64,000 nt of DNA from assembly GCA_019058315.1 (NCBI GenBank), contig JAHPZH010000003.1, positions 268,451-332,450 on the forward strand. Direction: 5' to 3'. The notes beneath the pieces are model-generated. The model was not told the DNA's origin. It saw only the letters and a list, made by a program, of their open reading frames with translations, and made no database searches. The position numbers and the translations under genes were made by a program. Positions 1 through 64,000 of the stretch are shown here, one piece after another (position 1 is the first letter of the stretch; each line of letters opens with the position of its first letter). This stretch comes from Candidatus Helarchaeota archaeon (lineage in GTDB: Archaea > Asgardarchaeota > Lokiarchaeia > Helarchaeales > RDOG01).

Positions 1-1040
1 AAGTAACACCATATCTACTCCCACATTATCGGTAATACGAACGGTAATATTAACCGAATCTAAATTGCCAGGTGTAAGTGGGTCTCTTGAAACTGAAATA
101 ACATTGGGATACTCATTATCAATTATTGTATATTGGTAAGGACCATCGGTAGCGGGATTGTTGTTTGTATCATTCACCCAGATCGAATACGTTATGGTAG
201 TTCCTGCTGGATTTACAGGAATAGTATAGTTCCAATAGCCGTCTTGAGGAGTTCCTGATAGTGGGTCCATTTCATAATCTATTGGGGACCCCGTATGATT
301 AGAATTGAGTAACACCATATCTATTCCCACATTATCGGTAATACGAACGGTAATATTAACCGTATCTAAGTTACCAGGTGTAAGCGGGTCTCTTGAAACT
401 GAAATGATGTTGGGATACTCATTATCACCTATTGTATATTGATATGGTCCATCATTATCAGGTAGGTTGCTCGAATCATTCACCCAGATCGAATAAGTAA
501 TTGTAGTTCCAGCGGGATAGGCAGGAATGGTGAAATTCCAATAGCCATTCTGGTAAGATCCGGATAAAAAATCCATTTCATAATCTAATGGGGTACCTGT
601 GTGATTTGAATTGATTAGAACGGTATCTACTCCTACATTATCAGTAATAAGGACAGAGACATTAACCGAATCCAAGTTACCTGGGTTAAATGGATCTCTA
701 GTAACTAAGACGATATTTGGATTTTCGCCATCAGTTATGATATATTGGTATGGTCCAGCATTGGCTGGGTTGTTAGGTGTATCATTCGCCCAGATTGAAT
801 AAGTAATTGTAGTTCCAGCGGGATAGGCAGGAATAGTGAAATTCCAATAGCCATCCTGGTAAGATCCTGATAAGAAATCCATTTCATAATCTATTGGGGT
901 CCCAGTTTGGTTTGAATTAATTAAAACTGTATCTATTCCTGTATCATCTATAATATAGGCAGTAATATTTACGGTGTCCAAATTACTTGGGTCAACTGGA
1001 TCTCTTGTAACTGACACTATGTTTGGTGGGTTAGTTTTCG
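1..1040 (-). repeat. ~300-bp tandem coding repeats (Ig-like beta-sandwich units)
   Basis: Near-identical blocks such as cccacattatcggtaatacgaacggtaatattaaccg at ~20 and ~326, and gtagttccagcgggataggcaggaat at ~503 and ~809. Confidence 0.85.
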
Positions 1041-3957
1041 TATTCACATACATTATTTCCCAATCCGTTCCCCATTCACCATTCGTATTATCCTCCCATA
1101 TTACATGGATATGTCCATGTTCTGTAATGATAGATGGGGTCGAAGAATCATCGTCATTCCATCCATAAAGATCCGAAATAATGGTAGCATTGGACCAGAT
1201 TGCACCAGTATAATTAGTATACATTATTTCTGGGTCTGTACCCCATTCACCATCTGTCCAATCCATCCAGACTACATGAATATTACCATTTATGTCCGTG
1301 TCTATGTCTGGATAATAACTATTACGATCATTCCATCCATAATAATCAGAAATACAAGTTGCATTTGACCAACCCATACTAGTATAATTTACATACATAA
1401 TTTCAAAATCTGTTCCCCATTCACCTTCTGTGTAATCATACCAAACTACATGAACATTTCCATAACCATCCGTAGCCATGGAAGGTCCATAACTCGAATC
1501 ATTATTCCAATTTGTGAAGTCATCTGAAATTACTGTTGCGTTAGACCAACCCACACTAGTTCGGTTTGCATACATTATTTCTGAATCTGTTCCCCACCAA
1601 CCATCTGTGAAATCGACCCAAACAACATGGATATTTCCATTATTGTCAATAGAAATACTTGGAGATTGACTATCCTGATCATTCCAACCAGTAATATCAT
1701 CGGAAATCACAGTAGCATTGGTCCAACCCATCCCAGTATTATTTATATACATAATTTCTCTATCAGTTCCCCATTCTCCATCGGTCGAATCATACCAAAC
1801 AACGTGTATATTTCCGTTTTCATCCGCAGCGATGCGAGGAAAATAACTTTCACCATCATTCCACCCATAGACGTCCGAAATAACTGTCGCATTAGACCAA
1901 CCTGTTGTGGTATAATTGGCATACATTATTTCTCTATCAGTTCCCCATTCACCATCTGTTTCATCATACCAGACAACATGTAAATTTCCATTTTTATCCA
2001 TCACGATTTTAGGAGCATTACTATAACCGTCATTCCATCCATAAATATCAGAAATACAAGTTACGTTCGACCAACCAGCTGCAGTATAATTGGCATACAT
2101 TATTTCTCTATCAGTCCCCCATTCACCATCTGTTTCATCTGCCCAAACCACATGCACATATCCGTTACTATCCAAAGTTATATCGGAGTATGTACCATCA
2201 TCATTATTCCAACCTGTAAAATCATCTGAAATTACTGTTGCATTAGACCATTTAAAAATACTTGAAAAGATTTCATAATAATAAAAACCAGCAGTATTGG
2301 AATTGTTAAATGTGTCATTAGTCCAAATCGAATAACTTATAATGGTTTTTTCAGGAGACGCAGGAATTGTATAATTCCAATAACCATCTTGATTATTTCC
2401 TGAAAGAAAATCCATTTGGTAATAAGTTGGGGATCCCGTATGATTCGAATTGATTAATACTACATCAACCCCTGATACATCGGCAATATGGGCAGTGATA
2501 TTTACCAAATCTGTGGCACTCGGATTAATTGGATCCCTCGAAACTGAAACTATGTTTGGATTTTCGTTCGTCCGTTTTGTATACAATACTTCTATGTCTG
2601 TACCCCACCAACCATCAGTATAATCCCACCAAACCACATGAATAGTTCCACTATAATCCGTGGCAATTTTAGGATTAGAACTAGTTCCATCATTCCAACC
2701 ATACATACCTGAGATAGCTGTAGCATTTGTCCAACTCGTTCCCGTGTAATTTGTATACATTATTTCTGAATCGGTTCCCCATTCACCATCTGTGGCATCA
2801 CGCCAGACTACATGAATATTATCTAGTTTATCAGCAATAATATCAGGACGTACACTCTCATCATTATTCCAACCGTAAATATCAGAAATCACCGTAACAT
2901 TAGACCACCCCATGCCAGTATTATTTACGTACATTATTTCTTCGTCAACACTTCCCCCACCCCATTCACCTGGCGTTTGATCCCACCAAACCACGTGTTT
3001 ATATCCATTATTATCCGTTGTGATACGAGGATCGGAACTTGTGGCATTGTTCCAATTTGTGTAATCATCTGAGATTACGGTGGCGTTAGACCAACCGGTT
3101 GCGGTATAATTTGCATACATAATTTCTCTATCAGTTCCCCATTCACCATCCTGATCCCCATGCCAGACCACGTGTAAATTTCCAAGATTATCTATATCAA
3201 TATGAGGATTAAAATTACCAGCAGTATTCCACCCATAAATATCTGATATCTGTATAACATCAGACCAACCCGTAGCAGTATAATTTCTATACATAATTTC
3301 CCATCTTAGATTCGTGAAATCCTGCCAGACTACGTGTACATTTCCATTATTATCGGTGGCGATGCTAGGATATTGACTAGAACGATCATTCCAATCAGAA
3401 CTATTATCCGAAATTACAATAACCTCAGACCAACCAGTGGCAGTATAATTTACATACATTATTTCTTCATCAGAAGACCCACCACCCCATGGACCAGGCG
3501 TTTCATCTTGCCAAACCACGTGTATATTTCCATTAATGTCAGTGGCTATGCTAGGGCTTAAACTCGGACCAGTGTTCCAATTAGTATTATTATCTGAAAT
3601 TACCGTGGCATTCGACCAACCAGCGGCAGTATAATTTGCATACATAATTTCTTCATCAGCAATCCCACCACCCCAAGGACCAAGCGTTCTGTCCTGCCAG
3701 ACAACATGTATATTTCCATTATCATCCGTTGCGATGTCAGGGTAATAACTATTTCCAGTATTCCAATTAGTATAATCATCTGAAATACAAGTTGCATTAG
3801 ACCAATCAGAAGTACTTAAATCTAAATTTTTATTGTCAACCAATGGGAAAAACGGATTGATGGAGGAACTAGGTATCATTGAAAATATAATAATAAATGG
3901 AATTGAAAAAATAATGAGAAGCCAAATAAATTTAACAAGAGTTTTTTTATTTTTCAT
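1..3957 (-). CDS. Large secreted/surface repeat protein (>=1319 aa, runs off the left edge): signal peptide, 7-blade beta-propeller, Ig-like domain, 7-blade beta-propeller, >=4 Ig-like domains
   Basis: Not in the ORF track. ATG at 3957 follows a GTGAG SD-like motif. It reads MKNKKTLVKFIWLLIIFSIPFIIIFSMIPSS (signal-like), then ~58-aa repeats WSNATVISD..WN...S..P.IA.D..GN.HVVW.D.T.G.WG.D.EIMY.NYT, then ~100-aa repeats PNI.SVSRDP..P.NLD.VNITV.ITDNVGVD.VL.NSNHTG.P.DYEMD.LSG..QDGYWN.TIP..PAGTTITYSIW.ND. The frame at position 60 (DSVNITVRITDNVGVDMVLL) matches the frame of the start; spot-checked, not every codon verified. Confidence 0.88.
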   Translation of the reverse strand, partial: MKNKKTLVKFIWLLIIFSIPFIIIFSMIPSSSINPFFPLVDNKNLDLSTSDWSNATCISDDYTNWNTGNSYYPDIATDDNGNIHVVWQDRTLGPWGGGIADEEIMYANYTAAGWSNATVISDNNTNWNTGPSLSPSIATDINGNIHVVWQDETPGPWGGGSSDEEIMYVNYTATGWSEVIVISDNSSDWNDRSSQYPSIATDNNGNVHVVWQDFTNLRWEIMYRNYTATGWSDVIQISDIYGWNTAGNFNPHIDIDNLGNLHVVWHGDQDGEWGTDREIMYANYTATGWSNATVISDDYTNWNNATSSDPRITTDNNGYKHVVWWDQTPGEWGGGSVDEEIMYVNNTGMGWSNVTVISDIYGWNNDESVRPDIIADKLDNIHVVWRDATDGEWGTDSEIMYTNYTGTSWTNATAISGMYGWNDGTSSNPKIATDYSGTIHVVWWDYTDGWWGTDIEVLYTKRTNENPNIVSVSRDPINPSATDLVNITAHIADVSGVDVVLINSNHTGSPTYYQMDFLSGNNQDGYWNYTIPASPEKTIISYSIWTNDTFNNSNTAGFYYYEIFSSIFKWSNATVISDDFTGWNNDDGTYSDITLDSNGYVHVVWADETDGEWGTDREIMYANYTAAGWSNVTCISDIYGWNDGYSNAPKIVMDKNGNLHVVWYDETDGEWGTDREIMYANYTTTGWSNATVISDVYGWNDGESYFPRIAADENGNIHVVWYDSTDGEWGTDREIMYINNTGMGWTNATVISDDITGWNDQDSQSPSISIDNNGNIHVVWVDFTDGWWGTDSEIMYANRTSVGWSNATVISDDFTNWNNDSSYGPSMATDGYGNVHVVWYDYTEGEWGTDFEIMYVNYTSMGWSNATCISDYYGWNDRNSYYPDIDTDINGNIHVVWMDWTDGEWGTDPEIMYTNYTGAIWSNATIISDLYGWNDDDSSTPSIITEHGHIHVIWEDNTNGEWGTDWEIMYVNTKTNPPNIVSVTRDPVDPSNLDTVNITAYIIDDTGIDTVLINSNQTGTPIDYEMDFLSGSYQDGYWNFTIPAYPAGTTITYSIWANDTPNNPANAGPYQYIITDGENPNIVLVTRDPFNPGNLDSVNVSVLITDNVGVDTVLINSNHTGTPLDYEMDFLSGSYQNGYWNFTIPAYPAGTTITYSIWVNDSSNLPDNDGPYQYTIGDNEYPNIISVSRDPLTPGNLDTVNITVRITDNVGIDMVLLNSNHTGSPIDYEMDPLSGTPQDGYWNYTIPVNPAGTTITYSIWVNDTNNNPATDGPYQYTIIDNEYPNVISVSRDPLTPGNLDSVNITVRITDNVGVDMVLL

Positions 3958-4196
3958 ATTTCTCACTTAATATTTGAAATAAAAATAACGTAATTTCAAA
4001 AACTGGAATCAATTTAAGGAGTTATCATTTTTACTTTTAAATGCATTACGTCCATTTTTAAAAAAAATATGACAGTTGAATTTGTAAAATCTATTTTTAA
4101 AATGTATTATTTAGTTTCGAAATAAAATTAGAGGTTATTAATAAGTGAAATGTATAATTTGGGCTAAAGACCATATTTAAATTAGTCAATACTTTT

Positions 4197-6395
4197 TTAT
4201 TTAAATAAATCATCCATCTTTGAAATCAATTCTTTGAATATGCCAACATTACCGGTCCAATTGACAATATCATTTGCATATTTGGCTTCAAAAACTGAAA
4301 TAAAATGAAGAAGTTTTTCAGATAAGAAGGATGTTACAGGACCTGTTAGAACAATTGCAGCTCGAATATATTGTCCATCCTCCATTACAATTTCAAAATC
4401 TTTATAGGCCAATTTCTTTACTGGTGTTGCTCCCTTTGAAATCTCAGAACCAAAACTCTGAATTGCAGTTAGAAATCCACTTATTAAATCTGTATCAAAT
4501 TCAAATCCACCAAAATTGTGATTAAACATTGTTAATCCAGAATTCTGATTTATTACCATTAAGTATTTTAAAATATTTAATGAATATTGTTGTTCAATTT
4601 GGCTAACTATAAGATTTAAATTCTTGGTTTGCTCCTCAATAGTATTAACAGCGATTTCTTGATCTTGAAAAGTATCCCGGTAAGTTTTTGAATTAGTCTG
4701 AATGATTTTTAGAATTTCCTTCATCCATTGTAATATATAAGACTCTAATTTCACAGCTGATTTATCATCTAAATTGTCGCTAGATGGTAATTTTTCGAGT
4801 TGAGTTAATGAATTAATTATATCACCTATAACATCGGATTCTGGTAAGCTGCCTTCAATTCTAGAAACAATTTCCCTTAATAATAAAACAATATCCTTAA
4901 CTACTTCTCGTTCTTCACAGATTTCAAAACATTTACATAATCTTTCACTTATATCAAAGCTGTCTAAGATTGATTGACTTATTTTTTCTATTTTTGTTTG
5001 TAAACTTTGGGCAGTTTCAAGAGCCACATTTATTAAATTTTTAATATAGGCAATAAACCCAGTTGCTTGTTTCATATCCGCAGTCCAGACTTCAAGACTA
5101 ATATTTGAATTTATAATTTTTATTTCCACAATCATGGAATTTCCCGTAACTTTAGCAACTCCAGAAAATACAGCCGTCATCTCATCAAAATTAGTTTCAA
5201 CCTCCGCTAAATCAAGCGCAGATACTTGTTCGCTAGCAATTTTAAAAGCTTGAGAATTAGGAATGTTTGAATATTGAATTTTTGTAGCACCTTTTAGAAG
5301 TGTTTTTTTCCAGGTATCAATATCTGATTTTGTAGCTTTTTGGGGAGTAACTAAAGGACATTTAATCTGAATTTCCTTTGGTATAATTGGTAACATTTTA
5401 GGGTTTCCAAATGCATCAACATAAGAGATAGATCCAAAGATTTGAGATTGTCCACAAGTTAAGGGAATTAAATTGAAATCTACGCCTCTTGACTCTCCAG
5501 GATTTAAAACATCAATTTCTTGAATTCTATTATTAATTCTATATTGAGTAGTGGGAGTTAATATCACACCTATTTTGGAGATAGTAGTAGAAGATTCATT
5601 CCTTACAGCAACTTTAAAACGAATATTCCCTCCAATATAGTCAAATTCACGCAAAATTTTAATTTTTTCTTTTTCAATAGGTGGTGTTATTCCTTTAATA
5701 TAAGGTGGCTTAATTTCTAATGGCGGAGGTCTTAAATTTTCCATTATTGGTTCAATATGCTCTAAATTTCCAAAATATCTGATTTCTCCTTCTTGATATT
5801 TTTGATTTATATAATTTAAATTTGAGAAAGTTTGAATAGCATTTCTAATTATACCTAACTTAAGTCCTGATTTATCTCCTAGTAATCCTAAAGAAATTCC
5901 AGGTTCTGATAAAATCAATTCTAAAATTTCAAGATGTCTAGGATCTCTCAATATAAAAATGCCCTCATAAAATTCAGGATTGATTTTGGAATGAAAATAA
6001 GCAATTTTATTTGTTATTTTATTTTTTTTGATATAATCAAATTTCTCTAATATTTTTAAGTGCCAAGCAATTAAACGGGGTGATATATTGAGATTTTTTC
6101 GAATTTCTCTTGAATGAGCGCCTGGCTTATTATAAACGTATTTATAAATTCTATACCTTGTATTATTTTGAAAGACTGTATCTTTAGTAATTTTAGATCC
6201 TTCAACAATATAATTTTTTAAAATTAATTGATAAATTGCATGACTAATTTCATTTTTAGAATAGTTTTTTATTTCATCAATTGATTTGGAATATAATAAT
6301 TCAATATCTAACGGTCTATTTTTTACTAATTCATTAGCAATTTTTAATACTGATTCCTCAATAGGTGAAACTTTTAAAAATTTTATTCTTATCAT
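4197..6395 (-). CDS. Multidomain protein: tandem winged-HTH, Ig-sandwich/platform-like middle, helical region, C-terminal Asgard longin-like domain
   Basis: TRYRIYKYVYNKPGAHSREIRKNLNISPRLIAWHLKILEK is an archaeal wHTH pattern. The C-terminus YLMVINQNSGLTMFNHNF...DLISGFLTAIQSFGSEI is a typical longin-like signature. Confidence 0.7.
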   Translation of the reverse strand: MIRIKFLKVSPIEESVLKIANELVKNRPLDIELLYSKSIDEIKNYSKNEISHAIYQLILKNYIVEGSKITKDTVFQNNTRYRIYKYVYNKPGAHSREIRKNLNISPRLIAWHLKILEKFDYIKKNKITNKIAYFHSKINPEFYEGIFILRDPRHLEILELILSEPGISLGLLGDKSGLKLGIIRNAIQTFSNLNYINQKYQEGEIRYFGNLEHIEPIMENLRPPPLEIKPPYIKGITPPIEKEKIKILREFDYIGGNIRFKVAVRNESSTTISKIGVILTPTTQYRINNRIQEIDVLNPGESRGVDFNLIPLTCGQSQIFGSISYVDAFGNPKMLPIIPKEIQIKCPLVTPQKATKSDIDTWKKTLLKGATKIQYSNIPNSQAFKIASEQVSALDLAEVETNFDEMTAVFSGVAKVTGNSMIVEIKIINSNISLEVWTADMKQATGFIAYIKNLINVALETAQSLQTKIEKISQSILDSFDISERLCKCFEICEEREVVKDIVLLLREIVSRIEGSLPESDVIGDIINSLTQLEKLPSSDNLDDKSAVKLESYILQWMKEILKIIQTNSKTYRDTFQDQEIAVNTIEEQTKNLNLIVSQIEQQYSLNILKYLMVINQNSGLTMFNHNFGGFEFDTDLISGFLTAIQSFGSEISKGATPVKKLAYKDFEIVMEDGQYIRAAIVLTGPVTSFLSEKLLHFISVFEAKYANDIVNWTGNVGIFKELISKMDDLFK

Positions 6396-6536
6396 CTCTA
6401 TTAATAAAAATCTTTTTAATTAGGTAATAATTTTCCTTAATTATTGATTTCTATATTTCATTTCAAAATTTATGATAATGTAATATTAAATTATCTGACG
6501 AATTTATAATATAACTTAATTATGCAATTGTTGTCC

Positions 6537-7100
6537 TTAGACTTTTTGAAACATATCTTTAAATTTAGTTAAAGGCAGTCCTATTACGTTTTCATAATCA
6601 CCATCAATTTTTTTTATAAATTTATACCCTTTTTCTTGGATTTTATAAGCTCCAGCAGCGTCTAATGGTTCCTTAGAGTTGACATAGCTTCTAATTTCCT
6701 CATCATTGATTTTTCTCATAGTCACCAATGTTGTTTCACTATCAACTATTGTCTTTCCATTGATATTAATTATAGCAAGACCTGTGATTACTTTATGAGT
6801 AGAATTACTTAATTTTTTTAACATTCTAAAGGCGTCTTTCTTATCTCTAGGCTTTCCTAATATTTCATTATTAAGAACGACTATAGTATCTGCCCCAATT
6901 ATTATCCCTTCTTTTTTATTCTTAATTATAGATCTAGCCTTTTCAAGTGCAATCTTCTTTGCAATTTCTTCCGGAGCTAAATTTTCATCGATATAGAGAC
7001 TCTCGTCTATTTTACTCGGCTCAATTATGAATTTCAAGCCCATTTCTTTTAAAAATTTTATTCTGCGAGGTGATTTAGAAGCCAAGAATATATCAACCAT
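6537..7100 (-). CDS. maf: Maf family nucleoside triphosphate pyrophosphatase
   Basis: LASKSPRR, GADTIV, LGKP, AGAYKIQ and NVIGLPL motifs. Confidence 0.95.
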   Translation of the reverse strand: MVDIFLASKSPRRIKFLKEMGLKFIIEPSKIDESLYIDENLAPEEIAKKIALEKARSIIKNKKEGIIIGADTIVVLNNEILGKPRDKKDAFRMLKKLSNSTHKVITGLAIININGKTIVDSETTLVTMRKINDEEIRSYVNSKEPLDAAGAYKIQEKGYKFIKKIDGDYENVIGLPLTKFKDMFQKV

Positions 7101-7144
7101 GATTCAAATAGATAAATAAAGGCTTTTAGATTTATTCATTTATC

Positions 7145-8206
7145 ATGAGAATTAAAGAATTTCATGAAAAATTTAGTTCTGCATGTGAAGCTGTAATTAT
7201 TTCAGACCCGAAGAATATTTATTATTTTACAGGCTTCTACCCTCATTCACCATCATATTTGTTAATAGAAAATGATTTAAATTTGAAATTAATGGTTCCT
7301 GAATTGGAATATGAAGATGCAAAGAAAAATAGTAAAAATACTGAAATTATAAATCTAAAAAAAGAATTACCTATTGATTTTTTAATCAAAACACTTCAGG
7401 AACAAAATAAATTTAAGATTTTGGGTTTTGAGAGTGAATATATGACAGTATCTACTTATTTAAAGCTCACTCAAAAACTGAAATCTATTGAATTTAAGAG
7501 TATTACAGAATTATTAAACTCAACTAGAGAAGTAAAAATACCTAAGGAAATTGAATATCTAGAAAAAGCTGCGCAAATAGCAGATGTTGGTATTGAAACC
7601 GCGATAAATAATATTGAAGAAGGGAAAATGGAAATAGAAATTGCTGGCGAAGTTGAATATAATATGAGAAAGGCAGGATCCGAAAAAACTCCTTTCGATA
7701 CTATTATTGCATCGGGTCCTAACTCGGCATTACCACATGCAACTGCAAGTGAACGAAAAATTCAGAAAGGTGATTTTATTATAGTTGATATAGGGGCTAC
7801 TTACAAAGGATATTGTTCTGATATGACACGTACAATCTGTTTTGACAAACCCTCTCAAAAACAATTAGAAATATTCAACCTTGTACTAAATGCACATCAG
7901 GAATCAATGCAAGTTGCACGAGCAGGTGTGGATATAAAAAATGTTGACGTGATTGCTAGGGATATGATTAAAAAAGCTGGATATGAATTCATCCATTCTT
8001 TAGGTCATGGTGTTGGGTTGGATGTGCATGAGGATCCAACTTTATCATTTAAGAGTAAAAATAAATTAAAACAAAACAGCGTGATAACTATTGAGCCAGG
8101 GGTTTATATTCCCGATTTTGGCGGAGTTAGAATAGAAGATATGTACCAAGTCTTGAAAGATAAAGTAAAAAATTTGACAAAATCAAAACAAAATATTTGT
8201 ATTTGA
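7145..8206 (+). CDS. Xaa-Pro aminopeptidase/prolidase (M24 family)
   Basis: Creatinase-like N-terminus; DIGATYKGYCSDMTRT, HSLGHGVGLDVHE, EPGVY and GGVRIED metal-binding motifs. Confidence 0.95.
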   Translation: MRIKEFHEKFSSACEAVIISDPKNIYYFTGFYPHSPSYLLIENDLNLKLMVPELEYEDAKKNSKNTEIINLKKELPIDFLIKTLQEQNKFKILGFESEYMTVSTYLKLTQKLKSIEFKSITELLNSTREVKIPKEIEYLEKAAQIADVGIETAINNIEEGKMEIEIAGEVEYNMRKAGSEKTPFDTIIASGPNSALPHATASERKIQKGDFIIVDIGATYKGYCSDMTRTICFDKPSQKQLEIFNLVLNAHQESMQVARAGVDIKNVDVIARDMIKKAGYEFIHSLGHGVGLDVHEDPTLSFKSKNKLKQNSVITIEPGVYIPDFGGVRIEDMYQVLKDKVKNLTKSKQNICI

Positions 8207-8242
8207 TTTATTATTTCATCTTTTATATAAAATCAAATTTTC

Positions 8243-9052
8243 TTATTTTCCATATCTGCGTGATCTTTTCTGGAATAGCCGAACCGCTCGCCATAAATCG
8301 ATCTTTCGTATACTAGGCCAATATATTTCTAAAAATATTAATTCAGAATAAGCACTTTGCCATAGTAAGAAACCAGACAGCCTTTCCTCCCCACTTGTTC
8401 GAATAACTACATCAGGATCTGGTAAGCCTGATGTATATAAATGTGATTCAATAGCTTTTTCATTGATATTCTCAATTAAAAGTTCCCCACTTTTTACTTT
8501 TTGGGCAATTTGTTTAACACAATCGACTATTTCATTTCGTCCGCCATAACTAATTGCGACATTAAGTTGATAGTCGTTGTATTGTGCAGTATTTTTTTCA
8601 GCCTCTCTAATTATTTGTTGTAGATCTTCAGGCAGTTCATAAAGACGCCCTATTGCTTTAACTTTGACTCTATACTTATGGATTAGTGGATGTGTCATGA
8701 GCTCATGGAATTTTTGCTTCGCAATTTTCATAATTTCTTCAACTTCTTTTTCAGGACGGTTAAAGTTTTCAGTTGAAAATGCGTATAGAGTAACAACTCG
8801 AATACCTAACTCATAACAAAAAGCTAGAACTTGTTCAATTTTTTGTGCTCCGACCTTATGACCGTACCATGGGGGCAAATCTCTTTCTTGAGCATATCTA
8901 CGATTGCCATCTAAAATTATACCAATATGCTCAGGCATCCTTTGGTTTTTAATTTGTGTCCACAGCTTTTTTTTGTAGGCCCAATAAAAAGGTTTTACTA
9001 AAAAGTCTATAATATTTTTCAAAAATCTAATAACGGAATCTTTTTTTGTCAA
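8243..9052 (-). CDS. uppS: cis-prenyltransferase (polyprenyl diphosphate synthase)
   Basis: HIGIILDGNRRYA, YAFSTENFNRP, IRTSGEERLSGFLLWQ and C-terminal RRYGK. Confidence 0.96.
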   Translation of the reverse strand: MTKKDSVIRFLKNIIDFLVKPFYWAYKKKLWTQIKNQRMPEHIGIILDGNRRYAQERDLPPWYGHKVGAQKIEQVLAFCYELGIRVVTLYAFSTENFNRPEKEVEEIMKIAKQKFHELMTHPLIHKYRVKVKAIGRLYELPEDLQQIIREAEKNTAQYNDYQLNVAISYGGRNEIVDCVKQIAQKVKSGELLIENINEKAIESHLYTSGLPDPDVVIRTSGEERLSGFLLWQSAYSELIFLEIYWPSIRKIDLWRAVRLFQKRSRRYGK

Positions 9053-9299
9053 AATATGGACCTCATTTGTCGAAATTAAAGCTTATTTTATTTATCTTTA
9101 ACATTACTTATATAATTAGATATTTTTATTTTCTACAATGGTTTTTTAATATATTATTGTTATTGTGCTGATTTTAGGATATAATGAATTATTTTTCTGA
9201 TTAAATGTGATATTATCTAGATATTGACCTAGATGCAGACCTAGATATTCATAATTAATTAATTATTGACTATATCTTTATTTTATTGGTGGATCCATC

Positions 9300-10556
9300 G
9301 TGGTGAAAATCCTCAATTATGGAAATAGCATATATAACTCAAAATATGCAAGTTCATTATCTGCACCACGATTTTTTAAGAAAATTGCTAGTCTCCAATT
9401 TCGTTCTTCTTCACAAAAAGTTTTAGCTAATTTTGCAAAGATACAAAAGTCTATTCCACAAAAAAATGAAATAGTTTCAACAAGAGACCTTTATTCATTA
9501 CTTGAAATTCTTTCTCAGACGATCTCTCTCAAACATGGTCATAATTCAGTAGAAATTAATGATGTAAAAACGGCAATTACATTTTATTATCATCTTTCTC
9601 ATTGCCCAGCAATTTCTCCAATAATAAACGGAGATTTTTCTGTTTTATTCAAAACAAATTCCCAAGATAGAAATATCGCTATTAAAGATTTGGAAATCAG
9701 TTCTCCAGCCTCACAGCAATTAGAATTAGTAAAAGATAAATTTAATAAGATGTTAGAAGAAAAATCGGATGAATTAATAACCCAATTGAATTCTAGTATG
9801 TTGCTTCTTTCAGGTTTCCATGCTAAAAATAATAAAATAACTAGAAAGAACATTGATGATAGTTATAAATTATTAAGAGTTTTACTTTTAAGGACACCAA
9901 TTTTAGAATTTGATACAATTTATGATTATTTTAGATTAATTAATTCAGATATATATAAGAAAATGAATCTAATCAGAATAACGGAAGACGGATTAATAAA
10001 TTTAAAAAATGTTATTCATCTTTTTGCAGATCATAAGAATTCTATTTCTAAAATATTCCCTAATGAGAAATTATTAAAAATAGGAGTAAATAAATTTCCA
10101 ATTTCAACACTAATCAAAAATATTGCACAAATATATGGTCTAAAAAATAATATTTTTGCTATTGATACAGAGCATCTTAAAAAAGTAATTGGAATTTATG
10201 AACAATTGCTGAGAAAATTTAAGTTTTTTAAACCACATAAAGAGCTTACAAAGGAAAAAATATTGGAAATATATTCTAGAAGATTTAATTTGGAAATTTC
10301 ACCTAGAACTCAAAATTTTTTATTCAGATTTAGGCGAAATTTTACAATTTCTATGAATGATTTAGTTGGACGTAAAGAAATGTTATTTAATTTTTCAGCA
10401 TTGACTTCGCAGATGTTCACTTCTATTGTTACAATTAGTGTTCTATGTGCTAGTAGATTTAATCATGAGGCTATTTTATTAGAAGACATTAAGCATGCAA
10501 TAAGAATTTATACATTTTTATTGTTAGACTCTGATCTAACAGGTAATACATTTTAA
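9300..10556 (+). CDS. Hypothetical protein with four internal helical repeats (AAA-lid/histone-fold-like)
   Basis: 418-aa ORF with a recurring ...V/I.x.DV/I..AI..Y pattern about every 100 aa. Confidence 0.7.
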   Translation: MVKILNYGNSIYNSKYASSLSAPRFFKKIASLQFRSSSQKVLANFAKIQKSIPQKNEIVSTRDLYSLLEILSQTISLKHGHNSVEINDVKTAITFYYHLSHCPAISPIINGDFSVLFKTNSQDRNIAIKDLEISSPASQQLELVKDKFNKMLEEKSDELITQLNSSMLLLSGFHAKNNKITRKNIDDSYKLLRVLLLRTPILEFDTIYDYFRLINSDIYKKMNLIRITEDGLINLKNVIHLFADHKNSISKIFPNEKLLKIGVNKFPISTLIKNIAQIYGLKNNIFAIDTEHLKKVIGIYEQLLRKFKFFKPHKELTKEKILEIYSRRFNLEISPRTQNFLFRFRRNFTISMNDLVGRKEMLFNFSALTSQMFTSIVTISVLCASRFNHEAILLEDIKHAIRIYTFLLLDSDLTGNTF

Positions 10557-10559
10557 ATT

Positions 10560-11336
10560 TTAGTAAATTTCGAAAAAATCCTCTCCACCAGATAAAACTC
10601 TGGAAATTTCAGCATATAATTCTTCTACTCCTTCTCCATTAATTCCTGATACTGGAATTAATTGGTGCATTGTACCTAACTCTGATAATGTTTGAAATAA
10701 CTTTATACTCATTTCCCTTTTTAACCCTTTTGTATTTTTATTTACTGATTCTTCTAATGAGAAATGATCCTCGGACCAAGTCAGAAAATTTTGAAGTTCT
10801 TCGTTCGTTAATAAATCAATTTTAGATAATACTTGAATCTGTGGGATTAAAAATCGATACTGAATATTAGCACCTAAAAGAAGTGTAGATATATAACCTG
10901 ATGGTGTTCTACATAGACTTGGATCCATTAAATAAATTATTACGCTCTTTTCCGGATCTAATGAAGATACGAATAAATTTCCAGAACTTCGAAAAGCAAA
11001 TAATTCGATTTGCCCTGGTGTATCTATGACGACATGGTCTGGACGAAAATCCTCTATTTCATCTTTTATTTCATCAATTCGTGCACATAACATATCAACA
11101 GAAGCGATAAGTGCACCATTTGGACCGAGATTATATTTATTCATAATTTCCTTAATATTAATATAATCACGAGAATCCACATCTGGAGAATAAGGCAAGA
11201 AATTAACCCCAGGATCAAGATTGACTGATATGATGCTTATTTCATCAGTGTTTTCTCGGAACCAATTTATAAAAAAACTTGTTAAAGTCGATTTTCCGCT
11301 ACCAGCTGTTCCAATAAAGTATGAATAGATAGTCAA
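10560..11336 (-). CDS. GPN-loop GTPase
   Basis: GTAGSGKST, NLDPG, LGPNGAL, DTPGQIE and SKID motifs. Confidence 0.95.
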   Translation of the reverse strand: MTIYSYFIGTAGSGKSTLTSFFINWFRENTDEISIISVNLDPGVNFLPYSPDVDSRDYINIKEIMNKYNLGPNGALIASVDMLCARIDEIKDEIEDFRPDHVVIDTPGQIELFAFRSSGNLFVSSLDPEKSVIIYLMDPSLCRTPSGYISTLLLGANIQYRFLIPQIQVLSKIDLLTNEELQNFLTWSEDHFSLEESVNKNTKGLKREMSIKLFQTLSELGTMHQLIPVSGINGEGVEELYAEISRVLSGGEDFFEIY

Positions 11337-12202
11337 ATTTCATCCTCCATATAACACATCCCCCCTTCTTCCTCAATATATTTTCTTAAGAGCTCAATTG
11401 CTCGTTCTACATTTTTAGTAGCAATTTTAGGGGGACCTAGACATGATACATGAAATTCAATAATTATTTTTTTATATGGTGCTTTAACTAAAGTCTTTAT
11501 CCAAATTTGTGGAGATTTTGTAGTAAATGATACTTGAGAGTTATCTTCCAAATTTACATTAATTTCACTCATAACCTTGTCAACTACATGAGTGATTTCA
11601 GATTCAATAAATCCTGTTGAGAAAATGCTATTTTCAACAAAGGATACATCCCCGATTTTCTTTTGGATTAGTTTGGTAACTGTTCTACGAAAGATACTTT
11701 TTAATTCAGCTGGTACGCCAGGCAGACAGATAATTTGGGTAACTCCATAATCGATTTTAGCGCCAGGTGCTGCCCCAACTGGATTATATAAAATTCTTGA
11801 GGTTTCTGGGACGAATGCCATTTTTCTTCGATATTTATTTAAGTTACCGTCTTTAATTATGCCCGCTTGTTGAGCAAAACCATATTTTTCTTCAATATAT
11901 TTTAATGCTTCAGAATTTAATTTTAAAGGAATACCTAATGCATCGGATACTGCTTGATATGTCATATCATCGAATGTAGATCCTAGACCACCTGAAGTTA
12001 TTATAAAATCGGGTTTTCGAGTTAAAGACTCTTTGATAGCATTAGCGATTATTTTTAATTCATCTGGAACTATAATCATCCTTGTAATTTTACCCCCTAA
12101 CTTTGTAATTCGTTTTCCTAACCATTTTGAATTAGTGTTTAATATTTTTCCGTTAATTAATTCATTACCCGTAAAAATTAATTCAAAATTAGTTCGTTTC
12201 AC
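11333..12202 (-). CDS. CinA-like molybdopterin-binding domain protein
   Basis: GNELINGKILNTN, TSGGLGSTFDDMT, NPVGAAPG and LPGVPAE. Confidence 0.9.
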   Translation of the reverse strand: MKRTNFELIFTGNELINGKILNTNSKWLGKRITKLGGKITRMIIVPDELKIIANAIKESLTRKPDFIITSGGLGSTFDDMTYQAVSDALGIPLKLNSEALKYIEEKYGFAQQAGIIKDGNLNKYRRKMAFVPETSRILYNPVGAAPGAKIDYGVTQIICLPGVPAELKSIFRRTVTKLIQKKIGDVSFVENSIFSTGFIESEITHVVDKVMSEINVNLEDNSQVSFTTKSPQIWIKTLVKAPYKKIIIEFHVSCLGPPKIATKNVERAIELLRKYIEEEGGMCYMEDEI

Positions 12203-12271
12203 TGCTCACTTCTCTTCTTAATAAAAAAAGAACTATAAAAAAAGAAATTAAGATAAAAATATGTAAATTGC

Positions 12272-15133
12272 TTATTTTCTTTTCCTTAATTCCGCAGCTG
12301 TTGCTTTAAATCCTTCGGCTATTTCTTTTTCGCCTAATTCCATTGATAATTGAGAAGCTTCTTCGTAATATTTCGCAGCCACTTGATAATTTCCGTCTGC
12401 TGAAGCTGCTTCGGCTTCAATGATCGCTTTTCTACGAGCTTCCTCCAGATCTGTCCTCTTACCTTCAAGCTCAGCCTTTTTGGCTAACTTATCTGCCTCA
12501 GTTTTGAAGGCTTTACTCCTATCATCTTCTCCCATTTCCTTTGCGTATTTAGCAGCAATATTATAATATTTGCTAGCATCATCCCATCTTTCTTCACCTT
12601 TAGCAACTTCTGCTATTTCTAAGGCTTCCTTCAATTGTGTGTTGAATTTTTCAATTCTATCAGCAGCTTGAAGTCGCTGTTTTTCAATTTTAGAACGTTT
12701 TCTTAGATCTGCCTCACGTCTTTTTGACTCTTTAGCCTTATTGGAATAATCTCTTGCTTTCTCCTTTTCACCAATTTCTAGAGATAATTGGCTTGCTAAT
12801 TTGTAATGTCGTGACGCATCAAGAAGACGTCCATCATCTTCAGCCTGTGCAGCCTCGTCCAAGATTTTCTTTCTCTCCGCTTCTAAAGTAGACCTACGAG
12901 ATGCCATTTCTTTTCTCATTTTTTCCTCTAATTCTTTACGATGTTCAATTTTTAATTTTTTCTTCAACTCAGCAGTTTTACCTTTTAATGCATGTGCACG
13001 TACTGCATACTCAGCTGCTCGATCTTCATCTGCCAACTCAACACTTATCAATGCAGCTTTTTGCCAAAGACGTGATGCTTCCGTGAATCGACCGCTTTTA
13101 TAAGCTTTTTCAGCATGAGTAACAATAGCTCTCCGAACTATTCTTTTCCTTTCTTTGGTTTTTCTTTTCTTTACACCTTCAAATCTTATCCGCTTGAAAC
13201 CGTAATATGGAATTAGAATCGCTGTAAGCATAGCTCCAGGTAGATAAATAACTAATAGTATAACTGGGGCAGTCAATAGATTAATGACACTATACAGAAT
13301 TCCCACTAAATCATTTTTATTTAAAAAATTGTTCCATAAGAATAGGATTTGTTCATTTTCAGATAATTCGTTAAATAATACTAACGTTTCGATGTTATCT
13401 AGCATTGTGCCAGCACGAACAGTATTCATAAAACCTTTGATCCATTCAAATAATCCTATAGTTTTAAAAGGGTTCAATAATAGGAATACAAATAATAATA
13501 ACGCAATTACTCCACCAGCTAGAAAAAGTGCAGTGTAGTTGTAAACCTTTTCTAAATCACGCTCGAGAGGTGGTAATTTAAGAATCTTTTCGATTTTTTG
13601 GGTACTTAATTTAGATCCTTTAGTTCTAACTTTGCCCATATATTTTGCCCATGTCGCATGATTGAATCTTCCAGAAGAAAATTTCATTAGATTTTCACTT
13701 GTTCCTTCAATCCTCATATTACTCTTAGCAGCTTCACCACGTGTTATAGTTGCTTCCCCCTCTTTGAAAGTAATAGTACAACTTCCAATATCCCAAACTT
13801 TAACCACTGCAGTTAACTCTTCCCAACTAAAGACTTCAGAAGCAATTTCTGGCTCCATTAAACGTAATGTAATCACTGCTCTTAACGCTTTTGCAACCCT
13901 GTCTAACAATTCATCTCGTTTTTCTTTTTCCTTTGTCCTACATTCATCAGCCCTTAAAGTGAATTCTTTAGCTCTATCTGTCTCTCCTGCGTCTTTAGAG
14001 AGTTCAGCACATCTCAGGAATACACTTGATGCATCAAGATACTCCTCCTTTTCTAAATATGCATCTGCCTTCTTTAAAAGGATCCCTCTTTTCTTTCTTA
14101 TTTTTACTCGACGTTTTTCTTCACGAAACTCTTTTCGTAATTCTGGCTCTTTTTCGCGAATATCGCGAGCTTGTGCCGTAAAACCAGTTGCAACTTGCTT
14201 TTCACCGAGATCTAAGCTGAATTTAGCGGCGTCTTCATAGGATTTTGCAGCTTTTGAAAATTTTCCTTTTTCCAAAGCAGTCTCAGCAATTGTTAAGGAT
14301 TTAGCACGTTTATCCTCTAATTCAATTCTTAAACGCTCCATTTCAGCTCTAGCACGTTCTTCTTCTTCACGGCGACGAATATCCTCGTAGATTTCACGCA
14401 TTTCCTTAGAACGTTCTAAGAAAATTTCTGCCCTTTCTTCTTGTGCCATTACTGAAGACATTGCGGAAGCTTGTTCATATAATTCACTTGCAGTTAAATA
14501 ATCTTCTCTAGCCACAGCTTCTTCTGCTCTTCTAAGAAGATCACGTCTTTGAATTTCAAGAGTTTTTACTTTTTTCTCGAATTCAAATCGACGACTAAGC
14601 TCCGCCTTTTTCTCAGATGTTTCTTTTGCTCTGGCTCTATATTCATCAGCGACTTCTGATTCCCCAAGTTCAGTACTTATTTGTGCAATCTTTTTGAAGT
14701 TCTCTACCGCAGCATCGAATCGACCCTGTGCCATATCTACTTCGGCTTGTTCCATAAGAGAGTCTCTTTGGGCATCTAGTTCCTCCTTTCTCTTTTCTAA
14801 TTCGGCTGCCTTTACAGTTGCGGTTTCCTTTTGTCGAAGTTCTTTAGTTTTATCTTCAAAAATGCGGACACGATCTTTTTCTCCTAAGTCTTCACTGATT
14901 CTGGTTAATTGTGTATAAATTCGGATAGCCTCAGAGTAGTTTTCGTTAGTTTCATGTTCTTCTGCCTCTTTTACTAACCTTTTTCGCGTCTCTTCAAGTT
15001 CTTTTCTCTTTTCTTCGAGTTCTTTTCGCTTTTCCTCTTCAGTTTTTTCTTTCTCGGGTTCTTTTTCTTTTATTTCTTTAGGTTCGGGTTCAGATTCTTC
15101 ATTTTCTGGTTTTTCCTCTCCGGAATCGCTCAT
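12272..15133 (-). CDS. Membrane protein with nine helical (MIT/TPR/SNAP-like) repeats, an SCP2-like domain and central TM helices
   Basis: Repeated A...Y..AA.LS.ELGE.E.A motif. The segment CTITFKEGEATITRGEAAKSNMRIEGTSENLMKFSSG...GKVRTKG is SCP2-like. Hydrophobic stretches LFLAGGVIALLLFVFLLL and LVGILYSVINLLTAPVILLVIYLPGAMLTAILIP. Confidence 0.7.
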   Translation of the reverse strand: MSDSGEEKPENEESEPEPKEIKEKEPEKEKTEEEKRKELEEKRKELEETRKRLVKEAEEHETNENYSEAIRIYTQLTRISEDLGEKDRVRIFEDKTKELRQKETATVKAAELEKRKEELDAQRDSLMEQAEVDMAQGRFDAAVENFKKIAQISTELGESEVADEYRARAKETSEKKAELSRRFEFEKKVKTLEIQRRDLLRRAEEAVAREDYLTASELYEQASAMSSVMAQEERAEIFLERSKEMREIYEDIRRREEEERARAEMERLRIELEDKRAKSLTIAETALEKGKFSKAAKSYEDAAKFSLDLGEKQVATGFTAQARDIREKEPELRKEFREEKRRVKIRKKRGILLKKADAYLEKEEYLDASSVFLRCAELSKDAGETDRAKEFTLRADECRTKEKEKRDELLDRVAKALRAVITLRLMEPEIASEVFSWEELTAVVKVWDIGSCTITFKEGEATITRGEAAKSNMRIEGTSENLMKFSSGRFNHATWAKYMGKVRTKGSKLSTQKIEKILKLPPLERDLEKVYNYTALFLAGGVIALLLFVFLLLNPFKTIGLFEWIKGFMNTVRAGTMLDNIETLVLFNELSENEQILFLWNNFLNKNDLVGILYSVINLLTAPVILLVIYLPGAMLTAILIPYYGFKRIRFEGVKKRKTKERKRIVRRAIVTHAEKAYKSGRFTEASRLWQKAALISVELADEDRAAEYAVRAHALKGKTAELKKKLKIEHRKELEEKMRKEMASRRSTLEAERKKILDEAAQAEDDGRLLDASRHYKLASQLSLEIGEKEKARDYSNKAKESKRREADLRKRSKIEKQRLQAADRIEKFNTQLKEALEIAEVAKGEERWDDASKYYNIAAKYAKEMGEDDRSKAFKTEADKLAKKAELEGKRTDLEEARRKAIIEAEAASADGNYQVAAKYYEEASQLSMELGEKEIAEGFKATAAELRKRK

Positions 15134-15397
15134 ATTTAAAGTCCACCATGATAATTTATAAAAATAATGGTTTAATCTTCAAAAAATCTACAATTTTAAA
15201 TTAAATTTCATTATGTATTTAACTATTTTTATTTTAAAAAATATGAATTTCTTATTATTAGTTCATTGAATTTTAAATTACATTTAAAAAATCTTTCTAA
15301 AGAGAATAAAAAGAACTTTTATGGTTAGATTAGTATTATTTTTTCTGATTTATAAGGGAATTTCGAATAAATTTCAAAGATTTTTTTATAGGACTTT

Positions 15398-17005
15398 TTA
15401 AGGGTTTTCTTTAATCTTATTAAGTCCACTTTTAGAATATAGAATTCCATCAATGCTTAGAATCGAATTTACAAATTCTGTGGCGTATTTTAAAACAGAT
15501 ATTTTATTAAATAGGGGTTCAACAATATCGTAATCAATTGTATTACCTAAAATCAGAGTCGTCGAGTTTATCCCCTCCCAGCATTTGCCTTGAGAGTGTT
15601 GGTATCGCAACTCTGCCAGCGTATCGATTGGATCTAACCCAGAATTCTTTGCTAAAATATTAGGAATTATTTCTAAAGCGTCTCCATATTCTTTTACTGC
15701 TAATTGTTCTTTTCCTTTTATAGTTTCAGCGAAACTATTAATTGTCTTTGCAATTTCCATCTCAATTGATCCGCCACCACCAACAATTCCTTGAAATTTT
15801 TTATTAAAGACTTGAGTAACAGATAGAATAGCGTTTTTTAATAAACGTTCAACCTCTTCACACACATACCAAGAACCCCCTCTAATCAATATACAAATAG
15901 ATTTGGGATGTTTACACCCTTCTACAGATACAAATTTTTTATTTCCAATTATTTTTTCTTGAATAACTTCAGCATAACCGAGATCTTTTGAAGTTAGATC
16001 TATCACATTACCAATTATATTTGCCCCACAAGCTTTACTTAGCATTTTAAATTGTTCTGGTTTTGCCCTCCGGATTCCCAAAATACCTTGCTCAATTAGT
16101 TTAGATATTAATATTTTATCAATCCCTTTTTCTGTAATAACCACATTAGCTCCAGAATTAGCAATTATATTGAATTTCTTTAATAATAACTTATTTTGTG
16201 CAAAATTTAATTCGGATAGAGAATCAGGGGCCATAATATTTATTTCTAGCTTTAATTTTTCTTCAGTTGGTTTTTCAAAATATAATTTTTCATTAATTAA
16301 AGCAATTCTTGCATTTTTTACGAATTTTGGCATTTTTGGATTTAAAATTTCCTTTGATATTAAAACTCCATTAATTAATTTTGAATCTAATATTCCTCCA
16401 CCTTCAACCTTTTCAAATTGTATATTATCATCAATATTAATTTCAAAATAATTAGATTTCTCAACAATAATATTTTGCACTGCCTGAACCGCAATATCAG
16501 ATAAATAATCACTTACTTTATCCGAAAACTTACCATTCAATGCATTTATAGCAATTTTTTTTAATCTATTTCCATCAATTCCATCAAATGGAATAGCTAT
16601 ATCATTTAATGTTTTTATAGATTTTTCAAGAGCTAGATTATAACCAGAAATTATTTGTCTACAATGAATATTTTTTTTGATTAATTTTAATCCTCGCTTT
16701 AGCAGTTCGCCAATAATTATGAGAGTTGTTTTTAATCCATCTCCTACATTATTTACAAATGATTTTCCCAATTGAATTAGAGCATCTGCCGCTGGATGAG
16801 AAACTCCAAGATCTTTTATTATTGTCAGTCCATCATTTGATATAATTACGGTACCATATTTTTCAATAATCATTTTTCGCATTCCAAGTGGACCAAGAGA
16901 AGATTTCACGAGTTCAGTTATAGCAAGAATTGCATCGATTACACTATTTTGAGCATCTTCACCGTATTTAATTATTAAATCACTGAAAATATGCTGTCTA
17001 TCCAT
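15398..17005 (-). CDS. Divergent group II chaperonin (thermosome/TCP-1 family)
   Basis: SSLGPLG, ISNDG, HPAA, GDGLKT, ILIRGG, GGGSIEME and NSGLDPID follow the TCP-1 layout. Confidence 0.9.
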   Translation of the reverse strand: MDRQHIFSDLIIKYGEDAQNSVIDAILAITELVKSSLGPLGMRKMIIEKYGTVIISNDGLTIIKDLGVSHPAADALIQLGKSFVNNVGDGLKTTLIIIGELLKRGLKLIKKNIHCRQIISGYNLALEKSIKTLNDIAIPFDGIDGNRLKKIAINALNGKFSDKVSDYLSDIAVQAVQNIIVEKSNYFEINIDDNIQFEKVEGGGILDSKLINGVLISKEILNPKMPKFVKNARIALINEKLYFEKPTEEKLKLEINIMAPDSLSELNFAQNKLLLKKFNIIANSGANVVITEKGIDKILISKLIEQGILGIRRAKPEQFKMLSKACGANIIGNVIDLTSKDLGYAEVIQEKIIGNKKFVSVEGCKHPKSICILIRGGSWYVCEEVERLLKNAILSVTQVFNKKFQGIVGGGGSIEMEIAKTINSFAETIKGKEQLAVKEYGDALEIIPNILAKNSGLDPIDTLAELRYQHSQGKCWEGINSTTLILGNTIDYDIVEPLFNKISVLKYATEFVNSILSIDGILYSKSGLNKIKENP

Positions 17006-17172
17006 TTTAAAATACCAAATTATTCAAAATATCAGAATTAATCAATTTTTCATAAAATTAATAAAATCACTTAAAAAATAATAATTAATCTCTAATGGAT
17101 TCTAATAACGGAATCCTATTTAAAATTAAGAAAAAAATATATAATAAAGAGATTTTTATAAGGTGAAATGTT

Positions 17173-17943
17173 ATGGATATGTTTTTAAAAGGTAAAGTTG
17201 CATTTGTAACAGGGGGCGCATCTGGAATTGGAAGACAATGTTGCCTCCAATTTGCAGAAGAAGGAGCAAATGTTGTTATCGCAGATAAGCAATATGACAA
17301 AGCAAAAGAAGTTGCTGAGGAATGTAAAAAATTAGGAGTTGAAGCAATAGCTCCTCCTTGTGACGTTAGAAAATTAGATGAAGCATCAGCTGCGGTAAAG
17401 GCAGCCATAGATAAATTTGGTAAAATTGACATTTTTGTCGCTTGTGCAGGGGTCTTACAAGATGCAATGGTTCATAAAATGAGTGAAGAACAGTGGGATG
17501 AAGTACTTAATGTTCATTTAAAGGGCCATTGGTGGCTGGCTCACGAAATAGTTCCACATATGAAAGCAGCTAAATATGGAAGGATAGTTTTCATTGCTTC
17601 AACAGCTCTTAGAGGTACAAGAGGGCAAGCAAATTACGCTTCAGCAAAAGCAGCCATGATCGGCCTAGTAAAAACCTTAGCTTATGAATTAGGTTACTTA
17701 GGAATTACTGCAAATATTATTGGTCCAGGACTTGTTCATACTCCCTTAACAGATGCATTCATTAAAAATGAAAAAGCTAGTAAACCTATGATTGATTCAA
17801 TTCTATTAAAAAGACGAGAAGATATTGGACCACATTTCGCGGTTACGCAAGATATTGCAAATGCAGTTATATTTTTCTCATCTGATCGTGCGTCCTACAT
17901 AACTGGAGAAATATTATTAGTTGCTGGCGGAAGAATGATTTAA
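17173..17943 (+). CDS. Short-chain dehydrogenase/reductase, FabG-like 3-oxoacyl reductase
   Basis: TGGASGIG Rossmann motif and GQANYASAK catalytic YxxxK. Confidence 0.9.
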   Translation: MDMFLKGKVAFVTGGASGIGRQCCLQFAEEGANVVIADKQYDKAKEVAEECKKLGVEAIAPPCDVRKLDEASAAVKAAIDKFGKIDIFVACAGVLQDAMVHKMSEEQWDEVLNVHLKGHWWLAHEIVPHMKAAKYGRIVFIASTALRGTRGQANYASAKAAMIGLVKTLAYELGYLGITANIIGPGLVHTPLTDAFIKNEKASKPMIDSILLKRREDIGPHFAVTQDIANAVIFFSSDRASYITGEILLVAGGRMI

Positions 17944-18054
17944 AAATACTTTCCAACCTCTTTTTTTAATTTTCTGATAGAAAAAACTATAATTTAATTA
18001 CGATTTTTTAACTTATATTAAAATTAAAATAGCTTTTTGATAATTTCTTAGTTC

Positions 18055-18945
18055 ATGGACATTAATCTTCTTATTATATTGATATGTTTTAGTATAATTA
18101 TTGGAATTGATATTGGTTTATTGAGCAATAGTGGCTCTGTCATCCTCATTCCCTTTTTATTCTCATTTTTTGGGTTCACAATGTTAAAAGCAATGGGGAC
18201 AAGTCTGTTTATTGATTTTTTATGTGCAGCAATAGCAGTTACTGTATATTTAATACATAGAAAGGATAATGAGTTAGATTTAAGATTAGGTCTAATTTTA
18301 GGAGGAATAGCATTTTTTATTTCTTTTATAGGAAGTTTTCTTGCATTTACAGTTATTTTTGCGAGTTCTAGTGTTTTCCCAATCTTTTTTGCCCTATTCC
18401 AAATTGCTGTTGGTATTTCTTTAATTAGAAATGCAACAAAATCTAGAGATGTAGATAAACCACGTGTATCTGAAAAAATTATAAACAAAATTGATAACCT
18501 TCCAGAACATGTAAAAGTACTTATTGTAGGTTGTTTTGCGTGTATTGGGGGATTGAATGGAGGTTTTTTCGCAGGACCAGGGGGTTTCTTAATGACAATT
18601 ATCTTAATGATTTTTTTTCGATATGAAATTCATAAAGCGGTAGGGACAGGACTCTTATTTATGACATTTACAGCTCTTGGTCCCTCGATATTTTATTCTA
18701 TAATTGCGCCAATCTTATTTCCTACTACCATCTCATTTTCTTGGAACACATTAATTTCAATACGTATGAATATATATGTAGATTTTAATTTCGTATTAAT
18801 AATTATGTCTTTTGCAATTATAGGCTCCTTATTTAGCTCTATAAAAGCCCAAAAATTGTCAGAAAAAAAATTAAAAATAATATTAGGTGTAATTGTAGTA
18901 ATTTTAAATTCGATTATGTTAATAAAAGCTATTTCGCAACTCTAA
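18055..18945 (+). CDS. TauE/SafE family sulfite/organosulfur exporter
   Basis: About 8 TM segments; KAMGTSL and HKAVGTGL repeats; GPGGF motif. Confidence 0.85.
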   Translation: MDINLLIILICFSIIIGIDIGLLSNSGSVILIPFLFSFFGFTMLKAMGTSLFIDFLCAAIAVTVYLIHRKDNELDLRLGLILGGIAFFISFIGSFLAFTVIFASSSVFPIFFALFQIAVGISLIRNATKSRDVDKPRVSEKIINKIDNLPEHVKVLIVGCFACIGGLNGGFFAGPGGFLMTIILMIFFRYEIHKAVGTGLLFMTFTALGPSIFYSIIAPILFPTTISFSWNTLISIRMNIYVDFNFVLIIMSFAIIGSLFSSIKAQKLSEKKLKIILGVIVVILNSIMLIKAISQL

Positions 18946-18955
18946 GTGATTATTT

Positions 18956-19180
18956 ATGTCTCAAAATGATGAATTCACAATAACTTTACCAAAATCGTTA
19001 GTAAAGAATTTGAGAAGAAATATAAAAAACACAAATTTTACTTCTCTAACTCAATATGTCATCTATTTAATAAGAAAATCACTAATAGATTCAATGGAAG
19101 AATCTGAAGAAGTAGTATATACTGAAGAAGAAGAAGAAATGATTAAAAATCGGTTAAGAGACCTAGGTTATATTGATTAA
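18956..19180 (+). CDS. CopG/ribbon-helix-helix protein with acidic 'RLRDLGY' tail
   Basis: FTITLPKSLVKNL...FTSLTQYVIYLIRK is an RHH pattern; C-terminus EEEEEMIKNRLRDLGYID. Confidence 0.8.
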   Translation: MSQNDEFTITLPKSLVKNLRRNIKNTNFTSLTQYVIYLIRKSLIDSMEESEEVVYTEEEEEMIKNRLRDLGYID

Positions 19181-19204
19181 GTAAGTATTCGTAGGTGAAT
19201 TTTT

Positions 19205-20362
19205 GTGATTCCACCCCATGGTGGACGGTTAATAAATAGAACTTTAAATGAAAGTGAAATTGACAGGATTATATCTCAAATTTCAGAATTTCCTTCATTT
19301 TTCATTGATGAACAATGCGTTAAAGTAATAAAAAACATTTCTTTTGGTGTTTTTAGTCCATTAGAAGGTTTTATGGGAAATAATGATCTAATTAATGTTC
19401 TTCAATCGAGTCGTCTTGAAAATGACTTAGTATGGACCATTCCAATAGTGTTAGACTTTAATAAAGAAGATATTAAAACTCTTAAGGCTGGTGACCAAGT
19501 TATATTATTTAATAAATTTGAAAAAGAGAATATTCCAGTAGCATTATTGACCATTGAGGAAATTTTTAAATTTGATAAAAAAAATTTTGCCCAAAAAGTC
19601 TATTCGACGTTAGATTCTTCTCATCCAGGTGTAAAAAAAGTCAATAATATGAAAGAATATTTAATTGGAGGCAAAATTAACTTTTTAAAAGAAATTCAAT
19701 CCCCATTTCCGAAATATACTCTAGAACCTAAAGAAACAAGAGTATTATTTAAAACTAAAAAATGGCGTTCCATTGTTGGATTTCAGACAAGAAATCCTCC
19801 TCATTTAGGGCACGAATATGTTCAAAAAACAGCTCTGACTTTTGTTGATGGAATATTCATAAACCCAGTAATTGGTCAGAAGAAGCCTGGTGATTTTACA
19901 GATGATGTCATAATGGAAGCATATGAAGCTTTATTAAAGTATTATTATCTACGAGAAAACGCCGTTTTAAGTATATTTGAAACCGAAATGTATTACGCCG
20001 GACCTAAAGAAGCAATTTATCATGCCATAGCTAGAAAAAATTTTGGGTGTACTCACATTATTATTGGTAGAGATCATGCAGGAGTTGGAAATTTTTATCA
20101 TCCCTATGCAGCCCATGCAATTTTTGATAATTTTCCTGATCTTGGAATTACCCCATTCTTTTTAAAGTCATTTTATAAGTGTAAAAAATGTGGAACAATT
20201 GTAAATGAACGAATTTGCCCTCATAATGAAGAATTTCATATTAATTTTAGTGGAACAGGTATTAGAAATTTACTTTTGAAAGGGGAAAGACCTTCTCCAG
20301 ATATTATGCGTCCAGAAGTAGCAGATATCATTTTAAAAAGTTCTCATCCATTTGTGGAATGA
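19205..20362 (+). CDS. sat: Sulfate adenylyltransferase (ATP sulfurylase)
   Basis: PPHGG, FSPLEGFM, FQTRNPPHLGHE, YAGPKEA, GRDHAGVG and the Zn site CKKC...CPH. Confidence 0.97.
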   Translation: MIPPHGGRLINRTLNESEIDRIISQISEFPSFFIDEQCVKVIKNISFGVFSPLEGFMGNNDLINVLQSSRLENDLVWTIPIVLDFNKEDIKTLKAGDQVILFNKFEKENIPVALLTIEEIFKFDKKNFAQKVYSTLDSSHPGVKKVNNMKEYLIGGKINFLKEIQSPFPKYTLEPKETRVLFKTKKWRSIVGFQTRNPPHLGHEYVQKTALTFVDGIFINPVIGQKKPGDFTDDVIMEAYEALLKYYYLRENAVLSIFETEMYYAGPKEAIYHAIARKNFGCTHIIIGRDHAGVGNFYHPYAAHAIFDNFPDLGITPFFLKSFYKCKKCGTIVNERICPHNEEFHINFSGTGIRNLLLKGERPSPDIMRPEVADIILKSSHPFVE

Positions 20363-21750
20363 TTCGAATGACTAAAGTTCTTGTAATCGGTCTAGATTGT
20401 GCTACACCTCAACATATATTTGGGGAATATTTACAATATCTCCCAAATATCAAAAAATTCTTAGACCAAGGTATATACGCAAAAATGCGGTCATCAGATC
20501 CACCTATTACAATTCCTGCTTGGTTAGTAATGGCAACAAGTCGGAATCCTGGTTCATTAGGATTTTATGGGTTTCGTCATCGAAAAAATAACTCCTATTC
20601 GGATATTTGGATTGCAAATTCGTTAAAAGTAAAAAAACCAGCAGTTTGGGATATTCTTTCTGATTATGGTAAAAAATGTTGTATTATTGGATTTCCCCCA
20701 TCTTATCCTCCAAAACCACTAAACGGATATCTTATTACAGATTTTATCACTCCCGGTCCTGAAAATGAATATACTTATCCTCCAGAATTAAAAAGAGAAT
20801 TACAAGAGCATTTTGGGGATTATATTTTTGATGTGGAATTTAGAACTGATGAAAAGAAAAAATTAAGTGAAAATTTGTATAAAATGGTAGAAAATCATTT
20901 TGAAGTAACGAAATATATGATTAAAAATAAACCTTGGGATTTATTTTGGTTTGTAGAAATTGGAACGGATAGGATGAATCATGGTTTTTGGCATTTTGCA
21001 GATAAAAACCATAGAAAATTCCAAAAAGATTCCGAATTTGAAGACTTCATTAAGGAATTTTATATTTACTTAGATAAAGAAATTGGAGAATTATTGAAAT
21101 TAGTAGACAAACAGACAATTGTTTTATTAGTCTCAGACCATGGCGCAAAAGCCATGAAGGGTTGTTTTTGTGTAAATGATTGGCTTATTCAAAATAATTA
21201 TTTATCTTTGAATTCGAAGCCTTCTCCAGGGACACGATTAGAAGATGCAGACATTAATTGGTCAAAGACAAAAGCCTGGGGATGGGGTGGCTATTACGCC
21301 AGAATTTTTTTTAATGTTAAAGGAAGGGAAAAGTCTGGTATAATCGACATCAAAGACTTTGAAAAGGAACGTAATATTCTAATTGAAAAAATAAAAAACA
21401 TTAAAGATCCCTCCAAACATCCCATGAAAAATAAAATTTATAAGATTGAAGATCTCTTTCCAGAGCAAAAAGGCAATCCTCCAGATTTGATGGTTTATTT
21501 TGATGATCTTTCATGGAGGTCTGCCGGAACAATTGGTTATGATTCTCTTTATTTGGAAGAAAATGATACAGGCCCAGATGAAGCCGTTCATGACTATTTT
21601 GGTATTTTTGCTATGTATGATCCCTCAAAGAAAATTGGTAAGAATATTTCGGAAATTAATATTTTGGATATTTCTCCAACTATTTTAAATCTATTTGGTT
21701 TACCTATTCCAAAAGATATGGAAGGAAAAACTATTAAATTAGAAGAGTAG
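20359..21750 (+). CDS. Alkaline phosphatase superfamily protein (nucleotide pyrophosphatase/phosphodiesterase-like)
   Basis: VIGLDCA, PPITIPAW (Thr nucleophile position), DRMNH, VSDHG and DISPTIL...MEGK. Confidence 0.88.
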   Translation: MIRMTKVLVIGLDCATPQHIFGEYLQYLPNIKKFLDQGIYAKMRSSDPPITIPAWLVMATSRNPGSLGFYGFRHRKNNSYSDIWIANSLKVKKPAVWDILSDYGKKCCIIGFPPSYPPKPLNGYLITDFITPGPENEYTYPPELKRELQEHFGDYIFDVEFRTDEKKKLSENLYKMVENHFEVTKYMIKNKPWDLFWFVEIGTDRMNHGFWHFADKNHRKFQKDSEFEDFIKEFYIYLDKEIGELLKLVDKQTIVLLVSDHGAKAMKGCFCVNDWLIQNNYLSLNSKPSPGTRLEDADINWSKTKAWGWGGYYARIFFNVKGREKSGIIDIKDFEKERNILIEKIKNIKDPSKHPMKNKIYKIEDLFPEQKGNPPDLMVYFDDLSWRSAGTIGYDSLYLEENDTGPDEAVHDYFGIFAMYDPSKKIGKNISEINILDISPTILNLFGLPIPKDMEGKTIKLEE

Positions 21751-21757
21751 AGAAAAT

Positions 21758-22285
21758 TTGCAGCAAGGTTTCACATTATGGCTGACAGGACTACCATGTT
21801 CAGGTAAAACAGTAATAGCTGATCTAGTCGCTACAGAATTGAAGAAAAGAGGGCTAAAGGTGGAAAGATTAGATGGAGATATTGTTAGAAAAAGTTTGAC
21901 TAAAGATTTGGGCTTTTCGAAGGAAGATAGATATAAAAATATAGAAAGGGTGACTTTTGTTGCCAAATTATTAACCCGAAATGGAGTGATTGTAATTGCA
22001 TCTTTTGTCTCGCCGTATAATGAAGTTCGAGAGATGTCAAGGAGAGAAATCGGGAATTTCGTTTTAGTTTATGTAAAATGTTCTTTGGAAGAATGTATTA
22101 AAAGAGATTCGAAGGGAATGTATAAAAAGGCTATTGCAGGAGAAATTTCAAATTTTACTGGAATTTCTGATCCATTTGAAGAACCAATTAATCCTGAAAT
22201 AATAGTTGAGACGGATAAAGAATCCCCAAATGAATCTAAAAATAATGTTATAAGAAAATTAGAAAAGTTGGGATATTTGGAATAA
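21758..22285 (+). CDS. cysC: Adenylyl-sulfate kinase
   Basis: WLTGLPCSGKT, LDGDIVR, LGFSKEDR and FTGISDPFEEP. Confidence 0.97.
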   Translation: MQQGFTLWLTGLPCSGKTVIADLVATELKKRGLKVERLDGDIVRKSLTKDLGFSKEDRYKNIERVTFVAKLLTRNGVIVIASFVSPYNEVREMSRREIGNFVLVYVKCSLEECIKRDSKGMYKKAIAGEISNFTGISDPFEEPINPEIIVETDKESPNESKNNVIRKLEKLGYLE

Positions 22286-22343
22286 TCTTAATGGCATCCT
22301 TTTTATGAAAATTATTAAAAATAGGAAAATAATAAATCAAAAA

Positions 22344-22895
22344 TTATTTAATTTTCTTTTTGAACTTGAGTAATTTCTGAATTTCTTTTTCAATTTTTTT
22401 AACTCTTTTTTTTGCATTTTTTAATATTGAAGTATTTCCATACTCATCAATCCAAACATTGAATCTTTCTTCAACTGTTATATATGTTGAACCTTTAGTT
22501 AATTTATCGGCATAACAGACTATTTTTTCCTCAATTGTTTCTGGGAGATATCGATTAACCGGAAGTGCAAGAATTTGACAGTCCTTTTTTGAAAATCCGC
22601 CTAATATATGAGTTTCTGCAATTCTAGCAATCTTTTCAGAAAAACCTTGTTCCCTGATTATATTGCCACCTTCAATTGAATGATGCCAACCATGAACTCT
22701 TGAACGTCCAATATCATGCAATAACGCACCGATTTCTACTAGGTTTATATCTACAGTAACACTATTATTTATTAGATTTTTCGCAATTTCCAAAGCCTTA
22801 TCAGCTACAGCAATAGAATGGTTTATTATATTTTGGCTTAAACCCACCTCTTGAAGTAATTTAATTGCTTCATCGCGGGTGGGCATAAAGTTCAT
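22344..22895 (-). CDS. HD-domain (HDIG) phosphohydrolase
   Basis: INHS, LLHDIGR and EEKIVCYADKL. Confidence 0.9.
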   Translation of the reverse strand: MNFMPTRDEAIKLLQEVGLSQNIINHSIAVADKALEIAKNLINNSVTVDINLVEIGALLHDIGRSRVHGWHHSIEGGNIIREQGFSEKIARIAETHILGGFSKKDCQILALPVNRYLPETIEEKIVCYADKLTKGSTYITVEERFNVWIDEYGNTSILKNAKKRVKKIEKEIQKLLKFKKKIK

Positions 22896-23003
22896 AAATT
22901 TTCCAAACCTTTTTCTAATTAAGAGTTTTAAATTTAGATTTATTTCCTTACTAGATAATTATTTCCATAATTTATTGAAAAAATATATAATCATGGTTAT
23001 TTA

Positions 23004-23933
23004 ATGAGAAAAAAAGAAAATAATAATCAACTTTGGACAAAACCGTTATGTGCCAGCTGTATGCTTAACATTGGTTATTCAGCTCTGAAAAAGTCGACAG
23101 AAGATAAAGAATTACAATACAAATGCATGAAAGAAATATTTAATATCTTAAAACTTTTTTCAAATGATGTATTCCCTGTTGATCTATCAATAAAAATTTT
23201 CAGAATGCTTCAAAAATCAACAAAGAATATGAACCCTTATGATAAGGAGAAAAAGCTTAGTAATAAATTGGGAAAAACAGTGAGTGAGCTTATTAAACTT
23301 GATATTATTAAGTCTCAATCTTATTCAGAGAGAATTAAAAAAGCAATTATAGGTACAATAGTGGGAAATATTATCGATTTTTCAACAGCTCAGCATCAAT
23401 TTAATTTAGACGTCAACGAATTCAATGATTTGTATTCACATAACTTAGAGACGGGGTTTAAAATAAATGATTTTGAAGAATTTATTTCATTATTAGATAA
23501 AATTGAGACAATTTTATATGTGTTAGATAATGCAGGAGAAATTGCATTTGATAAATTGTTAATAGAAGAGTTACTAGCAATTGGTAAAACAGTTATAATT
23601 GTTTTAAAAGAAGGATCCATTGCAAATGATGCAACTTTAGAGGATGCGCAAGAAGTTGGGCTAGATAAATTAGGAGTTGAATTGTTAACGACCGGTTCAA
23701 ATGCCTTAGGAGTAATGTTTAACGAAGTATCTGAAGAATTCATGCAAAAACTGGAAAATTCCGATTTAATTATTTCTAAAGGACAATCTAATTGGGAATG
23801 TTTTACTTATTTTAAAGAAAAAATAAAAATTCCAATATTATTTATACTAAGAGCAAAATGTTCTCCAATTGCAGAGTTTTTGGGTGTAAATGTAGGGGAT
23901 AATGTTTTGAAATTGATAAAAAAAATAACTTAA
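23004..23933 (+). CDS. DUF89/ARMT1-like damage-control phosphatase
   Basis: CASC, GNIIDF, DNAGEIAFD, NDAT, SKGQSNWE and RAKC. Confidence 0.92.
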   Translation: MRKKENNNQLWTKPLCASCMLNIGYSALKKSTEDKELQYKCMKEIFNILKLFSNDVFPVDLSIKIFRMLQKSTKNMNPYDKEKKLSNKLGKTVSELIKLDIIKSQSYSERIKKAIIGTIVGNIIDFSTAQHQFNLDVNEFNDLYSHNLETGFKINDFEEFISLLDKIETILYVLDNAGEIAFDKLLIEELLAIGKTVIIVLKEGSIANDATLEDAQEVGLDKLGVELLTTGSNALGVMFNEVSEEFMQKLENSDLIISKGQSNWECFTYFKEKIKIPILFILRAKCSPIAEFLGVNVGDNVLKLIKKIT

Positions 23934-24050
23934 TCGTTTTATACACCTAAAAAAGAATATTTTATAAATTGCTGTTTATATTATTCAGATAATAGTTATA
24001 CAAAAAAAAGGAAAAACGATTTGAATAAATACAAAAGATCAATGGCTGCT

Positions 24051-24055
24051 GGAGG
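24051..24055 (+). promoter_or_regulatory. Shine-Dalgarno GGAGG upstream of a probable ATT start
   Basis: GGAGG-aaatttaa-ATT; the ATT directly follows an in-frame TAA and is in frame with the downstream ORF. Confidence 0.55.
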
Positions 24056-24063
24056 AAATTTAA

Positions 24064-25380
24064 ATTAGCTTTCCACACAACACTGAATTTATCCGTGGAG
24101 TTATTTACTCTAAATTTGAAAATGTAGGACCAGTTCCAAAAAATTGGTTTCCTGAATTAAATGTGTCTACACGGCAACATATTGCTTTAAAGACTATAAA
24201 TTTATTAGCTGGTGAAAAAGGAGAGATTCCGAGCGAATTAGCTATTGTTCCTCTTCCCAAGATGAATAAAGTCTCTATTGTTAAATATATAGAAATCCCA
24301 GATAGTCAAGCAAGGGGAGATGCATGGGATGCATCAGTTACTGTTCTTTTTGACCAAAATTTTCTTCCTTATATTCATAAATATATTGATAAGTTCTCCG
24401 AAGAACTTGATTCATTAACTAATAGCATTTTAAAAATTGAACAGAAAAAAAATCCTAATGCAGCACTTAGTGAAGCTGTTAGCAATTTTTATTTTAATTT
24501 TGAAAAAAAAATTATGTCATTCATTACAACTGAAGAAGCAAAGGAATTTTTCCCTACAGATACAAGATTAGAAGTATTAAAACAGACTATTGAAAATTTT
24601 CAAAATCTCATAAAAGATTATATTGAAAATTCGGAAGGTTTTTCTCAAAAGGACTTAAAAGATGCTTTAAAACTCTCTTATGAATTGAGCATTTTAGATT
24701 TAAATGAAGTTTCTGCTAAAAAAATCCGCCAAATTGCGAAATTTGCAGAGAAATTAAAAAGAAAAAAAGATATGATTGAATCAAAACGTAAAAAGGCGAA
24801 TCAGCTAACTGATAGATTGAATGGTATGGGTACCGTTTTAAATGAGAGATTAGAAGAAATAACCTCGGTTTTTGATGATTTTTTAGAAGATGTTCAAGAT
24901 TCGATGGAAAAATTATCTACAAAGGGTTCCCAAATCCTATTTTTTAAAAAAATTTATGATAGCGGAGAAACTGAAGCAAAAATTTTAGCTACTAGTAAAG
25001 AATTGAATTTTTATATAGGCTTCTTAAAACAAATTAATAACCTTCCCCCCTATGAATTTACGAAACTAAAAAATCTCTATATTCAAATGGAGAAGATGCG
25101 CGATCTACGGAAATTAAGAGAAGTGGGCAAAACTGCTCAAAAAATTGGAAACATCTTACAACTTAAACGTAAAAAAATTTTAAAAATAACTCGAGATCCT
25201 AAATTAAAAGTATCATTAGATGATATATTCCAGCTTTCGGAAGAAACGAAGGAAAAAATTGTTTTGAAAAAAGAAAATAATGACAAGGTTGAAAAAAGAA
25301 AAGCTAAAAGCAAAAGTACTAAAAGAAATTCAAAAAATTCTAAGAAGAAAAAGAAATCTAAATCACAAAAGAAAAAATAG
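24064..25380 (+). CDS. uDENN/longin-like N-terminal domain plus coiled coil and Lys-rich tail (start probably ATT at 24064; ORF track uses GTG at 24163)
   Basis: The in-frame extension (I)SFPHNTEFIRGVIYSKFENVGPVPKNWFPE gives a 'YSKF...GP.P..W.P' uDENN-like motif. Confidence 0.65.
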   Translation: MSFPHNTEFIRGVIYSKFENVGPVPKNWFPELNVSTRQHIALKTINLLAGEKGEIPSELAIVPLPKMNKVSIVKYIEIPDSQARGDAWDASVTVLFDQNFLPYIHKYIDKFSEELDSLTNSILKIEQKKNPNAALSEAVSNFYFNFEKKIMSFITTEEAKEFFPTDTRLEVLKQTIENFQNLIKDYIENSEGFSQKDLKDALKLSYELSILDLNEVSAKKIRQIAKFAEKLKRKKDMIESKRKKANQLTDRLNGMGTVLNERLEEITSVFDDFLEDVQDSMEKLSTKGSQILFFKKIYDSGETEAKILATSKELNFYIGFLKQINNLPPYEFTKLKNLYIQMEKMRDLRKLREVGKTAQKIGNILQLKRKKILKITRDPKLKVSLDDIFQLSEETKEKIVLKKENNDKVEKRKAKSKSTKRNSKNSKKKKKSKSQKKK

Positions 25381-25579
25381 CATAATTTTTATTTCTAAAA
25401 TCAATAATAGGCAAAATTAGATGTTTTATTTTAAGAATTTATCCTAATTTTAATTATAATTGTTTATATTGGAAAATATCATTTATTTAGTAATAAATTT
25501 ACAAATCTAATTATTGACATAGCTCATTCAAAATTTGATTTTTAATAGTCAAATTGAAAATAATTAAGAGGTAATCATA

Positions 25580-28063
25580 ATGAATAACACTATACCTACT
25601 CATTATATTATAAAATTAGAACCGGATCTAAATACCTTTGAATTTAAAGGTCAAACGGAAATTTTTATAGTTATAGGGGAGCCAACTGAACAAATTATCC
25701 TAAATGCAGTTGATCTAAAAATTAATTATTGTAAAGTAATTCTAAAAGACCGGAAAAAATATCAAGAGGTCTCATTTTCCGAAGATCCTGAAAAAGAATT
25801 ATTAATTATTCAGCTTCCTGTCAAAACGAAAGGAGAAATAAAAGTATTGATAGATTATAAAGGGGAGATCAGAAACGATATGCGCGGTTTTTATCGTAGT
25901 AGATATAGTAAAGATGGAGAAATGAAATTCATAGCTATAACACAATTCGAAGAAACGGAAGCTAGGAAATGTTTTCCTTGTTTTGATCATCCTAAGTATA
26001 AAGCGACCTTTGATGTTGAGATGGTTGTGGATAAAAACCTTGTTGCCATATCAAATAATCCCGTATCTGAAGAGATTGATTTAAATGATCTTAAAAAAAT
26101 TGTTCGGTTTCAAAAAACTGTAAAAATGTCCACATATTTAGTATTCTTTGGAGTAGGTGAGTTTGAATTTGTTGAAGATCCTGGTGATATTTTAGTAAGA
26201 GTTATTACAACCCCCGGTAAATTACAATTTGCTGATGTTGGATTAAAATTTGCTAGAAAAGCATTAAATTGGTTAGAAGATTATTATGATATAAAATTGC
26301 CATTACCAAAGATTGACCATATAGCAGTTGCTGATTTTGCATTTGGAGCTATGGAAAATTGGGGAGCGATTACATATCGAGAAAATTTAATTCTATACTA
26401 TCCCGATAAAACATCTAAAGCTGCTTTAGAAACCATGTACGAGGTAATTGCACATGAATTAACCCATCAATGGTTTGGAGACCTTGTTTCACCTGATGAT
26501 TGGCGATATTTATGGCTTAACGAGAGCTTTGCCACTCTATTTGGTTATGCCATTACTGCTGATTGTTATCCCGATTGGGGAATATGGGAAAATTTTGCAC
26601 TTGGAACTATTAATTCCGCTTTTGCCCGTGATTCTTTGATCGAAACATTTCCTATAGAACTCCCAAGTGGTGAACAAGCAAGAATAACTCAATCAACAGC
26701 TCCAATTATCTATAGTAAAGGGGGATCAGTGCTTTTAATGTTAAAGAGTTATCTTGGTGAAAATTTTAAATTAGGCATACGACATTATCTGAAGAAATTT
26801 GAATATTCCACTGCCTCGAGTGATGATTTTTGGCAAGCATTTGAGGAAGTATCAAAAGAACCAATAACTAAAATGATGAAAGGTTGGATAGAACAGGAGG
26901 GATATCCCCTAATTGAAGTAGAAAAAAAAGATAATGTATTATATTTAAAACAAAATCGTTTCACTTATTTATCTTATACTTCACCTCAAAAGTGGTTTAT
27001 ACCATTAACAATATGGGTTCAATATTCTAATGGTAAATCTCAATTAATTAGAAAAATGATGCAGCAAAAATCTGAAAAAATTGAAATTAAGGGGGATATA
27101 AACGCATATAAAATTAATTATGAGCAAAAAGGGTTTTATCGAGTAAAATATAACGATGAATCGAATCTAAAAGAGCTTTCTAAGCTAGTTTTAAACGAGA
27201 AATTACCGCCATTAGATAGATGGGGTTTGGAAAATGACCTTTTTGCGTTTTTAATTCAGGAGGACATCCCAATCACACAATATCTAGAATTTCTTGATAA
27301 TTTTCTTGAAGAAGACGCTCCGTTACCCTTAGAGAGTGTAATAAGTCATTTATATCAATTATATAATATAATAAAAGGTTCATTTCGAGCAAAAATTAAA
27401 GAGATCGGAAAGGATTTTAGTGAGAGAATATTAGAGAAAATTGGTTATGAACCAAAACCCGATGAATTACATGCAGTTTCAAATTTACGTAGCATGGTCA
27501 TATGGACAGCGGCGATTTTTGGTAGTCAAAAATCTATTGATTTTGCTCTTAATCAGTTTTCAAAAATCAAAAATGGTGAGCTAATTCATGTAGATATTAA
27601 GGGAGCAGTTCTGAGAGTCGCTTCCTATATTAATGAAAAAAATATTGATTGGTTAATTCAAAATTTCGAAAAATTAGATAATGAACCAGAGAGAATCAAC
27701 TTTGTGGCGGCTTTGGGATCAGCGAAAGAAAGTGAAATGAAAAAGGTACTTCAATTTACTATGGACAAAATACCTCCAAGAATAAAATTTTATCCGATTG
27801 TACTTATGGCACGAAATCCTAATACAAGCCCTTTTATGTGGGATTGGTTTGTTGCCAATATTAAAGGATTAGAAAAATTTCACCCAAGTCATTTTGAAAG
27901 AATTTTGGATGAAATCGTTTCTAATAGTGGAATAGAAAAAGAAGAAGAAGTTGAAAAGTTCTTTAAATCTTATAAAATAAAGGAAGAAACCTTACAAGAC
28001 GTTCTTAAAATGGCTTTAGAAAAATTGAAAATAAATAATAAAGTTCAAAAAAGGTATAAATAA
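25580..28063 (+). CDS. M1 family aminopeptidase (tricorn-interacting factor F2/F3-like)
   Basis: TQFEETEARKCFPCFD, GAMENWG, HELTH-x18-E (WLNES) and IYSKG. Confidence 0.96.
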   Translation: MNNTIPTHYIIKLEPDLNTFEFKGQTEIFIVIGEPTEQIILNAVDLKINYCKVILKDRKKYQEVSFSEDPEKELLIIQLPVKTKGEIKVLIDYKGEIRNDMRGFYRSRYSKDGEMKFIAITQFEETEARKCFPCFDHPKYKATFDVEMVVDKNLVAISNNPVSEEIDLNDLKKIVRFQKTVKMSTYLVFFGVGEFEFVEDPGDILVRVITTPGKLQFADVGLKFARKALNWLEDYYDIKLPLPKIDHIAVADFAFGAMENWGAITYRENLILYYPDKTSKAALETMYEVIAHELTHQWFGDLVSPDDWRYLWLNESFATLFGYAITADCYPDWGIWENFALGTINSAFARDSLIETFPIELPSGEQARITQSTAPIIYSKGGSVLLMLKSYLGENFKLGIRHYLKKFEYSTASSDDFWQAFEEVSKEPITKMMKGWIEQEGYPLIEVEKKDNVLYLKQNRFTYLSYTSPQKWFIPLTIWVQYSNGKSQLIRKMMQQKSEKIEIKGDINAYKINYEQKGFYRVKYNDESNLKELSKLVLNEKLPPLDRWGLENDLFAFLIQEDIPITQYLEFLDNFLEEDAPLPLESVISHLYQLYNIIKGSFRAKIKEIGKDFSERILEKIGYEPKPDELHAVSNLRSMVIWTAAIFGSQKSIDFALNQFSKIKNGELIHVDIKGAVLRVASYINEKNIDWLIQNFEKLDNEPERINFVAALGSAKESEMKKVLQFTMDKIPPRIKFYPIVLMARNPNTSPFMWDWFVANIKGLEKFHPSHFERILDEIVSNSGIEKEEEVEKFFKSYKIKEETLQDVLKMALEKLKINNKVQKRYK

Positions 28064-28293
28064 CATTTAAATCTAATTAAATATTATTTGATATGAATTT
28101 CATCTAAAATCTCTTAATATTTTAGATTTCATCAATCCTTTTGTTTGAAAATTATTTAATTTTTAAAGCAGTAGATTTATTAGACAGTTTTGTAATATAT
28201 TAATCATAAAACATATTGACATTATTTTAAAATTAACAAAAATCTGTTAATTTTTTGTTTTTCGAAATTAATAAGTTTTTAGTGTGAGTAATC

Positions 28294-28563
28294 GTGGATT
28301 TAGATGTTCGCCCGATTCATAGCGGGCAGAGAGTTGGTCTTGAACTCTCTCGTAGGCAAATAGTTTTAAAGAATGAAGAAGGAGATACCAAAGAAGTTGC
28401 ACCTCTAGTTTATGTTGTCTGGAGAAAGTGTAATTCTGAAAATACTGTAAATGATTTAATCGAATATTGTGTTGACAGAACACGTAAATCAAAGGATTTC
28501 ATTTCGGGGATCGTCTTTGATATTCTTAAAGATTTAAAAAATACTGGATTCCTACAATATTAA
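28294..28563 (+). CDS. Stand-alone PqqD/RRE-like winged-helix protein
   Basis: VWRKCNSENTVNDLIE...VFDILKDLKNTGFL resembles the PqqD pattern IW..CDG..TV.EI...V..FL..L...GL. Confidence 0.6.
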   Translation: MDLDVRPIHSGQRVGLELSRRQIVLKNEEGDTKEVAPLVYVVWRKCNSENTVNDLIEYCVDRTRKSKDFISGIVFDILKDLKNTGFLQY

Positions 28564-28621
28564 ATCATTTTTTTTAATTTTTGTCAATTTAGATTTATTT
28601 TAAAAGATAGACAAATTCTTG

Positions 28622-29968
<1,347 letters not shown>

Positions 29969-30132
29969 TTATTTTTGTAATAATTGTTAATTAAAGTTTT
30001 GATTTGACAAGATTGCAGTTTAAATGACATAAAACAAAAAAGTTTTAAAGCACGAAATCTTGAAAAAAAATTGAGAATCGAACCTTTTTTAAGAAAAAAA
30101 ATAAGTTAAATAGTCATATTTGAGGAAAAAAG

Positions 30133-30603
30133 ATGGCAAAGGCAAAAAAGGCAAAAAATCAGAATAAAAGTAAGAAAATAACTAAAAATCCTAAAAAACC
30201 ACCAAAAAGAAGGGGTCGGCCTCCAGGATCGGTAAAGACGAAGGGATTAGAGAGAGAAAGTATTCAAAATGTAATATTAGATAAAAATGAATCTTCATCC
30301 TATGAAAAAAATATTAGTAAAGATGATTATGATTCGATCTTAATAAAACAATTAAAAAGCAACAGAAAAGAGAAAGAAAAAGCTTTCAAGGATGAATATG
30401 AAGATGATAATGAAGAAGATGAAGATTCTGACGCATTTATTGAAGGCTACGATATAGAAATGCCAGAAGGGGAAGAGTTTGAAGAAGATATTATGAGTTT
30501 ACCTAAAAAAGCTAAGAAAAAGAGAAAAAAGAACTACTATGATGAATTTGGGATAGAAAGCGAATTTTATGATAGTGATTATAATATTGGTGACTATGAA
30601 TAA
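30133..30603 (+). CDS. Disordered protein with basic N-terminus, AT-hook motif and acidic C-terminus
   Basis: PKRRGRPPG core; Lys-rich start; D/E-rich tail. Confidence 0.7.
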   Translation: MAKAKKAKNQNKSKKITKNPKKPPKRRGRPPGSVKTKGLERESIQNVILDKNESSSYEKNISKDDYDSILIKQLKSNRKEKEKAFKDEYEDDNEEDEDSDAFIEGYDIEMPEGEEFEEDIMSLPKKAKKKRKKNYYDEFGIESEFYDSDYNIGDYE

Positions 30604-30730
30604 TTTATTACAAAATAAAAATTGTCATAAAGATTAGCATTAATTTTTTAATCCAATAATTTCATTATTAATTAAGACAAGAAACTTTTCTACATTTATT
30701 TTGATTATATTAATTAAAAAATTGATTAAA

Positions 30731-31156
30731 ATGTCCAATCCTGAAAATCCGGAAAATAAAGAGGATATGGAAGATGTTAAATCAATTGGATTTTTTCCCG
30801 AAGCAGAAATTCTGATTTTCCCAAATAGATTACTTGCAGAACACCATGTTGAGGAATTTTTAGAAAAAATAAAATCTGTAGAGGGAATTTCAAAAATTAT
30901 GTTAACAGGACCACGAATTTATGAGAATAGTTCTATTAAAATAGGATCCAAAACAATTCCCCTTAAAGTACAAGTCGGAAAGGTCATTATACAAATTGAA
31001 ACTGTTGATTTAATCAAAGATATTAGAGAAGTATGTGATAATTGTTTTAAATTTGGATATAGAATTGGTGTGGGGAGATACACAAAGTGGCGGGAAACCA
31101 CGATGGATTCCGTTAGAGGCTATTCTCTTGTAATCCGGAAAGATATGTTAGAGTGA
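30731..31156 (+). CDS. mcrD: Methyl-coenzyme M reductase operon protein D
   Basis: EILIFPNRLL...TGPR...IPLKVQVGKV...FGY...GRYTK..ET.MD matches McrD; adjacent to mcrC. ATG at 30731 preferred over TTG at 30701. Confidence 0.85.
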   Translation: MSNPENPENKEDMEDVKSIGFFPEAEILIFPNRLLAEHHVEEFLEKIKSVEGISKIMLTGPRIYENSSIKIGSKTIPLKVQVGKVIIQIETVDLIKDIREVCDNCFKFGYRIGVGRYTKWRETTMDSVRGYSLVIRKDMLE

Positions 31157-31165
31157 GTTGAATAT

Positions 31166-31819
31166 TTGGCCAGATTAAAAATTGGAAGGAAAACACAAGT
31201 TATCGACTGTAGAGAAACTGCAGGTTTAGGGCTTGGTGGAGGACTTGCCCAGAGAGATACTTTTTCTGAAGCCGAAGAACCAGATTTAATTGTGCTTTCA
31301 ATGGGGCCTAGTAATAGACATATCACAAAACCAGTTTGTGAAATTACTTACGGATTAAGAGAAGAGGGATTACAGACTTCTGTTATGGTTATGCGAGCAG
31401 GTGTGGGAGGTTCAGAAGATCGTCCATTAGCAGGGGGTGGAATTTCTGGAATTAGCCCACATGAAGAGAAGAAGATGCGTAAACATAAATTAGCAATAAT
31501 TCATTTAGGAAATGTCTTTAGACATTTTGTTTATAAAGCGCGTAATTATTTGAGAAATGTGGAAATTCCAGCAATTATTGTATGTCAAGCCCCAGTTGGA
31601 TTTGAAGATTTCGCTAAAGTCGGAGTTCTAACGGAAAAGTTCCATCCTGATGAATTTAATGTCCCCAAGATTAACCATACAAAAGGTAAAGTTGTGGATA
31701 TTGTAACTGGTGTAATTAGAGGGCAAACTTGTCCCCAATCAAAAATAAATGAAATTATAGAAAAAGTAAATTATTGGTTAAATGTAATAAAATTAGAAGA
31801 AAAAAAGAATAATAAATGA
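31166..31819 (+). CDS. mcrC: Methyl-coenzyme M reductase operon protein C
   Basis: IGRKTQVIDCRE..GLG.GGGLAQR, RHITKPVCEITYGLRE, HLGNV, VCQAPV.FEDFA and GVIRGQTCP. Confidence 0.95.
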   Translation: MARLKIGRKTQVIDCRETAGLGLGGGLAQRDTFSEAEEPDLIVLSMGPSNRHITKPVCEITYGLREEGLQTSVMVMRAGVGGSEDRPLAGGGISGISPHEEKKMRKHKLAIIHLGNVFRHFVYKARNYLRNVEIPAIIVCQAPVGFEDFAKVGVLTEKFHPDEFNVPKINHTKGKVVDIVTGVIRGQTCPQSKINEIIEKVNYWLNVIKLEEKKNNK

Positions 31820-31824
31820 TATTT

Positions 31825-32103
31825 TTATCCATTTAGATATATAACACCAGTTCCTCCAGCGGGATATGAAAAATCTATTGCTCCTGCTTCGCAAACTGAA
31901 AAACATGCAGCACATTCTAGACAGTTTTCTTTGTAATCATCTCTTAATTTTGCTATTCCCCCACGCATTTGCCAAAGATTAACAACGCAAACAATTGTAC
32001 ATTTTCTACATCCAATGCATTTATCTTCATTTAATTTAATAAAATCCCCTGTATCTCCTGGGGCTCGTTGAGATATTTTTTTTAATTCAATATTCAAATT
32101 CAT
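31825..32103 (-). CDS. FixX-like ferredoxin
   Basis: CIGCRKCTIVC, CLECAACFSVC and YPAGGTGV.Y C-terminus typical of FixX. Confidence 0.88.
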   Translation of the reverse strand: MNLNIELKKISQRAPGDTGDFIKLNEDKCIGCRKCTIVCVVNLWQMRGGIAKLRDDYKENCLECAACFSVCEAGAIDFSYPAGGTGVIYLNG

Positions 32104-32112
32104 TACCTCATC

Positions 32113-33513
32113 CTATTTTTTCTTTTTTGGACGCATATTTTCTAACATTTTCATCAATAGGGGAAACGTCGAAGCATTTTCTTCCATTATATCTGATAAA
32201 ACAGGCATTCCATATTTCATCATGAATGGAATAGCTTCAGGTAAATATTCTTGGATTTTATTGAGAATTTGGCGGAATCTTACAATATGAGGTTCACTCC
32301 AATCATAATGTGCTCCATTCATTTCAACATGAAGAGGAATAAACCATTCCATATTATTTTTTTCTGATTGTGTGCTGAAAAATAAATTTTTCCATAGTGT
32401 TTGTAAGCTTTCACCAGCTTGAAATTCAATTCCAACTGATGATTCTTTCCACTTATCTTCATATAATTTCAAGTTCTTTTTTGAAGTATCGCCTTCTGAA
32501 ATTGCCTTTATTGCTACCTCAGCTGCCAGTTTTCCTGTTTCCATCGCAGGATATACTCCTTCTGCCTCGAGTGGGCATGGAAATCCACCAGCATCACCAA
32601 TTAACATGACATTATCGGTATAAGTCTTAATTGGTTCTTTAGTCCAAGGTAATAAATGAGATTGTACTTCACGTGGCTTTGCATCAATTGCTTTTATCAT
32701 TCGTTGAAAGGGTTTTGAACCAACTAGTTGATTAATATAGCTTATTGGATTCTTTATCCATTGACCCATCCATGACCCAAGTCCTATGTGAAATCCATCT
32801 CCAAAAATTACTTGATATGCAGCAGGAAAAGTAACTCCCCACCAGATTCCATCAGCTGCATTAGCAAGGACACCATCTGGACCGTAGATTTTATCGATTT
32901 TTTCTCTATCAGCAGAGAAATCGTATTGTGGAACTAATGTAATTTGATCAGAACGCCATCGGGGATTGAGACCTGAAAACCGTGCTACTGTTGAAATTAC
33001 TCCATCTGCACCAATTATAATTTTGCCAAGTATTTTATCCCCTTTTTCGGTTTGAACCCCAATAACCTTTCCAGCATCATCTTTAACTAATCTTTTAATT
33101 AACATAGAGGTTTTTAGCTCCGCTCCTGCATCTGTCGCAAATTTCGCAAGCCAAGGGTCAAATTCAGAACGATAAGCATTCATTGTTATAAATTTCTTAG
33201 CAGGATCATAAGTTACACTATCTGTAGGATAGTACATCTCAATAGCTCGTTCTTTTAAGTCTTTATCCAAATAATGGTTCATAACACAACTTGCCATTCG
33301 CATTGATGGTACTACATCCGGTTTTAATTCCTTCATAATATTGGGAAATTCTCGCCACATACGAGGACCTAGTCCGCATCCAGATGCGTTTTTCTCACCG
33401 GGTTTACGACCTCGTTCGAAAAAGACTGTTTTCAACCCAGCTTCTGCAGCAACCTTCGCCGTTATCGAACCTCCAGGACCAGCACCTACAATTATAACAT
33501 CATAACCAGACAA
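32113..33513 (-). CDS. FixC/geranylgeranyl-reductase family FAD oxidoreductase
   Basis: VGAGPGG, ERGRKPGEKNASG, RSEFDPWLA, GADG and IGDAGG; paired with the FixX-like gene. Confidence 0.85.
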   Translation of the reverse strand: MSGYDVIIVGAGPGGSITAKVAAEAGLKTVFFERGRKPGEKNASGCGLGPRMWREFPNIMKELKPDVVPSMRMASCVMNHYLDKDLKERAIEMYYPTDSVTYDPAKKFITMNAYRSEFDPWLAKFATDAGAELKTSMLIKRLVKDDAGKVIGVQTEKGDKILGKIIIGADGVISTVARFSGLNPRWRSDQITLVPQYDFSADREKIDKIYGPDGVLANAADGIWWGVTFPAAYQVIFGDGFHIGLGSWMGQWIKNPISYINQLVGSKPFQRMIKAIDAKPREVQSHLLPWTKEPIKTYTDNVMLIGDAGGFPCPLEAEGVYPAMETGKLAAEVAIKAISEGDTSKKNLKLYEDKWKESSVGIEFQAGESLQTLWKNLFFSTQSEKNNMEWFIPLHVEMNGAHYDWSEPHIVRFRQILNKIQEYLPEAIPFMMKYGMPVLSDIMEENASTFPLLMKMLENMRPKKKK

Positions 33514-33853
33514 TCCATTTCACCAATTTTTTTTAATTAATTTCAAAATTCTAATTCATTAAAAGTATTTAGAAATAGTTGAAATAGTCTGATTTTTTAA
33601 TTTAATTATAAGATATTAGATAATAACTGAAGATTATTAAAATTATCATTTTATCTTCTAAAAGTAGCTAAAGTTCTAAATACCAAAAACTTACCAATTA
33701 AATAAATGAAATTTTAATGGTTGGGAGAAATAACATTAAATTTGAAGTTAATTTTGATTTAGAACATTCTCCTATAATTTTTAATTAGATTAAGTAAATA
33801 TAATTTAAATCTTATTTAATTTATCTTAAATCCATTATAATAGGGGCAGTAAG

Positions 33854-34891
33854 ATGGTCGAAATTATAGATGAGGCTGAAAAAAAAGCTATTGAAGTATT
33901 AAAGAAAAGATGTCATTTGGGAGAAGATGGATTCAAAACTAAAAATGGACATATAGAAATTCTTTGGTTAACTGATAGAAAATTAACAACACTTCCAGAT
34001 TCATTCAAAGATCTTAAATCACTCATTCATCTAGATTTGAGTCGTAATGATTTTACGACCATTCCTGAGACAATATTCGAGTTAAAATCGCTTAAAACTC
34101 TAAGTTTAGGTGGTAATCTGTTAACAATTCTCCCAGAGTCATTTGGAAATTTAAAATCGCTCCAAGAACTATTTTTAGGCTATAATCAATTAAAGACACT
34201 TCCAGAATCATTTTGTGGTCTAGAATCAATTTATTGGTTATATTTAGATGGTAATAAGTTAACAACTCTCCCAGATAGCTTTGGAGAACTAAAGTCACTC
34301 AATACACTGGCTATCCAAAAAAATCAATTAACAACCCTTCCGGAATCATTTGGAAATCTAAAATCGCTTCAAGTACTAAAAATTCATTTTAATAAATTAA
34401 CGACTCTCCCAGAGTCTTTTTGCAACCTAAAATCACTTAAAGAATTACAGATTCATTTCAATAAGTTAACAACTCTCCCGAAGTCATTTGGAAAACTAAA
34501 ATTCCTCGAAAAATTATTTATCAATAATAATCAGTTAAGTACTCTCCCGGAGTCATTTGGGCAACTAGAATCGCTCCAAGAACTATATTTAGGTTATAAC
34601 CAGTTAACGAATCTCCCGAAGCCTATAATTGAGTTAAAATCACTACAAAAACTATATTTGAGTAACAATCAGTTAAGTAATCTTTCGAAATCATTTGGAG
34701 ATCTAAAAGCACTAAGAGAATTAAATTTAGGTAATAATAAGTTAAAAAAACTCCCTGAGGAGTTAGGTGATTTGGATCAACTAACTTTTCTTAATTTAGA
34801 AGGTAATCCCTTATCAGAAAATGACAAGGAAATATATAGACAAGGAACAAATGCAGTAGTTCAATATTGTAAAAAAAAATTAGAAAGATAA
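33854..34891 (+). CDS. Leucine-rich repeat protein (23-aa repeats)
   Basis: About 12 repeats of LxxLxLxxNxLTTLPESFGxLxS; C-cap LEGNPL...GTNAVVQYC. Confidence 0.95.
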   Translation: MVEIIDEAEKKAIEVLKKRCHLGEDGFKTKNGHIEILWLTDRKLTTLPDSFKDLKSLIHLDLSRNDFTTIPETIFELKSLKTLSLGGNLLTILPESFGNLKSLQELFLGYNQLKTLPESFCGLESIYWLYLDGNKLTTLPDSFGELKSLNTLAIQKNQLTTLPESFGNLKSLQVLKIHFNKLTTLPESFCNLKSLKELQIHFNKLTTLPKSFGKLKFLEKLFINNNQLSTLPESFGQLESLQELYLGYNQLTNLPKPIIELKSLQKLYLSNNQLSNLSKSFGDLKALRELNLGNNKLKKLPEELGDLDQLTFLNLEGNPLSENDKEIYRQGTNAVVQYCKKKLER

Positions 34892-34989
34892 AAAAGGAAA
34901 CATAAAGAATCAAAAAAGTTGGAGAAAGAATGTTATAGAGAGCTTGAAGAATATATCGATTTTCATAGAAAATTATATAGTTTGAAATT

Positions 34990-37197
34990 TTATATCGATT
35001 TAAGAGCTTTTATTTTATCAGTTATCTCCCGAACCCTCTCATTTAATTTTTGCAACTCAGATAATTTAACTCCAGGACTGTTTTTTTGGACTTTTATATT
35101 TTCTAATTCATCAACAAATCTTTTTAATTTCAAATTCTTACAATACTCAATTACTTCTGGAGTACTTCGTCCACTTAATTTTTCATCTTTTTTTGTAAAT
35201 TTATTATACATGAGATTTAACATTTTAAGTTGTGTAAGATGTTCTAAATTCTTGATTTCTGTAATTTGATTTCTTTGAAGTTGTAAAGAAAATAATTGTG
35301 TTAATTTCTCTAAATTCTTGATTTCTGTAATTTGATTTTCTTGAAGTTCTAAATGTTTTAATTCGGTTAGATTATCCAAATTCTTGATTTCTGTAATGTT
35401 ATTCTCTCCAAGAAATAAATTCTCTAATTTAATCAGATGTTCTAAATTCTTAATTTCTCTAATTTGATTTCTATTAAGTTTTAATATTTTTAATTGTGTT
35501 AATTTTTCTAAATTCTTGATTTCTATAATTTGATTATCATTAAGCCACATTCTTTGGAGCTGGGTAAGAGTCTCTAAATTCTTGATTTCTGTAATTTGAT
35601 TATTGTGTAGAAATAATTTTTGGAGTTGTGTAAGATTTTCCAAATTCTTGATTTCTGTAATTTGATTATCTTGAAGAGATAATTCTTTAAGTTGGGTTAG
35701 ATTTTCTAAATCTTTAATTTCCAAGATTTGATTAAATTGAAGAGTTAATGTTTGAAGTTGTGTTAATTTTTCTAAATTCTTGATTTCTGTAATTTTATTT
35801 CCATAAAGACATAAACTTTGGAGTTGGGTAAGCTTTTCTAAATTCTTGATTTCTGTAATTTGATTATCATGAAGACATAAACTTTGGAGTTTTGTAAGCT
35901 TTTCTAAATTCTTGATTTCTGTAATTTGATTTTTATAAAGACATAATCTTTGAAGTTGGGTAAGTCTTTCTAAATTTTTTATTTCTTTAATTTGATTTTT
36001 ATAAAGTTCTAAACTTTTTAATTCAGTCAGATTTTCCAAATTCTTGATTTCTGTAATTTGATTATCGTCAAGAGATAATTCTTTAAGTTGAGTCAGATTT
36101 TCCAATTTCTTAATTTCTGTAATTTGATTACGACTAAGCCATAATAATTTTAATTGGGTAAGCTTATCTAAATTCTTGATTTCTGTAATTTGATTAATAA
36201 AAAGCTTTAATATTTTTAATTGGATTAGATTATTTAAATTCTTGATTTCTTTAATTCTATTTATCTGAAGATATAATCTTTCTAGTTGTAGAAGATTATC
36301 TAAATTCTTAATTTCTGTAATTTGATTCCGAGAAAGGTCTAATAATTTTAATTGGATTAGATTTTCTAAATTTTTAATTTCCAAGATTTCATTAGAGAAA
36401 AGATTTAATGTTTGAAGTTGTGTTAGTTTTTCTAAATTCTTGATTTCTGTAATTTGATTCCCATGAAGATATAGTCTTTCTAGTTGGATAAGATTATCTA
36501 AGTTCTTAATTTCTGTAATTTGATTATCGCTAAGATCCAATTCTTTAAGTTGAGTCAGATTTTCTAAATTCTTAATTTCTGTAATTCGATTCGCTCCGAG
36601 GTATAAGACTTTGAGATTTTTAAGATTTACCAAATTCTTGATTTCAGTAATTGTATTTTTCTGAAGAAATAATCTTTTTAATTGTGTAAGATTATCTAAA
36701 TTCTTGATTTCCGTAATTTCATTGCCAAAAAGATCTAATTTTTGGAGTTTTGTAAGCTTTTCTAAATTCTCTATTTCTGTTATTTGATTTCGACTAAGCA
36801 CTAATGTTTTTAATTGTGTTAATTTTTCTAAATTCTTGATTTTTGTAATTCGATTTCCAAAGGATAAATCAGGTTTTTTTAATGGTATTTCCAAATACTT
36901 GGTTTGTGTAATTGGTTTTCCAAGGTATAATTCCTGTAATTGTGTTAGCTTTTCTAAATTCTTGATTTTTGTAATTTGATTATCGGTAAGATCTAACCTT
37001 TGAAGTTGTGTAAGATGGTCCAAATTGTTAATTTCTGTAATTTTATTACGACTTAGATCTAAATATTGAAGTTGAGTTTGATTTTCAAATCCCTTAATTT
37101 CTGAAATATCTTGAATTCCTAAATTAGTAAGGATAAGCGCTCTATATCCAATTTTCATTTCTACTTTGTGAATTTTTCCTTTATATTCAACAGACAT
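34990..37197 (-). CDS. SDS22-type leucine-rich repeat protein (~28 x 22 aa)
   Basis: QLxxLxLxxNQITEIKNLExLT repeats; helical C-terminus. Confidence 0.95.
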   Translation of the reverse strand: MSVEYKGKIHKVEMKIGYRALILTNLGIQDISEIKGFENQTQLQYLDLSRNKITEINNLDHLTQLQRLDLTDNQITKIKNLEKLTQLQELYLGKPITQTKYLEIPLKKPDLSFGNRITKIKNLEKLTQLKTLVLSRNQITEIENLEKLTKLQKLDLFGNEITEIKNLDNLTQLKRLFLQKNTITEIKNLVNLKNLKVLYLGANRITEIKNLENLTQLKELDLSDNQITEIKNLDNLIQLERLYLHGNQITEIKNLEKLTQLQTLNLFSNEILEIKNLENLIQLKLLDLSRNQITEIKNLDNLLQLERLYLQINRIKEIKNLNNLIQLKILKLFINQITEIKNLDKLTQLKLLWLSRNQITEIKKLENLTQLKELSLDDNQITEIKNLENLTELKSLELYKNQIKEIKNLERLTQLQRLCLYKNQITEIKNLEKLTKLQSLCLHDNQITEIKNLEKLTQLQSLCLYGNKITEIKNLEKLTQLQTLTLQFNQILEIKDLENLTQLKELSLQDNQITEIKNLENLTQLQKLFLHNNQITEIKNLETLTQLQRMWLNDNQIIEIKNLEKLTQLKILKLNRNQIREIKNLEHLIKLENLFLGENNITEIKNLDNLTELKHLELQENQITEIKNLEKLTQLFSLQLQRNQITEIKNLEHLTQLKMLNLMYNKFTKKDEKLSGRSTPEVIEYCKNLKLKRFVDELENIKVQKNSPGVKLSELQKLNERVREITDKIKALKSI

Positions 37198-38230
37198 ATT
37201 CTTCTACTTTTTTACCAATCTTTTTTTTATTATTAAAATTAAGATTGGAGGATTTTTATTTTTTCAATAATCTCCTGAGCCCTCTCATTTAATTTCTGTA
37301 ATTCGGATAATTTAACTTCAGGACTGTTTATTCGGGAATTTATATATTCTAATTCGTCAAAATATTTTTTTAATTCCTTCTTTTTAGCAAGTTCTTTTAA
37401 TTTTAGATTCTTACAATGCTCAATTACTGCTTTAATACCTCTCCAACGTAATTTTTTACTATTTTCTGTAAATTTATTTCCCCAAATGGTTAATTCTTTG
37501 AGTAGTATGAGATTTTCTAAATTCTTGATTTCTCTAATTTGATTATCGCTAAGATCTAATACTCTTAGTCTAGTAAGATTTTCTAAGTTCTTTATTTCTG
37601 TAATTTGATTATTATCCAAATATAATTTTTGAAGTTTGGTCAGGTTTTCTAAATTCTTTATTTCCTTAATTTGATTTTCACCAAGCTGTAAATATTGTAA
37701 TTGCGTTAGATTATCCAAATTCTTGATTTCTGTAATTTTATTAGCATTAAGTTTCAATTCTTCTAATTGCTTTAATTTTTCTAAATTCTTAATCTCTGTA
37801 ATTTCATTTTTCCAAAGTTCTAAAGTTTTTAATTGAGTTAGATTATCCAAATTTTTGATTTCTGTAATTCTATTTTGAGTAAGATTCAGATAATTGAGTT
37901 GTGCTAGATTATCTAAATTCTTGATTTCTGTAATTTGATTCCCATGAAGATATAAGATTTCGAGTTGGGTGAGATTATTCAAATTCTTGATTTCTGTAAT
38001 CTGATTATTACTAAGCTTTAATCCTATTAATTGTGTTAATTTCTCTAAATTCTTGATTTTTGTAATTTCATTTTTCCAAAGTTCTAATGTTCTTAATTGA
38101 GTCAAATTATCTAAATTTTTGATTTCTGTAATTTGATTATCACTAAGTTCTAATCTTTTTAATTGTGTTAGATTATCCAAATTCTTAATTTCTGTAATTT
38201 TATTATTTCTAAGATTTAAGAATTGAAGTT
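35210..38230 (-). repeat. 66-bp periodic coding repeat of the two SDS22-type LRR genes
   Basis: aaattcttgatttctgtaatttgatt recurs at 66-bp spacing in both genes. Confidence 0.9.
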
Positions 38231-38354
38231 TATTTTGCTTTTCTAATCTCTTAATTTCTGATATATCTTGAATTCCTAATCCTTTAAGGTCAATGGTTAT
38301 GTATCCATATTTATATTCAACTTTATGAACTTTTCCTTTATATTTTACAGACAT
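37239..38354 (-). CDS. SDS22-type leucine-rich repeat protein (~12 x 22 aa), tandem paralogue of 34990-37197
   Basis: Same repeat framework; shared N-cap (MSVxYKGKxHKVE...LGIQDISEIK) and C-terminus (NSPxVKLSELQKLNER). Confidence 0.95.
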   Translation of the reverse strand: MSVKYKGKVHKVEYKYGYITIDLKGLGIQDISEIKRLEKQNKLQFLNLRNNKITEIKNLDNLTQLKRLELSDNQITEIKNLDNLTQLRTLELWKNEITKIKNLEKLTQLIGLKLSNNQITEIKNLNNLTQLEILYLHGNQITEIKNLDNLAQLNYLNLTQNRITEIKNLDNLTQLKTLELWKNEITEIKNLEKLKQLEELKLNANKITEIKNLDNLTQLQYLQLGENQIKEIKNLENLTKLQKLYLDNNQITEIKNLENLTRLRVLDLSDNQIREIKNLENLILLKELTIWGNKFTENSKKLRWRGIKAVIEHCKNLKLKELAKKKELKKYFDELEYINSRINSPEVKLSELQKLNERAQEIIEKIKILQS

Positions 38355-38642
38355 ATTCTTCTACTTTTTATAATCCATATTTTTATTAATTTTTTTGTTT
38401 TATAATGTAAATAAACAAATTTTCCAAATTTTTCTTTTTATATTTCAACCCAAAATCCCTTTATTCATCAATTACAAGAGTTCATTCCAAATACTCTCAA
38501 TTTTTTTTTTATTAACTAAAAAGAACTTGCCATTATATTTTGAACTAATTAATTTGATATATTTTAATAATAGTATAATAATTTTCAATATAAGAAAAAA
38601 TGAATATTGAATTTATATTATTAAAAAACAAATATAACAAAA

Positions 38643-39056
38643 GTGGTTAAAATGGGCGAATTAGATCTTGCAAAAAATGTATTAAAACTAGAGCCTGAAA
38701 AAATTCAGCAATTACTTGATATCATTGCGAATTCTAAGTTCTATACAAAACCATTTGCAGATGAACTAGGTAGAGCCGTAGCAGAATTTTACAAAGAGAT
38801 GCTACAAGATAATGTGCCAGAAAAACAAGCGGGTGAATTCACTCGTGACTATATCAGTTTTATTCGTTATCCAACTGATGTAGAGAAATTTGAATTGACT
38901 ATTGAATTGGAATATAATCGAAAAGTGGCAGCAATTTACAAAGAAGAAAACGATAAACTATGGAATTTATTAAATAAATTGACCTTAGTCCATACCGTTG
39001 ACGCGAAATCGGTAATGATGACTAAATCAACAAAAATAGAAAACGACGATGACTAA
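38643..39056 (+). CDS. Hypothetical protein
   Basis: 137-aa ORF with normal codon usage in an otherwise unoccupied region. Confidence 0.7.
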   Translation: MVKMGELDLAKNVLKLEPEKIQQLLDIIANSKFYTKPFADELGRAVAEFYKEMLQDNVPEKQAGEFTRDYISFIRYPTDVEKFELTIELEYNRKVAAIYKEENDKLWNLLNKLTLVHTVDAKSVMMTKSTKIENDDD

Positions 39057-39226
39057 AATAAAGCATAAATTATAAAATATTCTCTAATTCTTTTTTTTTA
39101 GAAAAATCTATTTTTTTGAATAATTATAAAAACTAAATGATTAAAATTTATAACTAATTAGACAATTTCGGATAAATTTATTTAAAAAAAATCAATATCA
39201 ATTTAGATAAACTAGAGGTTTTTTTA

Positions 39227-40705
39227 TTGACTGAAGAAAGAATCATAACCATTCTCCAGCAAATTGTTGGAGAAGATAGGGCAACTGCTGATGATGCTGA
39301 GATGATCGCATACTCCAGAGACCAGCATTACATGTTTAATAAACCTATGATTCCAAATTACGTAGTAAAACCGATAAATAAAGGTCAAATAAAACAAATT
39401 TTAAGTCTAGCAAATCGCCATAGAATACCAATTGTACCTTTAGCACAAGGAGTTAACATCAGAGGATTGTGCATCCCAACAGAGGGAGGCATAATATTAG
39501 ATATGAGAAATATGAACCAGATAAAAGAAATAAACCTTGAAATGATGACAGCTACAATTGAGCCAGGAGTTTCTGTAGGACAATTAGTAGCGGCATGCAG
39601 AAAATTAGGAGTTAGACCTGCGATTCCAGGGTCCCCCGCAACAGTTAGTGCATTTGCGAATTATATGCTAAGAGGAGTCTATCATTCCAATCCCTTGGAT
39701 GGAATTGATCATGTACTTTGTATGGAGATTATGTTACCTACAGGTGAGACTATAAAAACTGGATCAAGTGCAATTACGACCTCCTATGGACCATATTGTA
39801 GATGGTTTGGACCTGACCTAACTGGTTTATTTCAAGGTGTTCCTGGAGCCTTTGGAATAATAGTTGAAATGACTGTTAAATTATATGATTTTCCAGAAGA
39901 ATCAAGATTTTTGGGTTATGGATTTGATACATGGGAAAAAGCAACTGAATTTGCTATGGAAGTCCAGCGTCGAGTTATCCCCAATTTGATGTGGCTTATT
40001 GATTGGTTAGCTCTCACAGTTGTAAGTGGAATGTTTAAAAGAAAGGACATAATGGAGAAATCCACTAAAGCATCGATGCCCCATTGTACTGTTCCTGTTT
40101 TAATTGAAGGTGAAAAAGACTTAGTTGATTTTAAGTTAAATCGGCTAAAACAAATCCTGGAAAAGGTCCCTCCCGACAGACAACCACTAACGGACATAGA
40201 TACTGCAATTCAACAACCTGAAAGTGGTGGTACAGGTCAAGGAATGAGCTCTGAAGAATTCCTCGGTGGTCGTAATGTCGCAGGAATGTTAAAAATGGGT
40301 TATTATTTTGCGTTAGCTTTTTTTCATCCCCTTAAGACAGGACCAGAGTTATTCAAAATTTTTAAGGATGTCGGTGAGGATAATGGATTTGATAGAGATA
40401 TTGTTTCGTTTGTTTCTACACCAACAGCTACAGGAGCGAACAATTGGTCAGGACAATGTACTTATTCAGAAGGAGAATTATTTGTGGACCAAACAGAACC
40501 AGGTATGATGGATAAATTACGGAAGTTTAGTACACAAAGTATCCAGAAAATCTTAGATGCAAAGTTGATATACTCTTGGTTTAGACCATATGCCCAAGTC
40601 CTTGAAATTACATTAGATAGGGCAGGCGCAACAGGACTTTTCTTAAGAAAGCTTAAAAACTTAATAGATCCGAACAATATCATGAACCCAGGAAAATTTC
40701 TATAG
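39227..40705 (+). CDS. FAD-binding oxidoreductase, GlcD/D-lactate dehydrogenase family
   Basis: GGIILDMRNMNQIKEIN, EPGV, GPDLTGLF.G..GAFGIIVE and C-terminal DPNNIMNPGK. Confidence 0.92.
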   Translation: MTEERIITILQQIVGEDRATADDAEMIAYSRDQHYMFNKPMIPNYVVKPINKGQIKQILSLANRHRIPIVPLAQGVNIRGLCIPTEGGIILDMRNMNQIKEINLEMMTATIEPGVSVGQLVAACRKLGVRPAIPGSPATVSAFANYMLRGVYHSNPLDGIDHVLCMEIMLPTGETIKTGSSAITTSYGPYCRWFGPDLTGLFQGVPGAFGIIVEMTVKLYDFPEESRFLGYGFDTWEKATEFAMEVQRRVIPNLMWLIDWLALTVVSGMFKRKDIMEKSTKASMPHCTVPVLIEGEKDLVDFKLNRLKQILEKVPPDRQPLTDIDTAIQQPESGGTGQGMSSEEFLGGRNVAGMLKMGYYFALAFFHPLKTGPELFKIFKDVGEDNGFDRDIVSFVSTPTATGANNWSGQCTYSEGELFVDQTEPGMMDKLRKFSTQSIQKILDAKLIYSWFRPYAQVLEITLDRAGATGLFLRKLKNLIDPNNIMNPGKFL

Positions 40706-40715
40706 GAGGAATATT

Positions 40716-41903
40716 ATGTCTCTTGATTTATTAGAAAAATATTCTAAAATTGTTTATTACTGTTCACACTGTCGATTATGCTCTATAGCAAACTACCATC
40801 TTTTAAAAGATTGGGTTCCTATTTGTCCCTCAGGCGAATATTTCAAATTTGAAAGTTATTTCTCCTCGGGAAGAATGGAATTAATACGTGGATTATTAGA
40901 AGGAGAACTCAAACGCACTAAAACTGAAACTATAATGAAAATAGCATTCGGCTGCCAAGTTTGTGGAGGTTGTTATACACAGTGCTCAGATCACACAGCC
41001 TTAGGAGAAACTCAGCAACAGGTGGAAACCTTTGAGGATTTAAGAACTGCACTTGTTGATATGTATGGAGCATTACCTAAACATCAAGAATTAGCTGATG
41101 ATACTACTAAGGACCATAATCCCTATAAGGATAGCAATAATAATCGTTTCAATTGGTTAGAGGGAAAAAATATTCCCGCAGGGTCAAAAACAATCTATTT
41201 TGCAGGTTGCACCGCCTCATTTCGGGAGCAAGAAATTGCTAAAGCTACTGTCAACCTGCTAGAAGCGGTAGGGCAAGATTTTTCTATTCTTGGACCAGAT
41301 GAATGGTGTTGTGGATCTCCACTTCTTAGAACAGGGCAGAGAAAAGTTGCGATGCCTCTCATTGAACATAATTATAATATATTAAAAGAAAGAGGGATTG
41401 AAAGAATAATAACAAGTTGTGCTGGCTGTTATCAGACCATTAAAAACGATTATCCCAAATTTTTAGGTAAGAAATTGGATATTAAAATTGTCCACTCTGT
41501 CCAATTTTTCCAAAATAAAATTAAAAGTGGAGAGTTGAAATTAAAAGGAAAAGATCTTAAAATTACTTATCATGACCCCTGCCATATTGCTAGACATGCA
41601 AACATTAGAAAAGCTCCACGTAAAGTAATAGAAGCCATACCTAATATAAAATTTGAAGAATTTCAACGGAATAAAAAGAATGCTTGGTGTTGCGGAGCAG
41701 GTGGTGGAGTTAAGAAAGCTTTTGGCGATTTTGCAAATTGGACAGCTAATCAACGAATACTAGAAGCGGATAAAATTAAAGATTTACAAGCTATCGTATC
41801 AACATGCCCTTTCTGTAAAAATAATTTAAAACAAGCTGTTGAAAGAATGGGTCGAAAATATAGAGTAATGGACTTAACTGAGTTATTGCAAGAGTGTATA
41901 TAA
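40716..41903 (+). CDS. HdrD/GlcF-like Fe-S protein with two CCG domains
   Basis: CSHCRLC...CP, CQVCGGCYTQC, YFAGC, WCCGSP, SCAGC, YHDPCH, WCCGAGGG and TCPFC. Confidence 0.92.
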   Translation: MSLDLLEKYSKIVYYCSHCRLCSIANYHLLKDWVPICPSGEYFKFESYFSSGRMELIRGLLEGELKRTKTETIMKIAFGCQVCGGCYTQCSDHTALGETQQQVETFEDLRTALVDMYGALPKHQELADDTTKDHNPYKDSNNNRFNWLEGKNIPAGSKTIYFAGCTASFREQEIAKATVNLLEAVGQDFSILGPDEWCCGSPLLRTGQRKVAMPLIEHNYNILKERGIERIITSCAGCYQTIKNDYPKFLGKKLDIKIVHSVQFFQNKIKSGELKLKGKDLKITYHDPCHIARHANIRKAPRKVIEAIPNIKFEEFQRNKKNAWCCGAGGGVKKAFGDFANWTANQRILEADKIKDLQAIVSTCPFCKNNLKQAVERMGRKYRVMDLTELLQECI

Positions 41904-42052
41904 TTTCGCAATTTTTGATTATTTTATTTATCAAAGATTGCGATATCAGTCATCTTTTTTTTTAAGTCTTTAAAATTCTAAAAAGTCCTTATTCAAATAA
42001 ATAAAAAATAATGTATTTTATATAATATAAAAAAAGTAAATCTCAATCAAAT

Positions 42053-42262
42053 CTATGGAATTTCAAGACACATTTCTTTTGCTTTTCTTACTAATTCGTC
42101 TAGTTCATCTAATTTTTTTCCTATCTTTACTAATTCTTTACCTTTATATTTTTCTTTAGCTGTATCAACATTTTCTTGAATTGAGTTTATTATATCACCT
42201 GTAGATTCTAATAAATCCATTATTTGTTCAATAATTTTATCTCTTTTTTCTTCTATACTCAA
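42053..42262 (-). CDS. Small hypothetical helical protein
   Basis: 69-aa ORF with TTG start after an AGGAG SD-like motif; amphipathic helical pattern. Confidence 0.65.
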   Translation of the reverse strand: MSIEEKRDKIIEQIMDLLESTGDIINSIQENVDTAKEKYKGKELVKIGKKLDELDELVRKAKEMCLEIP

Positions 42263-42358
42263 AACCTTTCTCTCCTAGCGTTTTATTCTAATATATTTTA
42301 TAATTTTTTTATTTTTCATTGATGCTTTCTTTTATAAAAATTTAAAAATTACTGAATA

Positions 42359-43168
42359 TCATTTCTCTAATTTTTGAAATTCCCATAAATCAATCTCATT
42401 TTCACAGACGGGACAAGATGCTTTTACTTTTATCCATTCCAAAAACTCGGTCTTATGAAGTTTAGTTCCACAAAATGGACAAATTGCAGTAGCTTCTTCA
42501 CTTTTTATATAATTTTGGCAAATTGCGCAAATACTTATTTTTAAACCACAATTAACGCAAAATTTTGCATCCTTTTGAATTAGTTCAAAACAATTTGGAC
42601 ATGTATTTTCCAATTCTTTTTCGATTGGACTTTCTCTAATAGGAATCAGATATGCTTCTTCTCTTTCAACTTCGCCAGGAGTTTCAGTCCGTTTCAATAT
42701 ATAGAAAGCTGATGATCCAGATATGAATTGACTAACAATTAATAAAATACGTAAATTGGAGGAATTGAGAGTTTGAATTCCACTATTAAAAATAAATATT
42801 AACAAATAAAAAATCAAGATTTCACGGATATCACTAGTTTCTATTAAAAAAATATAAAATAAGGTATTTGATAAAGTCTGGAAGCGAATCCAATACATAT
42901 TGTAAATGGAACCTATTAATAGCATATTCCATATTATTAAACCTAATATAAATCCTGTTTTTACATAATTTCTAAATTTAACTTCATCCGAATCGTTTAC
43001 AAAGAGAAATGAAACAATTATATCAAATATCCCTAATATTAAACTGAATAAAAAAGACCCACCACGTACTATAAAGGTCAATATTATAGATATCAAAACA
43101 TTAAAAAACCCCAGAACTTTTATTTTTGTAAATTCCTCCATAATTTCCACACTTATACTGATTTTCAA
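42359..43168 (-). CDS. Membrane protein with C-terminal zinc ribbon and RING-like finger
   Basis: Several TM segments; CPNC...CVNC; CAIC...CPFC...H...EW....CPVC. Confidence 0.8.
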   Translation of the reverse strand: MKISISVEIMEEFTKIKVLGFFNVLISIILTFIVRGGSFLFSLILGIFDIIVSFLFVNDSDEVKFRNYVKTGFILGLIIWNMLLIGSIYNMYWIRFQTLSNTLFYIFLIETSDIREILIFYLLIFIFNSGIQTLNSSNLRILLIVSQFISGSSAFYILKRTETPGEVEREEAYLIPIRESPIEKELENTCPNCFELIQKDAKFCVNCGLKISICAICQNYIKSEEATAICPFCGTKLHKTEFLEWIKVKASCPVCENEIDLWEFQKLEK

Positions 43169-43311
43169 AAATATAATATATTACATAATTCACAAAAATT
43201 TTAAATTATTTTATTTTGAAAATGTACCTAAAATAAGGCATTTCTTTAAATAAAAATAAATTTAATTGTGGTTATAATAAATTTTATTTTATTTTTGAAA
43301 GAGGAATTACC

Positions 43312-44703
43312 ATGAAGTATAAAGATAAAATTGATTTATACGATGGAAGAAACAATTGCATAGCTTCAGACATTCCATTAGAAGCAATATCACCATTACA
43401 TAATCCATATATTAAAAAAGTGCTTAATTTTGTTAAACGCACTTCTATTATTAATTTGGGAAAGCTTCAGAATGTAATGAAAAAAGGTACAGTCGGTGTT
43501 ATGACGGCAGTTAAACAAGATGAATGTAAAGTTATGAACACATTAGATATACCCATAGTTAAAGATGCTCCAGAGATTGCTGAACGTATTAAGAAACTAA
43601 TTGAGGTCCCAAATTATAATGGGACTCCTGATGATACAGAAGTTTTTCTGTGTGGTAATAATGAAATTATGCTTGTTAAAATGCCAAAAGCTAGGATGGA
43701 TTTAGCTGCTAGTAGAGATGTAGTATATACTTTTCCTGGTCAAGCTCTAGCTCAAGTGCTATCAGAAATGTATGATATTAACCCAGAAACAAATCCAGAC
43801 CATTGTGGTCTTATAAAAACTGCATTGTATGGAAGATATCCCCAAACTGTTCAATTTGCACCAGGAAACGTTATGGGCGCTTTTTTAAACCCCCCACAGA
43901 CTCAAGAGGGGGTTGGAATCGGATATAGGTTAACAACAATAAATAATATTGTAGCATTGACAGATAAAATTACTTTAGACGCAGTAGCGCTATGTTCAAT
44001 TCTAGAACAGGGCTGCCAATTAGAAACTGGTAATGCCGCAGGTTGGTATGAACGTTACTGTTTGCTGGGTATGGCATATCAAGGACTTAACGCAAATAAT
44101 ATTGTTATGGATTTTGTAATAGAGAATAAATCAGGAACAGTTGGAGATGTTATTCGCTCACTTATGGAACGAGCTATTAATGATGGTATTATTAAACAAA
44201 AAGGAGAAAAATATCCAGATATCTTATTCTCGGGTTACAAACTATATTCAACTTCAGATCCTTCATTATGGAATGCATATAATTGCACAGGGTTGTTAGC
44301 TGCATCTATTATTAATGTAGGAGCAAGTCGTGCAGCACAGTGTGTATCCGCAGTATTAGGTGCATATCCCGATTTAATAGCTTTTGAATCAGGAGGTTTG
44401 CCAGATCCCGATTTCGGTCGTATTATGGGAACTGGACTCGGGTTTTGTTTCTATACACATTCAATTTATGGCGGAGCTGGACCTGGAGCTTTTTCTCTTG
44501 ATCACGTATTAGTCCGTCACACCTCTGGGTTCTTCACTCCATGTGTTGCTGCAGCTATGTGCTTGGATGCGGGAACCCAAGTTTTTAGCCCAGAAGTAAC
44601 AAGTGGAAGTATGTTTAAGATTAAAGAGGTAATTGATATCTTTAAAAATCCATTAAATAAAGTCGCCGAGGCGGCGGAGGAGATAAAATCTAAAATAAAG
44701 TAG
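43312..44703 (+). CDS. mcrB: Methyl/alkyl-coenzyme M reductase beta subunit
   Basis: YKDKIDLYD, PLEAISPLHNP, GRYPQT, AYQGLNANN, GLPDPDFGR, THSIYGGAGPG and CLDAGTQVFSPEVTSG; GAGG SD. Confidence 0.97.
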   Translation: MKYKDKIDLYDGRNNCIASDIPLEAISPLHNPYIKKVLNFVKRTSIINLGKLQNVMKKGTVGVMTAVKQDECKVMNTLDIPIVKDAPEIAERIKKLIEVPNYNGTPDDTEVFLCGNNEIMLVKMPKARMDLAASRDVVYTFPGQALAQVLSEMYDINPETNPDHCGLIKTALYGRYPQTVQFAPGNVMGAFLNPPQTQEGVGIGYRLTTINNIVALTDKITLDAVALCSILEQGCQLETGNAAGWYERYCLLGMAYQGLNANNIVMDFVIENKSGTVGDVIRSLMERAINDGIIKQKGEKYPDILFSGYKLYSTSDPSLWNAYNCTGLLAASIINVGASRAAQCVSAVLGAYPDLIAFESGGLPDPDFGRIMGTGLGFCFYTHSIYGGAGPGAFSLDHVLVRHTSGFFTPCVAAAMCLDAGTQVFSPEVTSGSMFKIKEVIDIFKNPLNKVAEAAEEIKSKIK

Positions 44704-44704
44704 G

Positions 44705-45514
44705 GTGATTATTATTCCTGAAGAAAAACCAAAAGATAAAATAAAGTATCAGAGACAATTTTATCCTGGAACGGAAAAAGTATCTGAACGCAGAAGAAAA
44801 ATCATGGATCCTAATCGTAGATTAGTTAAATTGCGTGATATTCCAGATGACGATATTATCCTTTTACTTGGACATAGAGCTCCAGGGGCTTTATATGCTA
44901 GTGTTCACCCTCCATTGGATGAGATTTTAGAACACGAAGACCCAATTAAGTCAATAGTAGAACCAACTCCTGGTGCAAGGGCTGGTGATCGAATGCGGTT
45001 TGTTCAATTTACAGATTCTTTCTGGAGACCTCCATTTGCACCTTGGTTGCGAGCTAGAACATATTTCACTCGGTTTAGGGGGCTGGATACAGTTATTTAT
45101 TCAGGGCGACAACTTTTAGAAATGCGTGAAAGAGACTTAGAAGCTACCACCAAACTCCTTATAGAAACAGAAGTTTTCGATCCCGCTCGGACTGCACTTC
45201 GAGGAATCACAGTTCATGGACATGCATTACGTTTAGACTCCGATGGATTGATGTTTGACGCACGGAGGAGATATATTTATGATAAAGACATAGACGAAGT
45301 TGTTTATCATAAAAATATGAATGCCGAAGTTCTAGATATCCCTGTACCTGTCGGTAGACCTATGTCAGATGAGGAACTACAAGAATATGACGTTACATAC
45401 CGTTGGGATACTACAGCATATAAAAGCCGAACAGAATTGCTCATGATAGTCACGCGAATAACAAGAATGCGCATCTTGGGTGGTTTTAAACCAGATTTAG
45501 TTGCAAATATGTAA
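44705..45514 (+). CDS. mcrG: Methyl/alkyl-coenzyme M reductase gamma subunit
   Basis: QFYPG, LGHRAPG..Y.SVHPPL, PTPGARAGDR.RFVQFTDS, SGRQ..E.RERDLE and RGITVHGHALRL..DGLMFD. Confidence 0.97.
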   Translation: MIIIPEEKPKDKIKYQRQFYPGTEKVSERRRKIMDPNRRLVKLRDIPDDDIILLLGHRAPGALYASVHPPLDEILEHEDPIKSIVEPTPGARAGDRMRFVQFTDSFWRPPFAPWLRARTYFTRFRGLDTVIYSGRQLLEMRERDLEATTKLLIETEVFDPARTALRGITVHGHALRLDSDGLMFDARRRYIYDKDIDEVVYHKNMNAEVLDIPVPVGRPMSDEELQEYDVTYRWDTTAYKSRTELLMIVTRITRMRILGGFKPDLVANM

Positions 45515-45551
45515 AATTTTTTTTCCTATTTTTTTAATGATTTTAAAAAGC

Positions 45552-47957
45552 CTACTGAATTTCTTTTCGTTGTTTAGTGCTAGGAAATCCCTTTCGAAGC
45601 CATCCTATCATCCCACCGATTAGGTTTCGAACATCTTTAAAACCCGCTTGAGCTAATAGTCGAGCTGCCATCATCGATCTCATTCCAGAATGACATATTG
45701 TTACGATTTCTTTATCCTTAAATTCATTAAATTCTTCAATTTTATTCATTAATTCGCCCAGTGGAATTAATTTAGAACTTTTAATATGCCCTTCTGGACC
45801 GTAATATTCCTCTGGAGATCTTACATCTATAAGAAGGTCTGGCTTATCATCTGTTTCAAGACGTTCAAATAATTCATTTGGTTCTATATCTGATAAAGCT
45901 GGGGAATCAGGTCTTCTTAATTCTTTTCTAGAAATTTTGGGTAGTTTAACTGGTGCAATAACATCATCTTTCGAAATTTTACCTTTTTGTAATATTGCTA
46001 CTATTTTTCCCATACTTTTTTCGAGATTTAATAGTTTAATATTATCTGTTAATTTAACATATGCTTCTACACTTGATTTAAAACCTGGATCTGTTGCGAA
46101 AATTTTTAATTTCTTTTCACTTTCCTCAGGAAGTGTTTCAAGACCTTTTATTAGAGCATTCAATGGACCAGGACAGCTCAAACCACTAGCATCAATTTCA
46201 ATAAATTCATTACTTTCTTGAGATTTATCTTTGATAAATTCCTCCATAATTTCTTGAGGACTACCACATGCATTTATGATTTCCTCAGTTGTTGCCCTCG
46301 CCATTTCAAAAAGTCTAAATCCACCAGTTAAATTATAAACTTCTTTAAAGCCATTTAGTAATAACATTCTCGATGCCAAATAACTTCTAAAACCAGTTTC
46401 GCAAAACACATAGATTGGTTTATTCCTAGGAATTTCATCTAATCTTTTTCGTAATTCATCTACATGGATATTAATAGCGGCTTCTATAGGTCTTGTCTTA
46501 AATTCTGCTGGTGTTCTAACATCTAGAATAAAACCACCATTTTCTTTAATTTTTTCATAATCATGATAATGCCAAATTGGCATATCACCTTTAATAAAAT
46601 TTGAAGCTATAAAGCCAGCCATATTTATAGGATCCTTAGCCGAACTATAGGGTGGAGCATAAGATAATTCTAATTCTTCCAGATCGAAAACTGTTCCTCC
46701 CATTTTTATTATCGTTGAAATTATATCTATCCTTTTTTCAGCTCCAGAACCGCCAACAATTTGAGCACCTAAAATTTTTCCAGAAGACTTATTGAAGATT
46801 AATTTGAATGCTAATGGAACTGCACCTGGATAATAACCTGCATGATTATTAGGATGAAGAAATATTTTTTCATATTCATTTCCATTATTTTTTAATGTTT
46901 TTTCAGTTAAACCTACAAAAGCAGCAGTAAGATCGAAGATTTTAACAACAGAAGCACCTAATGCCCCATTATATTCTGAATCTCGACCAGCAATATTATT
47001 TGCAGCAATTCTTCCTTGCTTATTAGCAGGTCCTGCTAATGGAACCAGAGTAGGCTCATTTGTTTGAAGATTTAAAATTTGTACAGCATCTCCAACAGCA
47101 TAAATATGAGGATCTGACGTTTGCATTTGTTTATTGACTATTATATGTCCTCTAGGACTCATTTTGAGGTTTGAATCTTTAAGAAAAGCAGTTTCAGGTT
47201 TTATACCAATTGACATAATAATTAAATCAGTTTCGATTATTCTACCACTTCTAGTTTTAACATAAGGTCTATTTTTTTCAGTTCGTCCAAAAGAATCAAC
47301 CCCATCTTCTAATACCAAGCAAATTCCATTTAAAATTAATTCTTGATGGATAAATTGACACATTTCTTTGTCCATAGGAGGCATAACTTGGTCTAACATT
47401 TCAACTATTTTTACTTTCACTCCCATTTGACGTAAGTTCTCCGCAATCTCTAGACCAATAAATCCTCCTCCTATAACAACTACGTGTTCTGGTTTTTTAT
47501 TATCTACATAATTCCTAATAGCCACTGCATCAGGAATTGTTTTTAAGGTGAAAATCGGAACATCATCAATTCCGGGTAAATTTGGTCTTATTGCTCTAGC
47601 CCCTGGTGATAAAATAAGATAATCGTAGGATAGATCATACTCAGATTTATTTTTTAGATCTTTAATTTTAACTTGTTTATTATTTTGGTCTACTGAAATA
47701 GCTTCATGATTAATACGGACGTCAATATTATATCTATTGAGAAATCTTGAAATTGGTACTAATTCTAATGCCTTACGATCTTTGATATCACCACCTATAT
47801 AATAAGGCAGACCACAATTTGCAAATGATACATATGATCCTTTTTCAATCATTATTATATCAAAATCTTCATTAAGTCGGCGCAATCTAGCAGCAGCAGA
47901 TGCTCCACCTGCCACACCACCTATAATTACCACTTTTACCATTTTATCATTCCACAA
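45552..47957 (-). CDS. CoA-disulfide/persulfide reductase fused to rhodanese, TusA-like and a second rhodanese domain
   Basis: GGVAGGASAAARLRR, SFANCGLPY, GGGFIGLE, YAPPYSSAKDP; rhodanese loops FCETGFRS and ICHSGMRS; TusA motif IDASGLSCPGP...ATDPG. Confidence 0.93.
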   Translation of the reverse strand: MWNDKMVKVVIIGGVAGGASAAARLRRLNEDFDIIMIEKGSYVSFANCGLPYYIGGDIKDRKALELVPISRFLNRYNIDVRINHEAISVDQNNKQVKIKDLKNKSEYDLSYDYLILSPGARAIRPNLPGIDDVPIFTLKTIPDAVAIRNYVDNKKPEHVVVIGGGFIGLEIAENLRQMGVKVKIVEMLDQVMPPMDKEMCQFIHQELILNGICLVLEDGVDSFGRTEKNRPYVKTRSGRIIETDLIIMSIGIKPETAFLKDSNLKMSPRGHIIVNKQMQTSDPHIYAVGDAVQILNLQTNEPTLVPLAGPANKQGRIAANNIAGRDSEYNGALGASVVKIFDLTAAFVGLTEKTLKNNGNEYEKIFLHPNNHAGYYPGAVPLAFKLIFNKSSGKILGAQIVGGSGAEKRIDIISTIIKMGGTVFDLEELELSYAPPYSSAKDPINMAGFIASNFIKGDMPIWHYHDYEKIKENGGFILDVRTPAEFKTRPIEAAINIHVDELRKRLDEIPRNKPIYVFCETGFRSYLASRMLLLNGFKEVYNLTGGFRLFEMARATTEEIINACGSPQEIMEEFIKDKSQESNEFIEIDASGLSCPGPLNALIKGLETLPEESEKKLKIFATDPGFKSSVEAYVKLTDNIKLLNLEKSMGKIVAILQKGKISKDDVIAPVKLPKISRKELRRPDSPALSDIEPNELFERLETDDKPDLLIDVRSPEEYYGPEGHIKSSKLIPLGELMNKIEEFNEFKDKEIVTICHSGMRSMMAARLLAQAGFKDVRNLIGGMIGWLRKGFPSTKQRKEIQ

Positions 47958-48118
47958 TTTAGGAAATAAGAATAATATTTTCTAATAAGTAAAGATTTTA
48001 TATATATAATTCTTCTAATGAAGGAATTAAAAAAAATAGAATGCTCTTAATGTATTTAAAATGTATTTAAATTATGATTTTAAACAGAATTATAAATTCA
48101 AAAAAAATAAAAAAAGTT

Positions 48119-49939
48119 TTAGTGTGCTGGAACTATTAAATCACGTTCTCCAGCAGGTTTGAATTGTCTCAAGCATGCTTTTGCTAATGAAACTCGCGGA
48201 TTCTTAAAATCAAAGATTAAATCACGATCTGCGAATGCTACTTTTATAACTGGACTTACTGCATATGCTCTACCTCTACCTTGAGCCGCGGCCATCACAG
48301 CAGCAATTTGACCAGCTGAATGTCCCGCGGTATATGATCGAACCGGAAAATTCGGACCAGCAAATTCAAGAAGCCCACCTTCATCCATTCGGAAAGAACA
48401 TGAATATGGAAGTCCTACATGATCTTGAACTTCTTGTCCTGCCCAACCAGTTCTTACCCAACCCTCTTTCATCAACATTCCAATTGCATAATTCTGACCC
48501 TGAACACCAATTATTGGTGACCCTGTCATCATTGCAACTCCAGCTCCACCCAAAGCACCTATTACGGAAATTCGGTGAGCTCCACCCCAATGGAACTCCA
48601 TAAGAGATGGATATTTCTCATATTGTTCCATAGCTGCTTGAATCAACATGTCTATCATGAATTTCACTCTTTCCCATTTTGGAGGGATCCTAGGAATCTT
48701 AAACATAGAACGATTTTGTACCTCTGTAAATGATTCAAGCAAATCTTCCATAACATTACCGCAATATGCCCCTGCTGCCACAGCAGTTGAGAAACCTAAT
48801 CCACCAGACATATAAAATCCGTAATTCAACAATTCGGTCATAACAGCAGCTATAATGCCTAAACCCTTTGACATTTCGCGTTGTCTAGTTTTTGCATCAT
48901 CTAAATCTTCTTGTACCACTTCCCAATAAGCTCTAGCAGGCAACATCGCATCCGCTTGTTGGATATCTGCTAAAAAACCGTATGAGATTCCAGTGGGTTC
49001 ATTTTGTCCACGAGCTCTACTGAACCAAGTACGTTCACCCATATTTATAAGGCATGCAGATTTAGCAGCATATGCAATATCAGATATGATACTTTCACCT
49101 GTGAGCCTATAAGAGGATATAAATGACATCGAAGATTGCATGGCTGCCCATCTATAAACAACAGCACCATCAGCCATACGAACTGCAATTGTAGGTATAC
49201 GGACAGCTATGTATATTGTATCCCCAATATCACGTTTTAACATCTCAGCTTTAGTTGGATGAAACTCTTGATCAATATTAATGACAAATCTTCTATCTAT
49301 ATTGTCCACGAAATCGTCATTGCCAGTAATAACCTTAGCATGTGCATCATAGGTTAATCCAGGGTGAATTTCAGCCATATGTTCTTGAGCCACCGCACCT
49401 CCAGCTACTGTGTGTTGTAATGTTTCCAGATAAAGATTTACTGTTTCAGGTGTGATTTCCTTACCTGCTCTTACTTGTAAAACTCGATGTGGGATATCTA
49501 AATTCAAAATAACTGTACGTTTAATATCGTCAAGTAATTGCTGAATTGCAGCATTATTAACATGATGTAAATCGTCATAATCTACTATCACATCAGTCCC
49601 GCTTATAATATATGGCTCTAAAGCCCTCTGTCCTAGTGGAATACCGACTGCTCTGTTGTAAGCAGGTATTCCTCTTTCCTTTGCTATTTTCTTTCCCCAT
49701 TCGGAAAATTCTTTCTTACGCCCACTTTGACGAATTCCACCACGATGATACATTAGAGGGTCCATAGTTGATAATGGATGGATTCCATAAATTTTTTCCA
49801 TAGTTTTATAGATTAAACGGTCTTCCTCATTAGGAAGGAACTTCTGTGCCAACTTAGATAAATTATATTTATATTCTGTCTCTTTTGCAATCCTTTTTTT
49901 TCCAAATGCAAGATCTTTTCTTTTGGCCAAAAAAATCAC
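48119..49939 (-). CDS. mcrA: Alkyl/methyl-coenzyme M reductase alpha subunit (divergent, Acr-type)
   Basis: RGIPAYN, DDLHHVNNAAIQQ..DDIKRT, GKEITPETVNLYLE, GGAVAQEHMAE, RWAAMQ, RARGQNEP, YMSGGLGF, KVAFAD and FKPAGERDLIVPAH. The true start may be TTG at 49930. Confidence 0.97.
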   Translation of the reverse strand: MIFLAKRKDLAFGKKRIAKETEYKYNLSKLAQKFLPNEEDRLIYKTMEKIYGIHPLSTMDPLMYHRGGIRQSGRKKEFSEWGKKIAKERGIPAYNRAVGIPLGQRALEPYIISGTDVIVDYDDLHHVNNAAIQQLLDDIKRTVILNLDIPHRVLQVRAGKEITPETVNLYLETLQHTVAGGAVAQEHMAEIHPGLTYDAHAKVITGNDDFVDNIDRRFVINIDQEFHPTKAEMLKRDIGDTIYIAVRIPTIAVRMADGAVVYRWAAMQSSMSFISSYRLTGESIISDIAYAAKSACLINMGERTWFSRARGQNEPTGISYGFLADIQQADAMLPARAYWEVVQEDLDDAKTRQREMSKGLGIIAAVMTELLNYGFYMSGGLGFSTAVAAGAYCGNVMEDLLESFTEVQNRSMFKIPRIPPKWERVKFMIDMLIQAAMEQYEKYPSLMEFHWGGAHRISVIGALGGAGVAMMTGSPIIGVQGQNYAIGMLMKEGWVRTGWAGQEVQDHVGLPYSCSFRMDEGGLLEFAGPNFPVRSYTAGHSAGQIAAVMAAAQGRGRAYAVSPVIKVAFADRDLIFDFKNPRVSLAKACLRQFKPAGERDLIVPAH

Positions 49940-50306
49940 TTCATAATTTTTGTAAAATTAGAAAATAGAGTACTCTTTTAATTAATATTCTCTAAGCCCA
50001 TAAGACTATTTAAGAATTTGTAAATTTATCACAATTATCATATATTAGAGTTGAATGATATATTCAATTTAAAAGCTGATAAAAAATTTAATAGCAATAT
50101 TAAATATAATTGAATAAATCCTTTGTAATCTCGCGTTTAAATCTTTTAGGATATTAAATATTTAATAAATAACTAAGTTATATCAGGTATAAATTCAAAT
50201 TGAAACTTATAACCATTATCAAAAAAGTGATATATTACTATAAAATGAAAAATGGAAAAACATAATAAACTATAACAATTGCAATAGAAGTTGGGAGCAA
50301 ATAAAA

Positions 50307-51269
50307 ATGAGCAGTAAAATTGATGATAAAAGTTATTTGAAATATTTATTTCAATCATATAATCTTAAAGAATTAAAGCAAACTTGTAAGGATCTTGAAA
50401 TAAAAGGCTATTCAAAATATAAAAAAGCAGATTTAATTGAATATGTTATAGATTCAATGTCTAATGAAGAAATAGAACAGTTTTTTAAGACAAAAGAATT
50501 AGAAATTATATCTAAATCGATTGATGATGCGGTTAATATAATAAATGGAACAGGAAGAGAATCAATCGATAGAATTAGGATTAAAAATCCTGATAATCAT
50601 GAAATTGAAATAGATTTTAAAGGATTTAATTGGGAATTATCATCATATTTATCAATAACCAAAGATAATATCCATGATCCCGAAAGAGATTGTGATTGTA
50701 GAATAGGATCTGAAGGAGGTCTATGCATTCATTTTTGGGTGGGATTTATTTTTTCTCTAATACAAGATTATTTTAAACTTGAAAATTGGAAAATGACAAA
50801 AATCCCAAGCGATTTTGAAGAGAAAATAAAAACCATTTCTATATCTAAATTATCAACAGAAAGTGAGGATAAAAAATCGGGTCGTAAAGCTCCTACTTCA
50901 GTAACTATGATTGATGAAAGCTCAGCGATGTCGAAAATTTCCAAATATATTGATTCCAGAATAACAATATATCAAGGAGAAATCAAAGAGATCATCGAAA
51001 GAGAATCCGAATTTGAAGGACATAAATCAAAATATTATTTATTGGATTTAGAAAATGTCAAACTCGGACCTCAATTAAAGAAAAAAAGTGATTATGATGA
51101 AAAGGTAATAGAAGAAATTTCAAAACTAACAATTAGAGTCGGTGAAAAAGGCTATAATAAAGTATCATTGAAAGTAGGAGATAAAATATCTTGTAATGGG
51201 GCATTAAATAAAGATAATTTTTTAGGTATATTATTAAAAAGATCTACTTCAATAAAAAAGGTAAAATGA
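50307..51269 (+). CDS. Putative nucleic-acid-binding protein: HeH/Rho-N-like, SWIM-type zinc finger, OB-fold-like C-terminus
   Basis: LKELKQTCKDLEIKGYSKYKKADLI; CDC-x8-CIH; C-terminal LKVGDKISCNG. Confidence 0.65.
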   Translation: MSSKIDDKSYLKYLFQSYNLKELKQTCKDLEIKGYSKYKKADLIEYVIDSMSNEEIEQFFKTKELEIISKSIDDAVNIINGTGRESIDRIRIKNPDNHEIEIDFKGFNWELSSYLSITKDNIHDPERDCDCRIGSEGGLCIHFWVGFIFSLIQDYFKLENWKMTKIPSDFEEKIKTISISKLSTESEDKKSGRKAPTSVTMIDESSAMSKISKYIDSRITIYQGEIKEIIERESEFEGHKSKYYLLDLENVKLGPQLKKKSDYDEKVIEEISKLTIRVGEKGYNKVSLKVGDKISCNGALNKDNFLGILLKRSTSIKKVK

Positions 51270-51387
51270 TAATAATTATTTGTTTTCTAATTAACTGTAA
51301 TATTATTGACTTAAAACCAAATGAATAAAAACGGAAAATTATAATAATTTATTATATTACTTTGTTTTTAGTATAATTTAATAAAAT

Positions 51388-52008
51388 TTGAATGAGTGTA
51401 TTGAATTGTCTGAAGAAAAGAAAGAAGAATCAGAGGAATTTGATGATGAATACGATGAAGACGTAGAATATGAGTATGAATACGAATACGAATATGTTAC
51501 TGAAGAAGGCGAAGAAGCAGAAGAGGGAGAAAAAGAGACATACACATATAGAGAGCTTGCCGATGGTTGGTGGAAAGATATCGATTTTATCTTACCCGGA
51601 AGAGAAAAAGAACCAACTGTATTTGAAATATTTCATGATATGATGGTTTCCAATATAGTTGGAAATCCAAAAGCTGTTGAAATTGCAGGCTTTTTTGTTC
51701 CACGTGTAATATTATTAGAAATTGATCATCCGAAACGAGAAACCGAATATGTTCGAATCATGATTTCACCTACAGATATTGCACCTGGAATCCCTGACGC
51801 TGAACCTGATTTAATAATTCATTTTCGTTATTACGATTTTATTAGAACTCTTTTGGGGGAAATAGACATTATGACTCCTTTATGGAGTGGAGGTGGGTGG
51901 ATTTTGGGAAATATGACCGCCGCATTAGATTTAAGAGATATTATGGACGCTGCAAACGAAAGAGAAGTCCAGAAACGCCCAAAGATTTGGCCATTAGGGT
52001 CTCCTTAA
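51388..52008 (+). CDS. Acidic-N-terminus protein with SCP2-like C-terminal domain
   Basis: E/D/Y-rich start (EYEYEYEYEY); PDLIIHFRYYDFIRTLLGEIDIMTPLWSGGGWILGNMTAAL resembles the SCP2 C-terminus. Confidence 0.6.
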   Translation: MNECIELSEEKKEESEEFDDEYDEDVEYEYEYEYEYVTEEGEEAEEGEKETYTYRELADGWWKDIDFILPGREKEPTVFEIFHDMMVSNIVGNPKAVEIAGFFVPRVILLEIDHPKRETEYVRIMISPTDIAPGIPDAEPDLIIHFRYYDFIRTLLGEIDIMTPLWSGGGWILGNMTAALDLRDIMDAANEREVQKRPKIWPLGSP

Positions 52009-52110
52009 TTATTTTTTAATATTTCATTTATTTTTCTATTTTAAAATAACTTTTATTATCCTTTTCTTTTTGTCATTTCAAATAATAAATTCTTGAAGGC
52101 TTTCATTTAG

Positions 52111-53211
52111 ATGTCAAAAGAAATTAAGGTATTTGGGGCTTCTCTTGATCCTTCTGATACTCAAACAAAGATTTCAATTAAACAAGCTTATCTAAGTGCC
52201 TTAGCTTCGGGTGACAAAGAAAAGTCTAAATTTCTTGACGCTTATGATGTTTTTATAGCACATTCAAAATACCTTGGACTTCCAAATTTTAAAAAAATTG
52301 GTAAATTCCCAGTTGAATCTTGGTTGAGACCAAAACCCGATCTTGAAGATTTTCAATTTGTGAATCCTCTAGATTTTAGAATTTTTTTAGACAGCAATGG
52401 ATGTAAGGAATATTCTGATGAAATTGAACAATTTATCGAAGAAAAAGTGTTACCTGATATACCCCTAATGATCGGTGCTGATCATTCTCTTACGGGTGGT
52501 ATTTTAAGTGTATTTTCGGATAGGTTTAGAGCAGAGAATATTACTTTAATAATGCTTGATGGACATTTCGATGCTATACCCCCTAAATTACGACTTGACC
52601 TAGCAAAATATTCTAAAGATCACAAAGAAGAAATCGGAATTCTTTTTCCAGAGTTAGTCGAATCGATTAATGGAAAGCTTGAAATTCCTCGAACATATAA
52701 TTGTGGCACTTTTCTATATTATTTAATTAAAGAAGGGAAGATTAAACCTGAAAATCTGATAGTTTTTGGATGTATGGATTATCCTAGAGATGAGTTTAGA
52801 AGTATAAAAGACCCGAGAGTAAAAAGTTACGTCGATTTTTATCTTTCCTATGAAAAAAAAGGTGTGAAATTTATTCCAAATTCAGGGGATAACGAAAAAA
52901 TGAAAAAGCAGTTTGAAGAAGCTCTTCAATCTATTAACACTCCCTATGTATATGTATCGATCGATGTAGATGTCGGCGCTTTAAATGCCATTCTCGCATC
53001 CCGGTTTTATGATTACACTGGAGTTAATGAAGAATGCTTGTATAATGCTGCTAAATCCTTAAAAAATTTCATTCACACAAAGAAAGTTGAGTTAGTTGGA
53101 CTCGACATTATGGAAGTTGAAACGTATTTCTTAAACCTTAAATTAAAAAAATTCGGAAAAGCTGATAATACTATTGAAATTATGGATAAATTTTTGGAAA
53201 TTCTACTTTGA
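52111..53211 (+). CDS. Arginase/ureohydrolase family protein
   Basis: GADHS, DGHFD, SIDVD and GLDIMEV. Confidence 0.9.
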   Translation: MSKEIKVFGASLDPSDTQTKISIKQAYLSALASGDKEKSKFLDAYDVFIAHSKYLGLPNFKKIGKFPVESWLRPKPDLEDFQFVNPLDFRIFLDSNGCKEYSDEIEQFIEEKVLPDIPLMIGADHSLTGGILSVFSDRFRAENITLIMLDGHFDAIPPKLRLDLAKYSKDHKEEIGILFPELVESINGKLEIPRTYNCGTFLYYLIKEGKIKPENLIVFGCMDYPRDEFRSIKDPRVKSYVDFYLSYEKKGVKFIPNSGDNEKMKKQFEEALQSINTPYVYVSIDVDVGALNAILASRFYDYTGVNEECLYNAAKSLKNFIHTKKVELVGLDIMEVETYFLNLKLKKFGKADNTIEIMDKFLEILL

Positions 53212-53351
53212 TAAAGAATGTCTTTAGAAATCGCTTTGATTCCATTTTTAGTTATTTTTTTGAGTTATAATTTAATTCGAATATTAGTTAGTTATTTTAT
53301 TTTTTATATAAGAATAAATTAATGATTTTATAATGATTTAATGATGATAAT

Positions 53352-53624
53352 ATGATCTATTCCAGGAATGAACTTGATTCAATTAGGAAAAAAAAATTGA
53401 AAATTGAAATTCTCTCGGCAAAAAGACTATTAAAAAATACAGAGCTGCTAAAGATTGCAGATCAATTCATTCATAATAGTTTTAAGATAATGGAAAATGG
53501 ATTTATTAAAAGAAACCCAACTTTGAATCAAGATGAAATTAAAAAAAAGATAAGGGAGAGCTTGTTGTTTTCACAAAAAATTGAGAAATTAAGAAAAAGG
53601 GGAAGAATTCTTTGGCAGAGTTAG
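53352..53624 (+). CDS. Small protein translationally coupled to a nucleotidyltransferase (antitoxin-like partner)
   Basis: 90-aa basic ORF overlapping the next gene by 13 nt. Confidence 0.55.
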   Translation: MIYSRNELDSIRKKKLKIEILSAKRLLKNTELLKIADQFIHNSFKIMENGFIKRNPTLNQDEIKKKIRESLLFSQKIEKLRKRGRILWQS

Positions 53625-54193
53625 AAAATATTTTGGCTCGTTTAGGAAAAATATTTAGCTCGGTAAGAATTAAATACGTCATTGTAGGAGGGATTGCGGT
53701 AATTCATTATGGTCATTTAAGAACTACCCAGGATATAGATGTTATTATTGAAGATGACCAAAAAAATTTTCCAGAATTATTAAAACTTCTAAAAAAACAT
53801 GATTTTGAGATAAATGACGATGATTTTTATCAAAGTTACAAAGAAAAATCACACATCACAGTATTTGATAAAAAGAGTTACTTGAGATTAGACATTAAAG
53901 TTGCGTCTAAAATTCTAGATAAAGAGACACTGAAAAATGCCATAAAAGAAAAAATTTTCAATTATGAATTATTCATAGCGTCTTTAGAATATGTTCTGAT
54001 AGGTAAAATATTATTCATTGGTAAAATTGATGATATTCCAGATTCTGAACTTCTTGAATATCAAGATATATTGGATTTTCTAACCATCTATCATGCAAAT
54101 ACAGATCAAATTAGAGAAAAATTCTTAAAGGAGAAGGTTTTGGAGATTGGATTAGAATCAACATTAGATAGATTGACTTCTTTTAAATTCTAA
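53612..54193 (+). CDS. Nucleotidyltransferase (AbiEii/DUF6036-like)
   Basis: YVIVGGIAV..YG..RTTQDIDV; ASLEY.LI.K...D..D. Confidence 0.85.
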   Translation: MAELENILARLGKIFSSVRIKYVIVGGIAVIHYGHLRTTQDIDVIIEDDQKNFPELLKLLKKHDFEINDDDFYQSYKEKSHITVFDKKSYLRLDIKVASKILDKETLKNAIKEKIFNYELFIASLEYVLIGKILFIGKIDDIPDSELLEYQDILDFLTIYHANTDQIREKFLKEKVLEIGLESTLDRLTSFKF

Positions 54194-54290
54194 AATTTTC
54201 TCTAATTTACAATCGGAGTCTGAAATATAATTTATAAATTAGTAGACTCAGAGGAATATCTTGGGTCCATTGAGTAATACTTGAGTGCAT

Positions 54291-54635
54291 TTATTTCTTT
54301 TTAGTCCATCTATTCATATCCCGATTTTCATACTTTTTCAAAATTAATTCAAAATTTTCTTCTAGATCGATATTATAATAATTTGCCAAGCAAATGATGC
54401 TAAAAATTATATCTCCTAATTCCATACCTATATTTTTTTTATAATTAGTATCAGCACCCTTTTTCTTTGTTTTGTAACCTTCTAGAGCATTAATTTCTCT
54501 TGAAACCTCTCCAATTTCCTCAACAATTGAGGCGAGCATGGATAATGGTGGCCAATAACCTTCTTCGAACATGCTAATAAATTCATGAACACGTTTTTGA
54601 GCTTTTTTAAAAGATAATTCCGACAATCTTTTCAC
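54291..54635 (-). CDS. MazG-like nucleotide pyrophosphohydrolase
   Basis: GYWPPLS, EEIGEVSRE, ELGDIIF..ICLAN and RD..RW. Confidence 0.92.
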   Translation of the reverse strand: MKRLSELSFKKAQKRVHEFISMFEEGYWPPLSMLASIVEEIGEVSREINALEGYKTKKKGADTNYKKNIGMELGDIIFSIICLANYYNIDLEENFELILKKYENRDMNRWTKKK

Positions 54636-54804
54636 ATTCCATTTATTTATATTTTATTTCTATAATTTGAATTAAAATTATAATAAGAAATAGTTTAAAT
54701 AAACGTACTATCTCACAAATTAACCAAACTAAAAGCATTATATATTATGTTTCCTTTTACAATCTTAGCCTTAAATAAATTAAAAATTTCCAAAGGTTAA
54801 ACTA

Positions 54805-56166
54805 ATGAAAAGAAAAGCAGAGCGTTTAATTCAAAGTTTACAACAACGAGGAATATTACATGATAAGCGCTTAATAAGAGCATTTTTAAGAGTGCCCCTT
54901 GAGGAATTTATACCAAAAAATTTGACTGATGACCGAAGAATATATGAAGATATTCCCCAATTATTTTATTCAAGACCACCAACTCGTAGAACGATAAGTG
55001 CACCTCATATGATCTGTATTATGTTACAGAATCTTCATTTAGAAGAAAATGATAATTTATTGATTTTAGGTTCAAAAAGTGGATATATATCGGCTATTGC
55101 CAGTCATTTATGTCCAGCTGGAGAAATTATTATTGTAGAATCCATAAAAGAATTAGTTAATATTACTCGAAATAACCTTGATAGAACTGGATTTGGAAAA
55201 AACATTACAATTATTCATGCAAATGTTGTATATGGGTTAAAGGAATCCGGACCATGGCAAAAAATTCTGGTTACTGGACAAGTTGAGAAAGAAGATTTAG
55301 ATTATGTAATTTATCAATTAGATCCTAATGGAGGTATGTTATTCGCTCCTATTGGAAATATGTATAAGCAAGATTTTACTCAAATCATCCGTAATGGTGA
55401 TGATTTCTATTATAAAAAGATGGGAGAGGTAATTTTTGGTCCATTAGATCTCTATGAACCCACAATTCCAGAAGAGGAAACCTCTCGTGAATTGCCTGAG
55501 AGATTTCCTCCAGTTCAATTTAAGCTTGATCTGAATTTCCTTGATAAAAATGTTAAGAAATTCATAGATAGACAAAGAACTCGAGAACGGAGTATAGAGC
55601 AATCTGGTGAAGAGGAAATGATAAATATCGCCATTGAACTAGCTAGGGATAATGCCGGTTTCATTCACATCATATCTATAGCTGATCGTCTTAATAAAGA
55701 TCCTGAAGAAGTGTTAAATATATTGAAGAAATCTAAATTAGGAATCATTGAAGATTTTGGAACCTCCAATTTAGTAACAACATTATTCATTTTGAAAGAA
55801 GAAATTCAAGAAACCATTGCTCAGTCAATAGAAATTATTGACAAAATTATTATAATCGTAAAAAATATGAAAAAAGAACAAAAATTAGAGAAGATTTTAG
55901 ATTATTTAAATGAATTTGATACAGAAATAGAGGATTTATCTGAGAAAGGTCCAGAATCTGTATATAGAATAAAGAGATTGAAAAATTTGGCGAGTTCAAT
56001 TAGAAGTAATTCGATTCTTTTAACACGCCTTGAAGAAAAAATTGTCTCAGACCCAAAATTAATGGAACAATCCAAAATAATTACAAACCAACAAATTTTA
56101 GATATAGAAGAACTTAACGAAAATCTACAAGAACTTTCGAAGAAATTTCGTAGCTGGCAAGTTTGA
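54805..56166 (+). CDS. Protein-L-isoaspartate O-methyltransferase-like domain with long C-terminal extension
   Basis: AFLRVPLEEFIP, TISAPHMI, ILGSKSGY, GPWQKILVT and QL..GG.LFAPIG; then a ~230-aa helical extension. Confidence 0.82.
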   Translation: MKRKAERLIQSLQQRGILHDKRLIRAFLRVPLEEFIPKNLTDDRRIYEDIPQLFYSRPPTRRTISAPHMICIMLQNLHLEENDNLLILGSKSGYISAIASHLCPAGEIIIVESIKELVNITRNNLDRTGFGKNITIIHANVVYGLKESGPWQKILVTGQVEKEDLDYVIYQLDPNGGMLFAPIGNMYKQDFTQIIRNGDDFYYKKMGEVIFGPLDLYEPTIPEEETSRELPERFPPVQFKLDLNFLDKNVKKFIDRQRTRERSIEQSGEEEMINIAIELARDNAGFIHIISIADRLNKDPEEVLNILKKSKLGIIEDFGTSNLVTTLFILKEEIQETIAQSIEIIDKIIIIVKNMKKEQKLEKILDYLNEFDTEIEDLSEKGPESVYRIKRLKNLASSIRSNSILLTRLEEKIVSDPKLMEQSKIITNQQILDIEELNENLQELSKKFRSWQV

Positions 56167-56227
56167 AATTTTATATATTTTTTATATTAAATTTTTTAAT
56201 TTATCGATAAATTTTTTTGATGTGAAA

Positions 56228-58276
56228 TTATTTTCTAATCTTATATTCATTAACAAAGGTCTTTATTTTTTCTATTTCGTTAGTATTTAATCCATAAATT
56301 TGATATATTCTGGTGTTTAATTCTTCCATCAAAGAATCTATTTGCGATTTTATTTCATCTTGCTTAATCTCAGTAATTTCAAATTTATCTTTATTTAATT
56401 TGATAATTTTAGAGACAATATTAGAAATAAAATCGATATCTATTTCAGAAGCAGGAAATATAGGTAAATTTAAAATATGCGAGCTATTAATTGAGAAATA
56501 TCCTCCTCTAACTTTTATTGATGGGTTTTTATGAAAGAAGTAAGCATTTATTAAATCCGAATTAATTACGCCCACTAAAAATTTTGGATCATATCGATTT
56601 TGAATAATGGAATAAACACCAACAAAAACATAACCTTCTTCATCAATAGCTGCTGTCAGTCTAGTATCATTCCCACGAATTAGAATTTTAGGAGTAATTT
56701 GAAAATTTTTCCATTTTTGAACAGGCATTGCCTTCTGATGATATTTAAAATAGGGAGTTTCATAAGAATTTCTAAAAGAATTGATGGATATTCCCCAATT
56801 AATGCAAAAAGGTGAAATATTTCTACATACAATATACTTTAAATATTTATTATGTTTGGGAAGTTTATCTGTTACGTAATTCTTCCAACTATGATAATAT
56901 TTCGCCCTAGGAGTGCCACAAAAGATATTATTTTTTTTAACAAAATCTCGAATTTTAGGTAATTTTTCAAGTTTTGTTTCCACAATATCATAAATTTCAT
57001 CTACATTAATATAAATTCGCGATTTAGGCGAGTTTGCAAAGTTTAACTGATTTATTTTTTTATGAAATATATTAGACGATTTTTTAATGTGTTTGAAATT
57101 ATTATTAAGTCTTCCACGAATTTGATATACGTCAATTTCATTATTATAGAACCGAACAATCTTCTTTGAAGTAATAAGTGGTTCTTCAACTTTTTTTAAT
57201 GTGAAAATTATAGGATAGGTACTTGCTTTAAATACCTCACATCTTGAAATATCAAGTAATTCGATTAGGTGTGTGTTATTTAATAATAAATATCGTAAAT
57301 ATTCAGCATATTCCCTAACTAAAAATTTATCAGGAACTATAAATGACAACAGACCGTATTTTTTAAGTAACTTCAGAGCCAATTCAATAAAGCAAATATA
57401 AATATCAAAATCCATTTTTGGCGATATATATGTGGATTTTAAATAATTTTTTAATGCAGGATCTTGCTTATGAACACGAATATAAGGTGGATTTCCAACA
57501 ATCGCATCGAATCCTTCATTATATAGAAAAACTTCCGGAAATTCTAGAACCCAATTAAAAATTTTATATTTCCAATCTTTTACATTAAAAAATTTGCTTA
57601 AACTCGAACTATAACGTTTATTCAATGGATCTTGAACATTTTTAATTTCTTTTTTTAATTTCTGATTGTCTTTGAAGGATTTATCCAGGCTTTTCAATCT
57701 AGTCCGTTTATTTAGAATTTCTTTTAGGTTTTTATCTTCGGTCATATTTATTTTGAAATTATTGGGAAATACAAGAGAATTTCCTATTTTAATGTTTAAA
57801 TTCATTAGAACTAAAACATTAATATTAATTTCTTTATTTAATTCTGTCTTTAACTTTAAACAAGCTTCTTTAATGGCCTTTTCATCCTTATCGACGCCAT
57901 ATATATTGTTATATATTGCATATAATCCAGGATATTGAATTTTTTCTGAATTATCTCTCATATATTTTTGAGGACTCTGTTCAATTAAAAATTCTAATTT
58001 TTCATTATAAGAAAGATAAAAATCACGCATAATTTTAAATATCTCTAGTAAAAATATTCCGTTTCCGCAAGCCGGGTCAAGAAATTTTAATTTTTTGGCT
58101 TTTAGAAGAATTAAATTTAATTCTTTTGGATTTTTACTTGAACTTAGTTCTTCGTGTAATTTGTTTATTAAGGATCCAACAGTATTTTTTACAATATATT
58201 TTGCAATATAAGTCGGTGTATAATAAATTCCATGAAATTTACGAACGAGGGTATGATCCTCATTTAATTCTTTCAA
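56228..58276 (-). CDS. N6-adenine DNA methyltransferase (Eco57I/TaqI-like) with C-terminal TRD; no nuclease domain recognised
   Basis: GIYYTP, LDPACGNGIFL, IYGVD, GNSL, FDAIVGNPPY and INS.LI; C-terminal IYQIYGL. Confidence 0.92.
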   Translation of the reverse strand: MKELNEDHTLVRKFHGIYYTPTYIAKYIVKNTVGSLINKLHEELSSSKNPKELNLILLKAKKLKFLDPACGNGIFLLEIFKIMRDFYLSYNEKLEFLIEQSPQKYMRDNSEKIQYPGLYAIYNNIYGVDKDEKAIKEACLKLKTELNKEININVLVLMNLNIKIGNSLVFPNNFKINMTEDKNLKEILNKRTRLKSLDKSFKDNQKLKKEIKNVQDPLNKRYSSSLSKFFNVKDWKYKIFNWVLEFPEVFLYNEGFDAIVGNPPYIRVHKQDPALKNYLKSTYISPKMDFDIYICFIELALKLLKKYGLLSFIVPDKFLVREYAEYLRYLLLNNTHLIELLDISRCEVFKASTYPIIFTLKKVEEPLITSKKIVRFYNNEIDVYQIRGRLNNNFKHIKKSSNIFHKKINQLNFANSPKSRIYINVDEIYDIVETKLEKLPKIRDFVKKNNIFCGTPRAKYYHSWKNYVTDKLPKHNKYLKYIVCRNISPFCINWGISINSFRNSYETPYFKYHQKAMPVQKWKNFQITPKILIRGNDTRLTAAIDEEGYVFVGVYSIIQNRYDPKFLVGVINSDLINAYFFHKNPSIKVRGGYFSINSSHILNLPIFPASEIDIDFISNIVSKIIKLNKDKFEITEIKQDEIKSQIDSLMEELNTRIYQIYGLNTNEIEKIKTFVNEYKIRK

Positions 58277-58309
58277 TCTAATTTTTCCATGGTAAAAATT
58301 AAAAATTGA

Positions 58310-59410
58310 TTACATTGGCACATATTTATGAAATAAATCAAGAGCTAATCCTTTGATTTCTTCAACTCCAATAATCCGCATATTTATATCAGGCGATTCT
58401 TGAACATCACTGACGGCTTTTTGTGCTCGATTTATAAAATTTTCAAGGTCTTTATTAGACATATCGTCTAATATATTGTCGAATCTTGCCATTCCAATCG
58501 CGGCTTGGTAAGCTCCTGCACCTTGTTGAATTCCTTGCCAATGAGTAACAAGGACTTCTATCTCTTCAATTTGTTGACTAATTATAAACCAGTCAAAAAG
58601 AATTCTTATACGATCTTTTTTCTTTGCTTCTTTGAAAATTCGAATTATCCTGTCTAATCTATCAGGATGAATTCGTTTCATGACTTCTAAACCTGTAATT
58701 TGTGCTTCGGGATGTACTTTTGCATTTTTTATTATTTTTTCAATTACCCTCATTTTTTCCATTACTTCTTCTCTTCTATGTGCAAGAATTTGATCTGGAC
58801 GTTTATCAGGAGGGGGTTTAACAGGAATCTTTGGTTCTGAAGGAATAGAATCATCATCATCTGGTATCGTGGGAGAAGAAAATGGAACATCATTTGGTTC
58901 TTCTATAGTGGGAGAGGGGTAGGTAGGAGGCTCGCTTGATTCAGGAGCGGGCGGGACTGATATTGGTTTTTGTGTTCTTACTGGAGGTCTTATTCCTAAT
59001 GCCACTTGTAGAGATTTTAGGCTCATTTGGCTTAAATTTACCAATTTATTAATATCTTCAATTCCCATAAGTCTTTCATTAATTTCGTTCTTTAGATCAG
59101 GTCCAACATATTCTTCATGGATATTTACTAAAATTCCTGCAATAATATCTTGCTTTTCATCATAATTGCTTGGAAGAACAGCAACTTCATATATCCGTTG
59201 TTCAATATTTGCAATAATATCTTCAGGATTAGAATTTTCAATTATTTCAGCAATTTCTGAAGCAGATACATTTGAATCTTGGTAAATTAATCCAAATATT
59301 GTGTCTAAATCATCAATTGATAACCTATACAGTAAAGCTTTATCTACTTCTAGTTTATTTTTAATCGCTAAAACGACGTCTTCTTTTGCTCCAAATTCGT
59401 CATCGGACAT
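58310..59410 (-). CDS. Hypothetical protein with central proline-rich linker
   Basis: 366-aa ORF with Pro/Ser/acidic linker between two helical regions. Confidence 0.8.
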   Translation of the reverse strand: MSDDEFGAKEDVVLAIKNKLEVDKALLYRLSIDDLDTIFGLIYQDSNVSASEIAEIIENSNPEDIIANIEQRIYEVAVLPSNYDEKQDIIAGILVNIHEEYVGPDLKNEINERLMGIEDINKLVNLSQMSLKSLQVALGIRPPVRTQKPISVPPAPESSEPPTYPSPTIEEPNDVPFSSPTIPDDDDSIPSEPKIPVKPPPDKRPDQILAHRREEVMEKMRVIEKIIKNAKVHPEAQITGLEVMKRIHPDRLDRIIRIFKEAKKKDRIRILFDWFIISQQIEEIEVLVTHWQGIQQGAGAYQAAIGMARFDNILDDMSNKDLENFINRAQKAVSDVQESPDINMRIIGVEEIKGLALDLFHKYVPM

Positions 59411-59548
59411 TAGATTACCTTATAAGTTATCTGTAAATTAATAGTGCTGATTATATTTAAAAATTAAGATTTCTAAAAATTTAACATTTTGGTTTCATTT
59501 TCCCATTTATTATAACAGAAATCATGATTATTATTTTATTATTAATGT

Positions 59549-60826
59549 TTAAACAGGGTTTTCATGTGTAAAATGCTTATACATATCATTAAAGGTATCT
59601 TTATCATAAGTTTCTTGAAGTTTTTTAACCATTTCTAATTGAAAAATTTCTGAATGATATAAATATTTAATTTCTTTAATTTTTTTAGCTTCTTGATATA
59701 ATTTTTTCATAATTGTTTCATCATTTAAAACATCGACAACAGCCTTTGAGAACTCGTCAAGATATGAAGAATGATAATAAAAATGGTGAGTAAATCGAGA
59801 GTCTAATAAGAATGGAAGATATATCTCACGATTCCATATTTTTTCATAACGCCCTAAATATGCAGCTGAGAGATTTTTACGAGAAATCGCCTTTAGAATT
59901 ACCTTCGCTGCAATTTTACCGGATTTTCTAGCATAATAAATACCTTCATAGTTCATCCTATTTACGAATCCTGCAGCATCACCAATAACTAAAGTTCGGG
60001 GATAGTATGTATACTCAATAATTCTATCAGGAATGGGTGCCGCCCAATAATGGCGATCTTCTATTAATAATGGTTTTGCTCCTTGTAAACGAGGTGAAAT
60101 TGTGGGATGTGATTCAATTATTTTTTTAAGTCTTTCTACTTTAACAAAATAGTCTAACACACCCACAGTTAATCCTCCAGGTTTCGTAAAAATCCAAGCG
60201 TATCCATGTGAAGCTATCCCTTTTGCATCCCAATAAATTTCAATATCTCCTCCTCCAAAACGTTCTTCAATTATACTATCTGCTATGGTAAATTCAGCTT
60301 GTACACAATTTACAGTTTCTCTCGGATATTCTACACCTAAAGATCGTTGTATTTTTGATGACGAGAGACCTGTTGCTATTATTAAGAAATCAGAAAGATA
60401 AGTCTTCTTTTCTCCTGTTTTTGTTATTGTTTCAACTTCTATTCTATCATTAAATCTATTAGCTGAAAGTGCTTCAGTTTCAGTATAAAGCTCAGCACCA
60501 GCAGATTGTGCACTTTCGGCAAGGAATCGGTCATATTCGGTCCTATAAACTAAAGTCCCAAATGTTTCACCATCGTGAATTGGTTTCATTTTTCCAATTT
60601 TATCTTTTGTTCCAATTAAAACTTGATTTATCGATTGTTGACGAACGGAATTTGGTAATTTACCAAACTCCTTTTCATTATCACCTAGTAAACCCCCAGC
60701 ACACGGTTTATAACGACCTATTGCTGACTTTTCAAGTAATATAACATGTGCACCATTTTTAGCTAATTCAATAGCACATGTTGATCCAGCTGGTCCTGCT
60801 CCAACTATTATAGCATCTACTTTCAT
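59549..60826 (-). CDS. Geranylgeranyl reductase family FAD oxidoreductase
   Basis: VGAGPAG, KPCAGG, R.EYDRFL, GYAWIF and IGDAAGFVN...EGI. Confidence 0.9.
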   Translation of the reverse strand: MKVDAIIVGAGPAGSTCAIELAKNGAHVILLEKSAIGRYKPCAGGLLGDNEKEFGKLPNSVRQQSINQVLIGTKDKIGKMKPIHDGETFGTLVYRTEYDRFLAESAQSAGAELYTETEALSANRFNDRIEVETITKTGEKKTYLSDFLIIATGLSSSKIQRSLGVEYPRETVNCVQAEFTIADSIIEERFGGGDIEIYWDAKGIASHGYAWIFTKPGGLTVGVLDYFVKVERLKKIIESHPTISPRLQGAKPLLIEDRHYWAAPIPDRIIEYTYYPRTLVIGDAAGFVNRMNYEGIYYARKSGKIAAKVILKAISRKNLSAAYLGRYEKIWNREIYLPFLLDSRFTHHFYYHSSYLDEFSKAVVDVLNDETIMKKLYQEAKKIKEIKYLYHSEIFQLEMVKKLQETYDKDTFNDMYKHFTHENPV

Positions 60827-60837
60827 ATTAAAATCCG

Positions 60838-61797
60838 TTAACTGTTAAGTTTTTGAATTATTTCCTCAGCTTCTTTCATAATCCGATCGAAATACTCTTT
60901 AACTGTTGGTATATCGTTTGCTAAACCTATACTTTGACTACAAGAGATGATACCTGCATCTATATTTCCTTCATCGTACATTTCTTTCGTTTTAGTTCCT
61001 GCAGCAGCATTAAAAACCTCATTTTGCTTGCCAGCTTTCTCTAATTCAAGCACTTTTTGTGCTGCCTTATTAGTCCATACACGATGAGTTGCATTAACAG
61101 ATTTCATAACAAGACAAGTGTCATAAATTCCGGCTTTTAGAAGAGCATTTTTCAAATTTTCATGAATTGGACATTCTTTTGTGAGAAGAAGACGAGAGCC
61201 TATTAATGCAGCTTGCGCACCTAAGCTTAATACCGCAACTACACCCCTTCCATCCGCGATGCCGCCACCTGCTACAATAGGGATTTTTAAAGCATCTACT
61301 GATGCGGGAGTTAATACCATAGTTCCAATATCAAACCGACCAGTCGCACCACCATTTTCGTATCCAACAACTTCTACAATATCAGCTCCGAGTTTTTCTG
61401 CTGTTAATGCATAACGAATACCAGCACATTTATGGATCCAGGTTACATTATTTTCTTTAAAGAGAGGAACATACTTTTCAGGGGCTTTATGACCCGATGT
61501 TTCAATAATTTTAACTCCCTCTTCGATCATAACCTTCACTAGGTCTATCTGCTTTACCGGCATGAGCATTGGGAATAGATTTACGTTAACAGCAAATGGT
61601 TTATCCGTCAAAGCTTGAAGCTGATTAATTGCTTTCCTTAATGGTTCAGGTTTACGATACATAACTGAAGCAAGAATTCCAAGTGCTCCTGCATTAGAAC
61701 ATGCAGCGGCGAATTCTGGATTTGTTACATTCATCATATTACCTGCAAATATAGGATATTTTAGATTCAGCATCTCAGTAACTTTTGTTTTTAACAT
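60838..61797 (-). CDS. Nitronate monooxygenase/FabK-like flavin oxidoreductase
   Basis: SNAGALGIL, TDKPFAVN, GYENGG and PIVAGGGIADGRG..A.L.LGA. Confidence 0.9.
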   Translation of the reverse strand: MLKTKVTEMLNLKYPIFAGNMMNVTNPEFAAACSNAGALGILASVMYRKPEPLRKAINQLQALTDKPFAVNVNLFPMLMPVKQIDLVKVMIEEGVKIIETSGHKAPEKYVPLFKENNVTWIHKCAGIRYALTAEKLGADIVEVVGYENGGATGRFDIGTMVLTPASVDALKIPIVAGGGIADGRGVVAVLSLGAQAALIGSRLLLTKECPIHENLKNALLKAGIYDTCLVMKSVNATHRVWTNKAAQKVLELEKAGKQNEVFNAAAGTKTKEMYDEGNIDAGIISCSQSIGLANDIPTVKEYFDRIMKEAEEIIQKLNS

Positions 61798-61961
61798 TTT
61801 ATCACATCCATTTACCTAACTCATAATAGAAATAATATTTTTTTTTTAATGATTTAATTATTTACAAAAAAGCTAGATTTCTTAAATAATTTTGAATATT
61901 AAAATAAACAAGGTTTTAATAATTATATAAATTAGGAATCTAATTAATAAATATTTATAAT

Positions 61962-63065
61962 GTGAGTATTTTGAGCGAAAGTGAAGATGTTTACAGAAAG
62001 TTACAGAAACATCTCGATACAGGACCTATTGGGTTTCCCCCTGCTAAATCAGGATCGGATATTCGACTATTAAAAGCTTTCTTTAATCCTAAAGAGGCGG
62101 AATTTGCGACTAAATTAAGTTTCTTCCCTTCAAACCTAAAAAGTATTTATAGAAAAACAAAAAAGCAAGGAATGTCCCTTGAGGAAACCAAAGACATGTT
62201 AGATAACTTAGTAAAAAAAGGTCTTATTTTTCATGCTGATATTCCCGAAGCTGGTGAAAGATTATATTTAAATGCACCACTTGCCGTCGGATTCTACGAA
62301 CTTAATGTTAATAGACTCACAAAAGAAAGAGCTGAAGCTTTCGAGGAATACTTGAATGAAGAATTTATTGATGAATATAATACATCTGGAATTCCTCAAA
62401 TACGTACTATACCAATCAACGCCGCCGTTACTAAAGAGAATAAGGTTATGACATATGATGATGTTAGACAACTAATTGAAACGCATAAAGGTCCATACTC
62501 GGTACAAGAATGCATCTGTACGCAAGAAAAAGAAATCCTTGGAACGAAATGCAAGCACAGTCTTACAGAAAGATGTCTATCAAATAGCCAAACATCGATT
62601 GACCGGGGCGACGCACGCGAACTCAGTAAGGAAGAAATATTTGACCTTCTAAAGAAAGCGGAAGAAGATGGCCTAGTAATTCAACCAGGAAACTTCAAAG
62701 AACCTGGATTTTTCTGCTTATGTTGCAGTTGTTGCTGTGGTATTCTTTCTAATGTTAAGAACCTTGACAAACCATCTCAATATTTTGCGACAAATTATTA
62801 TTCAGAAGTAGACGCAGATCTATGTTCTGGTTGCGGTACCTGTGCAGATCGTTGCCCAATGGATGCGATAACCATTGAAGATGTCTCAACCATTAATCGC
62901 GATCGTTGCATTGGTTGTGGTATATGTGTGCCTTCGTGTCCTGAGGAAGCAATTCATCTCCGAAATAAAGAAGAAATTACTGAGCCTCCAAAAGATTTAA
63001 TGGATTTATGGTTAAAGATTGGAAATAAAAAAGCAGAATTACAAAAAGCAGCAAAAAATCAATAA
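61962..63065 (+). CDS. 4Fe-4S dicluster domain protein
   Basis: CIC, CLCCSCCC, CSGCGTCADRCP and CIGCGICVPSCP. Confidence 0.88.
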   Translation: MSILSESEDVYRKLQKHLDTGPIGFPPAKSGSDIRLLKAFFNPKEAEFATKLSFFPSNLKSIYRKTKKQGMSLEETKDMLDNLVKKGLIFHADIPEAGERLYLNAPLAVGFYELNVNRLTKERAEAFEEYLNEEFIDEYNTSGIPQIRTIPINAAVTKENKVMTYDDVRQLIETHKGPYSVQECICTQEKEILGTKCKHSLTERCLSNSQTSIDRGDARELSKEEIFDLLKKAEEDGLVIQPGNFKEPGFFCLCCSCCCGILSNVKNLDKPSQYFATNYYSEVDADLCSGCGTCADRCPMDAITIEDVSTINRDRCIGCGICVPSCPEEAIHLRNKEEITEPPKDLMDLWLKIGNKKAELQKAAKNQ

Positions 63066-63077
63066 TATTTTTTTTAA

Positions 63078-64000
63078 TCATACTTTCTTTGGGGGCAGAA
63101 TTTTACCCTTAAGAATAGGATCATTCGTATTTTCCAACCAATCATTTAGTCTCTTTCTTAGCTCTTTAGCAATATGATCATAAGCAGGATCATTAATCAA
63201 ATTAGTAATTTCATTAGGATCTTTTTTAAGATCATATAATTCTTCATCCAGTCTTGGTTTTTCATAAATTTCTTTCATAATTTTGTTTATTAATTTCCCC
63301 GTTCGAAGTTGATAAGCCATATCTGCAGGTACCTCAAATGCAGTTTCACACTTTTCAAAATTACGAATAAACTTATAATTCTCCGTCCGAATTCCCCGCA
63401 TTGGATCATATTTATCATGCCAAGTTTTTTCAACAAATATCTCTTTTCGAAATATCTTTTTCTCATTTTTTAGAACAGATAGAAAGCTCTTTCCAGCAAT
63501 ATTTTTTGGTATATCCCCACCAATAAAATCGAGAATAGTCGGGAGTAAATCAATATTACTTATCATACTTTCGATTACTTTTCCTCCAGAAAGCAAGTTT
63601 GATTCAGGAAGAGACATTATAAGAGCAGTTTTTGTTCCAGGATCGTACAATGTACATTTTGCCCTTGGAAAAGGGATTCCATGATCTGTAGTAAAAATAA
63701 ATAGCGTATTATTTTTCAATCCATACGTTTCTAAATTATTAATTATATTACCTATCATCTTATCTACGGAATGTATAGAACCATAAAATTCAGCGAAATC
63801 TTTCCTAACTTCGGGATGATCTGGTAGAAAGGGGGGTATTATAACCTTTTTAGGATCATCGGGGACCCCAAATGGTTCGAACGGAATGTGAACTTCAAAT
63901 GTTCCTATGCATGTATAAAAAGGGTTTTCATCATCTTTATGCTTTAATAAAAATTTTGGAATTTTATCAATTTTGTTCTTGGTATCATACCCTAGAGTAC
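63078..64000 (-). CDS. Sulfatase (C-terminal part; N-terminus outside the window)
   Basis: The frame stays open past the tracked ATG at 63758 to the edge (...PFYTCIGTFEVHIPF...PPFLPDHPEVRKDFAEFYGSIHSVD). TTDHG.PFPRAKCTLYDPG, DLLPT and ELYDLKKDPNE. Confidence 0.9.
   Translation of the reverse strand, partial: TLGYDTKNKIDKIPKFLLKHKDDENPFYTCIGTFEVHIPFEPFGVPDDPKKVIIPPFLPDHPEVRKDFAEFYGSIHSVDKMIGNIINNLETYGLKNNTLFIFTTDHGIPFPRAKCTLYDPGTKTALIMSLPESNLLSGGKVIESMISNIDLLPTILDFIGGDIPKNIAGKSFLSVLKNEKKIFRKEIFVEKTWHDKYDPMRGIRTENYKFIRNFEKCETAFEVPADMAYQLRTGKLINKIMKEIYEKPRLDEELYDLKKDPNEITNLINDPAYDHIAKELRKRLNDWLENTNDPILKGKILPPKKV

Follow-up and report, generated by a model that had tools for sequence, protein, structure and literature searches.

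We found that the mcrA, mcrB and mcrG genes of the window (the whole 64,000-nt stretch of contig JAHPZH010000003.1, Candidatus Helarchaeota archaeon, assembly GCA_019058315.1) have an arrangement, with mcrA inverted relative to mcrBG, that is not present in Hel_GB_A and is common to at least three related lineages. The best explanation of the locus as a whole, which we hold to be likely, is that the genome has three full sets of alkyl-CoM reductase (Acr) genes, that the locus contains one of them together with the genome's single mcrDC pair, and that mcrA has been inverted in a set that is still in use. This explanation draws on which genes are present, how they group in trees, their synteny and the purifying selection on them, and it carries with it predictions on transcription units, enzyme assembly and an alkane substrate. 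The locus is a known Acr system that was reshuffled long ago and without harm; it is not a system of a new kind, and no new mechanism is revealed by it. Most of its apparent disassembly is ordinary; only the inverted mcrA is lineage-specific.

Genes and layout of the locus

The following features were found.

30701..31156, +, mcrD (PF02505, 83.5 bits, cut-off 25; sole copy in the genome)
31166..31819, +, mcrC (TIGR03264, 265.8 bits against a cut-off of 213.5; 9 bp after mcrD)
31825..32103, −, ferredoxin (Pfam/NCBIfam)
32113..33513, −, geranylgeranyl-reductase-like flavoprotein (Pfam/NCBIfam)
33854..38354, three leucine-rich-repeat (LRR) genes (LRR Pfam matches)
39227..40705, +, GlcD-like FAD oxidase, a recurrent Acr neighbour
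40716..41903, +, HdrD/TfrB-like CCG iron-sulfur protein, a recurrent Acr neighbour
42359..43168, −, double-zinc-ribbon protein (PF12773), divergent from mcrB
43312..44703, +, mcrB (acrB; PF02241 and PF02783; TIGR03257 below cut-off)
44705..45514, +, mcrG (acrG; PF02240, 320 bits; 1 bp after mcrB)
45517..45535, +, T8 and T7 runs immediately behind the mcrG stop, resembling an oligo-T terminator
45552..47957, −, fusion of CoA-disulfide reductase (CoADR), rhodanese, TusA and rhodanese, 801 aa
48100..48115, −, T7 and T8 runs immediately behind the mcrA stop, resembling an oligo-T terminator
48119..49939, −, mcrA (acrA; PF02745 and PF02249), inverted relative to mcrBG
50307..51269, +, Rho_N-domain protein, divergent from mcrA; conserved neighbour in sister lineage 1 and in L056
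51388..52008, +, predicted SCP2-fold protein (scp2), conserved part from about residue 55; fourth gene of the proposed ancestral mcrB-G-A-scp2 unit

All five mcr genes claimed in a first-pass annotation of this DNA are present and intact in three units, mcrDC (+), mcrBG (+) and mcrA (−), and the distance of about 11.5 kb that it gave between mcrDC and mcrBG is 11,493 bp when measured between the mcrC stop and the mcrB start. Its description of mcrA as converging on mcrBG is right with regard to the minus strand and the convergent layout, but mcrA does not face mcrG directly because the CoADR-rhodanese-TusA gene lies between them. The same five gene families make up the canonical methanogen mcrBDCGA operon; here, in contrast, they belong to the Acr clade, are non-contiguous, with mcrD and mcrC detached and the alpha gene inverted, and occupy three units on two strands over 19 kb. 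Retention of mcrC and mcrD, also claimed, holds with one copy of each in the genome; the only other MCR_C match is methanogenesis marker 7. McrD passes PF02505 but scores 80 bits against TIGR03260, under the cut-off of 100, and is therefore divergent. The mcrDC-mcrBG distance is inflated by the three LRR genes, which are missing at the equivalent place in sister lineage 2 (L064/L065); in L064 the ferredoxin and geranylgeranyl-reductase-like genes abut glcD-hdrD-mcrBG directly, and there is no gene at the place that the double-zinc-ribbon gene has in the window. The GlcD-like/HdrD-like pair adjoins Acr genes also in L040, L046, L064 and the Bathyarchaeota BA2 locus L066. No RNA family of Rfam was found within the window.

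Contamination of this scaffolded MAG is estimated at 6.6%, and the nearest run of N ends at the base before the window start, so that one might think of three units misjoined, inverted or brought together from different organisms by assembly or binning. We consider the probability of such an artefact negligible. The window itself contains no scaffold gap; a Logan contig of the probable source run (X1) equals 42300-46097 with zero differences and bridges the mcrG/CoADR junction, and a contig of a different study (P2) bridges the CoADR/mcrA junction (47610-48822). Contigs of study P2 stop on either side of 45355-45745, which holds the mcrG end and the CoADR end, and thus the mcrG/CoADR junction is bridged only by the probable-source contig. 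In addition, relatives whose assemblies come from JGI, NCBI and Logan show the same convergent layout with the same flanks (ferredoxin, geranylgeranyl reductase, glcD and hdrD on one side; RhoN, scp2 and arginase on the other), and a one-strand mcrB-G-A order was not seen in independent contigs of the closest relatives. Recurrence of the layout in independent assemblies of three lineages rules out misassembly, and the chimeric join that the first-pass annotation had named as a possible objection finds no place here. One contig of runs X3 and X4 departs from the window at about 45745 and continues, through 37 letters that match nothing in the genome, to 42789; its second side amounts to about 22 AT-rich letters at the contig end and was treated as chance.

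Enzyme type, host and state of the genes

The enzyme is of the Acr type and not a canonical MCR, as had been proposed, on the basis of the McrA tree, the active-site loop and the scores of the alpha and beta subunits. The three subunits match MCR_alpha_N/MCR_alpha, MCR_beta_N/MCR_beta and MCR_gamma of Pfam with E values of 1e-18 to 1e-101, and McrA can be aligned from end to end with solved MCRs and with ethyl-CoM reductase 7b1s. Both alpha (543 against a cut-off of 768) and beta (424 against 516) fall under the thresholds of the canonical NCBIfam equivalogs. In the maximum-likelihood tree of McrA, a 100/100 split separates canonical MCR, used as the outgroup, from an Acr clade of sequences labelled Helarchaeota, Bathyarchaeota BA1/BA2, Syntropharchaeia and Alkanophaga; the window McrA is outside canonical MCR, and membership in a methane-MCR clade, listed earlier as a possible counter-finding, does not apply. 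The window McrA groups with a 90%-identical sister group (100/100), and this group is sister to the McrA copies of Hel_GB_A (C8) and of genome G001 (C138) with 100/99. The McrB and McrG trees contain little signal: the window copies lie in a polytomy, their sisterhood to the Hel_GB_A C8 copies is unsupported, and they are paired with these copies by nearest distance only. The active-site loop reads GWAGQEVQDH, the same as in Bathyarchaeota and Syntropharchaeia sequences, versus GFYGYDLQDQC in canonical enzymes, and the VAQEH glutamine motif is kept; the roles of these residues (thioglycine-position loop and F430 axial glutamine) were taken in part from PMC9118554. Judging from sequence, the substrate would be a multi-carbon alkane and formation of alkyl-CoM is predicted.

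The Asgard host claimed earlier was borne out, since the genome falls in the GTDB order of Hel_GB_A and is thus a member of Helarchaeales, although of another family (f1). It also has the gene complement of an alkane oxidiser: MtrA was not found at 94% completeness, whereas CdhC, 15 matches to acyl-CoA dehydrogenases, atwA and mmp15/17/7 are present.

The terminal branch of the window McrA is about six times that of its sister (0.097 versus 0.016 in the maximum-likelihood tree), and conserved segments of the protein show lineage-specific changes, for example NEPTGISYG versus NEPGGIPYG in relatives. These features might suggest that, after the operon was broken, this Acr set is being lost while the other two sets do the work, a scenario that we regard as very improbable. 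Every reading frame is intact; wherever 35 other McrA sequences are invariant, the window McrA shows no unique change; the broken layout was kept in three lineages; and comparison with the sisters, at a divergence where synonymous sites are saturated, gave dN/dS values of 0.02 for mcrA, 0.05-0.06 for mcrB, 0.056 for mcrG and 0.04-0.06 for scp2. The Acr genes of this locus are under strong purifying selection (dN/dS 0.02-0.06).

Gene order in relatives and proposed history of the inversion

The closest described counterpart is the orthologous Acr set of Hel_GB_A (Candidatus Helarchaeota, Guaymas Basin, SUPS01000008; Seitz et al. 2019, PMC6478937), a genome of the same GTDB order, with identities to the window set of 73% for McrA, 78% for McrG and 62% for McrB. 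Its contig C8 was recognised as SUPS01000008 by coordinates that agree and a McrA that is identical. It has the scp2 gene and, on another contig, a stand-alone mcrDC pair. Unlike the window, with its inverted mcrA and interposed CoADR-rhodanese and Rho_N genes, the orthologous sets of Hel_GB_A and G001 form compact one-strand mcrB-mcrG-mcrA-scp2 clusters. Adjacent stand-alone mcrDC pairs were found in two of the three Helarchaeales genomes of family f2 (Hel_GB_A and G001), and in the third mcrD and mcrC are 7 kb apart. The concern that this arrangement is already standard in Helarchaeales therefore applies in part: a lone mcrDC and a split alpha gene are known elsewhere in the order, but the inverted mcrA does not occur in Hel_GB_A.

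The inverted form was observed in two further lineages. In sister lineage 1 (JGI contigs L036, L037 and L063; NCBI L059), mcrB, mcrG and a 556-aa trypsin-like gene converge on CoADR, a 320-aa gene and mcrA, which diverges from RhoN (LRR) scp2. In sister lineage 2 (Logan L064), ferredoxin, geranylgeranyl reductase, glcD, hdrD, mcrB and mcrG converge on a 62-aa gene, a 318-aa gene, Band_7 and mcrA. Since the convergent layout is common to the three lineages, in independent assemblies and with different genes in the gap, the inversion can be dated to their common ancestor. We propose that this set descends from a compact mcrB-mcrG-mcrA-scp2 operon, an order that the orthologous Hel_GB_A set retains, and that mcrA was inverted in an ancestor which this genome shares with two or more related lineages. 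Such an inversion would have left mcrB-mcrG facing mcrA, and mcrA back-to-back with the Rho_N-domain gene followed by scp2, and the convergent gap would later have gained different passenger genes in each lineage, here CoADR-rhodanese-TusA. Inverted repeats flanking the inverted segment were sought; only AT-rich matches with 70-89% complementarity, chance-like in character, were obtained.

More distant loci show related arrangements. In Bathyarchaeota BA2 (LIHK01000056.1), whose Acr belongs to the sister clade, seven genes over about 8 kb separate mcrA from mcrBG, SCP2-like genes flank mcrA, and glcD/hdrD-like and A2-type ABC ATPase genes are nearby; this locus differs in that mcrA and mcrBG share a strand, the intervening genes are others and the phylum is another. 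For Helarchaeota MAGs from the Costa Rica Margin, the accessible text of Zhao & Biddle 2021 (PMC9723726) gives three MCR variants, Hel clusters I-III, with three divergent Acr sets per genome as in the present one; that text speaks of McrABG operons, and gene order or an inverted alpha gene is not described in it. GCA_013375355.1, from the Costa Rica Margin sample series, has an scp2 protein 97% identical to that of the window and the same downstream synteny, and is thus a very close relative.

With regard to expression, mcrBG is probably transcribed as one unit and mcrA as another, each with an oligo-T terminator-like end. Separate transcription of mcrA is plausible from its opposite strand and the double T-runs after mcrG and mcrA, which in such a combination of two T7-8 runs occur in only 0.045% of 30-nt windows here; the runs after the mcrA stop argue that mcrA is monocistronic. 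The products presumably still form the usual alpha2-beta2-gamma2 enzyme, and all three sets would be served by the one McrC and one McrD of the genome, along with the atwA and mmp genes that lie outside this locus. A bacterial promoter/terminator scan, of a kind not suited to archaea, showed no enrichment over shuffles. The 10-bp palindrome AGAGTACTCT upstream of mcrA was considered as a shared regulatory motif and dismissed (2 occurrences in the genome versus 5.5 expected); its other copy is inside an ORF and lacks flanking similarity. Upstream regions were also too AT-rich for motif finding by eye.

These comparisons provide a finer record of Acr gene order in Asgard archaea than the published accounts we found, and show that breakage and partial inversion of an Acr locus are compatible with its persistence, under strong purifying selection, in more than one lineage. 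Accordingly, selection of mcr/acr operons in metagenomes should not demand contiguity or a single strand, and a lone mcrA or mcrBG on a short contig is not necessarily an incomplete system.

Paralogous sets and accompanying genes

The search for extra mcrA copies suggested by the first-pass annotation showed that paralogues exist, in three complete sets of mcrA, mcrB and mcrG with scp2 (three copies of each gene, versus one each of mcrC and mcrD). It had been speculated that alpha subunits are swapped among sets, i.e. that alpha was separated for independent regulation and combines with the beta/gamma subunits of other sets, which would widen the substrate range. The two further sets, the position of mcrA on its own strand with its own 367-bp upstream region and a terminator-like signal, and the persistence of the inverted-alpha layout across three lineages would fit this idea. 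However, each alpha has its own beta/gamma and scp2 (3:3:3:3) with no orphan alpha, the nearest relatives of the window A, B and G subunits are all in one Hel_GB_A cluster, and the A, B and G subunits of the third Acr set give a consistent grouping. Alpha-subunit swapping is without support, and we give the idea a slim chance. Another orthologue group (McrA 62% identical) constitutes a second Helarchaeales type, mcrA-(x)-atwA-scp2-mcrB-mcrG-Fer4, found in C5 of this genome, C94 of Hel_GB_A and C7 of G001. As in the window, alpha stands apart from beta/gamma, here as a stable conserved state within the order; unlike in the window, all genes are on one strand and the activation ATPase A2 is embedded among them.

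The CoADR-rhodanese-TusA gene is variable cargo of the convergent gap. It has the same strand as mcrA, starts 161 bp downstream of it and ends 37 bp from the mcrG stop, is close to mcrA also in sister lineage 1 (L036, L037 and L063), and is the sole full-length copy in the genome; on these grounds it might be part of the Acr system and co-expressed with mcrA, e.g. in a thioglycine sulfur relay or in thiol/persulfide recycling. Such a role seems unlikely to us, as strong oligo-T runs follow the mcrA stop, a 320-aa gene on the opposite strand stands between CoADR and mcrA in sister lineage 1, Band_7 and unknown genes replace CoADR in the gap of sister lineage 2 (L064), and neither the orthologous clusters of Hel_GB_A and G001 nor the two remaining Acr sets of this genome contain the gene. 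Pfam searches of passenger genes in the sister loci and of BA2 neighbours returned no families. Sister lineage 2 already suggests that Acr maturation may proceed normally without the CoADR gene.

The scp2 gene, the sixth conserved member of the proposed ancestral unit, was absent from the first-pass annotation. It is now located beyond mcrA on the other strand, behind the Rho_N-domain gene. The genome has one paralogue per mcr set, and scp2 is beside mcr genes in every Helarchaeales locus extending past mcrA, either directly after mcrA or, in the atwA type, directly before mcrB. An SCP2 fold is predicted by an AF2 model (pLDDT 75.5), for which 18 of 18 Foldseek PDB matches at E <= 1e-3 were SCP2-type, with TM by target of 0.41-0.68. 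Pfam PF02036 matches three of 13 family members (best E 0.003), the window copy not among them, and the BA2 relatives have precomputed SCP2 (PF02036) matches on record. A complex prediction with McrA(40-606), McrG and SCP2-like(50-206) scored 0.01 and gave no answer either way, and no paper linking SCP2 or sterol carrier proteins with Acr or mcrA was found in the literature searched. We tentatively suggest that the SCP2-fold protein could be a dedicated fourth component of Helarchaeales/Bathyarchaeia-type Acr, a carrier handing the hydrophobic alkane in or taking alkyl-CoM out, a role which is possible though rather doubtful. If it were true, the broken locus would be a natural experiment, in which alpha, beta/gamma and carrier need no co-transcription. 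For heterologous expression, the minimal conserved neighbourhood comprises mcrB, mcrG and mcrA with the SCP2-like gene, plus the C/D, A2 and mmp genes, which are shared. Despite being cut off from mcrA, scp2 is still under strong purifying selection here.

Gene content and integrity of the locus

All five families of the MCR operon were present as intact genes, as the first-pass annotation had claimed, and the distance from mcrC to mcrB measured 11.5 kb, in agreement with its estimate. It had also described mcrA as converging on mcrBG. The opposite orientation holds, but an 801-aa gene between mcrG and mcrA had been overlooked.

Genes of the locus (window positions, strand, description)
30701-31156, +, mcrD, 9 bp from mcrC
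31166-31819, +, mcrC
33854-38354, three leucine-rich-repeat (LRR) genes, between the geranylgeranyl-reductase-like gene and glcD
43312-44703, +, mcrB, 1 bp from mcrG
44705-45514, +, mcrG
45552-47957, -, CoA-disulfide reductase (CoADR)/rhodanese/TusA/rhodanese gene, 801 aa, between mcrG and mcrA
48119-49939, -, mcrA
51388-52008, +, small SCP2-fold gene (scp2)

The stretch from mcrC to mcrB contains a ferredoxin, a geranylgeranyl-reductase-like flavoprotein, the three LRR genes, a GlcD-like/HdrD-like pair and a zinc-ribbon gene. The window corresponds to G000:C11:268451-332450. The four-module CoADR gene is the sole full copy in the genome. Besides, a very long open frame of at least 1322 aa (1-3966, minus strand) exits the start of the window into a scaffold gap.

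An assembly artefact was considered as the source of this layout. There are no scaffold gaps inside the window, the probable source run yielded a Logan contig identical to the window over 42300-46097, bridging mcrG and CoADR, and a contig from a different study spans 47610-48822, bridging CoADR and mcrA. Misassembly was rejected; no contig of the independent study bridges the mcrG/CoADR junction. In runs X2-X4 of the other study, contigs of strains 95-98% identical to the window end on either side of that junction (45355-45745), and one diverges from the window at ~45745. There may be strain-level variation within the convergent gap.

Host and enzyme type

The view that the host is a Helarchaeota-type Asgard archaeon was borne out: it belongs to Helarchaeales, since it shares its GTDB order with the Guaymas Basin genome Hel_GB_A (G003, whose contig SUPS01000008 is C8 here), and it forms its own family among the seven species compared. 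In a careful maximum-likelihood tree, the window McrA paired at 100/100 with a metagenome protein sharing 90% identity, and this pair was sister to the copies of Hel_GB_A C8 and G001 C138 (100/99). One clade, set apart from canonical MCR at 100/100, held all Helarchaeales McrA proteins as well as sequences labelled as Bathyarchaeota BA1/BA2, Syntropharchaeia and Alkanophaga. The active-site loop of the window protein reads GWAGQEVQDH rather than GFYGYDLQDQC, as in those alkyl-CoM reductase (Acr) sequences, and the glutamine motif VAQEH is retained. Tree and loop thus agree with the Acr-type enzyme proposed earlier. Among the columns invariant in 35 other McrA sequences, no change was unique to the window McrA.

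MtrA was not found in the window genome (94% completeness), CdhC is present and acyl-CoA dehydrogenase had 15 matches; mmp15-mmp17-mmp7 lie ~70 kb past the window's end, and atwA is embedded in another mcr cluster (contig C5). This gene complement fits the published genotype of alkane-oxidising Helarchaeota (PMC6478937). The genome carries atwA (component A2) twice: L014:10296-11897 (TIGR03269, 672 bits) lies within the C5 set, between its mcrA and mcrBG, and a second copy, 62% identical to it, is at C7:251012-252583. The most divergent Helarchaeales Acr type (McrA of G001:C154, G002:C15 and G006:C27), which carries Leu at the F430 axial Gln position (LLEQ/LLDK), as noted in PMC9118554, is absent from the window genome. 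NCBI proteins labelled 'Candidatus Hodarchaeota archaeon' (P0012, P0016) are nearly identical to the McrA of contigs C3 and C5 (tree distances 0.03-0.04), and this label probably hides a Helarchaeales relative.

The inverted mcrA among Helarchaeales Acr systems

The window genome contains exactly three copies each of mcrA, mcrB and mcrG, and one each of mcrC and mcrD. The two other sets are a compact mcrB-G-A (C3) and mcrA-atwA-165aa-mcrB-mcrG-Fer4 (C5), and the C5-type split order recurs in Hel_GB_A (C94) and G001 (C7). Helarchaeota MAGs with three MCR variants each are already described in PMC9723726. In both Hel_GB_A and G001 an adjacent mcrD-mcrC pair stands alone on a contig with no other mcr genes, and in G002 mcrD and mcrC are 7 kb apart. 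In Bathyarchaeota BA2, mcrBG is separated from an upstream mcrA by ~8 kb holding seven genes. A lone mcrDC and an alpha gene away from beta/gamma are therefore normal for the Acr clade, and both the unusualness of the disassembled layout and its implications had been overstated. The paralogues on which alpha-subunit swapping had been made to depend are present, but every alpha is matched by a beta/gamma of its own, and nothing points to swapping: the nearest relatives of the window A, B and G proteins are all in one Hel_GB_A cluster, with the placement of the window copies not resolved in the McrB and McrG trees.

In Hel_GB_A and G001, the orthologues of the window set form a compact one-strand mcrB-mcrG-mcrA followed by a ~170-aa gene; its window homologue lies at 51388-52008 (+), on the far side of mcrA and of a Rho_N-domain gene. 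This is most simply explained by an inversion of mcrA within an ancestral mcrB-G-A-scp2 unit. The inverted mcrA is common to three related lineages. Sister lineage 1 (JGI contigs from three samples and NCBI GCA_054384095.1; McrA 89-90% and McrB 87% identical to the window) has mcrB, mcrG and a 556-aa trypsin-like gene converging on CoADR-rhodanese, a 320-aa gene and mcrA, with RhoN (LRR), scp2 and arginase diverging from mcrA. In sister lineage 2 (Logan contigs from two runs; McrB 84% identical), ferredoxin, GGR, glcD, hdrD, mcrB and mcrG converge on a 62-aa gene, a 318-aa gene, Band_7 and mcrA. Because it recurs in three lineages, the convergent layout is both old and genuine, and different genes enter the space separating mcrBG from mcrA lineage by lineage. 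The CoADR gene, found near mcrA in sister lineage 1 and missing from that position in sister lineage 2 and Hel_GB_A, thus behaves as variable cargo and not as a constant partner of Acr. Sister lineage 2 likewise lacks, at the corresponding place, the window's three LRR genes and its zinc-ribbon gene, so recent insertion accounts for part of the 11.5 kb spacing. Sister lineage 1 has a further LRR gene inserted beside RhoN; in the window's lineage, LRR genes seem to be inserted often.

Against the sister lineages, with dS saturated (>1.5) and dN at 0.07-0.10, dN/dS was 0.02 for mcrA, 0.05-0.06 for mcrB, 0.056 for mcrG and 0.04-0.06 for scp2, which indicates strong purifying selection since the inversion. 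Overall, this is a typical Helarchaeales Acr system of the known kind, whose alpha gene carries an inversion that is lineage-specific but evolutionarily stable. Directly after the stop codons of both mcrG and mcrA there is a pair of T8/T7 runs, and two such runs occur in only 0.045% of 30-nt windows of this sequence. Oligo-T tracts are termination sites for archaeal RNA polymerase, and the T runs therefore argue for a bicistronic mcrBG and a monocistronic mcrA, and speak against a joint transcript of mcrA and the CoADR gene. Regulation of mcrA may be independent of mcrBG.

The SCP2-fold gene and other neighboring families

The genome encodes exactly three paralogues of the small gene, and each mcr set has one of them at its side (51388-52008 (+) in the window, L013:12591-13097 and L014:11899-12396). 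It adjoined mcr genes in every examined Helarchaeales locus reaching past mcrA, following mcrA immediately or, in loci of the atwA type, immediately preceding mcrB. An AlphaFold model (pLDDT 75.5) gave top PDB-search matches exclusively to SCP2-type lipid carriers, and 3 of 13 family members weakly matched Pfam SCP2. It is a small family: it forms 58 clusters at 90% identity, and a search of 1.84 billion proteins gave 19 representatives at E < 1e-10. Acr genes are again the neighbors of more distant members, both in Bathyarchaeota BA2 and within a compact cluster of Bathyarchaeia type, mcrB-G-A-scp2. A search of a literature collection for a link between an SCP2-fold gene and Acr returned no paper. 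The protein is a candidate hydrocarbon carrier.

Another family (~345-415 aa, matching no Pfam or NCBIfam model) has ~35 paralogues genome-wide, for example C11:335050-336222, and its members lie on the flanks of two of this genome's three mcr clusters (L013:6138-8357; L014:5416-8085) and of the clusters in Hel_GB_A.

Follow-up and report, generated by a model that had tools for sequence, protein, structure and literature searches.

The active site of an McrA-like protein from a Helarchaeota-like Asgard archaeon carries the substitution signature of the ACR clade

Archaea are known to activate multi-carbon alkanes anaerobically only by way of ACRs, and we are aware of no C3+ ACR with a solved structure or an in vitro assay. 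The PDB copy searched held no C3+ ACR structure, only the ECR 7b1s; a search of the literature for cryo-EM structures of C3+ ACRs yielded nothing relevant, and the literature found contained neither an assayed enzyme of the Helarchaeota/Hodarchaeota subclade nor a Helarchaeota culture. Butyl-, propyl- and long-chain alkyl-CoM have been detected in cultures using related ACRs, and enrichments of Syntropharchaeia and Ca. Alkanophaga lineages form alkyl-CoM (PMC9081873, PMC10322722). Seitz et al (2019, PMC6478937) reported that the active-site residues in Helarchaeota are similar to the ones in Bathyarchaeota and Syntrophoarchaeum, and a divergent MCR in Bathyarchaeota BA1/BA2 was described by Evans et al (2015), as cited in PMC9081873. 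The ECR of Ca. Ethanoperedens thermophilum (7b1s), the sole non-methane ACR of solved structure, has ethanotroph-specific insertions forming a 33 Å tunnel, dimethyl-F430 and seven modified residues, and its coenzyme sites show few substitutions (PMC9118554, PMC9081873).

The window analyzed here is a stretch of 64,000 nucleotides from a Candidatus Helarchaeota genome. An acrA/mcrA-like gene encoding 606 aa from a GTG start occupies positions 48119–49939 on the minus strand, with Pfam scores of 339 bits for MCR_alpha_N and 68 bits for MCR_alpha, and the top PDB match of its product was 1e6v_A (495 bits). The true start may lie a few codons 3' of the GTG; relatives are 596–603 aa long. Cognate beta and gamma genes accompany this McrA domain architecture on the plus strand, namely an acrB/mcrB-like gene of 463 aa (43312–44703; MCR_beta_N and MCR_beta, 304 and 135 bits) and an acrG/mcrG-like gene of 269 aa (44705–45514; MCR_gamma, 320 bits). 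The mcrA gene is inverted relative to mcrBG at a distance of 2.6 kb, and a CoA-disulfide-reductase/rhodanese/TusA fusion gene lies between mcrG and mcrA. An mcrD-like gene (30701–31156, plus strand; MCR_D, 83.5 bits) and an mcrC-like gene (31166–31819, plus strand; MCR_C, 31.1 bits) form a pair (30701–31819) 11.5 kb away from mcrB. ORF 48119–49939 encodes the catalytic alpha subunit of a probably alkane-activating MCR relative from a Helarchaeota-like Asgard archaeon.

Residues were mapped by HMMER pairwise alignments to 1e6v, 5a8w, 5a8r and 5n28 and by two MAFFT alignments, one of 20 and one of 125 sequences. The M. marburgensis numbering was set via the published positions of invariant motifs and a Methanobacterium reference with checked offsets, not the M. 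marburgensis sequence itself. All four HMMER and both MAFFT alignments returned the same mapping, with the changes flanked by invariant anchors. Every substitution listed by a previous sequence-only reading was present, and all motifs concerned lie within or adjoining positions 48300–49080. Moreover, contigs built from short reads of the probable source sample showed zero differences over the motif region, and the substitutions are therefore not assembly errors.

All alpha motifs are given on the minus strand. In the AVAQEHM loop (49376–49396), Gln185, the equivalent of the axial F430 ligand Gln147, is kept. A one-residue deletion in loop 239–246 (SYRL-TGES, 49091–49114) was seen as a gap in 4/4 HMMER alignments and in every ACR row of the MAFFT alignment; Lemaire & Wagner (2022, PMC9118554) connect this deletion with an open cleft that AlphaFold models show for C3+ ACRs. 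The motif YAAKSA (49055–49072) retains Lys256 and replaces His257 by Ser, and FSRARG (49007–49024) replaces Arg270 by Ser and retains Arg271. In NEPTG (48989–49003), Thr takes the place of a Gly of the otherwise invariant NEPGG; Gly was found in the 39/39 other aligned sequences, the Thr is unique to the window gene, and contigs from the source sample confirmed it. The stretch just before the YMSGG loop (48842–48961) holds an insertion of ~20 residues relative to canonical McrA; every ACR-type row of MAFFT block 283–345 has this insertion and no canonical row does, and it is helical in an AF2 model. Within GGLGFSTAVAAGAY (48764–48805), Phe330 is retained, Tyr333 is gone and the loop is one residue longer. 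The window protein has no Tyr between Phe330 and Tyr338 in this longer loop, so Tyr333 is absent whatever the gap placement.

Further downstream in the protein, HWGGAHR (48572–48592) corresponds to Phe396Trp, Ser399Ala and Gln400His. The motif TGWAGQEVQDHVG (48413–48451) contains Phe443Trp, Tyr444Ala, Tyr446Gln and Cys452Val, with Gly445 and Asp450 kept, and FAGPNFPVRSYTAGH (48320–48364) contains Met480Tyr, Asn481Thr and Val482Ala, with His484 kept. The positions of Tyr333, His257 and Arg270 were found to be without Tyr, His and Arg, and His257, Gln400 and Cys452 were all replaced, in agreement with the earlier proposal that three modification sites had been lost.

The beta and gamma subunits retain most of the residues compared. 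The beta motif GFCFYTHSIYGG (44440–44475, plus strand), aligned to 5a8w_B, retains Phe361, His364, Ser365, Ile366, Tyr367 and His379, with Phe replaced by Tyr at position 362; its core FYTHSIYGG also occurs in Hel_GB_A and in both paralogues. The gamma motif YSGRQ (45098–45112, plus strand), aligned to 1e6v_C and over an ungapped range to 3pot_C, shows Leu117 replaced by Tyr, and Ser118, Gly119, Arg120, His156 and His158 are retained. Across the three subunits, the retained cofactor anchors comprise Gln147, Arg225, Lys256, Arg271, Phe330 and Gly445 (alpha), Phe361, His364, Tyr367 and His379 (beta) and Arg120, His156 and His158 (gamma). The sequence-only reading had also named the axial Gln and beta-Tyr367 (HSIYGG) as retained, and both were recovered.

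Residue frequencies were tallied in the 125-sequence MAFFT alignment, in which 48 ACR-type sequences (Helarchaeota/Hodarchaeota, 22; Bathyarchaeota-like, 12; Syntropharchaeia/Alkanophaga-like, 14) and 63 canonical McrA sequences were counted. The axial Gln147 was present in 48/48 and 63/63, respectively. Tyr333 occurred in 0/48 ACR-type versus 61/63 canonical sequences; Arg270 was found in none of the 48 ACR-type sequences, and Arg271 and Trp396 were found in all of them. The changes at 400, 443, 444, 446, 452, 480, 481 and 482 recur across the ACR groups, with His400 in 22/22 sequences of the Helarchaeota/Hodarchaeota clade and 11/12 Bathyarchaeota-like sequences. Canonical MCRs are conserved at the substituted positions in 59–63 of 63 sequences, except at 446 (Tyr 46, Phe 15). 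At six channel and CoB-anchor positions (Tyr333, Phe443, Tyr444, Asn481, Val482 and Arg270; canonical in 59–62/63) the window protein differs each time, which places it outside canonical MCR. It does show the absence of Tyr333 and Arg270, Trp396, Gln446, Tyr/Phe480, Thr/Ser481, the loop 239–246 deletion and the pre-YMSGG insertion that mark ACRs. Since the same residues are shared by all, or all but a few, of the 48 ACR-type homologues, the pattern is not due to chance.

The exception is position 257, where 21/22 Helarchaeota/Hodarchaeota sequences have Ser and all 26 Bathyarchaeota- and Syntropharchaeia-like ones have His. As read from these alignments, the listed substitutions are an active-site signature common to the whole ACR clade and already published, and only His257Ser is specific to the Asgard subclade. 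The earlier implication that this gene is unusually remodelled was not supported, as the same signature runs throughout the 48 ACR sequences; remodelling of this kind, however striking, is the rule in an enzyme clade already published and is no new discovery in the window. A map that splits clade-wide changes from the Asgard-specific His257Ser gives positions to test in structural and heterologous-expression work.

In a quick IQ-TREE phylogeny (rooted only at the midpoint; SH-aLRT 97–100 for the splits concerned), the window protein fell in the Helarchaeota/Hodarchaeota group, apart from canonical MCR. Its closest named relatives are from Ca. Helarchaeota (73% identical), Hodarchaeota (67%) and Bathyarchaeota BA1/BA2 (55–56%), followed by Syntropharchaeia (51%), Ca. 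Alkanophaga (49%) and canonical MCR (about 44%). The McrA of Hel_GB_A (Seitz et al, 2019, PMC6478937), 73% identical over its full length, shares near-identical AAKSA, SRAR, GGLGFST(G/A)VAAGAY, HWGGAHR, TGWAGQE, SYTAGH and AVAQEHM motifs as well as beta FYTHSIYGG and gamma YSGR. In contrast, position 333 is Gly in Hel_GB_A and Ala in the window protein, and NEPTG is unique to the latter. In Hel_GB_A, a simple mcrBGA operon precedes a 171-aa ORF, whereas in the window mcrA is inverted and a CoADR-rhodanese-TusA gene separates it from mcrBG; three ACR sets are present in the genome.

The ACRs of Syntropharchaeia (Ca. Syntrophoarchaeum-type) and Ca. Alkanophaga, about 49–51% identical to the window protein, share the absence of Tyr333 and Arg270, Trp396, Ala399, Gly/Ala/Ser444, Gln446, Tyr480, Thr481, the loop 239–246 deletion and the ~20-residue insertion. 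They differ in His257 (14/14), in Leu/Ile/Val400 (10/14; His 4/14), in often having Arg256 and in a variable position 450. The Bathyarchaeota BA1/BA2 proteins share His400, Trp396, Trp443, Ala444 and Gln446, and their group clustered with one Asgard subgroup in the quick tree; Bathyarchaeota-like sequences differ in keeping His257, in Gln270 and Asn332, and mostly in Phe480/Ser481. ECR 7b1s, compared by score, fold and description, has the same fold and three-subunit type, but its axial ligand is Met instead of Gln, and its match of 370 bits versus 495 for canonical MCR places the window protein nearer canonical MCR by score. Canonical MCR (M. marburgensis MCR I, 1mro/5a0y), about 42–45% identical and of the same fold, shares the axial Gln, Arg225, Lys256, Arg271, Phe330, Gly445, Asp450, beta-Tyr367 and gamma-Arg120. 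The window protein lacks the canonical Tyr333, Arg270, His257, Phe396, Gln400, Phe443, Tyr444, Cys452, Met480, Asn481 and Val482. An AF2 monomer model adopts the MCR alpha fold, with TM values of 0.80/0.88 to 1mro and 0.78/0.80 to ECR 7b1s, and is of low confidence precisely in the loops that carry the axial Gln and Gly445.

Taken as a whole, the data are very probably best explained by an ACR alpha subunit of the Helarchaeota/Bathyarchaeota/Syntrophoarchaeum type, a multi-carbon alkane enzyme whose substitutions are the clade signature. Together with the beta and gamma products of the genes 2.6 kb away, the alpha subunit would most likely build an alpha2beta2gamma2 enzyme, in which the retained Gln would serve as the lower ligand of Ni-F430. 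We infer that this enzyme would convert a multi-carbon alkane and CoM-S-S-CoB to alkyl-S-CoM and HS-CoB, using ordinary CoM and CoB, and the alkane chain length is likewise a prediction. The clade-wide signature consists of the loss of Tyr333, Arg270, Tyr444, Gln400 and Cys452 and the gain of Trp396, Trp443, Tyr480, Thr481 and Ala482. Of the earlier suggestion of an enlarged pocket for multi-carbon substrates, the substrate part gains only indirect support, through the position in the ACR clade with Syntropharchaeia and Ca. Alkanophaga. The substitutions would presumably affect pocket shape, but several of them (Phe396Trp, Phe443Trp and Met480Tyr) introduce bulkier residues, so that an enlarged pocket is a conjecture. 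Counting against this overall explanation are the missing His257 and Arg270 on the CoB side, the low model confidence at the two cofactor loops and an mcrA detached from mcrBG on the opposite strand.

With His257 and Arg270 both lost near the threonine-phosphate end of CoB, the Asgard-clade enzyme might bind the second thiol differently or use a coenzyme B variant, in line with the modified thiol cofactor suggested by the sequence-only reading. His257Ser is confined to Helarchaeota/Hodarchaeota (21/22), atop the clade-wide loss of Arg270, and altered coenzymes have been raised for a different, more divergent group of Asgard ACRs (Lemaire & Wagner, 2022, PMC9118554). The CoADR fusion gene between mcrG and mcrA points the same way and adjoins mcrA in a 90% identical relative too, but it is not adjacent to the ACR genes in Hel_GB_A. 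Moreover, Arg225, Lys256, Arg271 and beta-His379 are retained and gamma-Arg120 also remains, so that CoB and CoM anchors other than Arg270 are in place; Arg270 is equally absent from Syntropharchaeia-/Alkanophaga-type ACRs, for which the literature found suggests no other thiol; and a basic residue at 266 (GERTW) in the clade could, from the alignment alone, substitute. We consider a different thiol chemistry improbable.

The genome (5.8 Mb, about 30% GC, 94% complete) yielded no Mmp10, YcaO or TfuA genes, and YcaO was found in 0/7 genomes of the order, all seven of which have mcrA-like genes. The retained Arg271 and Gly445 are hence probably unmodified too, and modification sites and modifying enzymes together do not match canonical MCR. 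No statement on the distribution of YcaO/TfuA in ACR-bearing archaea was found in the literature. The failure to find modification genes and the presence of three divergent ACR sets in one genome are new points here, and the former suggests that heterologous hosts lacking the usual modification machinery might still produce such ACRs. It is a speculative and rather doubtful extension that Helarchaeota/Hodarchaeota ACRs are a modification-free MCR-family variant with another way of binding the thiol coenzymes, in which hydroxyl groups may have been relocated from alpha-Tyr333 and Tyr444 to alpha-Tyr480, beta-Tyr362 and gamma-Tyr117. A CfbD match (495 bits) accompanies the axial Gln185, so that ligand and F430 synthesis are both represented. 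ComA was not found in the genome; M. acetivorans makes CoM via another route, and as the same family search also missed the M. acetivorans control, this is uninformative on CoM supply.

MCR-type reactions are reversible, and the enzyme could mainly form alkane from alkyl-CoM, or act on a non-alkane substrate, instead of oxidizing alkanes. Archaeal alkanogenesis has been argued from the back flux observed during butane oxidation (PMC11543930), and RNA-library contigs resembling mcrA, mcrB and mcrG came from wetlands, not hydrocarbon seeps; these contigs are 93–97% identical relatives and no proof of transcription. No sequence feature here tells direction, and the CdhC and MtrH genes of the genome fit the oxidative scheme proposed for Helarchaeota (PMC6478937), which leaves a mainly reductive or non-alkane role with little probability. 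The RNA-library contigs do not cover the CoADR gene, an observation to which we attach no evidential weight.

The mcrA-like gene is under strong purifying selection. Compared with the 90% identical orthologue, pN was 0.076 and pS about 0.75; synonymous sites were saturated, so a dN/dS ratio was unusable and only pN and the contrast with neighboring genes were used. The genes flanking mcrA are only 66–74% identical in the same comparison. In an independent sediment metagenome, a contig across the whole gene was 98% identical, with 36 differences, and 9/10 listed within-gene differences fell at third codon positions. One could read the detached and inverted mcrA as a decaying or inactive paralogue substituted under relaxed constraint, given 36 derived residues versus 7 in the orthologue (relative to outgroups) and the Gly to Thr change in the invariant NEPGG. 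The intact frame, the low pN, the far better conservation than in neighbors, the third-position variants and the sharing of the listed substitutions among 48 homologues largely refute this, and only 2–3 deviations were seen in columns conserved to at least 90%, similar to control sequences. We regard decay as extremely unlikely.

At pocket positions 270, 320, 328, 333 and 480 the three ACR sets of the genome are not alike, and each might be suited to alkanes of a different length. The ORF at 30133–30603, upstream of mcrD, proved unrelated to the SCP2-like ORFs that accompany the two other sets. SCP2-like small proteins are encoded beside two of the three ACR sets and might serve as alkane carriers.

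The mcrA-like ORF of the window (606 aa; 48119-49939, minus strand) matched Pfam MCR_alpha_N with 339 bits and MCR_alpha with only 68 bits. Its product was 90% identical to a JGI protein, 73% to a Ca. Helarchaeota homologue, 67% to a Hodarchaeota one, 56% and 55% to Bathyarchaeota BA2 and BA1, 51% to Syntropharchaeia, 49% to Ca. Alkanophaga liquidiphilum and ~44% to canonical McrA. In a quick maximum-likelihood tree it fell inside the Helarchaeota/Hodarchaeota group, apart from canonical MCR. A scan across species genomes picked out Hel_GB_A, the Ca. Helarchaeota type genome, whose McrA is 73% identical to that of the window with a near-identical motif set, and which has the same beta FYTHSIYGG and gamma YSGR motifs. 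Genes of the mcrA type were present in 7/7 genomes of the same order, compared with none of the 24 searched in the rest of the class.

Residues were mapped with HMMER against four solved McrA chains (1e6v, 5a8w, 5a8r, 5n28) and in two MAFFT alignments, one with 20 sequences and one with 125. M. marburgensis numbering was set through invariant motifs and their published positions, not through the MCR I sequence itself. The sequence-only reading had described a heavily remodelled McrA active site lacking equivalents of Tyr333, His257 and Arg270; this observation was correct and carefully made, as the alignments place no Tyr, His or Arg at these positions and both methods agree on the substitutions. 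The alpha subunit carries the CoB-side changes His257Ser and Arg270Ser with Arg271 kept, followed by Phe396Trp, Ser399Ala and Gln400His, by Phe443Trp, Tyr444Ala, Tyr446Gln and Cys452Val around the kept Gly445 and Asp450, and by Met480Tyr, Asn481Thr and Val482Ala. The loop from Phe330 to Tyr338 has one extra residue and no Tyr at all, so that the CoM-contacting Tyr333 is missing under any gap placement. The F430 axial Gln147 is retained in the HMMER alignments and the 125-sequence tally, as are Tyr367, Phe361, His364 and His379 in beta (with Phe362 replaced by Tyr) and Arg120, His156 and His158 in gamma (with Leu117 replaced by Tyr). In the sample that is probably the source, short-read contigs matched the window across the region with zero differences. 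They also confirm a change of NEPGG to NEPTG (48989-49003, minus strand; Gly316Thr, approximately position 279 in M. marburgensis numbering), at a Gly invariant in the 39 other aligned McrA, making the Thr unique to the window.

The active-site changes are the normal, already published signature of a known enzyme clade. We compared 48 alkyl-CoM reductase (ACR)-type McrA (22 Helarchaeota/Hodarchaeota, 12 Bathyarchaeota-like, 14 Syntropharchaeia/Alkanophaga-like) with 63 canonical MCR. All 48 lacked Tyr333 and Arg270 (present in 61 and 62 canonical sequences, respectively) and had Trp at 396 (Phe in 61/63), Gln at 446 (Tyr in 46 and Phe in 15), Tyr or Phe at 480 (Met in 60/63) and Thr or Ser at 481 (Asn in 61/63). 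Cys452 was absent from 46/48 (Cys in 59/63), and position 400 was His in 37/48, the rest having Ile, Leu or Val (Gln in 61/63). Position 257 was Ser in 21 of the 22 Asgard sequences, but His in the 26 from the other two ACR groups and in all 63 canonical ones. Every ACR row also shared a one-residue deletion in loop 239-246 and an insertion of ~20 residues ahead of YMSGG. The resemblance of Helarchaeota active-site residues to those of Bathyarchaeota and Syntrophoarchaeum was reported by Seitz et al. 2019 (PMC6478937). Lemaire & Wagner 2022 (PMC9118554) discussed position 480 and the replacement of position 400 by Ile, His or Glu, and traced the open cleft that C3+ ACRs show when modelled to the loop deletion. 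Their "drastic substitutions" concern another, more divergent Helarchaeota/Lokiarchaeota group (P0047, P0053 and P0059 in our alignment), in some of whose members the axial ligand is Leu. Our additions are modest: an Asgard-specific His257Ser, missing modification enzymes, three sets in one genome, a split locus and SCP2-like neighbours.

Judging from its residues, the window enzyme would most likely carry out the ordinary ACR reaction of Ni-F430 and CoM-S-S-CoB with a multi-carbon alkane, because the axial Gln, gamma-Arg120 (the CoM sulfonate anchor) and three of the five mappable CoB-end residues (Arg225, Lys256, beta-His379) are retained. Side chains are smaller at 333, 444, 446, 481 and 482 and larger at 396, 443 and 480; alkane chain length cannot be read from the sequence. 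The gained Tyr residues at alpha-480, beta-362 and gamma-117 might stand in for the lost Tyr hydroxyls, and Arg266 might do so for Arg270. In the AF2 monomer model, the protein adopts the MCR alpha fold (pTM 0.83; TM 0.80/0.88 against 1mro and 0.78/0.80 against ECR 7b1s), with low confidence at the axial-Gln and Gly445 loops, both of which need partner subunits and F430.

The proposed loss of three modification sites also held, His257, Gln400 and Cys452 all being replaced. In the source genome (5.79 Mb, 12 contigs, ~30% GC, 94% complete), CfbD (495 bits), CdhC and MtrH were present; YcaO, TfuA and Mmp10 were not found there, the Mmp10 search yielding only weak radical-SAM matches (31 bits, where the cut-off is 350). 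None of the seven ACR-bearing genomes of the order gave a match to YcaO (methanogenesis marker 1) either. Since these enzymes were not found, the two sites that are kept, Arg271 and Gly445, probably carry no modification. Absence of mm10 has been described in Bathyarchaeota (Deobald et al. 2018, PMC5943407). One weak YcaO match occurred in a genome of the same class without ACR.

The same Asgard genome holds three complete, divergent ACR sets: the split set of the window, one on contig C3 (C3:195535-200096; mcrBGA, then a 168-aa ORF) and one on contig C5 (C5:376414-382687; mcrA, a 533-aa double-ABC ATPase resembling MCR component A2, a 165-aa ORF, mcrB and mcrG). Pairwise identities are 61-66% for alpha, 53-58% for beta and 69-70% for gamma, and the alphas differ from one another at positions 270, 320, 328, 333 and 480. 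For the alphas of C3 and C5, NCBI has proteins under the label Hodarchaeota that match at 96-97% identity. A conserved ORF of 384-388 aa without Pfam match lies upstream of both sets.

The small ORFs (165-171 aa, no Pfam match) directly follow mcrA in C3 (L019:5491-5997) and on a Hel_GB_A-type contig (L004:9798-10313), and follow the A2-like ATPase in C5 (L018:4999-5496); none adjoins the window's own set. The C3 and C5 copies are 52% identical, and an Atlas feature search linked the ORF to SCP2-like clusters of Helarchaeota/Promethearchaeota (scores 0.94 and 0.89), making it a candidate carrier of hydrophobic ligands.

Between the window mcrA and its 90% orthologue (locus L007), non-synonymous divergence was 0.076 and synonymous divergence ~0.75, which is saturated. 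The flanking genes are only 66-74% identical, so that constraint at this locus is by far the strongest on McrA. Derived residues number 36 in the window lineage and 7 in the orthologue; two to three of the 36 lie in columns at least 90% conserved, not above control sequences, and the 36 include the unique Thr of NEPTG. A 1988-nt contig from an independent 2025 sediment metagenome spans the whole gene with 36 differences, and nine of the ten listed within-gene differences are at third codon positions. Two RNA libraries from wetlands contain contigs that lie on mcrA, mcrB and mcrG with 93-97% identity; these weakly hint at expression in relatives and are no proof of it.

In the window, mcrB (43312-44703) and mcrG (44705-45514), both assigned by Pfam and on the plus strand, converge on mcrA, and mcrD and mcrC lie apart at 30701-31819. 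Between mcrG and mcrA is an 801-aa CoA-disulfide-reductase/rhodanese/TusA/rhodanese fusion (45552-47957, minus strand). The fusion, 74% identical in the 90% relative, also neighbours mcrA there (loci L007 and L008) with an additional 320-aa ORF between, and is absent at the Hel_GB_A-type locus. Upstream of mcrB by 1.4 kb are genes for a GlcD-like FAD-binding oxidase (492 aa) and an HdrD-like CCG-domain/4Fe-4S protein (395 aa; 39227-41903, plus strand), a pair that could form a disulfide-reductase module.
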